From positions 1 to 39,511 of IMG/VR virus record IMGVR_UViG_3300020045_003034: DNA of 39,511 nt, one strand, 5' to 3'. The first letter of the stretch is position 1; each line of letters begins with the position of its first letter. Below are positions 1-39,511 of this stretch, one piece after another. A program made the translations under genes and the position numbers. The DNA is from a virus. Its lineage: Duplodnaviria; Caudoviricetes. The notes beneath the pieces were generated by a model, which did not search any database, was not told where the DNA came from, and saw only the letters and a list, made by a program, of their open reading frames with translations.

Positions 1-121
1 GCAACAGTAGTACCAGTATTGCTACCAAAATTTATGTTTGTTGTAGAACCAGCTGCACCGCCAGTACCGATATTTAAAGTTTTAGTATAAGTGGAAGCTG
101 TGACACCTGAACCTATGTTTG
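1..121. repeat. Terminal direct repeat copy 1 (circular assembly overlap)
   Basis: Identical to 39391-39511; an ORF reads in frame across the join. Confidence 0.97.
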
Positions 122-1208
122 TAGTTTGTGTACGAGTGTGACCTGTACCTAAATTTATGGTTTGAGTAGAAGTCATTGCCGCTGAAGAGATGTTTAATGT
201 CGTAGCAGCACCACCAATACTCAATGATGTAGATACTGTATTAAAAGCAGCAAATGTAGAACCACCAACGATACTAGTAACTACTGTTGGGGTTGTTAGT
301 GCCGGAGAAGTAGAAAAGACTATGTTTGTAGTATTAGTACCGGTTGTGCCTGTTGCATTGGTAAGATAATTTAATTTAGCGGCAGTTGTTGTTAACGCTG
401 TCCCTCCCAGTGTTGGCAAGTTTGTAATATCAATATCAGTTGCCCAGAGTTTAGTTAGTCGGTTAGTTGTATTTCCAATTGATTGAGGGGATGTTTGGTC
501 AACTAATACTGCCCCACTGAGACTCGTTAAATAAGTATTTGTATCTAAGGTGAAAGTATTAGCACCTGTCATTTTAACAAACGCTGGAGAGGCGTAAGTA
601 AGTTCTGATACTGATGTTAAGTTAGAATTTAGAGGTTGATACCCCCCTAGATCAGAAGTTAGAGCCAATGTACCGCTAGCATTTGGGAAAGTAAATGTTT
701 TATCGTCACCTACTAATAAGCCAGTATCTAGTACAGCATATGGGCTAGAATCGCTAGTATATAAAGAAATTTTGTAAGAATTACCTATTATAATTCCGGC
801 AGCTCCGTCTCCGCCATACAAACTTACAGTCCCAGGTAATATACCGCCATGTCCACCACCTATTTCAACATTTCCACCATACCCTAGGTCACTAACACCA
901 GGGGTAATATAGATGTTACCAGAACTACTGTCGGTTTCAACGCTGTCTGCTGTTGTTAATTGTAAATTATTAGTAGAAGGATAGGTAATAGTTGGATCAG
1001 CAGTAGTGATAATACCATTTGTTGTTCCATTTACTCCCAACACTAAATGGTGAGAAGTTTTATTATAAGAAAAAGCACTATCAGCTCCAAATGATCCATC
1101 ATTATTGAATTGAACTTCGGTGTTAGAACCAGCAGGGGGTGTTGGAGTAGTTCCCCCACTCCCCACCAAATCTAATTGACTAGTAACTGGATTAAATTTT
1201 AACCCCAT
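1..1208 (-). CDS. Tail fibre / receptor-binding protein, N-terminal part (continues through the join to 38262; 778 aa total)
   Basis: Absent from the ORF track. ATG at 1208 overlaps the upstream stop (TAATG). Reads MGLKFNPVTSQLDLVGSGGTTPTTPAGSNTEVQFNNDGSFGADSAF.., G/T/S-rich with no stop to base 1. Confidence 0.85.
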   Translation of the reverse strand, partial: MGLKFNPVTSQLDLVGSGGTTPTPPAGSNTEVQFNNDGSFGADSAFSYNKTSHHLVLGVNGTTNGIITTADPTITYPSTNNLQLTTADSVETDSSSGNIYITPGVSDLGYGGNVEIGGGHGGILPGTVSLYGGDGAAGIIIGNSYKISLYTSDSSPYAVLDTGLLVGDDKTFTFPNASGTLALTSDLGGYQPLNSNLTSVSELTYASPAFVKMTGANTFTLDTNTYLTSLSGAVLVDQTSPQSIGNTTNRLTKLWATDIDITNLPTLGGTALTTTAAKLNYLTNATGTTGTNTTNIVFSTSPALTTPTVVTSIVGGSTFAAFNTVSTSLSIGGAATTLNISSAAMTSTQTINLGTGHTRTQTTNIGSGVTASTYTKTLNIGTGGAAGSTTNINFGSNTGTTV

Positions 1209-1519
1209 TAGCTTTTTGTAACTGAACTGATAATTTGTTTTGTACCAGCATCACTATAAACGACGGTTATTGTCCCAACTACAGTTCCTGAAGAACCACC
1301 AGTTTTATAAGTATAAACTTCAGTTGAAGTATCGGGATAAGTAGCTCCAATATAGTCAAAAGGTACTGTTATGAGTGTGTTTGATATATTAGTTGATCCC
1401 TCTGTTACCATTGCACCAGTTGATGGGTTAGCCTTGACTATAACAATTGATTCATTATCAATTTTAGATACACCCAATAACGATGGTACTCTGTTTTCGT
1501 CTCTTTTTGCGTTTGACAT
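1208..1519 (-). CDS. Small virion protein with N-terminal RDENR motif
   Basis: 103 aa, T/S/V-rich, coupled to the fibre gene, preceded by a leader cassette. Confidence 0.7.
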   Translation of the reverse strand: MSNAKRDENRVPSLLGVSKIDNESIVIVKANPSTGAMVTEGSTNISNTLITVPFDYIGATYPDTSTEVYTYKTGGSSGTVVGTITVVYSDAGTKQIISSVTKS

Positions 1520-1573
1520 AAAAATACCCGCTTATATAGCGGGTTTAAATTAACCTAATACTCTATTATAGCA
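1520..1573 (-). promoter_or_regulatory. Leader cassette 1: extended -10, conserved leader, hairpin/U-tract
   Basis: TGCTATAAT AGAGT ATTAGGTT AATTTA AACCCGC TATATAA GCGGGTA TTTTT ATG. Confidence 0.85.
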
Positions 1574-1575
1574 TT

Positions 1576-2001
1576 TTATTTCTTTTCTAAACCGAAATGC
1601 ATTACTTTAAAATTACCAGATTCTCCTAAACCGACGTTTTTAAATTTTTTATCAAGTATATTATTTAAGTGCTTTTGACTGTCCAACCATTTTTCTACAC
1701 TGTTTACATTATCAAAGTCTTTGGCCATATTTTCTCCAGCGTCTTTAAATTTATACCCTGCATTTTTGATTAAATCCCAAGACATTTTTCCATCTGGGTC
1801 AACATGACTCCAATAATTACGGTTAACCATATCGTCTGCTTTTGACTTTGAAGATTCATTTAGCCTTTGGTCTTGTGTAAGTTCTGGTAGTCCGTTATCT
1901 TTTCTAACTCTATTTATTGTATTTATAATATAATTTATATCAAAAGTATTACCTTGGTAGCATTTTAAATTAGCTTTCTCTTTTGGGATATCTGATAACA
2001 T
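1576..2001 (-). CDS. CAP/SCP-domain protein (YkwD-like)
   Basis: INRVRKDNGL..L, KADDM..NYWSH, AGENMA, WLDSQKHLNNILD..VGLG match the CAP pattern. Confidence 0.9.
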   Translation of the reverse strand: MLSDIPKEKANLKCYQGNTFDINYIINTINRVRKDNGLPELTQDQRLNESSKSKADDMVNRNYWSHVDPDGKMSWDLIKNAGYKFKDAGENMAKDFDNVNSVEKWLDSQKHLNNILDKKFKNVGLGESGNFKVMHFGLEKK

Positions 2002-2003
2002 AA

Positions 2004-3179
2004 TTATTCATATTTAACAAATACATTACTGTTTGCCCCTGTTATTGTCAAAAAAAGTCCTGTATTGAACAAAGTACCACCAGCTCCATCAAAAGATAAA
2101 CCAAAAGGCTGAGTTTGAGCGCCCATTGTGCCAGATGACCATAATACAACACCAGATGTTGATGCACCGTCATACAAAGTAATGACGCTATTATTAACGA
2201 CAGCACTTATATTTGCCAAATGTAAAGACCCTGGGCCATTTTTTAAAAGTACGCCAGCAGTTGTCCCTTGTTGAAAATAAGTTTTAGCTTGTGAGTTTGG
2301 TGTACCATATCTTGATATAGTCATTACCATGCATGAAGAAGTTACAACACTTCCTACTCCAGTGTTAGTATTGTCAAAAAATGGTCTTAAATGTTGTGTC
2401 CCACATAAAGAAGTGGTGGTAGCCATTGATGTATGTATTGGAGTCCCATCAATGACAAACATTACTCTCTTATTAGTGTAATAAATTTCAAAGGTATGAT
2501 AGTTTGTGTCTATTGTGTAAGTTCCGCCAGTGGATGACCCTTTACCATTAAAACTTCCTGAATTGACTACGGTATTATTTCCTGCTTTTCTCTTTACAAT
2601 ACTAAAAGTAGTTCCACTTAATTGAAAAAAGTATCCGTCTACTATTGGTAAAATATTACAAACACCCCATCTTCTAGTATTATTATCAATTCCAATATCT
2701 CCAACTTTTAATACAGCTCTATAATAATTCATATTAGCACCCATATAACGAGCTAAAGAATTGGCGTATATACCAGAACTTGAACCACTATCAGCAGTGG
2801 TTGTTAAAATTGCTTCTGTATTACTAACCGTTACCGTTCCATTAGATGCCAAAACAGATGTATAAAAATTAGAATCTAAAGTAACTCCGTTAAATACACC
2901 GCCAGACAAACGATAGTTTTGAGCTACCTTTAATTGATTAAGCATAGTCCCCTCTATGTCGTTTCCATATTCATCATTTAGTTTAGTTGTTTGTTCTCCA
3001 TTAGTTTGATTATCTGATGTAGCTGGATCAATTATAGTGTCTGTAGAATCTACAATATTGGTTTCTGTTAAAAGTCTCTCGCTAGAATCTCTTATTTTAG
3101 CTGGTATTATTTTCCTACTTAAAGTAGACTCCGCACCTAGAGCTACTGATCTATTTTCGTCTCTTACTAATGATGTCAT
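2004..3179 (-). CDS. Virion appendage protein with ConA/lectin-like beta-sandwich
   Basis: 391 aa; RDENR N-terminus; YHTFEIYY..VMFVIDG typical of ConA-like folds. Confidence 0.65.
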   Translation of the reverse strand: MTSLVRDENRSVALGAESTLSRKIIPAKIRDSSERLLTETNIVDSTDTIIDPATSDNQTNGEQTTKLNDEYGNDIEGTMLNQLKVAQNYRLSGGVFNGVTLDSNFYTSVLASNGTVTVSNTEAILTTTADSGSSSGIYANSLARYMGANMNYYRAVLKVGDIGIDNNTRRWGVCNILPIVDGYFFQLSGTTFSIVKRKAGNNTVVNSGSFNGKGSSTGGTYTIDTNYHTFEIYYTNKRVMFVIDGTPIHTSMATTTSLCGTQHLRPFFDNTNTGVGSVVTSSCMVMTISRYGTPNSQAKTYFQQGTTAGVLLKNGPGSLHLANISAVVNNSVITLYDGASTSGVVLWSSGTMGAQTQPFGLSFDGAGGTLFNTGLFLTITGANSNVFVKYE

Positions 3180-3233
3180 AATAAAAAATCCGTCACTTAG
3201 ACGGATAAAATTCCTTAATATACTATTATACCA
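3180..3233 (-). promoter_or_regulatory. Leader cassette 2
   Basis: TGGTATAAT AGTAT ATTAAGG AATTTT ATCCGTC TAAGT GACGGAT TTTTTATT ATG. Confidence 0.85.
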
Positions 3234-3755
3234 TTAAGATTGCGATATCCTTTGTAGGTATGCCTCTCTTTCTTTATTCTTCTTAGCTAATAAATCTGTA
3301 CTTTCTTTCATTTCTCTTACAATAGCTTTTTCTTTAGCAAGCATAAGTTCTCGTGATTTTAAATCATCTTCTTTTTTAAGCAACTCTTCTTTAAGGTTTT
3401 TACTAGAAGCAAGTAGGGCATTTAATTCTATTGTTTGTTTGTCTAATTCTGATTTTCTTTTTAAATAGTCTATATCAAAAGTATTTATCTCAAGTTGTTT
3501 TCTATCTAAAGTTTCAGTTTTCTTCTTTATCTCAAGATTCTCTTTGTCTATATAATCTGTTTGTGATTTAATACCTATTTTCTCTTTTTCTAATTCAGCA
3601 TAGCTTTTTTCTATTTCTTTTTTTTGTTGGAGTAGCTTTGATTCTAAGTCAAGTAAGCTCTTCTCTTTAGAGTCAAGTGATTCAACATCAGCATTTATGG
3701 ATTCACACATCTTAACAAATTGATCTGTTTGTGATTTTACATTGTCTATATTCAT
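3234..3755 (-). CDS. Coiled-coil hypothetical protein
   Basis: 173 aa, K/E/L heptads, ATGA overlap with upstream gene. Confidence 0.75.
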   Translation of the reverse strand: MNIDNVKSQTDQFVKMCESINADVESLDSKEKSLLDLESKLLQQKKEIEKSYAELEKEKIGIKSQTDYIDKENLEIKKKTETLDRKQLEINTFDIDYLKRKSELDKQTIELNALLASSKNLKEELLKKEDDLKSRELMLAKEKAIVREMKESTDLLAKKNKEREAYLQRISQS

Positions 3756-3994
3756 ACTTCGGCCTCTATTTCTTTAATAATTCCCTCTAATACTAATGGC
3801 ATAGATGGGTTTACTTCTCTTTTATTAGCGATGAAAGTAATAAGGTGTTTCTTAAGATGGGAATAAAGAGGCTCTTCAAACGATTTTAAGTCCATTCCCG
3901 GAATAGTGTAATCAACTGGGTGTAAATCGCCGTTAATATCATAACTAATTGTGAAATCTTCATTTATTGGGTTGAAGAGAAACTTTTTTGTCAT
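3752..3994 (-). CDS. Hypothetical protein
   Basis: 80 aa in a coupled gene run; N-terminus (FNPINEDFTISYD) loosely resembles HNPMDKDYTCIWD of 4171-4764. Confidence 0.7.
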   Translation of the reverse strand: MTKKFLFNPINEDFTISYDINGDLHPVDYTIPGMDLKSFEEPLYSHLKKHLITFIANKREVNPSMPLVLEGIIKEIEAEV

Positions 3995-4178
3995 TTGACA
4001 TGTCCTTAAATTTTATTTCGTCTTCTAATTCTTCGACAGTATCACATAAAACTATAACCATTTCCATTAAAGTCTTCATGTTGATAGCACCTATTCTATC
4101 AAGACGATTGAATGCTGCCTTATATTCTCCTTTACCGACTCTAACTCCTAAAATAGTAGATATTTTATCGTTAATCAT
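3960..4178 (-). CDS. Hypothetical protein
   Basis: 72 aa, overlaps neighbours in operon fashion. Confidence 0.7.
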   Translation of the reverse strand: MINDKISTILGVRVGKGEYKAAFNRLDRIGAINMKTLMEMVIVLCDTVEELEDEIKFKDMSNDKKVSLQPNK

Positions 4179-4764
4179 TGGTTATGTCCTTAATAGATGG
4201 CTTCTTAGTTATAATCGTTTGTTCTGGGGTATCTGATGAAGTATTAGGCATGAATTTTTTGTTCATCATGTCATTCATGTGCTCTTCTTCGCTCTTAAAA
4301 TCAGCCATTGGCATTTGATTCTCTTCTATGTCTAAACCATACTCTCTAACGATGCCTAACCAAAGTGTATCAAACAAAGAATCAACAACTTTTCTATCGT
4401 TAGTACGAGGTAGATTATTCCAAACTGTTTGTTCATGCCATTTAGTTTCAAAGTTAGCACCGCTCTTTTCTTTTTCAATAATCCTTTTTTCTACAATTTT
4501 ACTATTATCAAGATTGATAAGTAAATCTTTCATCTCGTTAAAGTATTTACGAGCAATATGGAAAGGGAGTTCATTGTTACCTAGCCCAAATCCAATATCA
4601 CGATTACAATTAGGGACAACGTGTTTGAATTTATCCCAAATACAAGTATAGTCTTTGTCCATTGGGTTATGAACCATAACTGTATCTTTGGAATGTCTCT
4701 CTAATTCTCTTTTATAAGCATCACCGACTTTATTTTGTGCTAATTGTTCAGGTGTAAGTTCCAT
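4171..4764 (-). CDS. Hypothetical protein
   Basis: 197 aa ORF, TAATG coupling to upstream small ORF. Confidence 0.8.
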   Translation of the reverse strand: MELTPEQLAQNKVGDAYKRELERHSKDTVMVHNPMDKDYTCIWDKFKHVVPNCNRDIGFGLGNNELPFHIARKYFNEMKDLLINLDNSKIVEKRIIEKEKSGANFETKWHEQTVWNNLPRTNDRKVVDSLFDTLWLGIVREYGLDIEENQMPMADFKSEEEHMNDMMNKKFMPNTSSDTPEQTIITKKPSIKDITND

Positions 4765-4931
4765 TATTCTGCATAATTAACTAATAATTGAGGAGCCAAT
4801 AAAACGTATTTATCTTCAACTTGTGTGTATGATATTGGGGAAATCTTGATAACAATCTTTTCTTTTTCTAAAAACTTACTTAAAACAACTATAGCCTCTT
4901 CTTTTGGTTTGCTTAAATTAGCATTTTTCAT
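4764..4931 (-). CDS. Hypothetical 55-aa protein, probably leaderless
   Basis: MKNANLSKPKEEAIVVLSKFLEKEKIVIKISPISYTQVEDKYVLLAPQLLVNYAE; TGCTATAAT 6 nt before ATG. Confidence 0.7.
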   Translation of the reverse strand: MKNANLSKPKEEAIVVLSKFLEKEKIVIKISPISYTQVEDKYVLLAPQLLVNYAE

Positions 4932-4963
4932 ATGCATATTATAGCATATAAAATTAATGTCAA

Positions 4964-5233
4964 TTATTTAGCGCCGTATGAAGATGAAGCTGAAACTGTG
5001 ATATCACATGTACCCGAAGCGATGATAAGACAACCAGTTTTTAAATCGTAGTATTCGTATTGAGAGCCTACAGTAGGGTTAGTGATAGTAGCTACGTTAG
5101 CAGTTGTGCCAGTAATACCATCAATAACTTTAATTGTACCTGTTAAGGCTGCATTGACTGTAATCAATACTTTAGAAACATAACCAGTTGCTACTTGAGT
5201 AGCAGTATTATCAACAATATATTTATAAGCCAT
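4964..5233 (-). CDS. Small beta-rich virion protein
   Basis: Likely start MAYKY at 5233 (the track start lies inside an intergenic hairpin); T/V/A-rich. Confidence 0.7.
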   Translation of the reverse strand: MAYKYIVDNTATQVATGYVSKVLITVNAALTGTIKVIDGITGTTANVATITNPTVGSQYEYYDLKTGCLIIASGTCDITVSASSSYGAK

Positions 5234-5299
5234 ATTTTTTAAAATTATTAACTTCTTATTCCTATCCACCATATAGATGGATAGTTTAAAAACCTAATA

Positions 5300-5815
5300 T
5301 TACATTAAAGTTTGTAAGTAGATATCCCAAGTATCAGCAGCAGTACAAACAGCAATTATTTCACTGTGTTTACCAGTAGTAACAGCAGCAGTACCTCCAA
5401 TGATAGTAGTACCAGAAGCAGCAGTTGTTAAAGTAGCTGTTTGGTTTCCATAATTGTAATAAAGACATCTAATAGTCGTACCGACAACTGAACCTAAAGT
5501 GGCACTTAATAAAGCCCCAGTATCAAAAGTAATAGTACCCGCACCAGTTTTAGAGTTGTGTTTAACGATTCCACCTAACAAAGCAGCTGCTGTAAGAGTT
5601 CCATTTTGAGCATCAATTGTGGTGATGGTCAATTTTTGAATTGGTTGTGGAGCGGTAAAGCTATCAGTAGCCGACAATGCACCAGTAACAGCTAATCCTG
5701 CACCAGCAGTAATAGCACCAGTAACAGCAAGGGTAGAACCCATAGTAACGGCTTTGTCTGTGTTTAATCCATTGAATTGGACTACAGGCAAATGATCTTC
5801 AATTTTGATTGACAT
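5300..5815 (-). CDS. Head-associated structural protein
   Basis: Likely start MSIKIED at 5815 after AAGGA; T/A/G-rich; lies downstream of capsid genes. Confidence 0.7.
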   Translation of the reverse strand: MSIKIEDHLPVVQFNGLNTDKAVTMGSTLAVTGAITAGAGLAVTGALSATDSFTAPQPIQKLTITTIDAQNGTLTAAALLGGIVKHNSKTGAGTITFDTGALLSATLGSVVGTTIRCLYYNYGNQTATLTTAASGTTIIGGTAAVTTGKHSEIIAVCTAADTWDIYLQTLM

Positions 5816-5885
5816 ATTTTCCTTTTTATTGTTCTCTCCCCTGTCAAGCAAGGTCAAGAGCGAAATTATAATTTGAGTATAGACT

Positions 5886-5923
5886 CACTGTTACCCCCTA
5901 CCGAAGTAAGGGATAATGTCAGT
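5886..5923 (-). other. Intergenic stem-loop with cUUCGg tetraloop
   Basis: TTATCCCTTA CTTCGG TAGGGGGTAA. Confidence 0.7.
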
Positions 5924-6655
5924 TTATAGCAATAGATCAACTGGAATACATTTACCGTTGTCTTTGGCTTGCATAGCACGACCGATTCTAGTAACACCAG
6001 CAGTACCACCGAGAGCGATAGAAGAAGCAGCACTAAGTGAAACTTCAACGTCACTACCCATGATAATAGAAGAGTTATCAGAAAGAGCAGCACAAGGGCC
6101 TTTGGTTTGGATAAATCCATATTCAGTAGCAGGGATTGGATAAATAGCAACACCAACGATACTACCTGTGAGAGTAGTAGCTGGAGAAGCGATAACACCA
6201 TCACAAGGATTTTTTCTTAAAGCAACTCTTGTAGAGCTTGTGAAAGCAGTTCGTAGAGGAGTATCTAAGAATAATTTGACTGTACCAGTGACAGTAGCTT
6301 GAGCAGCATGACCTTTAATGATATAGGTTTCACCTAGACCAGGAGTCGTATTAACTGTTAAAGTACCACCTTTGTATTGATTAGCGGTAACACCTGAAGT
6401 AGCGAGAGTGACTGTAACAGCACTTTCACCTTTAGCAGTAGCAGCAGGAGTAAGTGAATTGTGGTCAGTACCATAAGCACTTGACTGAATTACATTTCCA
6501 ACAACTAAAGCAGTAGCACCAGCTTTTACAAAGCGGAATTCTGAACCGTTTGATCCAGCAACCCTTTGACCCAATTCAAGGTTCGGAGCGATAACCGAAT
6601 CTGAACTATACACGTCGCATCCTGAAATGAATGCAGAACCTGTTATTCTTGGCAT
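5924..6655 (-). CDS. Capsid decoration/cement-like protein
   Basis: 243 aa directly after the MCP; GSEFRFVKAG and YGFIQTKGP motifs; A/T/G-rich. Confidence 0.65.
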   Translation of the reverse strand: MPRITGSAFISGCDVYSSDSVIAPNLELGQRVAGSNGSEFRFVKAGATALVVGNVIQSSAYGTDHNSLTPAATAKGESAVTVTLATSGVTANQYKGGTLTVNTTPGLGETYIIKGHAAQATVTGTVKLFLDTPLRTAFTSSTRVALRKNPCDGVIASPATTLTGSIVGVAIYPIPATEYGFIQTKGPCAALSDNSSIIMGSDVEVSLSAASSIALGGTAGVTRIGRAMQAKDNGKCIPVDLLL

Positions 6656-6697
6656 ATTTTTTTATATAAATAATAATTTAAGGATAAATCCTTACAG

Positions 6698-6723
6698 TTC
6701 TCCCCGACCGAAGTCGGGAAGAA
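6698..6723 (-). other. Intergenic stem-loop with cUUCGg tetraloop after the MCP
   Basis: TTCTTCCCGA CTTCGG TCGGGGAGAA, no U-tract. Confidence 0.75.
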
Positions 6724-6732
6724 TCAAAAGAC

Positions 6733-7836
6733 TTATACTCCAGTGATAGCGTATAAAGCACCAGATCGGCGGAAACCGCTGGCAACCATTTGACCGATTA
6801 CATAGAAACGTCCAATCATACCTGCTTGATTTGGGAGCATCAAGTCATTTTGATAGAAGAATCCATTGTATTCAGATGGCATATTAAGAGCGCTTGCACC
6901 TGTACCTTCATAAGCTTTCATGGTTCCAAGATTTACTTTCTCCATGTAATCTTTGTATTGTTCAGGGACAACAGTTGAACCTTTCCAATCGTAGTAGTTT
7001 TCATTGAGGAAATATAAGAAACCAGAAGTACAGAAGTTATCTTTAAGAATTGGAATACCTCGGTAAGAAACAGAAGTAAGACCAGCTCCATTTGCTAAAT
7101 CAGCATTTCCACGGACAGCTTGCATTGAACGGTGTGGTACTTTATCGTAACCAACAGCTTCATAAGAAGCACGGACAGATGGTTGTAAAAGTTGTTCATG
7201 CAAAGACCAGACAGTGACAGAAGCCAAACCAACGTTTGGTTCTTCAGATGTAAGACCAGAAGCAGAAATAGTATCAAAAAGAGTAGCTTCTTTGGCAAGA
7301 GAAAGTGTACCACTAGAAGAAGTGAGAGTAGCATTAAGGTTAGTATAGGTAGAACGAGATTGTCCACCGATTGTACCAACATTTGTACCATCATCAACTA
7401 AAGCACCAAGACCAAGTGGTCGATCAGCACTTCCATCTAAGTAGATAGCAGCACCGAGTTTCTGTTGAGTTTCAGCAGCAGCTTTTTCGTATTTGAAAGC
7501 ATCCAAAGGAATGATTCCATATTCACCACTATTAGCAAAAGAATCTAACATGACACTAACTTTTGGCTGTTGAAAAGCAGTTCGAGCATAAGACAAAGTG
7601 ATTGTCGTATTAACAGCAGTAGCATTCAAAGTTTCCAATCCAGTGAAGAATTGACCTTGAGTGTCAGAAATAACATCGACTGTGACATCTTCGGTTTTAC
7701 CCATGAAAGGCTTACCATTAGAAATCAAGCGAGAGAAGTAAACTGGTGCAGCGAGGACATTATCCACAACTTTAGCATGAAGCTTGCGCTGTGTAGTACC
7801 GTCTACTCGTGAACCGTATTGTATACCGTCGTACAT
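6733..7836 (-). CDS. Major capsid protein
   Basis: 367 aa; position after portal and scaffold; IYLDG..PLGLGALVDDGT..TIGGQSR pattern typical of HK97-fold capsids. Confidence 0.85.
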   Translation of the reverse strand: MYDGIQYGSRVDGTTQRKLHAKVVDNVLAAPVYFSRLISNGKPFMGKTEDVTVDVISDTQGQFFTGLETLNATAVNTTITLSYARTAFQQPKVSVMLDSFANSGEYGIIPLDAFKYEKAAAETQQKLGAAIYLDGSADRPLGLGALVDDGTNVGTIGGQSRSTYTNLNATLTSSSGTLSLAKEATLFDTISASGLTSEEPNVGLASVTVWSLHEQLLQPSVRASYEAVGYDKVPHRSMQAVRGNADLANGAGLTSVSYRGIPILKDNFCTSGFLYFLNENYYDWKGSTVVPEQYKDYMEKVNLGTMKAYEGTGASALNMPSEYNGFFYQNDLMLPNQAGMIGRFYVIGQMVASGFRRSGALYAITGV

Positions 7837-7865
7837 ATTTTATAATTTAAATAATAAATATAGAC

Positions 7866-7922
7866 AAAAAAAGCCGCCTCTTCCGAGACGGCATATATTT
7901 ACCTATTTAAATAATTATATCA
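7866..7922 (-). promoter_or_regulatory. Leader cassette 3 (major capsid)
   Basis: TGATATAAT TATTTA AATAGGT AAATAT AT GCCGTCTC GGAA GAGGCGGC TTTTTTT; ATG about 30 nt further on. Confidence 0.8.
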
Positions 7923-7923
7923 C

Positions 7924-8442
7924 CTATTTTGTTTTGCATGTTAAGTTATGTCCCCACTTTTTTATTTCAGTGGGCATTTCTTTATTGAACGTAATTTTGT
8001 AATGGCACTTTGAGCATAGTGTACGACAATTATCTAGTATAAATCTAAGTTTTGGGTAGTCTTTCCAAGATTTTATATGATCTACCTGCATATCTTTATT
8101 TTTATCTCCACAAATTTGACAAGTATAATTGTCTCTTTTAAATATTATTGGCTGTATTTCTCTTCTAAATCTACCTCTCTCTAGTTTGTTTTCTTTTGTT
8201 ATTCCTCCCCTCCAAGCGCTACATTTTTCTCCGTTATATTCTTTTTTCATGTTGTTCCAATAACAATTACTAGAACAAAATTTATTAGATTTTTTTAAAG
8301 TTGTAGGTCTAAATTCTTTTCCACACTCAATACACTTTAATTTTAAAATAGTAGTTTTAGATTTTATCCAACATTCTCTACTACAAAATTTTTGGTCGCT
8401 TCTTTTGCTTTTGTTACCACAAATAGGACATAATCTATTCAT
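7924..8442 (-). CDS. HNH endonuclease with N-terminal Zn-finger repeats
   Basis: Two CxxC..FCSxxC repeats; RDNYTCQICG..VDHIK..NCRTLCSKCH. Confidence 0.92.
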   Translation of the reverse strand: MNRLCPICGNKSKRSDQKFCSRECWIKSKTTILKLKCIECGKEFRPTTLKKSNKFCSSNCYWNNMKKEYNGEKCSAWRGGITKENKLERGRFRREIQPIIFKRDNYTCQICGDKNKDMQVDHIKSWKDYPKLRFILDNCRTLCSKCHYKITFNKEMPTEIKKWGHNLTCKTK

Positions 8443-8477
8443 TACATATTATATCCTATCGTTTTGTATTTGTATAC

Positions 8478-9344
8478 TTATTTCTTCTTAAAAAAGCTGA
8501 AGAAATCTTTTGTACCATGAATCTCTCTATAGTCTATTTCATCTTCATTGGTTGGAGCAACTACATTTGATCTACCGGCAACTGGTGCATCGTGTCCAGC
8601 TGGTTGAGTTGTCAGTGGTTTATAGTGTTCGTAAAATATTTCTTTTAAAGAATTTATCAAAGGCTTTTGTTGTTCAGGTGGCAGACTCTTATTTTCTTCG
8701 GCAATCTTGATATTGACATCATACATTGTCTTAAATAGATTACGCCTTTCTTGAACACCTAAATCTTTCTCATCATTAGCGTCTTTGATAGATGGTAATT
8801 TATTGGACTTAACTAGATCATCTAATTGATTGTCGATGTATCTATTATATTGGTTTTGTGCTTCTTCTTTGCGTTGTGTTTCAGTTTTCTTTAGTTCTTC
8901 TTGTTCAGATATCTTAGCTTGTTTTTCTGATTCTTTCTTTTCCCAAAGCTTTTCAGCCTTTAACTCAGCTATTCTAGTTGCTTCTTCGTTTATCTCAGCA
9001 TAGTCTTTAGGATTACGACCCTCTCTAACATAGATAGGGAGCATTTCATCTTTCATTCTAGCTTCATCAGCTTCTTGTCTTTCTTTAGCGTCTTGCTCTT
9101 CTTTTTCTTGATCGGCTAATTCTTTTTGAGTTTTAACTATATTTTCAGCGACTTTCTTGCCAAATTCTTCTTCGTCAATTTCGACAGTCTTCTCTTCTTT
9201 TTTTGGAGTTTCTTTTGGTTCTTCGGTTTTATCTTCGACAGTCTTGTCTTCTTCTAATGTAACTGGTTCACCTAAAAAAGCACTAGCTGCAATGTTTTCT
9301 GCTTCTTGTGCCGGACTAATAATCTCTTCTGGTTTTTTCTTCAT
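8478..9344 (-). CDS. Capsid scaffolding protein (putative)
   Basis: 288 aa, very E/K-rich helical, between portal and MCP. Confidence 0.7.
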   Translation of the reverse strand: MKKKPEEIISPAQEAENIAASAFLGEPVTLEEDKTVEDKTEEPKETPKKEEKTVEIDEEEFGKKVAENIVKTQKELADQEKEEQDAKERQEADEARMKDEMLPIYVREGRNPKDYAEINEEATRIAELKAEKLWEKKESEKQAKISEQEELKKTETQRKEEAQNQYNRYIDNQLDDLVKSNKLPSIKDANDEKDLGVQERRNLFKTMYDVNIKIAEENKSLPPEQQKPLINSLKEIFYEHYKPLTTQPAGHDAPVAGRSNVVAPTNEDEIDYREIHGTKDFFSFFKKK

Positions 9345-9377
9345 TCTAAATTGAATTTGTAATACTGTATTATAGCA
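9345..9377 (-). promoter_or_regulatory. Hairpin-less variant of the leader cassette (scaffold)
   Basis: TGCTATAAT ACAGT ATTACAAATTC AATTTA GA ATG. Confidence 0.65.
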
Positions 9378-9623
9378 TTACTCTTTTTCGTTTTTATCTT
9401 TACTTATATCTTTTTTACTTTCACCCTCATCTTTGTCCTCTTTTTTGTCGTAGTATTCAGGGTCAAGTTTAAGATGATCTTTTACTATCTTCATAATAGT
9501 TTCTAAATCACCATGAAAAGTTTTAAGGTGGTCTCTCTTTTCTTCGACCATACCTGCCTTAATAGCATCTTTCATTTCATTGGCATCATCTTTTTTTTCT
9601 TTTAGTTTTATTTTGATTTTCAT
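9378..9623 (-). CDS. Small charged protein, DUF5661-like
   Basis: GMVEEKRDH..IVKDHLKLDPEYYDK resembles the DHL..P.YY motif. Confidence 0.6.
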   Translation of the reverse strand: MKIKIKLKEKKDDANEMKDAIKAGMVEEKRDHLKTFHGDLETIMKIVKDHLKLDPEYYDKKEDKDEGESKKDISKDKNEKE

Positions 9624-9625
9624 AA

Positions 9626-11599
9626 TTATCTTACACTCCCTTCTGGTAAAACTTGTGGTTGTGTAGCTATTTGAGTAGTATCCATTGGTGTTGCTTGTGC
9701 TTGTTCAGGTTGAACTGGCATAGATTGAGGTTGCTCTTGAGGTGCAGCACCGCTCAAAGTATCAGCCATTTGAGGAATAGTTTGTTTTTTGACAAATTGC
9801 ATCAAGTACATTTCAGGGTTAGAAGCAAATACCAAACCTCTTTCAGTTCTGCCCTCTGCATCATCAATACCCATGTCATTAAAGAAGTCTAATGGATTAC
9901 AGAATGGAGCGCCAAGTTGAGCCATTTGTACTGCATTCTTTTGAGCTTTAAGTTTGTCGGTACCAGAAGCTTTTATCATCACTTCCATACCATCTTCAAT
10001 CATATCGTTCTTAAGCTTTATAAAAGTTACAACGCCTCTTTGGCCAAGTATCTTCCTAAAGTGTTCTTCTGTATACCTTAACTTAATGAATTGCATTTCC
10101 CATTGAGCCATCCATTCAGCAGCAGCATTGATTGTATCTTCAACTAAATCATCAGCACGAGTAAAGTCTGCCTCTCTAGCAATTTGATTTGTAGTAGCTA
10201 CATCTGATTGTATTTGACCTCTAACGGCAGAAGCGCCAGCCAAAGCATACATTCTGTCTCGAGTATTATTCAAGTCAGCAAATTCTTGGCTGGTTGGCAT
10301 AGTAGGTTGAATGAATGCATGGACTTTTTGGACATCATCGTCCACAAGCAAATCCTGCTTTGGGTTATCCATGTCCATTCTTTCAACATCTTCTGCTTTA
10401 ATTCCGCCTTTCTTTGAAAATATGTGCTTACCTTTATTCTTCAACTTTTCCATAATCGACTTACCACGTTCATCCAAGTTCTCTTGATTACGTAAATTCT
10501 GTTCAATACGAGAAGTCTCATCATAAGGAATCTTACCCCATTGGTCATATCCCATGAAATAATAAGGCTTTCTAGGTTGGTCAAAATAGTTTCTAAATAT
10601 CTTCTCTACTGTTATACCCTCAGTATCACCAAAAGCCATTCTGGTTTGCAACTCTTCATCACTTACCTTAACCTTGGTCATTCCATCATAAGTAAAGAAC
10701 TCGTTATATCCCTCCCAATCAAAGTTTGGATTCTTAATCTTCTTAAAGATAACATCTTCGTATTTCCATAATACAGCATTTACTTTCTTTGATTCGTTTT
10801 TTATAGCTGCTTCTGCTTTCTTACCATCATCGTACCAAGTAAACCACAACTCACGCATTTTAATTTCTGTTGCTTTTTCTTTATATGTTAATGTTTTGTC
10901 GTCTGCAATCACTCCATTCTTATGCAAGGCTTTTAGAAAATCTTCTTTCTTGTTAGGGAATATCATTAAGAGTTCTTGTACAGTTACCGGCACAAATTCA
11001 CAGATAAACTTCATATCATCTGCGTTAGATGTTGAGCATGTATGATCTACTACGATATTGTTTGGATGTACATTTAAGAACTCAAAATCATTTTTCTCTG
11101 AGTTCCAACGTGCTTTAATAATACCAGTGAAATATACAGGAAGATGTTTAAATGCTAGTCCTAAAGTCTTACGATTCTCTCTTGTCTTAATGTCACTATC
11201 AACTATTGTTGTTATATTCTCAGCTGTCTCTTTTGCTTCTGGGTCATCTTTATTAGGCAAAACCATCATATCAGGTAGTTTGCTCATGGCAATTGGCTTA
11301 ATAGAAGCTTCTATTTCGTATAAGGCGTTATCTAAGTATCTAGTTTCATAGTCTTTTAGCTTATGATCTTTATCTGCACCATCAAGTTGTTTACCAAATA
11401 AAAAACATTCATTCTTTTTTCTACGTTCAGTGAGGTTGTACTTTTGGTCAAACCATTTCTTACTGTCATCAACACGTTTATCAACAATTTTAAACAGTTC
11501 ATCATCATCAATGTCTAATGAAATAGGGTCTGATATTTGAAGTATGGATTCATCTTCAATGATAGTATAATCGTTTGTTTTTTCCAGTTGTTTATCCAT
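9626..11599 (-). CDS. Portal protein (P22/podovirus-like)
   Basis: About 657 aa after TerL; likely start MDKQ at 11599; VHPNNIVVD motif; Q/P-rich tail. Confidence 0.85.
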   Translation of the reverse strand: MDKQLEKTNDYTIIEDESILQISDPISLDIDDDELFKIVDKRVDDSKKWFDQKYNLTERRKKNECFLFGKQLDGADKDHKLKDYETRYLDNALYEIEASIKPIAMSKLPDMMVLPNKDDPEAKETAENITTIVDSDIKTRENRKTLGLAFKHLPVYFTGIIKARWNSEKNDFEFLNVHPNNIVVDHTCSTSNADDMKFICEFVPVTVQELLMIFPNKKEDFLKALHKNGVIADDKTLTYKEKATEIKMRELWFTWYDDGKKAEAAIKNESKKVNAVLWKYEDVIFKKIKNPNFDWEGYNEFFTYDGMTKVKVSDEELQTRMAFGDTEGITVEKIFRNYFDQPRKPYYFMGYDQWGKIPYDETSRIEQNLRNQENLDERGKSIMEKLKNKGKHIFSKKGGIKAEDVERMDMDNPKQDLLVDDDVQKVHAFIQPTMPTSQEFADLNNTRDRMYALAGASAVRGQIQSDVATTNQIAREADFTRADDLVEDTINAAAEWMAQWEMQFIKLRYTEEHFRKILGQRGVVTFIKLKNDMIEDGMEVMIKASGTDKLKAQKNAVQMAQLGAPFCNPLDFFNDMGIDDAEGRTERGLVFASNPEMYLMQFVKKQTIPQMADTLSGAAPQEQPQSMPVQPEQAQATPMDTTQIATQPQVLPEGSVR

Positions 11600-11655
11600 A
11601 AAATAAAAAGACCGCACATCGGCGGTCTAAATTGACTTAATAGATTATTATACCA
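11600..11655 (-). promoter_or_regulatory. Leader cassette 4 (portal)
   Basis: TGGTATAAT AATCT ATTAAGTC AATTTA GACCGC CGATGT GCGGTC TTTTTATTTT ATG. Confidence 0.85.
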
Positions 11656-11901
11656 TCAAATAACAGGGTGAAACATATACCTGCTCTTACAATTCTTGCA
11701 TTGAAGTACTGTACCAACCTTATATGGGACTTCTCCGGGTACAATTTGAGCTACTGACCCTTTGTATTGAATCAATGGATTTTGACAATTAGGGCAGAAA
11801 AACATTTTTAAATTATATCCTTGTGGGTCTGTTAAGTCTCTTTGTAGCCATACACTCGTTACTGGTATCTCAATCACTACGCCTTTTATTTCTACGATCA
11901 T
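11656..11901 (-). CDS. Zinc-ribbon protein, Mu Com-like
   Basis: FFCPNCQNPL..VLQCKNCKS, 81 aa, ATGA-coupled to TerL. Confidence 0.6.
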   Translation of the reverse strand: MIVEIKGVVIEIPVTSVWLQRDLTDPQGYNLKMFFCPNCQNPLIQYKGSVAQIVPGEVPYKVGTVLQCKNCKSRYMFHPVI

Positions 11902-13349
11902 CTAAATTTGTTAATATCTATTGTCTCTATTTTACCACTAGGTGTGACAACTAGAGTGGGCAATTGTTTTGTCTCTTGCTTATGAGTAATACCTCCAACC
12001 TTAGCGTCTATCCATTTAATCTTTCTTAACATATATCTTTGGTCATCAAGTGCATGGTCACTACACAAATCATCTATATCTTCAACATTATGTTCATCAT
12101 GTATTGCCACTGGTATTTCCCTAATTAAATTCTCACAATTAGTAGTTATTTGATAATAAGGTAAACCATCTGGCGCAATAGACATCCAATTTAACATAAT
12201 CATCCAACCTTGTATTCTATCTTTATCGGCAGGTTTAAGACATTGGAAGTCATCATCTGCATCTTTAAACAGATTGAATATAGACTTGCTCTGTGAATCA
12301 TTTGGTTTGTTATAAATTTGAGTATCAGCCTGTACCCAAGTAATATCTTTTAATTTTAGGCCATAAAAGGTTAGTTTCTTTTTAATGATCTCTGCCCAAT
12401 CTCTAGGGTCTTTATCAGTTCCATATACTTCACAAAATGTCCTTACTCTATGGAATGTAATTCCATTAAAAGTAATTTTTTTGATCTCTGCTAAGTGAAA
12501 AGAGAATGGATCAGTTCTACCCCAATCTAATCCTCCAACTATCAATCCACCACCATCAGGAATAAAAGGGTTGATAATATGTAAATCTTTACGAAATGTT
12601 TTAAAATATTGTCCAGCAAATACATCCCAATCTCCCCATCTCCATGCTTTATATAAATCAGGGTCTTTTTCTTTCAATGACTCAAGCACTGCTACATATT
12701 GTGGGTCTTTTTCCATTAAAATAGTATTGTCGTCAAGCGTAGCTGGAATAAAAACTCTAGTTAAAGTTAATTCTTTATCTTTTACTTTCATTCTGTATGT
12801 ATAAGTAGTTCCCGGAGGAGCGACATCGACAAATCTTTCTTTAACCCAAACATGACCAACACCACCCGGATTAGTAGTATTAAATATTTGAGGTTTCAAT
12901 CCATCTACTGTACTACGACATGACCCCATTATCTGTAAGTAATACATTTCTTGTGGTATCTGAGTCAATTCTTCTACCAATTCTCTTTGATATTCATGTC
13001 CCAAATATTTCTCGTAAGATTTTCTATCTTTTAAATGTCCTGTTCTAAATATTGCTCCACTAGGAAATTTAACTGTTGCCGGTTTACCAGACACAACACC
13101 ACCTACACCTGCATACATATAAGAAGCTCTATCCAACCAGTCAGCTAAGTCTTCTGCATTCTTTCTTAACACTAAAGCTCTATATCTTGGATGGTCAATA
13201 TATAAATTGCCATAAGGATTTTTATCACCTAATAACCATACTTGACCACAATCTGTTTTTCCTGGCCCTCTAGCACCTCCAGCTAGTATCTCAAACTCAT
13301 CTCTTAACAAAGCATTCTCTTGCCATGGAAATGGTTTCCATTCGCTCAT
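11898..13349 (-). CDS. terL: Terminase large subunit
   Basis: Walker A GGARGPGKT, LVEELTQ, TNPGGVGH.WVK, nuclease GLDWG and DHALDDQRY. Confidence 0.95.
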   Translation of the reverse strand: MSEWKPFPWQENALLRDEFEILAGGARGPGKTDCGQVWLLGDKNPYGNLYIDHPRYRALVLRKNAEDLADWLDRASYMYAGVGGVVSGKPATVKFPSGAIFRTGHLKDRKSYEKYLGHEYQRELVEELTQIPQEMYYLQIMGSCRSTVDGLKPQIFNTTNPGGVGHVWVKERFVDVAPPGTTYTYRMKVKDKELTLTRVFIPATLDDNTILMEKDPQYVAVLESLKEKDPDLYKAWRWGDWDVFAGQYFKTFRKDLHIINPFIPDGGGLIVGGLDWGRTDPFSFHLAEIKKITFNGITFHRVRTFCEVYGTDKDPRDWAEIIKKKLTFYGLKLKDITWVQADTQIYNKPNDSQSKSIFNLFKDADDDFQCLKPADKDRIQGWMIMLNWMSIAPDGLPYYQITTNCENLIREIPVAIHDEHNVEDIDDLCSDHALDDQRYMLRKIKWIDAKVGGITHKQETKQLPTLVVTPSGKIETIDINKFR

Positions 13350-13795
13350 TTTGCTGGTTTATAAATATGTACTGTTTCTAATTTCTCATCATCGGATGTA
13401 ATATCTTTCTTATCTCTCCAATTTAAAATATTCTTACTTGCCATAATTGCAAATGGTTGAGCATATAGGTTTTGTAATCCATTAGTTATTAAAATATTCT
13501 CTTGACATTCTTTAGCTCTTTTTATGGCGACGGAGAATTCAGGATAATTTTTAGCCCATTCGTTTATAGTATCTCTATGAACTCCAATCTTTACAGCGAA
13601 TCCTGCAAGAGTTGGTAAATCAGATGGTAAGTATTTTATTTCTTCTTTTACTGTGCCGTCTTTATATGTAATTATTACTGGTGTTTCGAAGTGTGGTTCA
13701 ATATCAAAATAATCCATTATCTCTTCACAGTACTTTTTATCATATTTAGTTGGTTGACCTGCGTGTAATTTCACGGTATTTTTATTTCCTTCCAT
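13346..13795 (-). CDS. terS: Terminase small subunit (P22 gp3-like)
   Basis: GQPTKY, PTLAGFAVKIGVHRDTINEWAKNYPEFS; overlaps TerL; TGCTATAAT 6 nt before ATG. Confidence 0.88.
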   Translation of the reverse strand: MEGNKNTVKLHAGQPTKYDKKYCEEIMDYFDIEPHFETPVIITYKDGTVKEEIKYLPSDLPTLAGFAVKIGVHRDTINEWAKNYPEFSVAIKRAKECQENILITNGLQNLYAQPFAIMASKNILNWRDKKDITSDDEKLETVHIYKPAK

Positions 13796-13880
13796 ATCTA
13801 TATTATAGCACTCTCCCCTATCGCTTTATTTGCCGGGGGGATCGCACAATAACCGCATCTTTTTACTGTAACTAACTATA

Positions 13881-14135
13881 TCATTTAGGTTCATTTTTAA
13901 TTCCTTCTATTACTCTAACCATTTCTTCTTCTTCTTCTGCTACCTTAGGATTGTTCCATTTATAAAGTGTCTTTCCATCTGGTCGCATTACTCCACCTAC
14001 TGGGCTATTCTTTAATTTAATCTTTTCTTTTATTATCTCTGGTACTCTTTGTATATCATTGATCTGTTTAGATCCAATATAATATCCTATTAAGATACTG
14101 ATTATTATTTCTATAAATGTTATTAGACTATTCAT
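13881..14135 (-). CDS. Membrane-anchored hypothetical protein
   Basis: N-terminal hydrophobic helix. Confidence 0.7.
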   Translation of the reverse strand: MNSLITFIEIIISILIGYYIGSKQINDIQRVPEIIKEKIKLKNSPVGGVMRPDGKTLYKWNNPKVAEEEEEMVRVIEGIKNEPK

Positions 14136-14424
14136 TGTAATATTTCTCCTCTAGCCAAACATTCTTTAAATTTTTAATTTCATTTTTACTTACATCAATA
14201 TGTTTAGTTCCATAAGCTTCTACATATTCTTTTGATACATGACCTTCTCTAAAAGGTTGGAGTATATCTTTTGCAAATTGTTTACGTTCTTCTTTTATAT
14301 TCTGGCTAGTGAACTCTACTTGCTTACTTAATTTACCACTAAATTTACGACAACTTTCGCAAGGTATTACTCCTAAGAATTGTTTATATCCTGCTTCATT
14401 TTTGTTGCAGATTGGACACTTCAT
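14128..14424 (-). CDS. Hypothetical protein with N-terminal Zn finger
   Basis: CPIC..CESC. Confidence 0.7.
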   Translation of the reverse strand: MKCPICNKNEAGYKQFLGVIPCESCRKFSGKLSKQVEFTSQNIKEERKQFAKDILQPFREGHVSKEYVEAYGTKHIDVSKNEIKNLKNVWLEEKYYNE

Positions 14425-15961
14425 TTACAATTGTTGCTCCTATAGACTGTAATTGTATAGCAACTGATACTGAATTAATAATTGCATTTTTAACTACAGC
14501 GGTTGGATCAATGATACCTTCTTTAATCATATCTTTAATCTTTCCGTCATTGACATCAACACCAGCATTAGAAAGTTCTGATAAGGACACCAATGTCCTC
14601 ATTTGACCAGCGTCATAACCAGCATTCTTAATAAGAGTATTGAATGGACGTTTAATTGCTTCTTTGAGTATCTTTTCTCCAAAGTTATTCTCATCTAATA
14701 CATGAGATATTTTCTCATATATAATTTCTCCACCTGCAACAATTCCATCAATCATAGAGGCTCTGGTAGCGTGGACTGCATCGTCAACTCTCTCTTTGCG
14801 TTCTTTCATTTCTACTTCTGTGCTTCCTCCTACTCGGATAACCGCAACACCGTTAGTTAGTTTTGCTTGGCGCTCATTAAGTTTGGCTATTTCCCATTCG
14901 CTTGTTTCACCAAGAATTGCTTTTTTAATTCCCTCAACTCTATCTTCAATATCGGATTTAATTCCCTTTCCGCCTACTACTATGGTTGTGTATTTATCTG
15001 ATGTTATTCTGTCTGCTCGGCCTAGGTCTTTAATCTCTAGGTCTTCAAATCTCATATTGGCTTGTTGTGAGATAAAAGTAGCACCTGTCAAGACAGCAAT
15101 ATCTTGTAGACAAAGCTTTTGTTTTTCTCCTGCTTCTGGGGCATGGATACAAAGTATATTAGCTGCACCCCTCATTTTAGTTGTGATTAAGGATGGTAGG
15201 GCTGTACCGGCAATTTCTGGGGCAATAATTACAATATTATCTATTTTTTGTTCAGACATCTCTTTAAATAGAGGTGCTAATTCCATTACATCATTTACAC
15301 TCTTATCGGTAATAAGTATGTATGGATTTTCTATCGTGGCCTCTTCAGTATCAGGATTATTGATAAAGAGATGAGAACAATAACCTTTTCCAAACTGCAT
15401 ACCTTCTTGAAAATCAACCCAAGTTTCATTTCCTTTGCTTTCTTCTATGGTTACAATTCCGTTAATTCCAGTCTTCTCAAGGACTCCCGATACTAACTCA
15501 CCAAGTTCTTCATCTTCAGCACTGATAGTCGCTACCTGTTTAAGCATTTCACCTTTAATAGGAATAGTGATTTTGCCCAACTCGGCTATAAGTTTATCTC
15601 TACCACTCTCTAAACCTTTTCTTAAACTCATAGGGTTAATACCAGCTGAGATTAGTTTGTAACATTCTTTGATTATTTCATCGGATAGGATAGTTACTGC
15701 TGTAGTTCCATCACCAACCATCATCACTTGTTTTTGTGCTGCTTCTCTTACAATCTTGACTCCTAAGTTTTCAGTTGGATCTGATAATTCAATAGCTTTA
15801 GCTACTGACACCCCATCATGTAAAACTACATGCTCATATCCTTTATCAATAGCCACATTCTTTCCACGGCTACCAAGAGTTGTACCGACTGCCGTAGCTA
15901 GTACATCTACACCTTTAATAAGTTTTTTTAATGCTTTATCTTCAAAATTTATTATTTTCAT
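14396..15961 (-). CDS. groEL: Chaperonin GroEL
   Basis: TLGSRGKNV, DGVSVAK, GDGTTA, EGMQF, ERKERVDDAVHAT, GIIDP; no GGM tail. Confidence 0.97.
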   Translation of the reverse strand: MKIINFEDKALKKLIKGVDVLATAVGTTLGSRGKNVAIDKGYEHVVLHDGVSVAKAIELSDPTENLGVKIVREAAQKQVMMVGDGTTAVTILSDEIIKECYKLISAGINPMSLRKGLESGRDKLIAELGKITIPIKGEMLKQVATISAEDEELGELVSGVLEKTGINGIVTIEESKGNETWVDFQEGMQFGKGYCSHLFINNPDTEEATIENPYILITDKSVNDVMELAPLFKEMSEQKIDNIVIIAPEIAGTALPSLITTKMRGAANILCIHAPEAGEKQKLCLQDIAVLTGATFISQQANMRFEDLEIKDLGRADRITSDKYTTIVVGGKGIKSDIEDRVEGIKKAILGETSEWEIAKLNERQAKLTNGVAVIRVGGSTEVEMKERKERVDDAVHATRASMIDGIVAGGEIIYEKISHVLDENNFGEKILKEAIKRPFNTLIKNAGYDAGQMRTLVSLSELSNAGVDVNDGKIKDMIKEGIIDPTAVVKNAIINSVSVAIQLQSIGATIVNEVSNLQQK

Positions 15962-15962
15962 T

Positions 15963-16259
15963 TTATTGTTGAATTTTTGCCATAATATCTAAAAATTTTA
16001 TCACTTTGAAATTTCTACCATTTTCTACAAAACTTTCATGACCCCAATGTCTGCATAAAACTATATCACCTACATTTACATCTTCTGGTGGTTCTATGAT
16101 TGTTCCCCATTCATTTCTAACTGCTTTACCTATTGAAATTACTTTACCCTTTACTTGTTTCTCGTCATCATACATTATTTCTAAAATTCCTGCCTGTTCT
16201 CTAACTGGTTCAAGTATTATTGAACCTGCCATCGGTTTGATTGAGATTAAATTATCCAT
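15963..16259 (-). CDS. groES: Co-chaperonin GroES
   Basis: IKPM..IILEP, GKVISIG, VNVGDIVL, DIMAKI; adjacent to GroEL. Confidence 0.92.
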   Translation of the reverse strand: MDNLISIKPMAGSIILEPVREQAGILEIMYDDEKQVKGKVISIGKAVRNEWGTIIEPPEDVNVGDIVLCRHWGHESFVENGRNFKVIKFLDIMAKIQQ

Positions 16260-16278
16260 ATGCGTGATTATACCAAAT

Positions 16279-16347
16279 TTACATTATCTTATTTAAAGTA
16301 AATCCTAATATTAGTATAGCTAGAAGTAATAGTATTATTGTTTTCAT
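16279..16347 (-). CDS. Possible 22-aa hydrophobic peptide
   Basis: MKTIILLLLAILILGFTLNKIM fills the gap between HNH and groES. Confidence 0.4.
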   Translation of the reverse strand: MKTIILLLLAILILGFTLNKIM

Positions 16348-16360
16348 TTAAGTATCTTAT

Positions 16361-16864
16361 CTATAAATTTATAACATTCAAAATAGCCCTATCACTATAA
16401 ATTTCTAATGCTTTTTTATTATATAATTTTGCCGCTTCAATTTTATCTCTCAAAAGTCCAAGTGTAACTTGTTTGTTATTAACTCTAATTTTAACCATCC
16501 AATAAATATCACCATTCCTAATTATTTTACAAACACCTTTAAAACCACTAGTGTTATTCCTTTGTATTAAAATTCTATTTTGACAATTTTCCCTAAAACT
16601 ACAAATACGAAGGTTACATTTTCTATTATCCAAAGTATTATGATTTATATGGTCAACAACCATACCTTTTGGTTGATTAGTAATAAACCCATGAAGGAAT
16701 ATATGCCTTTGTTTTCCATTTTCTAAGATACTTCTACGAGCATAAAATCCAATTTTTTCATTACCTGTAACATGCCATTTGAATTTAGATACTCTTTCGT
16801 AATCATCAATATCAATAATTGCTTTATAACCTTTTGTCAAAGGTATTTCTTCAAATTCTTTCAT
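16361..16864 (-). CDS. HNH endonuclease with AP2 domain
   Basis: VVDHINHNTLDNRKCNLR, NNTSGFKGV, EAAKLYN. Confidence 0.93.
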   Translation of the reverse strand: MKEFEEIPLTKGYKAIIDIDDYERVSKFKWHVTGNEKIGFYARRSILENGKQRHIFLHGFITNQPKGMVVDHINHNTLDNRKCNLRICSFRENCQNRILIQRNNTSGFKGVCKIIRNGDIYWMVKIRVNNKQVTLGLLRDKIEAAKLYNKKALEIYSDRAILNVINL

Positions 16865-17094
16865 TTTAACAATGTATCTATTGAATTATTAAATTCTTTT
16901 ATTCCATTACAATATCCTTCCATATAGTCATTTTCATTTTCAAGTTCTGTTGATATTGAAGTATTTTTTAACCCTCTTACTTTATCCTTTGGTATATAGT
17001 TATCTTGTATGAACTCCATTAAATAAGTTATGTCTCCTGGACTAAGTTCAATAAATTTACAATGTTTAATAAATTCTTTTTGTAAGTCTTTCAT
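16861..17094 (-). CDS. Hypothetical protein
   Basis: 77 aa, ATGA coupling. Confidence 0.7.
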   Translation of the reverse strand: MKDLQKEFIKHCKFIELSPGDITYLMEFIQDNYIPKDKVRGLKNTSISTELENENDYMEGYCNGIKEFNNSIDTLLK

Positions 17095-17095
17095 T

Positions 17096-17482
17096 TTATT
17101 TCTTTAATAACGGTAAATCTGAACAGCCATAACAATAATCGTGTGTTACTTCTTCAACTTCATTCCAATCACAAGGTTCACTAAATCTTATATTCTCTTT
17201 ATCTATCTGAACTCTAGTTATACCACCACACTCATGTAGAAGAATCAAAATAAAATTTTGTATATTATTTTCAATGCAAATCTTTTGTATGTCTATAAAT
17301 ATTTCTTCATCTTTTCCATTATAAAATTTAATTTCATATTTAGTAGATATAAGTAATCTATTTTTAGTTTTATCATCTCTTGTATTACTAAAGTTATAAT
17401 AATCTTTATATTTCTTAATGAACCAATCAGGTAGTGTTACTCCTCTTGCATCTTCACTAATTAATGTTGATCTAAATCCCAT
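17096..17482 (-). CDS. Hypothetical protein
   Basis: 128 aa; HEC and HDYCYGC possible metal ligands. Confidence 0.75.
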   Translation of the reverse strand: MGFRSTLISEDARGVTLPDWFIKKYKDYYNFSNTRDDKTKNRLLISTKYEIKFYNGKDEEIFIDIQKICIENNIQNFILILLHECGGITRVQIDKENIRFSEPCDWNEVEEVTHDYCYGCSDLPLLKK

Positions 17483-17485
17483 TTT

Positions 17486-17728
17486 TTATTCTCCTGATTT
17501 AATTTTTAATTTTTTATTCCTTGGTTTTAAACCTTTAGAACGTAATAATTTGTTTTTTGCTCTTAGATCATCAATTATTTTTTCATACACTCTACTTGTT
17601 TCTAATGCGTCTTCTCTTAAATCACTGTTTAGTTTATAAATATATTTTAAATATTTATATTCTCTAAACCATCCAATAGCAGTAACTATATTAGATATTA
17701 TTAGTAGAGTAATTGCTATGTATATCAT
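17486..17728 (-). CDS. Membrane-anchored hypothetical protein
   Basis: N-terminal TM helix, basic tail. Confidence 0.7.
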   Translation of the reverse strand: MIYIAITLLIISNIVTAIGWFREYKYLKYIYKLNSDLREDALETSRVYEKIIDDLRAKNKLLRSKGLKPRNKKLKIKSGE

Positions 17729-17730
17729 TG

Positions 17731-17949
17731 TTAAAAAAAGTTTTTGGTTGCCCTAATTTTTAACTCTTTACGGATAGCATGGATAACAAAAAGCTTTTTG
17801 AAAAAACCTAAAAAATCAAAGAAACCTGTTTCTTTCCCCATTTCATACATTAGATTCTTTGATACATATAAACGAACCTCTCCGTTAGGTGACGTTAAGA
17901 CACTATCATCATACGTCCAGTTTTTAAAAGGTCTATTGTTTTTGTTCAT
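17731..17949 (-). CDS. Hypothetical protein
   Basis: 72 aa, GGAGG upstream, ATGA coupling. Confidence 0.7.
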   Translation of the reverse strand: MNKNNRPFKNWTYDDSVLTSPNGEVRLYVSKNLMYEMGKETGFFDFLGFFKKLFVIHAIRKELKIRATKNFF

Positions 17950-18407
17950 TGTTTATCCTCCAATAGTTTAGGATTTTCATAGATATTACCAATTACTTCT
18001 ACATCGTGATAGTGTTCTCCTAAATTACAGATATATCCACCTCCATTTCTACAACAATCACAACAATCAGGATCATATATTACAAAAGCACCATCTGTAA
18101 ATTTAATAGCCATTAAATAATCTTTCTTTGCAAGATTACTACCTAGCGAATTAACAATATCTCCTTCATAAATCTCAATACCATTTTTATCTTTTAGACC
18201 TGTGTATTGCATAATATCTAATTCAGATGCTATATCTCCATAATAATTATCAAATGGAGTGCTTAGACATTCTTTTCTAGTATGAACATGACTAACAGAA
18301 CCATTCATTATAGTTGGGTCTTTACTATTTATTACCCAATTCATATTAAGAACTTTAAACATCTTTTTTGCATGGTCATCCCAAGCTCTAAATTTTATTT
18401 CTATCAT
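17946..18407 (-). CDS. YopX family protein
   Basis: IKFRAWD, MQYTGLKDKNG.EIYEGDIV, EVIGNIYENP.LL. Confidence 0.95.
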   Translation of the reverse strand: MIEIKFRAWDDHAKKMFKVLNMNWVINSKDPTIMNGSVSHVHTRKECLSTPFDNYYGDIASELDIMQYTGLKDKNGIEIYEGDIVNSLGSNLAKKDYLMAIKFTDGAFVIYDPDCCDCCRNGGGYICNLGEHYHDVEVIGNIYENPKLLEDKQ

Positions 18408-18961
18408 TGTTTATCTAAACTATTAACTTTATCTATTATTTCACATTGCTTTTCATACAATTTTGTTATTAGACTTCCATTGTTGAGGTTTATTTGCATA
18501 ATTTCTTCTTTACTTATCTTTTCAATCTTATTAGTTTTAATTGGCTCTGAATCATCAAACATTTCTTCAAACCATTCTGGGTTATTTTCAACTACTTTTT
18601 TATCATAAGTAAACGTCCTTAAAATTCCTTGGTTATTCAATAATATTGTTTTTGTAACAGAAGATAAATATTGTTTTGATTCTTTGTCATACGTAAATAT
18701 AGAATCTTTTATAAATTCTGGTGTATTTTTTAATAATCTAAACTGTCTAGGTGATTTACTTAATTTAGTCTTAGGTTGTATTAGTTCTAGTTTATCGTAC
18801 TTCAAACTCATGATATGTCTATTTTTATCTTCAAAATTTGTCTTAGATAAAATTTTATTAACGGTAACAATAGATCCTACTTCTAAAGTACCAATTTGAG
18901 ATATGTCTTTAATAACTCTATACTTCTGACCTACTTTAAGTTTTGGTTGTTTTGGTTTCAT
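18404..18961 (-). CDS. Hypothetical protein
   Basis: Likely start MKPKQ at 18961; VENNPEWFEE motif. Confidence 0.75.
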   Translation of the reverse strand: MKPKQPKLKVGQKYRVIKDISQIGTLEVGSIVTVNKILSKTNFEDKNRHIMSLKYDKLELIQPKTKLSKSPRQFRLLKNTPEFIKDSIFTYDKESKQYLSSVTKTILLNNQGILRTFTYDKKVVENNPEWFEEMFDDSEPIKTNKIEKISKEEIMQINLNNGSLITKLYEKQCEIIDKVNSLDKQ

Positions 18962-18971
18962 AGTTTTAAAT

Positions 18972-19568
18972 TTATAATGAACAATTAACTTTTCCATTAT
19001 GACATGTACTCCAAGCATTCCAATTACCTTGTTCTTTTCTTAAGGTATAAGCAAAACGGATATTCTTTTGATAATCCATTCTGTCTTCACGACTAATACG
19101 TTTATTGTGTACATCATTTATCTGGAAAGCACCGATATCGAATGTACCGTTAGAGTTCTTATTTATTGCTCCGGCGTTGTATCCACTTTCATTTTTAGAT
19201 ATTTGCATAGCAATCATAATATCTTTATTTGAAAATCCCATCTCTTCTCCGATATCACGAATACAACTTTGTACATCAAAACAATAAGGTTCTTTTGCCT
19301 CTACTGTTTTAATCATAGATACTGGTTTCTCATCTTGTTTAGTTTCTTTGTTGTATATAGGACTTCTAAAGATTACTGGACTTTGGAATCCATGTTGTGA
19401 GTTCCAAGATTGTAACTGTTCAGTTAAGTATAAAGTTGTGCATCTAAACATAATCACTATAATCACTCCTAAAATTAAGAATGTTATTACTTTATTTCTA
19501 TTGATAGGTTCTTTGATTCTAGGTAACTTTTTAGTTTCCTTAGATTCGTTTAATTTTGGTATATCCAT
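18972..19568 (-). CDS. Membrane-anchored lytic transglycosylase (SLT-like)
   Basis: TM helix, then ESGYNAGAIN..DIGAFQIN..NIRFAY..GNWNAW. Confidence 0.9.
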   Translation of the reverse strand: MDIPKLNESKETKKLPRIKEPINRNKVITFLILGVIIVIMFRCTTLYLTEQLQSWNSQHGFQSPVIFRSPIYNKETKQDEKPVSMIKTVEAKEPYCFDVQSCIRDIGEEMGFSNKDIMIAMQISKNESGYNAGAINKNSNGTFDIGAFQINDVHNKRISREDRMDYQKNIRFAYTLRKEQGNWNAWSTCHNGKVNCSL

Positions 19569-19589
19569 ATTTTTATTAAATAATATTAT

Positions 19590-19813
19590 TAGTTACTAGA
19601 TACAGGGTATAGTGATTTGACGATAATTGAGTTGATAAAAATTTCTTTTTACCCAGCGCATAATTCTCAACTTAATGCCTAAAATCGTATAGTCACACTA
19701 TATACCACGGACAGGCGAATCAATGGTTGCTACGGATAGTCATTAACTAGTGGGCCTTGCTTTAACCGTACTACAAGTCGATACTTTCGACCTACTCTGT
19801 GTTCTAATAACTA
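19590..19813 (-). ncRNA. Putative structured RNA (~224 nt)
   Basis: Ends pair (TAGTTATTAGA.CACAG / CTGTATCTAGTAACTA) with several internal stems; no ORF in track. Confidence 0.5.
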
Positions 19814-19828
19814 ATTGTTAAATTTCTA

Positions 19829-19906
19829 CTAGGTACACAGAAGATAATGGGTGGCTTGACCAGTGTTGGCAGTGATCGCACTACCCACTCTGTTCTATGT
19901 ACCTAG
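19829..19906 (-). ncRNA. Putative structured RNA (78 nt)
   Basis: 14-bp closing stem CTAGGTACATAGAA / TTCTGTGTACCTAG, inner GGTAGTG-CGAT-CACTGCC. Confidence 0.5.
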
Positions 19907-20017
19907 GTTTTCATAAGTTCATTACGTGTTCCACCTGCTATTCTTTTTTTTTCTGAGTTCCTGAGGCTCAGGTTTCTGATTAGTGTTTATTAACGTTATC
20001 AGTATCGTTATGCTTTT

Positions 20018-20046
20018 ATAATACCACTACATGATTGTAGTGTCAA
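20018..20046 (-). promoter_or_regulatory. Sigma70 promoter with palindromic operator
   Basis: TTGACA-17-TATTAT; CACTACA ATCA TGTAGTG. Confidence 0.8.
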
Positions 20047-20255
20047 GCATTTAGTTTTAATTTACTTTGTATAATCTTATTAGGAGACTTTGAACTATCA
20101 AACGTTAGACCACCGGCATATTGATACCTTAATACTGTAAGACTACATATACCTAGTATCTTAGCTATCTGCTCTCGATTTAATCCTTGCTTATGTAACT
20201 TCACGCATTCATTTATAAGTTTTTGTTTATTTGGTGTTTTAATACTATATTCCAT
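20043..20255 (-). CDS. Small HTH DNA-binding protein
   Basis: Likely start MEYSIK at 20255; LHKQGLNREQIAKILGICSLTVLRY. Confidence 0.8.
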   Translation of the reverse strand: MEYSIKTPNKQKLINECVKLHKQGLNREQIAKILGICSLTVLRYQYAGGLTFDSSKSPNKIIQSKLKLNA

Positions 20256-20260
20256 GCCGT

Positions 20261-20289
20261 AGTATATCACAACATCTAAGTAGTGTATA
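20261..20289 (-). promoter_or_regulatory. Leaderless promoter of the HTH gene with degenerate operator
   Basis: TATACA-17-TATACT-5-ATG; CACTACT TAGA TGTTGTG. Confidence 0.65.
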
Positions 20290-20292
20290 TAT

Positions 20293-20331
20293 AAAAATAC
20301 CTCTCTTGACAAGCAGGGTCTCGAGAGGTAT
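20293..20331 (-). terminator. Intrinsic terminator overlapping the rightward promoter
   Basis: ATACCTCTC..GAGAGGTA followed by TTTTT on the minus strand. Confidence 0.65.
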
Positions 20332-20334
20332 AGT
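20306..20334 (+). promoter_or_regulatory. Sigma70 promoter (rightward)
   Basis: TTGACA-17-TATAGT. Confidence 0.75.
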
Positions 20335-20356
20335 TGATTTATTGTGAATCAACTCT

Positions 20357-20385
20357 ATTATACCCCCACGTTACCACATTGTAAA
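20357..20385 (-). promoter_or_regulatory. Sigma70 promoter (leftward, facing the rightward one)
   Basis: TTTACA-17-TATAAT. Confidence 0.7.
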
Positions 20386-20774
20386 GTACTTGCACAACAG
20401 TATTATTGTGTATTTAAGCCTAATTCCCAATTTTTTCCAATCTCATTTTTGAAATCTATTATTATTATAGATCTAGTGACCAGCAAGAATGCCGAACACA
20501 CTATGGAAACGGAACTCCATTTTAAACCGATGTTTGGATCAGGAACTCATAACTCATCTATACTGATGGATATGATAAGGGTGGGGTTAAAAGCAGGCAA
20601 CCTTTCCGACTCGTAGATAACGACAATAAGGCACTACGAGATAGCGTTTGCGATTCTATGTCTTTAGAGAAAAGATAAACATAGAAACCCAGCTAAAGAA
20701 TCTATAATCTATCTACCTGATGTATTTATATATAGTTAGTATAGGTTAGTTATATTAAAAGTTAGAAAACAAAA

Positions 20775-21230
20775 ATGAAACTATACGATCGAATATTGAC
20801 CTTATTAGAAAACAACGTCATTTTTAGAAATTCAGATAATGAACTTAAATGGCAAATATGGATGGAGACCGGAACTGTTATCAATGGTTGTATTACTAAA
20901 GAAAGTTTTTTAAATGCAATTGACAGTGAAACTATTAGACGTACTAGACAAAAAGTACAAGAACAACATCCAAATTTAAAACCGTCGCAAGAAATTCAAG
21001 AGTTACGAAACAAACTAGAAGAAACCGGGGGTAATTTTGTCTATCAGGAAAAAATAGAAGTACCAATTGAAAACATAGAAGAACACATGAATCTACTTGT
21101 AGAAAGATGGCGTGGTAAAGTACCAGAAGTCGGCCAAGATGGGTACTTTCAATATAGAGCAGATAAAGGCAAATATAAAAGTTTGGAAAATGAATTAACA
21201 TCGAGAAGAGCCATGGAAATTTTAAAGTAG
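20775..21230 (+). CDS. Hypothetical phage protein
   Basis: 151 aa; RNSD..L and ETIRRTRQKVQE motifs; function not recognised. Confidence 0.8.
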   Translation: MKLYDRILTLLENNVIFRNSDNELKWQIWMETGTVINGCITKESFLNAIDSETIRRTRQKVQEQHPNLKPSQEIQELRNKLEETGGNFVYQEKIEVPIENIEEHMNLLVERWRGKVPEVGQDGYFQYRADKGKYKSLENELTSRRAMEILK

Positions 21231-21239
21231 TTTATCTTA

Positions 21240-21268
21240 TTGACACTACACAAATGTAGTGTTATACT
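21240..21268 (+). promoter_or_regulatory. Sigma70 leaderless promoter with perfect palindromic operator
   Basis: TTGACA-17-TATACT-5-ATG; ACACTACA CAAA TGTAGTGT. Confidence 0.85.
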
Positions 21269-21273
21269 AAATT

Positions 21274-21396
21274 ATGAAACAAGAAACAAAAGAACAATAT
21301 GAAGCAAAAATGCTTGAACTATCTAATCAAGAAGATGATCGAATTAGAATGTGTATGGAAGAAGAAGCAGAAAAGGAGCAAAATGAAACTAACTAA
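21274..21396 (+). CDS. 40-aa acidic protein, leaderless
   Basis: MKQETKEQYEAKMLELSNQEDDRIRMCMEEEAEKEQNETN; ATG at predicted +1. Confidence 0.6.
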   Translation: MKQETKEQYEAKMLELSNQEDDRIRMCMEEEAEKEQNETN

Positions 21397-21535
21397 ACAA
21401 AAACTAGGTTTACTCTACATGTGTGTAAATGAAACCATAAACTCTTACACACAAGAGATGATCGTAAAAGACGGTGTTAAATACGCTCAATTAAATATTT
21501 TACTTAGTGAAATAGTAAAGGAGATTGAAAAATGA
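21383..21535 (+). CDS. Hypothetical 50-aa protein
   Basis: AAGGAG before ATG 21383 (MKLTKQK). Confidence 0.65.
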   Translation: MKLTKQKLGLLYMCVNETINSYTQEMIVKDGVKYAQLNILLSEIVKEIEK

Positions 21536-21696
21536 CAAAACGTCAAGAATTATCTATATTATTTGCAAGAATAATAGCACCAGAAAAATATAAGATTCAA
21601 CAAAAGTTCTGTAAGCGTTTTAAACTATGGACTTTCTCAGACGCTACAGATGAACAATTACAAGAAGTTATAAATTATATTAAAAATTTAAAATAA
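21532..21696 (+). CDS. Hypothetical 54-aa protein
   Basis: ATGA overlap, AAGGAG upstream, MTKRQELSILFARII.. Confidence 0.65.
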   Translation: MTKRQELSILFARIIAPEKYKIQQKFCKRFKLWTFSDATDEQLQEVINYIKNLK

Positions 21697-21700
21697 AAAT

Positions 21701-22471
21701 ATGGAAACACAATTAGAAGTAATAGTAAAAAGCAGTGGTTTAGAAGTTGAAGAAAGTAAAAACATTATCTCAATGTTTGGAAACTATGAGTCAATGGCCA
21801 AGGATTGGGAATTAAAAGCTAAAGAGATAGTTGTAACTGATGCTAGTCAAACAACTGAAATGGCGATGGCTAAAGTTGCTCGTAAGAAATTTTCTGATTT
21901 AAGAATTGATGTAGAAAAAGCTCGTAAAAATATGAAAGAGCAAAGTCTGCGAAAAGGGCAAGCAATTGATGCAGTCGCTAGATTTTTAGTTTCTCTAATT
22001 TCTCCTATTGAAGAACATCTTAGACTTCAAGAAGATTTTATTAAAATTCAAGATGCTAAAAAAGCCGAAGAATTAAGACTTATTGAAGAAAAAAGACTTG
22101 AAGATGAAAGAATCGAAAAAGAAAAAACCGAAGCACAAGAAAGAGAAAGAATTAGGATTGAAAATGAAAAAATGAGAAAAGAACTTGAAGAAAAAGAAAA
22201 AGCTAGATTAGAGTTAGAGGAAAAAACTAGGAAAGAAAAAGAGGAAGCAGACAAAAAGTTAGCAGAAGAACGTGCTGCTGCCCAAAAAATATTAGATGAC
22301 CAAAAGGCAGAGGCAGAAAAAGCCAGAGTAGAGGCACAAAGAATTTTAGATGATGAAAAGAAAAAAGCTGATGATGCTAGATTATTAGCTGAAAAAGAAA
22401 AGAAAGAATTAGAAGATAAAATAGCAAGTATGATCGAATGTCCTAATTGTCATCACAAATTTAATATTTAA
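21701..22471 (+). CDS. Coiled-coil protein with C-terminal CxxC
   Basis: RIDVEKARKNMKE..GQAID..A; E/K-rich; precedes the recombinase. Confidence 0.8.
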   Translation: METQLEVIVKSSGLEVEESKNIISMFGNYESMAKDWELKAKEIVVTDASQTTEMAMAKVARKKFSDLRIDVEKARKNMKEQSLRKGQAIDAVARFLVSLISPIEEHLRLQEDFIKIQDAKKAEELRLIEEKRLEDERIEKEKTEAQERERIRIENEKMRKELEEKEKARLELEEKTRKEKEEADKKLAEERAAAQKILDDQKAEAEKARVEAQRILDDEKKKADDARLLAEKEKKELEDKIASMIECPNCHHKFNI

Positions 22472-22475
22472 AAAC

Positions 22476-23003
22476 ATGGAAACTAAAACAATATATGAGG
22501 CTTTGTTAGAAGCACAAAAACAAATAGAAACTATTACTAAAGACGCTACAGCAAATGCCGGATCTTTTAAATACAACTACGCTACTCTTAGTCAAGTAAT
22601 GGATATGATTAAACAACCATTAAACAACAATGGAATAATCATCTCTCAGCCTATTTATAACAATTTAGTTTTTACAGTTTTAACTTTTAAAGACGGTAAT
22701 AAAATTGAAGATGGCGGCACTCCAATTATCTGCGCAAAAACAAATGACCCACAAGCACAAGGTTCAGCTATCTCATATGCTAGGCGTTATGGACTTATGT
22801 CATTACTTTGCTTATCAGCAGAAGATGATGACGGAGAGAAAGCAACAGACCATAAATCACCATCACCAGCGCCCGTGAAACAAACAAACTCCGATGAAGT
22901 GGTAAGAGTACCTATAAATCAAGAAAACAACAAATGTAGCGTATGTGGTATTGAGATTAAAAAACCATATACGACTTGTTATAAACATATTGGACAAAAA
23001 TGA
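22476..23003 (+). CDS. erf: ERF family single-strand annealing protein
   Basis: YNYATL, PQAQGSAISYARRYGLMSLLCL..EDDDG. Confidence 0.93.
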   Translation: METKTIYEALLEAQKQIETITKDATANAGSFKYNYATLSQVMDMIKQPLNNNGIIISQPIYNNLVFTVLTFKDGNKIEDGGTPIICAKTNDPQAQGSAISYARRYGLMSLLCLSAEDDDGEKATDHKSPSPAPVKQTNSDEVVRVPINQENNKCSVCGIEIKKPYTTCYKHIGQK

Positions 23004-23359
23004 AACCAATAAATGTACAAATAACAATTGATTCTATTAGAGCAAGACAAGACAGAAGTTTAGGTATGTCTATCTCAACACCGGAATTAAATAATTTGGA
23101 AAAAGTACTTTTTATGGAACTTCAAGGTATCCAATGTAACTGCACTATTAGGCCACTAGACAATGATTCAGCACCAGAAGAGATTAAAACAGAGATGAAT
23201 AGTAAGACACCAAGTCAACGTCTCCGTAATACATTATTTTGTTATTGGAAGCAATTAAGTGACAATGGTAAGGTTACAGAACCATTTGAATTATGGTATC
23301 CAGCAAGAATGGAGAATATTATTTTACAGTATAAACAAAAGCTAGATGATACAAAATGA
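23000..23359 (+). CDS. Hypothetical phage protein
   Basis: 119 aa; KTPSQRLRNTL motif; ATGA coupling. Confidence 0.8.
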   Translation: MKPINVQITIDSIRARQDRSLGMSISTPELNNLEKVLFMELQGIQCNCTIRPLDNDSAPEEIKTEMNSKTPSQRLRNTLFCYWKQLSDNGKVTEPFELWYPARMENIILQYKQKLDDTK

Positions 23360-23426
23360 TCTATATCATCATACTTGTAATATTCAATACATGTTATACA
23401 ATAAATTATTAAATATTAAACAAGAA

Positions 23427-23585
23427 ATGATATATAAAATATTCTTATCAGTGCTAATTATACTAGGCGGTTTACTTAATATTTTTGATATAGACAAAGA
23501 AAGGAAACCACTAACTTCATTGTTTGTATGTTTATCTATAATTTTTCAAATTTTAATAGTTTTGGGTTTATGGTTTTTTACTTAA
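23427..23585 (+). CDS. Small 2-TM membrane protein
   Basis: MIYKIFLSV..IDKERKP..IVLGLWFFT. Confidence 0.65.
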   Translation: MIYKIFLSVLIILGGLLNIFDIDKERKPLTSLFVCLSIIFQILIVLGLWFFT

Positions 23586-23590
23586 ACAAA

Positions 23591-23821
23591 ATGGAAATTA
23601 CAGACTATAAACAAATACTTAGAAAACACGGTATCTCTCACCGTATAGTATCTCTATACATTGGACATACTAGAGAGAGTACAACACTATGGCTTAATGG
23701 AACTCTAAAATTACCTAAATTAAATGAAAAACACATCATTAGAGAATTAGAAAACCTTATAGAAACTAGACAAGGTTTTGAAAGTAAGAAACTATTTAAT
23801 AAGTTTATAGAGGAATTATGA
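23591..23821 (+). CDS. XRE/Cro-like HTH protein
   Basis: LRKHGISHRIVSLYIGHTRESTTLWLNG; likely start 23591. Confidence 0.7.
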   Translation: MEITDYKQILRKHGISHRIVSLYIGHTRESTTLWLNGTLKLPKLNEKHIIRELENLIETRQGFESKKLFNKFIEEL

Positions 23822-24138
23822 CAAATAAACAACAAATAATAGACAAATATGTCCATTTTTATTCTGGTGTATATCTAGGTAAAAATGTAATTTCTACAGT
23901 TTTAAAAGAATTTTTAAAAGAAATAGAATCTATTAAAGAAGATAAACCAAAAGGCGGGTGGACAGATGATACTACTGTAGTATCCCCTACCAAAACCACT
24001 AAACACCTAGATACATTAGTAGTGCCAGAGAAGATAGAATTACCTTATGGATATTCTGTTGATTCTTTTGTTTATAAAGTTTGGCAAAAACAATGTGAAA
24101 TTATTGATTACCTTATTAGTTTAAAAAAGGAAAAGTAA
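23818..24138 (+). CDS. Hypothetical protein
   Basis: 106 aa, GAGG SD, coupled. Confidence 0.75.
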   Translation: MTNKQQIIDKYVHFYSGVYLGKNVISTVLKEFLKEIESIKEDKPKGGWTDDTTVVSPTKTTKHLDTLVVPEKIELPYGYSVDSFVYKVWQKQCEIIDYLISLKKEK

Positions 24139-24614
24139 TGAAAAAACTAACAATCAATAAAGTAATAACTGATGAACATCAAAAACTAATTAGTAAGCAT
24201 AACTGCGAGGAACATAAATGTCCACCGCAAAAAAATGATTGGGTTGAAAGGTTTGATACATTAAAAATAAAAACAGATAATCCTGTTTGTTATGGAATGG
24301 AAATACCAATAAAAGAATTTGTATCTAGTGATATTTTAAGTGTTATTAAAGACTTTATTAAAGACCTCCTCTCCCAATCCAACCAAGAGATATTAGATAG
24401 AGTAAATGAAGCCAATGATATAATCCTTGATTGTTGGGAACAATTTGGATATGAAACTAAAAATGGTTATTACTCTGGCGGTTTATCAACTTTAGAAAGT
24501 GTTGAGTGGTATCTTAAAAATAACGGATTTATAAATAAAAATGGTAAACCTTTAACACTAGAACAACGACAAAAACTAGAACAACTTAAATTAAAAGTTA
24601 ATAATAAGGAATAG
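24138..24614 (+). CDS. Hypothetical protein
   Basis: 158 aa, TAATG coupling. Confidence 0.75.
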   Translation: MKKLTINKVITDEHQKLISKHNCEEHKCPPQKNDWVERFDTLKIKTDNPVCYGMEIPIKEFVSSDILSVIKDFIKDLLSQSNQEILDRVNEANDIILDCWEQFGYETKNGYYSGGLSTLESVEWYLKNNGFINKNGKPLTLEQRQKLEQLKLKVNNKE

Positions 24615-24617
24615 ATT

Positions 24618-25217
24618 ATGAAAATACTTAACCTTTATGCTGGTATAGGTGGTAATAGAAAACTATGGGGAGATGAACACGAGATTACAGCAGTTGAATA
24701 TGATGAAAATATAGCAAGAGTTTATAAAGATTTATTCCCAAATGATGAAGTAATTGTTTGTGATGCACATCAATATCTTTTAGATCACTATAAAGAATTT
24801 GATTTTATATGGAGTAGCCCACCTTGTCCAACTCATTCAGATATTAGAAGATGTGGAGTTCATGCAGGACAATATCCAGCATTATATCCCGATATGACTT
24901 TATACCAGGAAATAATTTTATTAAATAATTTTGGTAGAGCTAAATTTGTAGTAGAAAATGTCAAGCCTTATTACAAACCACTAATAGAGCCAACACAAAC
25001 ATTACACAGACATTTATTTTGGAGTAATTTTGAAATACCTAAACAAGATTTTATAGATACTAGAAAACATCAAGATATAACAGGAAAATCTATTATATAT
25101 GGTTTTGATCTTAATAATTATGATATTAAAGAAAAGAGAAAGATATTAAGGAATATGGTAAATCCTGACGTAGCAAAATATGTATTAGACCAATTACAGT
25201 TTAATCAATCCAAATAA
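24618..25217 (+). CDS. DNA cytosine-C5 methyltransferase (short phage type)
   Basis: LYAGIGG, SPPC, ENV, RH motifs. Confidence 0.92.
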   Translation: MKILNLYAGIGGNRKLWGDEHEITAVEYDENIARVYKDLFPNDEVIVCDAHQYLLDHYKEFDFIWSSPPCPTHSDIRRCGVHAGQYPALYPDMTLYQEIILLNNFGRAKFVVENVKPYYKPLIEPTQTLHRHLFWSNFEIPKQDFIDTRKHQDITGKSIIYGFDLNNYDIKEKRKILRNMVNPDVAKYVLDQLQFNQSK

Positions 25218-25221
25218 ACCT

Positions 25222-25377
25222 GTGAAAACAAAAACACAACATTTTTTATACTGGTTAACTAGATATTTAAGAGCAGTATTTTTTAGTAAAGTTGGATTGC
25301 CAAGTGGTAATAGATATGATTGGATGACTTGGAAACAATATAAACGAATGACTAATAATTTAACAAAAAATCTATGA
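25222..25377 (+). CDS. Hypothetical 51-aa protein
   Basis: GTG start, fills the gap, ends in ATGA overlap. Confidence 0.5.
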   Translation: MKTKTQHFLYWLTRYLRAVFFSKVGLPSGNRYDWMTWKQYKRMTNNLTKNL

Positions 25378-25970
25378 AACAAATAAATATAATTAACTCA
25401 AATATAAAAATACAAAAATCAGCATATAAACTGGCTGATATTAGAAGTAAAGCATTTATTATTGGAGAAATAAAAGACGGAAAAACAACAGAAGAATGGA
25501 AAGAATACCGTAAAGTTAAAAGTGAATTAAATAATATTATTGATAAAGAATTAAAAAACTTCTACTCTCAAACACGCAAAGAGTGTTATGACGAGATGAG
25601 AGAAATGATAAAATCTAATAAAAAAGAAATATTATATGGAGAAGATAGAAAGGGGTTAGAAGATTCAACTTATAAATATCCAGTTTTTGCTGTAATTACT
25701 TGGAAAGCAGACGACGGAGTGGAACAAACAGACGTTACAACCGTTATGGAAAACTATGAATTAACAAGAGAAATAACTAGATTTATTAGTTGTACTTTAA
25801 AAGGTAGAGATGCCACTTCACAAATTTATGATGCTAGAATATTTAAATGGTCTGATATAAAAGAAGAATATGGAGAGAAAAAAGGTTATCCTACAAATTT
25901 AGAAGATGTTGGATTTAATGTATGTTTAGATGAAATATTAAAACAACTAGATGAGAAGGAGGGTAAGTAA
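25374..25970 (+). CDS. Hypothetical protein
   Basis: 198 aa ORF. Confidence 0.75.
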   Translation: MKQINIINSNIKIQKSAYKLADIRSKAFIIGEIKDGKTTEEWKEYRKVKSELNNIIDKELKNFYSQTRKECYDEMREMIKSNKKEILYGEDRKGLEDSTYKYPVFAVITWKADDGVEQTDVTTVMENYELTREITRFISCTLKGRDATSQIYDARIFKWSDIKEEYGEKKGYPTNLEDVGFNVCLDEILKQLDEKEGK

Positions 25971-25971
25971 T

Positions 25972-26205
25972 ATGAAAGTAAAAACTAAAAGAAAAATATT
26001 AGACTATTTGATTAGTACATTTGTTTGGTTAATAGTAATAATACTGTTATATATAATTTTAAAGACTATTCTTGAAGCAGTAGTAGTAGACATAAAATAT
26101 AAAAATTCAGAAAGAGAACTAATTATTTCATGTAAAAAATATTATGGTTCATTTAAAATAAGTGATGTTAATGCTACTTGTTATCATGTTTTTTTAAAAC
26201 AATGA
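25972..26205 (+). CDS. Membrane hypothetical protein
   Basis: Start MKVKT after AGGAGG; one TM helix. Confidence 0.7.
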   Translation: MKVKTKRKILDYLISTFVWLIVIILLYIILKTILEAVVVDIKYKNSERELIISCKKYYGSFKISDVNATCYHVFLKQ

Positions 26206-26477
26206 GCAACTATTACTGTAATATAAAAATAAAATTCAATAATAAGGTTATACCTGTAACAGCATACGACAGAGGTATAAAAGGATATGTTTATCGTACT
26301 TGGAATGGTATTGAATACTATCCTTATGAAGTTGAAGAATTAGAACATATTGATCCGTTTACACCTCGTAAACCATACGAACTACCAAAATACCCTCTTA
26401 TTAAAAAGACCTTATTAAGTAAGATCATTGGTGAGGTTAAATATTTCTTTATACATATATTTGATAATGAAATCTAA
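26202..26477 (+). CDS. Hypothetical protein
   Basis: Start MSNY with ATGA overlap. Confidence 0.7.
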   Translation: MSNYYCNIKIKFNNKVIPVTAYDRGIKGYVYRTWNGIEYYPYEVEELEHIDPFTPRKPYELPKYPLIKKTLLSKIIGEVKYFFIHIFDNEI

Positions 26478-26724
26478 ACGCTGTACTTGTACTTATGATA
26501 CTCTAGTAAGACGTGGGTTTAAGCCATTAGATCATAATGAATTGTGTCCATTAAATAGGTATAGACTAGAGCAAACCATCAAAGTTAGACATTATGACTT
26601 ATCAGAGATCAATCAAGGCGAATGTCCTTATAAAGAGACATGGTTAGATGAAGCTAATAAAATAAGGTATGAACAACTCAATAAACAAAGACTTGAAAAC
26701 ATTAAAAAAGCCAATAAAAAATGA
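26467..26724 (+). CDS. Hypothetical protein
   Basis: Start MKSK; CTC..H...CP motif. Confidence 0.65.
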   Translation: MKSKRCTCTYDTLVRRGFKPLDHNELCPLNRYRLEQTIKVRHYDLSEINQGECPYKETWLDEANKIRYEQLNKQRLENIKKANKK

Positions 26725-27128
26725 TACCAGTAAAACAAAACATATTTAACAAAGACATTGGAGATTGTTTTCGTGCGTGTATGGCTTCAATTCTAGAGAT
26801 ACCAAATAGTAATAATATCCCTAACATTGACCAAAAAAAATGGCTTAATAATTGGATGAATTGGTTAGAGGTAAGAGGTATGAGGCTTGGAATGGATCAT
26901 GAAGCTATTTGGAAAGATGGATATTGGATTGCAACAGTTCCAAGTCTTAATCTAAGAGATACAACTCATGCGATAGTTATGTTTGGAGGAAAAGTAGCAT
27001 TTGATCCTAGTACACACAAAAAATACCGTAAAGGGACTAATTTATTTTGTAAAAATATTGTAAGTTTTGGTCATTGGATTGAAATATCAGATATGACTAA
27101 ACTTAAAAATTATTTAGAAAGCCAATGA
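26721..27128 (+). CDS. Hypothetical protein, possible papain-like Cys/His/Asp fold
   Basis: Q..GDCFRACMASILE, THAIV, FDPS. Confidence 0.7.
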   Translation: MIPVKQNIFNKDIGDCFRACMASILEIPNSNNIPNIDQKKWLNNWMNWLEVRGMRLGMDHEAIWKDGYWIATVPSLNLRDTTHAIVMFGGKVAFDPSTHKKYRKGTNLFCKNIVSFGHWIEISDMTKLKNYLESQ

Positions 27129-27490
27129 GAAAAGAAAAAACAATAATAATAATTGATGGTCTTAGAGCAAGTTCAAAAAAAAATAATAGACGTAATTTTG
27201 GTAGAGTTTCTTTACCAAGTCTAGCTTATGTAAAATTTCATAATTTAGTTGCCGAGTTTATGTTACCGTATAGTCATTTAAACATCACTACACCGATTAG
27301 AATAAACGTTGACTATCAAATTAAGGGAAACTACCACCAAGACCTAGATAATGCGTTGTCGAGCATATTTGACTGTCTAACTGACTATCATGTGATTGAA
27401 GATGATGATCTTATTGTAGAAGTAAATGCTAAAAAAAGTAATGGACATAAAGATTGGAAAATAGTCTTAGAAATAGAAGAAGCGGTATAA
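27125..27490 (+). CDS. rusA: RusA-like Holliday junction resolvase
   Basis: SKKN, DLDN...IFDCL, IEDDDLIV. Confidence 0.9.
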   Translation: MRKEKTIIIIDGLRASSKKNNRRNFGRVSLPSLAYVKFHNLVAEFMLPYSHLNITTPIRINVDYQIKGNYHQDLDNALSSIFDCLTDYHVIEDDDLIVEVNAKKSNGHKDWKIVLEIEEAV

Positions 27491-27624
27491 TAAGTTAATT
27501 TTAACATTGTTAAGATGTCGGCATTTCAATGGTTGTTTGCCCTGAAACTAACAGCTTATTTGGTATAATAACTTATCACCATAATAGGACTACTGAAGAT
27601 GAAATATCTAGGGAATGCCTATTT

Positions 27625-27695
27625 GCCTATTTAGTTCAACGGTAGAACGATAGTTTTGTAAACTTTAAACATCTGTCCAACTCAGGTAATAGGCT
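27625..27695 (+). tRNA. tRNA-Thr(TGT), somewhat degenerate
   Basis: Acceptor GCCTATT/AATAGGC, D arm GTTC/GAAC, anticodon loop TTTGTAA, T arm ATCTG-TCCAACT-CAGGT; no CCA. Confidence 0.8.
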
Positions 27696-28030
27696 CATCG
27701 TTTAATAATATCAGGATATATTCTATACATTTTATTTGGAATATCGTCTAACTCTTGGTTAAAAGCCATATTAGCAAAGTAGACTCTTAGAGAGATATCA
27801 TTCTTCCATTCTTTATTTCCATCTATAATCTGATGAAGTCTGTCATGGATATCTGTTTTTAGGGGTATTAGATTAGATTTATCGTTTACATTAAAATCTT
27901 TTAAATCTTGTCGCTTTAAATCTCGCTTATGTATTACATGGTGGCAATTATGTGTCTTTTTATCTTTTGACTTTAATCCACACTCTTCAAAGACAATTTG
28001 TCTATTGTGTGTATAAAGCCTTTCGCTCAT
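27695..28030 (-). CDS. HNH endonuclease-like protein
   Basis: NCHHVI..NDKSNLIPL...HDRLH. Confidence 0.75.
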   Translation of the reverse strand: MSERLYTHNRQIVFEECGLKSKDKKTHNCHHVIHKRDLKRQDLKDFNVNDKSNLIPLKTDIHDRLHQIIDGNKEWKNDISLRVYFANMAFNQELDDIPNKMYRIYPDIIKR

Positions 28031-28051
28031 GTCACAAGATAAAATTCATAA

Positions 28052-28249
28052 TTATTTACCTTTAAAAAACTTAATACCTGCGTTGATTAAGATTGATAGT
28101 ATTGCGACTACAATAGGAGTATATTCTCCAAAATCAACTTTAGGTAAGACTTCTGCTAAATAAACTAGTACAGCACCACCTACAGCGATACCTGCACCTT
28201 TAGCTATTTTAAGTCCGTCTTCTTTGTTTAAAGTATATTTTTCTGACAT
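28052..28249 (-). CDS. Holin-like 2-TM protein
   Basis: 65 aa, two TM helices, basic C-terminus, next to the peptidase. Confidence 0.7.
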   Translation of the reverse strand: MSEKYTLNKEDGLKIAKGAGIAVGGAVLVYLAEVLPKVDFGEYTPIVVAILSILINAGIKFFKGK

Positions 28250-28389
28250 ATTTTATTTTTAAATTATTAACATAAATTTGTAATTTATAGGTCAACTTAT
28301 TATAAGACAAATGCCTTATTTTAAATTGTGCCTAAGGTACTATATTTTTTTAGAGTCCATGAGCAGTCTATAGATTAGACTGCTAATTA

Positions 28390-28866
28390 TTAGGCTTTAT
28401 CTAATAATGCAAAACCTTTTAAAATAGGATATTTTGATGTACTTTCTACTTTACCAGTCCATGGGTCTATCATTTTTTTATCACCAATAAACAACACCCA
28501 ATGTCTATCATTTGGAGTTTTAATTATACCGTCAAAGTCTACTTCGACTAAAACTGGTATACCTCTATCGGTATATTTTTTGACTAGTTTATTATCATAA
28601 GTATAGTAACGATAGACAAACTTAACCACTGGGAATGCTTTTTGAATTATTGACCATAAAATTAAATCTGTACCTTTTTGATAAGCACCGGCATTTCTTA
28701 ATCTTTCTGCTACTTGAGGTGGTATTAGATTATATCCAAAGATAAATAATAAAGAAGTTAATGCTGTAGTTGTACATCCAACACTTCTAAAGTTACCTTT
28801 ACCAAATCCTACTTTACCTAAAAACCATCTTATATCTCTTTGAGAATATACTTTTGTATTTATCAT
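28390..28866 (-). CDS. C39-like cysteine peptidase, putative endolysin
   Basis: YSQRD.RW, GCTTTA, HWVL, IDPW; likely start MINTK at 28866. Confidence 0.85.
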   Translation of the reverse strand: MINTKVYSQRDIRWFLGKVGFGKGNFRSVGCTTTALTSLLFIFGYNLIPPQVAERLRNAGAYQKGTDLILWSIIQKAFPVVKFVYRYYTYDNKLVKKYTDRGIPVLVEVDFDGIIKTPNDRHWVLFIGDKKMIDPWTGKVESTSKYPILKGFALLDKA

Positions 28867-28870
28867 AATT

Positions 28871-29221
28871 TTACTTATTAAATAACTTATTAAGCGTAAC
28901 ACCAACATCATTTATTACTTCTTCTTTTTTATCTGGTAATTGAGAGTATGTGTAATATTGTGATGGTGTCATATGTAATTTAATAAGGTCATTCATACTT
29001 GATTTTAACTCTAAAATGTCTTCTTTGTAGTCTACTTTTTTAACGTAAGTATCATCCATTGCCTCTACTTTTGGAGCAATCTCTTTTATTTTATCGATAG
29101 CACTATTAACACCACGTATACCAATGAGAGCTCCGCCAACAAGGCCAACAATACCAGAACAAATGAGAGACACCAATACTTTACTTCGTATTTCTTTAAA
29201 AAATTTCTTAATGTCATTCAT
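28871..29221 (-). CDS. Membrane protein of the lysis module
   Basis: One TM helix plus coiled coil, upstream of the peptidase. Confidence 0.7.
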   Translation of the reverse strand: MNDIKKFFKEIRSKVLVSLICSGIVGLVGGALIGIRGVNSAIDKIKEIAPKVEAMDDTYVKKVDYKEDILELKSSMNDLIKLHMTPSQYYTYSQLPDKKEEVINDVGVTLNKLFNK

Positions 29222-29250
29222 AAGTAAAGCATTAAATAATGAATAGATTA

Positions 29251-29559
29251 TTAAAATGATGGTTGATTTGAACCAATACCAATATTTTTCTGTGTATTAC
29301 CTAAATATTTAGTGAGAGCTTTAATAATAGTACTTACATCAGTATCAGGTGCAGCTGGAGCTGTTGGTGCCGGTGCTTGTGCTGACGGAGAAGCCATTGA
29401 TGGGAGATTAGTCCCGACACTAGCTACTGATGGATTAAATGCTGCTGAAGAGCTAGATACTTGGTCAAGAATAGATGAATCAACACCTCTTGATTGCATT
29501 GCTGCTTTTAAAGCATCTGTATTGCCTAATAAGTTTGAACCTGTACCAAATTGTGCCAT
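29251..29559 (-). CDS. Low-complexity hypothetical virion-region protein
   Basis: 102 aa, S/A/P-rich, behind cassette 5. Confidence 0.7.
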   Translation of the reverse strand: MAQFGTGSNLLGNTDALKAAMQSRGVDSSILDQVSSSSAAFNPSVASVGTNLPSMASPSAQAPAPTAPAAPDTDVSTIIKALTKYLGNTQKNIGIGSNQPSF

Positions 29560-29618
29560 ATTTTAAAAATAAAACCCCCAATGTGGGGGATAAATAACCT
29601 TAATATATTATTATAACA
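29560..29618 (-). promoter_or_regulatory. Leader cassette 5
   Basis: TGTTATAAT AATAT ATTAAGGTT ATTTA TCCCCCA CAT TGGGGG TTTTATTTTTAAAAT ATG. Confidence 0.85.
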
Positions 29619-29643
29619 TTTATTCTGGTGCTATAATATGGAA

Positions 29644-29748
29644 ATGATAACATTAGCATTAAACTTAATTGCGTTATGTATAATTGCTTATATAAGTGGG
29701 TGGATACTAATGGCAATTATCGCTTTTTTAAGTAGCTTATTTAAATAA
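29644..29748 (+). CDS. 34-aa hydrophobic peptide, leaderless, opposite strand
   Basis: TGCTATAAT-6-ATG; MITLALNLIALCIIAYISGWILMAIIAFLSSLFK. Confidence 0.65.
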   Translation: MITLALNLIALCIIAYISGWILMAIIAFLSSLFK

Positions 29749-29750
29749 GT

Positions 29751-31595
29751 CTAGTATCCAATATCTGGTAATCCTGTATCGGTTGTAGATGGTAAAGTAA
29801 TGTCTTGTATATTTGCATCAGCATAACCTTGTAATTCTTTTCTTACCGCCTCAATTTTTGCCTTAATTGTTTCTTTACTATCAAATAATTTAGGTAACAT
29901 TTTGGAATAAAAAGCTTGCTGTGATGGAGATACAGAGGCACCAGTTCTTAAACCTCCTAATGCATCTGTAATAGATGAAATATATGCGTCAAATTCTCTA
30001 GCACCTGGAGAACCTGGGATTGATGTCTTAGCTAATACAGCAGGGTCTTGGTTTAATATCTTTTCCATTTTGTCTAAAGCGTTAAGTCCTGCGTTGGCTT
30101 TCCCTTGGACTTGTGAGGCAGCAGCACTTAATGGTTTATTTCCACCTTTATTAGCTTTTTGATATGCTGTTTCGTCTGTATACAAGCTCTTTAATTTAGT
30201 TGCGGCTTTATTATCACCGGCTAATGAAGCTGCCATATATCCTTTGTAAAGTTGTTCTGGTGAATATCCTGTTATATAGTTTGATTTAGTTTGAGTTTGT
30301 TCTACAGATTGTTTCTCAGTTGAAATATTTGGCAAACCAGTATCGGTACTAGATGGTAATTGTGAATTAGCTCTGTTTAATTGAATCCCTGATTGTACTG
30401 ATGGAGCAATCAATTGATTCGGTATAGCACTTGCCACACTACTAATTTTATTACCAGTAGAAGCAGTTCCTCGACCAACATTTTGTAAAAACTTGCCAGT
30501 CTTAGCTGTTATATTTTGAGTTATTTTACCAGCTGACTCACCACCAACTCGACCTAAAAATGGGACAGGTACTTTAACACCTTTTTCTGCTGTTTTCATA
30601 CTAGAAGCAACACCCGGAGCTATTTTGTGCATATCAGACATTATTTCAAGACCATCTTTAGTACCCGGTACATTTAATTTCAAATATTCATCGATAGCGT
30701 TATGATAGACAGCTTTTACAGCTTCCTCTTCTGTAGGCACATGAGCAGGGTTGTAAATCTTTTGTATGTCTTTTTGTAATTCGTACTTAAGTTTTAATAG
30801 ATCTCCACCAGTAGCATTAGCTATTCTTGTATTTAATTTATTAGATATTACTTTTGTAGTACTTTTTGTTAGGTCTGATACTTCTGGCAATGCTTCATCT
30901 ATAGACATTCTAATAACCCTACTATCTGGCTTAAATCCTTTTGCTGCGGAATTAACATTGTTCATTGCAGTTGTATATATTCCATCCATCCTAGTAGCTG
31001 CTTCCTTTGCATTGACCCCAGTTAAACCATGTTTTTCAGCAAGACCCATTATTTCATCTATATCACTAATCATTGTAGGTGACGCTTTTACTTTTGGTTT
31101 AATTACACTCTTTACTAAATCATCACCCCAATTTTCAACTTTTGAATCTTTTGCCACAGTAGAAGCAGTTTTTGCACCTTTTGCGATTTTACCAATTACT
31201 TTAGCAGCACCTAAACCTAAAAGTTCACCTCCAGCACCCCACAAAGCTTCTTTGGCTATTTTACCAGCGTCAAATTCTTTTTCTTCAATTTGTTTGGATG
31301 TTTCACCTAGTCCGCCACCTAGTCCAGCGCCAACAACCGCACCAACTGGCCCGGCTACAATTCCCCCTACAATTCCACCACCGATAGACCCTATTGCAGG
31401 CAATACTGATCCTACCTTTTCTCTTCTTACCTTGTCTTCTTCTGCAAGTCTTGTTGCCATAGAAGTTGGAGATTCACCTAAATCGATATTTGGTAAAGTT
31501 GTATTTTGAATTTTAGAATATATTTGTGGATTAAACTCTGTATCTTCAACTGTTCCAGTTTCACCTGTAGAATTTAATTTTACCTTTATTCTCAT
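29751..31595 (-). CDS. Internal virion / DNA ejection protein (putative)
   Basis: 614 aa; Gly-zipper hydrophobic segment (GSIGGGIVGGIVAGPVGAVVGAGLGG); position after tail genes. Confidence 0.65.
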   Translation of the reverse strand: MRIKVKLNSTGETGTVEDTEFNPQIYSKIQNTTLPNIDLGESPTSMATRLAEEDKVRREKVGSVLPAIGSIGGGIVGGIVAGPVGAVVGAGLGGGLGETSKQIEEKEFDAGKIAKEALWGAGGELLGLGAAKVIGKIAKGAKTASTVAKDSKVENWGDDLVKSVIKPKVKASPTMISDIDEIMGLAEKHGLTGVNAKEAATRMDGIYTTAMNNVNSAAKGFKPDSRVIRMSIDEALPEVSDLTKSTTKVISNKLNTRIANATGGDLLKLKYELQKDIQKIYNPAHVPTEEEAVKAVYHNAIDEYLKLNVPGTKDGLEIMSDMHKIAPGVASSMKTAEKGVKVPVPFLGRVGGESAGKITQNITAKTGKFLQNVGRGTASTGNKISSVASAIPNQLIAPSVQSGIQLNRANSQLPSSTDTGLPNISTEKQSVEQTQTKSNYITGYSPEQLYKGYMAASLAGDNKAATKLKSLYTDETAYQKANKGGNKPLSAAASQVQGKANAGLNALDKMEKILNQDPAVLAKTSIPGSPGAREFDAYISSITDALGGLRTGASVSPSQQAFYSKMLPKLFDSKETIKAKIEAVRKELQGYADANIQDITLPSTTDTGLPDIGY

Positions 31596-32572
31596 CTTAC
31601 AAGATATAAACCATTATTTGTATTATTTCCAGCATTATTCCCAGTAATATTACTTAAGTCTACATTAGAAAAATTCATATTACCATTGATAGTATCCATT
31701 AAAGTTGGGTTTATGTTTAAATTACCAGTAACTTCCGAGTTCATATCTGGGACAAAACTAGAAGCAGGAGGATTTATAGGTGAAGTACTAGGATTATTTA
31801 AATAATTTTTTAAATAATCTAAAACATTACCTGAACCTGAACCTGAACCTGATGTCGCACTACCTAAAAATATTTTTTCACCTGTAGTTTTGTTTACTAA
31901 ATATTTGTTACCACCAATAGTTTCAATTGTACCTTGACCAAGAGTAGCGTTAAGTTTTTCTTTTTCTAGGTTATAGTTCTGCTCTTGTGTAGCTAATTGT
32001 AAAGCTCTAGCTTTTTCAGCTTCACTGACGGCTATTCCACTTTGTATTTTAGAGATAATAGTACTTAATTCGTTCTCATTTTGAGAGGTATAGAGGCTGG
32101 TTTCTCTAGCAAGTTTATTAGTTAAGAGTTCTTTTTCTGTAGTATAAGGTAATAGAGACTTTTCTTGATCTGATAATTGGTAGCCCATTTGAGTAGCAAG
32201 TGTTTGATTTGCATTTGCTAAAGCTTCATTGGCAGTTGTCAAAGCTGGTGTAAGTTCAGAAGTTTTTTGACCGACAATTCTATTTAATTGATTAGCATTT
32301 ACATCAAATCCCCTAGTAGCGGCTGAATATGTTTGAGGTAATTCTCTTACTTGCCTATTAAGGTTAAATGCATTTTCTGATAATGTAGGTAAATTTAGTT
32401 CAGCCCCGATTCTTCTAGCCATATTAGCCGAGGTTTCTTGGCCAGCAATAGCACCTCGATATCTTGTCAAATAATCATTCTCTTGACCAGATTGACTAGC
32501 CAATAAAGCCTCATTGCCTAATTTTTGTTTTGCTAGAGTATCTGTGGCTTCTGTATAGTTATAATCTGCCAT
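31592..32572 (-). CDS. Internal virion / DNA ejection protein (putative)
   Basis: 326 aa, A/Q/N/T-rich helical; position. Confidence 0.6.
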   Translation of the reverse strand: MADYNYTEATDTLAKQKLGNEALLASQSGQENDYLTRYRGAIAGQETSANMARRIGAELNLPTLSENAFNLNRQVRELPQTYSAATRGFDVNANQLNRIVGQKTSELTPALTTANEALANANQTLATQMGYQLSDQEKSLLPYTTEKELLTNKLARETSLYTSQNENELSTIISKIQSGIAVSEAEKARALQLATQEQNYNLEKEKLNATLGQGTIETIGGNKYLVNKTTGEKIFLGSATSGSGSGSGNVLDYLKNYLNNPSTSPINPPASSFVPDMNSEVTGNLNINPTLMDTINGNMNFSNVDLSNITGNNAGNNTNNGLYLVR

Positions 32573-32597
32573 AGTTTTATCCTGTTATTGGTTTCAT

Positions 32598-32656
32598 ATA
32601 ATAAAAAATCCCGTGCGATGACGGGACTAAATTGTCTTTAATAGTTTATTATACCA
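32598..32656 (-). promoter_or_regulatory. Leader cassette 6
   Basis: TGGTATAAT AAACT ATTAAAGAC AATTTA GTCCCGT CATCGC ACGGGAT TTTTTATTAT ATG. Confidence 0.85.
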
Positions 32657-32657
32657 T

Positions 32658-32927
32658 TTATGAAAGTGTAGCGCTAACCCAAATAGTACCATTCCATATT
32701 TTTAACTTATTTGTATCTGTACAAAAATAATAAGCCGTGCTGTTAGGTGATGTACCCTCACCCTCTGTTGGGAGATTAGATTCTAAGCCAGAACGAATGA
32801 ATCTATTGCCTTCTCCAATATGTCTTTGTTTGATAGTCGCATTTGGGATATCTGATTGATGGACACGAGAAGACTCTAAATTTGAGACTCTTTCTGACAA
32901 CTCACTAATCAATTTTTCGTAGTCCAT
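32658..32927 (-). CDS. Small tail-associated protein
   Basis: YFCTDTNKLKIWNGTIW fibre-type motif. Confidence 0.7.
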   Translation of the reverse strand: MDYEKLISELSERVSNLESSRVHQSDIPNATIKQRHIGEGNRFIRSGLESNLPTEGEGTSPNSTAYYFCTDTNKLKIWNGTIWVSATLS

Positions 32928-32929
32928 TA

Positions 32930-35900
32930 TTAACCTCCTAATCTAGTCTCTTTTGACATATCGTCAATTTCAAGACTAACATTTAAAAGTGTAGGTGTTG
33001 TTGTTCCTGTTGATGAGAATATATCACAAGCATACTCTATTTCGTTATAACGGGTCTTACCTGTACCAGATATAGAACCTCTGACAAAATTAGTACCCAC
33101 TGTATCTTCAACTGGAAATAATGTCCAATTGTCATTCCTATCTAATTTATACTTAATTTGGACACTTTCACCAGTTTGTAATGGTTTAAAATTAGCAATA
33201 AGCGAGATAGCCTCTTTTTCTTTCCATGTCACACTAGAGTCTTCAACCATAAATTCAACTGTTCCACTAGGTGCATAACCATTTGATGGATCAATCATGT
33301 CTATTCCATACGATATTCCATCTCTCCACCCAACCAGTAATTTTTTACCAACTACCATTACTAATCCAGTTTCGGTAGTATTTAAATAGTTTCCACCAGA
33401 TTGAATATATTGAAAAGATAGAGAGTCATCATATCGGATATTAGGACTTCCATATGAAAATACACCCCTTTGGAATATTGTTGAGTCTGAACGACCAACA
33501 CCAAAATGTAGATAGCTCTTCCACATTGTTACTGCTTGTGGATATACTTCGATATAGTTATTATCAGTACTCTTTGGTAGGCGCTTAATTTTACTAGCAC
33601 TTGCAGAGCCTTGATATATAAGCATGTCACCTTGATATCCAGCCCATACAAAAAGCTTTCCCTTAGAGCCTAAAATAGCATTGATTCCACCCTCTGGTAC
33701 ATCTAAATAAAAATTATATGTAGTAGAAACACCATCCCAAAAATAAAGCCTACCATTATCAAAATCATAGATATTGTCGCCTTTCATACATCCGATTACC
33801 AAGTATTCGTTATAGTATCCAAAACATCGTATTCTCCATCCAGCAGGTAACGTAATATAGTTTGGGTCATATAAAGTAGCTTCATATTTAGCGACGTATC
33901 TCTCATTCCCGAATACTAAAAATTGTAGCATTTTTGCAATTGGGTGAAATTCTGTATCGTCTACAAGAAATTGGAAGTATGTTTTAAAATCTACTGTTGC
34001 TAGACTGCTTGCTGTACCAGTTGTTACAGTTGTTGCGGCAACTGTAGAAGTCAAATGGAAATGATACTCTTCATTAAACAAAGGCCTCCATGGCGTATCA
34101 AATGTAACTTCAAACTGTCCTGCTAGTATATTGACTTGGTCGACTGTTTTAGAGGCAATAACGACGTTGTTTGAATCATGCACTGTTACAGTTAGATTCC
34201 CTGTACCAATAGAAGCTATTAGTATTGAAATAGATTTTTGAGGGTCTTTAGTAGGTGTAAATTTGCACATATCAGCTGCCACTTCTGAAATAGAAGTAGG
34301 AATTGTATATGTATTACCACTTAATGATTGACTTTGATCTATATCGTTTCTAGTAGTAGGTGATAAGAAAGGTACATCATCTGAATATGCAGGACTACCA
34401 GTTAATGTTAAATGGTTTGCATTTGCTGTTCCATCGGTAGAAGCATTATTTAGCGTATAGTAAGCAACTAATCCTAACATATTGACGGGGATTTGGTTTT
34501 CTTTATAGAAATTTATTTCATCAGCTGTTCTTATGTCGTTCCACAATCTAACTTCATCTATTTTCCCGTTTAAGAAGTTACCTACTGCACTAGCACCTTT
34601 ATGAGCGCCCAAGTAGAGAGCAGATGCATTGTCTGAAATAGAGGTCAAAGCGCCAGTAGAAGTCCCTAGTAAATTTGCATTTAAATAAAATCTAGCCAAT
34701 GAAGCAGAAGCGTCATAAGTAACTGCGATGTGTTTCCAAACCCCAGCAGTTAAATCACATTGTCTAGTGAGAGTTTCATATGCAGTACCATCGGTTGAGA
34801 CGGAAAATCTTAATTGATAAGTTGTATTGTTTGATAAATTATTATCTTGGGTTGAGTCTAATGTAGGAGTTGTACTACCTGATATAGAAGTGTAGTAATC
34901 AGCATGGATACGACCTACTCCGCCATTACCTGCTAATCCATATCCTGTACCGCCGTTTGCAGTTATTAACCCAACTCCTAGTGATCCTGTTACAAATTTT
35001 AAGAGTATTGAACCGCCAGCGCCACCACCACCGCTAGAATCAGGAGATACACCTGTTCCACCATTTCCACCATTTGCCGTTATCGAACCAGTTATAGTTG
35101 CAAGATCATTTGTATAGATTAAAATTATTCCACCGCCAGCACCGCCGCCGAATGCTTGATCGCCCGTAGCGCTACCATCTTGAGCGCCACCTCCGCCGCC
35201 ACCACCGAATGGCAGAGTTGTTAATGATGCATTTCCATATATTGAACCACCCAGTCCAAATAAATTTACTGAACTTCCAATACCTTTTCCATCTATCCCA
35301 ATTGAACCATTTGCTCCACCACCACCAGATGAATCGCCACTAGAACCAACTTGTCCACCACCACCACCATTTCCATTAGCAGTTCTAATTTGAGACGACA
35401 CGGCTAAATTACTTTCTCCACAATAAGCCTTTGAATTAGCACCAAGCGCTCTTATGCCGTTTCCTCCTCTGAATCCGCCGCCCGTTGCTCCTGTGATAGT
35501 TGAAGTAGTACCACCATTAGCGCTAATAGAACCTGATATGGTCAAAGTTCCATTACACAAGAAAGCTAGTATGCCTCCAGTTGTGCCATTCCACGCTTTA
35601 GCAGAATAAGTTTTACCTGAATTTATAGTTACGGCTGAATATTGTTTAAGAACCCTAACTTGTGATCCTGTTGTATACGTTTTTAAGAGAGGATTTAATA
35701 GAGTTATCGTCCCAGCAGTATACGAAACTATCTCATTCCTTTCATATAATCCAGCGTCACTACCTTGAGTTTGATGAATTAAAAGAATTTGACCTGCTGC
35801 AAATGAAGCGTTTGTAGCACTTAAAGTATAAGCCCCTAATATACCAGTACAAGCACTATCTATAGGTGCTTCAGTAGTATCAGCAGCGATTGTTAATGCT

Positions 35901-36568
35901 CCATCTGAACCAGAACCGAATGAAGCAGACACACCAGCTATATCAAATTTATATGATCGTGTTGCACCTGATTCATCCCATTTAGCAAGAATTGTTTGTG
36001 AGTTACCAACTGTTGGTAGAACTGCTGGTTTTATAGACGCTTCGATACTTAAATCTCCAGTTATAGATAAAGAAGCAGCATCGGTTTTTGAGCCATATTG
36101 AGTAGCGCCATCTAAGACAAGAGAATACGTGTTAAGTCTAACTCCACCTTGAGAACCTAAAAAATCATCATTAAATTTTGCATTAGGGTCATTTATTCTT
36201 CCGTATCTTCCAATAACTTTGTCGCCAGTGTAATAAACTGAATTATCTTCAGCAAAATAACATAAACCATTACCATGACAGTTAGGGATTGTTCTTAGAG
36301 CCGTCCACGATCCAATTAGTGTTCTTTGGTAAAAAGTACCAGCGTCACCAAGTACATAAGTTAAACCGTTTATTGTTTGCTCTCCCCACTTAGGCAAATC
36401 AACAACAACTGTTCCTGATTCTTTAACTGGTTTCCATCCTAGTGTTATTTCACGGGGGTTTGAATCGTTTATAGATCGACCAAAAGAATACGAATCAACA
36501 CTACCTTCTTTTAAAAAGTCAGAAATACCGTTCTTAAATCTAGCTTTAGATATAACTTGTTTTGCCAT
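32930..36568 (-). CDS. Tail nozzle/stabilisation-like protein with inserted LamG and Gly-rich domains
   Basis: Likely start MAKQV at 36568; beta-propeller-like ends; WKHIAVTYD..GKIDEVRLWN LamG motif. Confidence 0.75.
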   Translation of the reverse strand: MAKQVISKARFKNGISDFLKEGSVDSYSFGRSINDSNPREITLGWKPVKESGTVVVDLPKWGEQTINGLTYVLGDAGTFYQRTLIGSWTALRTIPNCHGNGLCYFAEDNSVYYTGDKVIGRYGRINDPNAKFNDDFLGSQGGVRLNTYSLVLDGATQYGSKTDAASLSITGDLSIEASIKPAVLPTVGNSQTILAKWDESGATRSYKFDIAGVSASFGSGSDGALTIAADTTEAPIDSACTGILGAYTLSATNASFAAGQILLIHQTQGSDAGLYERNEIVSYTAGTITLLNPLLKTYTTGSQVRVLKQYSAVTINSGKTYSAKAWNGTTGGILAFLCNGTLTISGSISANGGTTSTITGATGGGFRGGNGIRALGANSKAYCGESNLAVSSQIRTANGNGGGGGQVGSSGDSSGGGGANGSIGIDGKGIGSSVNLFGLGGSIYGNASLTTLPFGGGGGGGAQDGSATGDQAFGGGAGGGIILIYTNDLATITGSITANGGNGGTGVSPDSSGGGGAGGSILLKFVTGSLGVGLITANGGTGYGLAGNGGVGRIHADYYTSISGSTTPTLDSTQDNNLSNNTTYQLRFSVSTDGTAYETLTRQCDLTAGVWKHIAVTYDASASLARFYLNANLLGTSTGALTSISDNASALYLGAHKGASAVGNFLNGKIDEVRLWNDIRTADEINFYKENQIPVNMLGLVAYYTLNNASTDGTANANHLTLTGSPAYSDDVPFLSPTTRNDIDQSQSLSGNTYTIPTSISEVAADMCKFTPTKDPQKSISILIASIGTGNLTVTVHDSNNVVIASKTVDQVNILAGQFEVTFDTPWRPLFNEEYHFHLTSTVAATTVTTGTASSLATVDFKTYFQFLVDDTEFHPIAKMLQFLVFGNERYVAKYEATLYDPNYITLPAGWRIRCFGYYNEYLVIGCMKGDNIYDFDNGRLYFWDGVSTTYNFYLDVPEGGINAILGSKGKLFVWAGYQGDMLIYQGSASASKIKRLPKSTDNNYIEVYPQAVTMWKSYLHFGVGRSDSTIFQRGVFSYGSPNIRYDDSLSFQYIQSGGNYLNTTETGLVMVVGKKLLVGWRDGISYGIDMIDPSNGYAPSGTVEFMVEDSSVTWKEKEAISLIANFKPLQTGESVQIKYKLDRNDNWTLFPVEDTVGTNFVRGSISGTGKTRYNEIEYACDIFSSTGTTTPTLLNVSLEIDDMSKETRLGG

Positions 36569-36569
36569 A

Positions 36570-37523
36570 TTAAATGATCGATTGTGTCCATGCTTTTGAG
36601 GCTGGTGTATATCGATTTGGTCTTTCAATGATAATTCGTTTGTCATCTCTACCAGAATAAGCAGAAGCTAATCCTAGTAAACCAGCACTATTTTTATCAC
36701 TTCCTCTGTCTCTATTTGCATTATTACCATCACCTGTCCAAAATTTGTTATTCCACCATGTAGCAATTTCTATACTTGAACGAGACCCCGCATAGAAATC
36801 CGCTGTGACACCATCCACCAATAGCACATGGCCTTCATCGGGGATTTCTGGACATTCGCAGACTCTATACGAGGCACCGATTACGGTATCGCCCTCAAAA
36901 TTACTAGAGAGAGTGATTGATGTAGCGGATGTGTAAGCACTGATTTTATACCAGTAGCCTGCACCATATACTTCGGAGGTGATTTGTAACCATCTTCCTA
37001 CCATGGCTTTTGTGAATGTCGTACCTGAACCTACAATAGCAGTTGAATTGAGTGTAGCGGTGATTGTTCCAGTTGTATAATCTTCAACAGTCAAGTTTCT
37101 ATCCCTCATAAAAGCATTAAAAGTATAAGGATATATTCCTTGAGGAATAGGCCAAATACCAAAATCATTATGACGATAAAAAATAAATTGAGGATATGCA
37201 GTTGGTTGAATCTGAATAGCATTGAATAAATCCCATTGAGTTTGTGAATAGATAGGGCTTAATACGTTTTTAAATGATCCTACTTCTACTGTACAAGTAT
37301 CACCTTTAATTACACCTGCTGGGTAACTATAAAATGGAGTATTTACGGCGGTATTACCTGTCTTAGGCTGCGAAGTAATATAACTTTGCATTTCTGCTAG
37401 TGTTTGTTGATATCTTGCGCCTAAATTTACCTTAAATTGATTGAGTAAAATAGTGTCAGTTGAACCCACTTGCCCGATATTAGAGAGAAAATTGTTTTTA
37501 ATATCAGTGTAAGATAATTTTAT
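36570..37523 (-). CDS. Head-tail adaptor protein (putative), probable ATA start
   Basis: P..IFY....GIWPIP adaptor-like motif; frame open upstream of the track GTG to AGGAGG-5-ATA. Confidence 0.7.
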   Translation of the reverse strand: MKLSYTDIKNNFLSNIGQVGSTDTILLNQFKVNLGARYQQTLAEMQSYITSQPKTGNTAVNTPFYSYPAGVIKGDTCTVEVGSFKNVLSPIYSQTQWDLFNAIQIQPTAYPQFIFYRHNDFGIWPIPQGIYPYTFNAFMRDRNLTVEDYTTGTITATLNSTAIVGSGTTFTKAMVGRWLQITSEVYGAGYWYKISAYTSATSITLSSNFEGDTVIGASYRVCECPEIPDEGHVLLVDGVTADFYAGSRSSIEIATWWNNKFWTGDGNNANRDRGSDKNSAGLLGLASAYSGRDDKRIIIERPNRYTPASKAWTQSII

Positions 37524-37972
37524 TTTGCCCTCCTTTTTAAAATAGTGATTTTTCCAGTATCTAAATCTTTATGGCATTTTGGACAAAGACATATATAATC
37601 ATTTTTATCATCATATTTACCAGAAATATTTGCCCAATGACAACCATGTTTACCTCCAACGTCTCCACACATAGAGCAATTACTAGTTTTACCTAGTCTA
37701 TAATGTAATGCTCTATATCCAGCGTAAGCACCTTTCCATGCCCAATGTTCATTTTCAGAACATTTACCTTTTCGAGATTGACTAATTTTAATTTTCATTT
37801 CTTCTGATATATGTGTTCCAAAACGATAATGTTTGATTCCTGATAAAAATCCTTCTAATCCTTTATTCCAAGGAATTTTACCTTTATGTGCTTCTGATAG
37901 ATTGTTTCTCCATTCTTCAGATATTGGTGGTCTTTTGTAACCACTTTTATGTATGTACATTCCTTTTGGCAT
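37520..37972 (-). CDS. NUMOD3-containing HNH endonuclease
   Basis: SEEWRNNLSEAHKGKIPWNKG, HISEEMKIKISQSRKG, CSMCG..HWAN..LCPKCH. Confidence 0.88.
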   Translation of the reverse strand: MPKGMYIHKSGYKRPPISEEWRNNLSEAHKGKIPWNKGLEGFLSGIKHYRFGTHISEEMKIKISQSRKGKCSENEHWAWKGAYAGYRALHYRLGKTSNCSMCGDVGGKHGCHWANISGKYDDKNDYICLCPKCHKDLDTGKITILKRRAK

Positions 37973-38033
37973 AATTATATAAAAAAAGCCCGTCTTTCGA
38001 CGAGCTAAATTGCTTTAATAGTTTATTATACCA
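37973..38033 (-). promoter_or_regulatory. Leader cassette 7
   Basis: TGGTATAAT AAACT ATTAAAGC AATTTA GCTCGTC GAAA GACGGGC TTTTTTTATATAATT ATG. Confidence 0.85.
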
Positions 38034-38186
38034 TTATTCTGGTTTCTTTAATTCTGAAGTTTCTTTTTTCTTTTCAACATCTTCAAGATTACCTATTTCT
38101 TGAATCATTTGGAAAGTTTCTATATATGGTCGTTGAGCTAGATAATTGAGTATTTTTTGTAGAAGTTCAAGAGATATTTTCTTCAT
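38034..38186 (-). CDS. Hypothetical 50-aa protein
   Basis: MKKISLELLQKILNYLAQRPYIETFQMIQEI..; TGTTATAAT 8 nt before ATG. Confidence 0.7.
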   Translation of the reverse strand: MKKISLELLQKILNYLAQRPYIETFQMIQEIGNLEDVEKKKETSELKKPE

Positions 38187-38261
38187 ATTAAGTGATTATA
38201 ACACTTAATTAAGCTGCTTCATAAGTGAGTAATTATTTTGTAGTCTTAAGAATCTCATAGA

Positions 38262-39511
38262 TTAAAAAATATAATTAAAACTACCACCTTGATATACAAG
38301 GTCTGCATTATCAATAATATTAGCAATAACATCTAATCTCCAAATAGTAGATGTTCTATTTATAATAGTACCACAATAAGGAGTAGCACCCCAAGAACCA
38401 TAAGCAGCATTAAAAATCGCTACTGCTACTGGAATAGTTGATGGCATCGTAAAATTAATTTGATTTCCTGTACCATTTTTTTTAACATTTGAACTTGCTA
38501 ATCCAAACTCAAAAAAACATTTATTTCCAATAATTTTAAATTTATATGTACCACTTGGTTGTTGTCCACCAGTTCCGTTATCTATTTCTGCAGTATCCCA
38601 TGTTGGTGCAGTAGAAACAAAAATGGCAGGAAAACCAATAGGATTCTCTATATGACTATAAGCAAATTCTGTTATAGCAGCATTAGCTACTGTATAATCT
38701 GCCCCACCTGTTAGAGTAAGTAATGTATCAGCTACACCAATAATGTACATGTATTTGAATGAGCCACCTTGTTTAAATCTTATTTTATCTCCCTTTTGAT
38801 ATATAGAAGCAGCACCACTAGGTACTGTCATAGTACTAGCACTTGCATAGGTAGGTTGAGATGTAATGACTACCCATCCGTTTGTAAAATCAGTAGTAAC
38901 ACCACTAGCTGTTTGCCAAGTAGCATCTCCATTAGCATCAGAAGTTAAAACTTTATTTGCACCTGCTCCAGTAGTTATTTTAAGCAATGGAGTAGTTATT
39001 TTCATCCCTGTGTATAAAGTCAATCCCGCTGCTCCAAAACGAGCTATTTCGTTAGCTGCCATAGTTCCACCAGTGTGAAAAATAACTTCTTTGGCTGTAG
39101 TAGCCGTTCCAATTGTCAAGTGGTTGCTTGAAGCGTAAAGGTATGTATCTAAAGCACCAGAGATTGTCCAAGTACCTACTGAATAAGCAGAAGAGTTTAT
39201 CCCTAAATCGATAAAGTTAGTTGTTTCATTTCCATTGTCTGCGGTACAAACTACGTCTGAAGAAGCAGAAGCACCATTTAGGGTATTTTGAATGTTTGAT
39301 TGTATATAGTTGTTGTAAGAAGCAGTTACTTTAAAAGCGTCAAAATCAGTAGTTGTCCCCTTAGCAACTAATAATTTACCATTTATAGTTGCAACAGTAG
39401 TACCAGTATTGCTACCAAAATTTATGTTTGTTGTAGAACCAGCTGCACCGCCAGTACCGATATTTAAAGTTTTAGTATAAGTGGAAGCTGTGACACCTGA
39501 ACCTATGTTTG
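38262..39511 (-). CDS. Tail fibre, C-terminal part (joined to 1-1208)
   Basis: Frame open from the window end to TAA at 38262; GAGANKVLTSDANGDATWQ fibre motif. Confidence 0.85.
   Translation of the reverse strand, partial: NIGSGVTASTYTKTLNIGTGGAAGSTTNINFGSNTGTTVATINGKLLVAKGTTTDFDAFKVTASYNNYIQSNIQNTLNGASASSDVVCTADNGNETTNFIDLGINSSAYSVGTWTISGALDTYLYASSNHLTIGTATTAKEVIFHTGGTMAANEIARFGAAGLTLYTGMKITTPLLKITTGAGANKVLTSDANGDATWQTASGVTTDFTNGWVVITSQPTYASASTMTVPSGAASIYQKGDKIRFKQGGSFKYMYIIGVADTLLTLTGGADYTVANAAITEFAYSHIENPIGFPAIFVSTAPTWDTAEIDNGTGGQQPSGTYKFKIIGNKCFFEFGLASSNVKKNGTGNQINFTMPSTIPVAVAIFNAAYGSWGATPYCGTIINRTSTIWRLDVIANIIDNADLVYQGGSFNYIF
39391..39511. repeat. Terminal direct repeat copy 2
   Basis: Identical to 1-121. 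Confidence 0.97.

Follow-up and report, generated by a model that had tools for sequence, protein, structure and literature searches.

A small RNA hairpin that overlaps intrinsic terminators appears to gate the virion and lysis operons of the phage analyzed here, the host of which is likely a member of the Patescibacteria. The window, i.e., the whole stretch of 39,511 nucleotides that was analyzed (IMG/VR record IMGVR_UViG_3300020045_003034), contains seven promoter-leader-terminator cassettes. Within them, a mini-hairpin with a stem of 3-4 bp and an AAUUUA-type loop shares its 3' strand with the base of the 5' arm of the terminator; because of this shared strand, the mini-hairpin and the terminator are mutually exclusive. 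Judging from the sequences of the window and its relatives, the mini-hairpin is very probably a ligand site that controls read-through, and the ligand is probably encoded by the phage. As a whole explanation, we lean toward an RNA switch that opens the virion and lysis operons, with a small zinc protein (ZnA) as its most likely ligand.

Cassettes in the window

The original prediction placed seven copies of the cassette on the minus strand, and all of them are present there. In each, TGnTATAAT is followed by a leader rich in A and T, then by a GC-rich hairpin with its U-tract:

1520-1573, minus strand: cassette 1, before gp103 and a tail-fibre-like gene; promoter 1565-1573, mini-hairpin GGUU[AAUUUA]AACC 1542-1555, terminator stem 1526-1544
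3180-3233, minus strand: cassette 2, before gp391 and a CAP-domain gene; promoter 3225-3233, mini-hairpin GGA[AUUUUA]UCC 3203-3214, terminator stem 3188-3206
7837-7922, minus strand: cassette 3, before the major capsid gene, with a 36-nt AU-rich spacer up to the ATG; promoter 7914-7922, mini-hairpin GGUA[AAUAUA]UGCC 7890-7903, terminator stem 7873-7892
11600-11655, minus strand: cassette 4, before the portal gene and immediately past the ZnA stop; promoter 11647-11655, mini-hairpin GUC[AAUUUA]GAC 11625-11636, terminator stem 11609-11628
29560-29618, minus strand: cassette 5, before gp102b, gp116 and putative lysis genes; promoter 29610-29618, weak 2-bp mini-hairpin 29588-29599, terminator stem 29575-29589
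32573-32656, minus strand: cassette 6, before the putative ejection genes gp326 and gp614; promoter 32648-32656, mini-hairpin GAC[AAUUUA]GUC 32625-32636, terminator stem 32607-32628
37973-38033, minus strand: cassette 7, before a NUMOD3 gene, the adaptor-like gp299 and gp1238; promoter 38025-38033, mini-hairpin AGC[AAUUUA]GCU 38003-38014, terminator stem 37987-38006

A terminator scan recovered the stems of all seven copies. The promoter lies 0-2 nt past the upstream stop codon in six of the seven (gaps of 2, 0, 1, 0, 1 and 0), as predicted, the exception being the copy at 29618. Across the window there are 12 minus-strand and three plus-strand occurrences of TGnTATAAT. The expected ATG right behind the U-tract is found in most copies but not in copies 3 and 6, where 36 nt intervene; in copy 6, a 6-codon ORF sits inside this gap.

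Promoters and terminators in related phages

The arrangement was examined in a sample of 76 related loci and the window, which was not deduplicated. In these 77 loci, the gene strand has 341 occurrences of TGnTAYAAT and the opposite strand has 19. An ATG follows 4-9 nt 3' of the motif in 169 of the 341 cases, and a hairpin with a U-tract lies within 45 nt downstream in 86, compared with nine upstream. The strand bias and the downstream terminators support the idea that host-type promoters feed promoter-proximal intrinsic terminators, and the window and its relatives likewise bear out the gating of late genes at many sites.

The cassette arrangement appears to be specific to phages. A TGn promoter upstream of a terminator was found in 0/177 cases in 400 kb of a Patescibacteria genome versus 121/369 in the phage loci; a host regulon was thus not seen in these 400 kb of one genome, which may not be that of the true host. 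In strict pattern scans of viral contigs, all four loci found (4/4) belong to the phage family of the window. Relaxed scans gave 20 and 27 loci, in which the matches outside the family are unstable folds or a different antisense element.

The large hairpin could instead be a translational gate, which blocks ribosome loading in a phage that has no SD sequences until a factor frees the start, the U-run being merely an AU-rich initiation region. Short distances between the large hairpin and the AUG (7-15 nt in five copies) fit this reading, as do terminator-less relatives with AUG-burying stems (see below) and the precedent of Mu Com (PMC6483171). We nevertheless regard it as very unlikely, since the U-tract abuts the stem regardless of the distance to the ATG, including in capsid copies 20-70 nt away and in tandem copies. 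When modules were searched for with no demand for U residues, 205 were found, and in 160 of them 6-8 of the 8 nt that follow are T.

Structure and covariation of the mini-hairpin

The mini-hairpin is 11-14 nt long and passes a 3-bp test in six of the seven window copies; copy 5 fails with 2 bp. In most modules it begins 7-11 nt past the -10 element, with about 5 nt of RNA upstream, and there is one hairpin per cassette. The leader is thus conserved, as originally proposed, but as a stem-loop rather than as a linear box.

A covariation search in relatives had been asked for beforehand. Counted with our own scripts instead of a covariance model, pairing is kept in 64 of 77 distinct cassettes, compared with 26.6 +/- 3.8 (maximum 42 in 1000) when partners are swapped. 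Swapping within phages gives 39.2 +/- 2.4 versus 80/100 observed, and with one cassette per locus the values are 22.5 +/- 3.1 swapped and 50/57 observed. In addition, the mini-hairpin is present at 102 of 124 promoter-linked intergenic terminators versus 46 of 181 antisense controls. At G.U pairs of the terminator, the box matches the 5' arm as its Watson-Crick partner at 40/44 positions and repeats the 3' arm at 4/44; therefore, the pairing is selected, and an origin of the box as a duplicated 3' arm is ruled out.

The loops are phage-specific (4.23 vs 2.87 of 5 features; 132 modules, 37 phages). Among 57 hexaloops, position 1 is A in 52, and position 4 is T in 39, A in 16, C in two and G in none. 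Together with the leader-hairpin covariation, the phage-specific loops support the proposal that a phage factor reads the leader. A DNA operator, TAAATT/AATTTA, was dropped because similar bases also follow leaderless promoters and the pairing box covaries. Searching Rfam with the window at the gathering score yielded tRNA-Thr only and no cis-regulatory family; at E <= 5 there were weak generic terminator matches, the best over four cassettes being Trp_leader (26.9 vs 41 bits).

Predicted energies are -0.4 to -3.1 kcal/mol for the mini-hairpin and about -10 to -13 kcal/mol for the terminator. With a gap of about 8-10 kcal/mol, the mini-hairpin would need a ligand. A point against the switch is that, by our estimate, polymerase would terminate after only about 8-11 nt of elongation with the mini-hairpin free. 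The mini-hairpin might also be a kinetic competitor that works with no protein at all, as its being the predicted fold of nascent RNAs of 18-24 nt would allow, a fixed terminator leak setting the ratios of virion proteins and the hairpins mainly terminating upstream genes. That six of the seven hairpins lie about 30 nt past a stop codon agrees with such a role. A kinetic competitor does not need a fixed loop, yet the loops are phage-specific as well as conserved and turn up again at start codons and in coding frames that have no terminator; this, along with the energy gap, makes a protein-free device hardly credible. The six hairpins would also terminate the upstream transcripts, which carry the same switch. 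Ordinary termination of upstream genes, which the original prediction had set against its own reading, is compatible with a ligand-controlled switch and does not exclude it.

The same hairpin at start codons

Three further sites in the window have the hairpin at or near a start codon and no terminator:

9343-9377, minus strand: an eighth promoter-leader; mini-hairpin AUUC[AAUUUA]GAAU 9343-9356, which overlaps the AUG of the putative scaffold gene by its first two bases
16244-16275, minus strand: start of GroES; leaderless promoter 16267-16275, hairpin GGAU[AAUUUA]AUCU spanning +3 to +16 of the coding sequence
4910-4946, minus strand: start of the gp57-gp197-gp72-gp80-gp173 operon; leaderless promoter 4938-4946, hairpin UGCU[AAUUUA]AGCA 4910-4923, within the first codons

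All three are putative repression sites. Scanning 2279 starts in 56 phages, we found 17 hairpins with the phage's own loop that end at -2 to +6 of the ATG, versus 2.9 +/- 1.9 expected; among the 17 are five unlabelled ORFs and at least one start that was miscalled within a cassette (G004). Own-loop hairpins also occur at +17 to +30 of leaderless genes (7 vs 0.9). Scaffold, GroES and gp57-like genes recur as terminator-less targets in relatives, the scaffold start being the commonest (five in the -2 to +6 scan and five more in a further scan). Within the scaffold reading frame, the stem strands are swapped between L044, CAGG[ACACA]CCUG, and L022, CCUG[ACACA]CAGG. In four terminator-less relatives, the capsid leader forms a stem (-11.6 to -19.1 kcal/mol) that buries the AUG and stands in the place of the terminator.

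These sites also bear on the analogy with lambda Q and AlpA, under which a factor would load at promoter DNA or at a nut-like 5' hairpin and then ignore terminators processively. All ten hairpin sites of the window are indeed no more than about 30 nt from a promoter. However, the seven copies have nothing in common upstream of the -10 beyond 3-4 A-rich bases (column conservation of 2-5 of 7 copies from -40 to -4 before TG). The conserved unit is instead an RNA hairpin that overlaps the terminator arm and that also occurs without a promoter or without a terminator. Promoterless tandem terminators in relatives have their own mini-hairpin, which a processive factor would not need, and at the site corresponding to the L022 scaffold hairpin, no promoter hexamer was found in the 75 nt upstream in the close relatives L021 and G012. 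No Q- or AlpA-family protein was found among the 65 ORFs with PHROGs and Pfam at E <= 0.001, although a divergent one is possible. Overall, this part of the original prediction is not supported, and we consider processive antitermination extremely unlikely.

Candidate ligands

The leading candidate for the ligand of the mini-hairpin is, by a modest preference, ZnA. The features that matter for this choice are the following:

11656-11901, minus strand: ZnA, an 81-aa all-beta C4 zinc protein between the large terminase and the portal
13802-13810, minus strand: ungated leaderless promoter of the terS-terL-ZnA operon
4171-4764, minus strand: gp197, a conserved ungated protein and rival candidate, with a domain common to gp80 (3752-3994)
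8478-9344, minus strand: putative scaffolding protein, acidic, between portal and capsid; both a target and a rival candidate

ZnA has four cysteines (C36, C39, C68 and C71) that are invariant in 82 sequences, which suggests zinc binding, and its structure model has a pLDDT of 87. It was found in 22 of 23 near-complete relatives, the contig of the 23rd breaking at the ZnA position, and lies between terminase and portal in 8/8 records of a distant set. The TM7 phage MG269973, one distant case, has neither ZnA nor cassettes, and also lacks gp197/gp80. The ZnA family comprises 267 clusters, and in 401 Patescibacteria genomes the ZnA profile matched a phage contig only. A hairpin site at the ZnA start occurs in one phage only. 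A doubled ZnA accompanies 5-nt loops in 10/10 phages, which are one clade and count as one event. The ZnA proteins of the two phages whose loops end in C are not near one another (ranks 28 and 20 of 59); a link of such loops to ZnA position 33, seen by eye in these two phages, was rejected, L058 being a counter-example.

ZnA bears a weak resemblance to Mu Com. The hhalign value was 93% with a wide alignment of 12 sequences and 9% with the 82-sequence alignment. PF10122 has no match in the genome of the window, and its best distant ZnA homologue scores 17.3 bits, below the cut-off of 22.9. Com ranks second among 162 unrelated C4 proteins (13.2 bits), and sub-threshold matches to Com or to a translational-regulator PHROG were obtained in 4/10. 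Foldseek gave no match to the ZnA model at E <= 0.001, and the best VIA Z was 2.4, which does not make the fold new; the ESM Atlas contains unnamed clusters for ZnA.

The same RNA switch may alternatively be worked by another protein, in that the free scaffolding protein or the domain shared by gp197 and gp80 binds the mini-hairpin. In the scaffold variant, the site at its own start is autoregulation and procapsid assembly titrates the regulator, thereby tying virion-gene output to the state of assembly. The frequency of scaffold starts among terminator-less targets argues for this possibility. On the other hand, neither scaffold nor gp197/gp80 matches the profile of an RNA-binding family (the scaffold matches no profile), the scaffold is largely acidic, and the variants with a buried AUG resemble Com/mom. 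In the TM7 phage, an ORF occupies the scaffold position and cassettes are absent, although this argument is weak because homology was not detected. We judge another protein as ligand to be unlikely, if worth considering. For gp197, a fold search with a model of pLDDT 64 (seven sequences) gave a best Z of 4.2, which again does not make the fold new, and the ESM Atlas returned nothing. Co-evolution tests did not single out ZnA or any other factor: Spearman correlations of loop with protein distance are 0.30-0.34 for ZnA, 0.37-0.40 for gp197, 0.30-0.33 for capsid and 0.31-0.33 for scaffold. Another zinc protein, ZnB (14128-14424), was rejected as the factor; it was not found in the complete genomes G022 and G029, which have cassettes, and is present in the cassette-less TM7 phage.

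Comparison with known systems

As with lambda Q and Pseudomonas AlpA, late or lysis genes lie behind a promoter-proximal terminator and are read by host polymerase (PMC7969949; PMC7171158). However, those factors read promoter DNA, AlpA at a site inside the promoter (PMC7969949), and modify the polymerase, whereas here there is an RNA site at each terminator.

The hairpin is similar to the ANTAR targets of EutV, NasR and AmiR (PMC3369931, PMC8164766) in being a short-stem hexaloop 5' of, or overlapping, an intrinsic terminator, with A at loop position 1, a multi-site regulon and a translational mode in which the motif lies over the start codon. It differs in being a single hairpin rather than a P1 and P2 pair, in having mostly U at loop position 4 (G in 0/57), where ANTAR has G, and in running a phage late program. 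A search of the complete phage genome for the ANTAR domain (PF03861) at E <= 10 found none.

Mu Com/mom (PF10122; PMC6483171) is similar in that the gene of a small C4 zinc protein lies just upstream of the gated gene and a short hairpin adjoins a larger inhibitory structure, and four relatives bury the capsid AUG likewise. Com targets the translation of a single mRNA, in which it recognizes CC(N)2-3GAG (PMC6483171). In contrast, the inhibitory structure is mostly a terminator here, there are about ten sites and the loop is AU-rich; moreover, ZnA is extended at its N terminus and contains about 14 additional residues between the cysteine pairs. In its working, the switch would resemble both ANTAR and Com while falling under the definition of neither.

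The RAT of BglG/SacY (PMC3369931) is also a single hairpin, stabilized by protein, that overlaps and excludes a terminator; it is 29-30 nt long, versus 11-14 nt here, and no BglG/SacY-type domain was found among the window ORFs. Finally, P22 scaffold autoregulation (bioRxiv 10.1101/2022.12.13.520362) is similar in its post-transcriptional control at the scaffold start and in the portal-scaffold-capsid module, but here the type of site at the scaffold start would, in addition, control seven terminators and two more operons of helper genes.

Proposed mechanism and significance

Transcription would begin at extended -10 promoters, with the start at the A of AUUA about 6 nt past the hexamer, judging from leaderless spacing. 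A GC-rich hairpin followed by a U-tract is an intrinsic terminator, so RNAs of about 40 nt would be the default product. ZnA would first be made from the ungated terS-terL-ZnA operon, alongside GroES/EL, scaffold and the gp57 operon. As it accumulates, it would bind the mini-hairpins, hold the base of the terminator 5' arm and open the terminators one by one, letting host RNA polymerase continue into the genes for portal, capsid, tail, ejection and lysis proteins. When bound at the starts of scaffold, GroES and gp57, ZnA would block ribosomes, so that the helpers would be damped while the virion proteins come on. It is likely, on the sequence evidence, that one small phage RNA-binding protein turns on virion genes and damps helpers in this manner.

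A broader reading, which we offer tentatively as a possibility, is that one zinc-ribbon protein and a 12-nt hairpin run the whole late program in a widespread family of Patescibacteria phages of about 40 kb. Binding before a terminator would open the virion and lysis operons, binding before an AUG-burying stem would activate translation, and binding at a start codon would shut off chaperonin, scaffold and helper genes, while protein and loop would co-diverge into phage-private codes.

The established timers of late genes in phages are new polymerases or sigma factors, DNA-binding activators, and processive antiterminators such as Q. In open-licence PMC and bioRxiv, we found no phage precedent for a distributed, site-by-site RNA switch with one two-way factor. 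If the whole-program reading is true, phages would have a fourth means of timing their late genes, and the phage-specific loops would provide a natural library of orthogonal RNA switches, both transcriptional and translational. With a protein of 81 aa, about 45 nt of RNA-coding sequence and a consensus-like promoter, the components are small enough to be studied in E. coli or B. subtilis, and host culture is unnecessary. The proposal is the first functional one for the 267-cluster zinc-protein family, and it offers a testable mechanism of gene control in phages of Patescibacteria, where little is known about regulation.

Genome and host

The virus record is complete at 39,511 bp, with direct terminal repeats and 33% GC. 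The minus strand carries terminase, portal, capsid, GroES/GroEL and tail-like genes, and the plus strand a short block with ERF, RusA and a methylase. Four clues make Patescibacteria the likely host. Among the 120 GroEL matches listed, the two cellular ones that name a taxon are Daviesbacteria and Collierbacteria. A capsid search of 50,697 phage records gave two matches, and the one with a host is the TM7 phage MG269973 (27.7%, E 1e-26). Genome-bin matches include two Patescibacteria bins among five, the other three being of other origin. Finally, leaderless TGHTATAAT promoters occur at 24 per Mb in one bin (G035), versus 0 for the reversed pattern.

Further features of the window are as follows.

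14396-16259, minus strand: GroEL and GroES genes of the phage, which the TM7 phage and 17 of 23 near-complete relatives also have
19570-20770: long divergent region with few genes, likely for early control or an origin, in which both strands bear TTGACA-type promoters (20306+, 20385-, 20046-)
20043-20312: small HTH ORF inside this region
27561-27696, plus strand: TGGTATAAT promoter ahead of the tRNA-Thr(UGU) gene (27625-27696)
29629, plus strand: leaderless-type promoter, back to back with cassette 5
29638-29748, plus strand: hydrophobic 36-aa ORF (MEMITLALNL...) downstream of the 29629 promoter, possibly a membrane peptide
32577-32597, minus strand: six-codon ORF (MKPITG) between the U-tract of cassette 6 and the gp326 start

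Cassette promoters

The original prediction of seven cassettes, each a promoter followed by a hairpin and U-tract, holds for all copies as described. Promoters were counted in 76 capsid-related loci plus the window, the loci being taken without deduplication. TGnTAYAAT occurs 341 times on the gene strand versus 19 on the other; 169 of the gene-strand sites are followed by an ATG after 4-9 nt, a hairpin with U-tract comes after 86, and a terminator lies upstream in just 9. By these counts the promoters look real. In phage loci, a TGn promoter stands upstream of 121 of 369 terminators and downstream of 3; in 400 kb of a Patescibacteria bin, the figures are 0 and 5 of 177. Of 152 distinct promoters that have an ORF beginning no more than 40 nt away, 77 show a gap of exactly 6 nt and 104 one of 5-7 nt; this spacing puts +1 of the cassettes on the A of AUUA or beside it.

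The gene after the cassette is portal in 22, capsid in 15 and adaptor in 7 of the 86 cases; in 31 it is unlabelled or no ORF was called. When weaker or TTGACA-type promoters are admitted, a cassette precedes the capsid gene in most of the relatives listed.

A mini-hairpin overlapping the terminator

In six of the seven copies, a 3-4-nt box followed by an A(A/U)U(U/A)UA loop pairs with the first bases of the terminator 5' arm, forming a mini-hairpin. Among distinct cassettes of relatives it is present in 64 of 77, versus 26.6 +/- 3.8 after swapping leaders and terminators. Two kinship controls gave 80 of 100 versus 39.2 expected on swaps within phages, and 50 of 57 versus 22.5 with one cassette per locus. 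By class, it accompanies 102 of 124 promoter-linked terminators, 23 of 54 promoterless intergenic ones and 46 of 181 antisense terminator-like structures. Of 44 cases at G.U pairs in terminator stems, the box is complementary to the 5' arm in 40, so it is the pairing that is conserved. When modules (mini-hairpin plus terminator) were collected without a U requirement, 160 of 205 carried 6-8 T and the other 45 were mostly chance loops, not A-rich; the U-tract belongs to the module. Comparison among relatives establishes both the mini-hairpin structure and its phage-specific loop.

The mini-hairpin folds at -0.4 to -3.1 kcal/mol and six full leaders at -10.2 to -12.8; being far weaker than the terminator, it would lose without a ligand. 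Terminator release requires the bottom pairs of the stem, so holding 2-4 pairs should suffice. Promoterless tandem copies before the capsid gene (loci L001, L023-L025 and L036) each have their own mini-hairpin, which fits site-by-site action. Two distant phages (G452, L197) have, as read by eye, a 3-bp hairpin with a different loop, AGC[UCGUCA]GCU, within the 5' arm itself. The original idea of short RNAs attenuated until a phage factor permits read-through stands in a recast form, as an RNA switch that covariation supports and that probably has a second use in translation; we infer the termination and read-through.

A second conserved promoterless element follows a gp243-like gene in six loci (L004:11864, L005:5864, L020:4957, L060:11890, L062:9602, L064:11948). 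A purine-rich stretch containing GCGTAA comes first; the terminator after it has a loop region (CCTTACG in several loci) that could fold back and pair with this stretch. A similar stretch that lacks a U-tract lies in the window around 5860-5923.

Loops and start-codon hairpins

Loops are much more alike within one phage than from phage to phage: all nine end in C in genome G003, G012 uses ACACA, and G007 uses ACAUA or ACUUA. On this sequence evidence, the mini-hairpin loop is probably a recognition site. L214 (MW202566), an annotated relative with the proteins ZnA and gp197, has promoter-then-terminator leaders at 13940-14044 and 29007-29088; their loop candidates are GC-richer and could not be fitted to the AAUUUA type.

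The mini-hairpin turns up without a terminator too. By strand, the window has 13 copies on the minus and 10 on the plus. The 13 comprise six in cassettes, three at the scaffold, GroES and gp57 starts, three within genes and one upstream of the putative holin. Two hairpins at this gene may be further sites, or chance.

28270-28281, minus strand: ACA[AAUUUA]UGU, some 25 nt before the start of the putative holin gene
28116-28129, minus strand: GGAG[AAUAUA]CUCC, within the putative holin gene

In 56 deduplicated phages, with loops of other phages as the control, 17 own-loop hairpins end at -2 to +6 of an ATG versus 2.9 for the control; elsewhere, four far bins hold 0-2 each, and +20 to +29 holds 6. 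At leaderless genes, 7 end at +17 to +30 versus 0.9 expected. The targets that recur in relatives are scaffold, GroES and the gp57/gp197 operon, the same three as in the window. In L044 and L022, an ACACA loop at one and the same position of the scaffold frame is enclosed by stem strands in swapped order. A protein on these hairpins would block ribosomes and so repress translation; ANTAR motifs of actinobacteria overlap gene starts likewise (PMC8164766).

In four relatives (L038, L047, L052, L072), the capsid gene has no terminator and its leader folds into a stem that buries the AUG, sharing the logic of Mu mom (PMC6483171). In L038, a CAGC[AUAUA]GCUG hairpin overlaps the 5' arm of this stem. 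Two others lacking the terminator (L069, L071) retain a hexaloop hairpin before a weaker structure.

Candidate binding proteins

The proteins considered are encoded as follows.

11656-11901, minus strand: ZnA, an 81-aa C4 zinc protein
14128-14424, minus strand: ZnB, a second conserved C4 protein, after GroEL
4171-4764, minus strand: gp197
3752-3994, minus strand: gp80, with a domain in common with gp197

Structural genes, scaffold, ZnA, gp197 and gp80 are kept in nearly all 23 near-complete relatives. ZnA is in 22, the 23rd contig being interrupted where ZnA would lie, with terminase and portal each incomplete; gp197 and gp80 are each in 22, missing from an 81% complete record. For ZnB, two complete genomes with cassettes gave no match; its C-terminal half is kept in G452 and the TM7 phage, where the cysteines are gone. 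Distant phages have a single gene matching both the gp197 and gp80 profiles.

ZnA has four invariant cysteines, a confidently predicted all-beta structure and 267 relatives at cluster level, and its position between terminase and portal is kept in a distant clade. Its likeness to Com, the small zinc protein of phage Mu, appears real but weak in an alignment of 12 members picked to favour distant homologues, and varies with alignment. Distances between loops correlate to a level extent with those of gp197, ZnA, scaffold and capsid; the value for ZnA is higher than for the genes on either side of it, terminase (about 0.02) and portal (about 0.2). Among 48 phages, a doubled ZnA goes together with 5-nt loops in a clade of 10, which counts as a single event. 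The complete TM7 phage has capsid, portal, terminase, adaptor, gp1238, GroEL and ZnB in common with the window; in its genome neither ZnA nor gp197/gp80 had a match, promoter-then-terminator cassettes were absent, and terminators lie before promoters. This joint absence is one natural experiment, in which ZnA and gp197 stay unseparated. As to the identity of the factor, which we infer, ZnA more likely than not binds the mini-hairpin; that scaffold or gp197/gp80 does so is, taken together, rather unlikely.

Comparison with known systems

The mini-hairpin would work as the ANTAR P2 antiterminator hairpin does (PMC3369931), but the cassette departs from the ANTAR definition in being a single hairpin, with no G4 and no ANTAR domain. 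It likewise resembles Com/mom in its way of working (PMC6483171), although ZnA falls below the Com family cut-off and the mini-hairpin lacks the RNA motif of Com. The proposed analogy with the antiterminators Q and AlpA is not supported, since the cassettes have no promoter DNA element of the kind that AlpA reads (PMC7969949). A literature search of open-licence PMC and bioRxiv papers found no description of a promoter plus mini-hairpin-terminator element.

In unrelated prophages, a ~125-aa gene before terminase is closely preceded by a promoter and a terminator hairpin in antisense orientation.

L176:10001-10052 (also L158, L170, L172-L174, L179, L181, L185), antisense: antisense element of unrelated prophages

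The mRNA-strand sequence of the hairpin complements the ribosome site and GTG start of that gene, which suggests antisense control of a late activator.

Gene programme

Gated in the window are portal, the capsid cluster, gp391, gp103 with the fibre, an adaptor-like gene with gp1238, and the putative ejection and lysis genes. GroES/EL, terS-terL-ZnA, scaffold, the gp57 operon and gp50 are ungated, with leaderless or short-leader promoters. The scaffold, adaptor, ejection and lysis labels are based on position and composition rather than profile matches. In the simplest reading, helpers would be made first and virion proteins next, and the helpers would then be damped.
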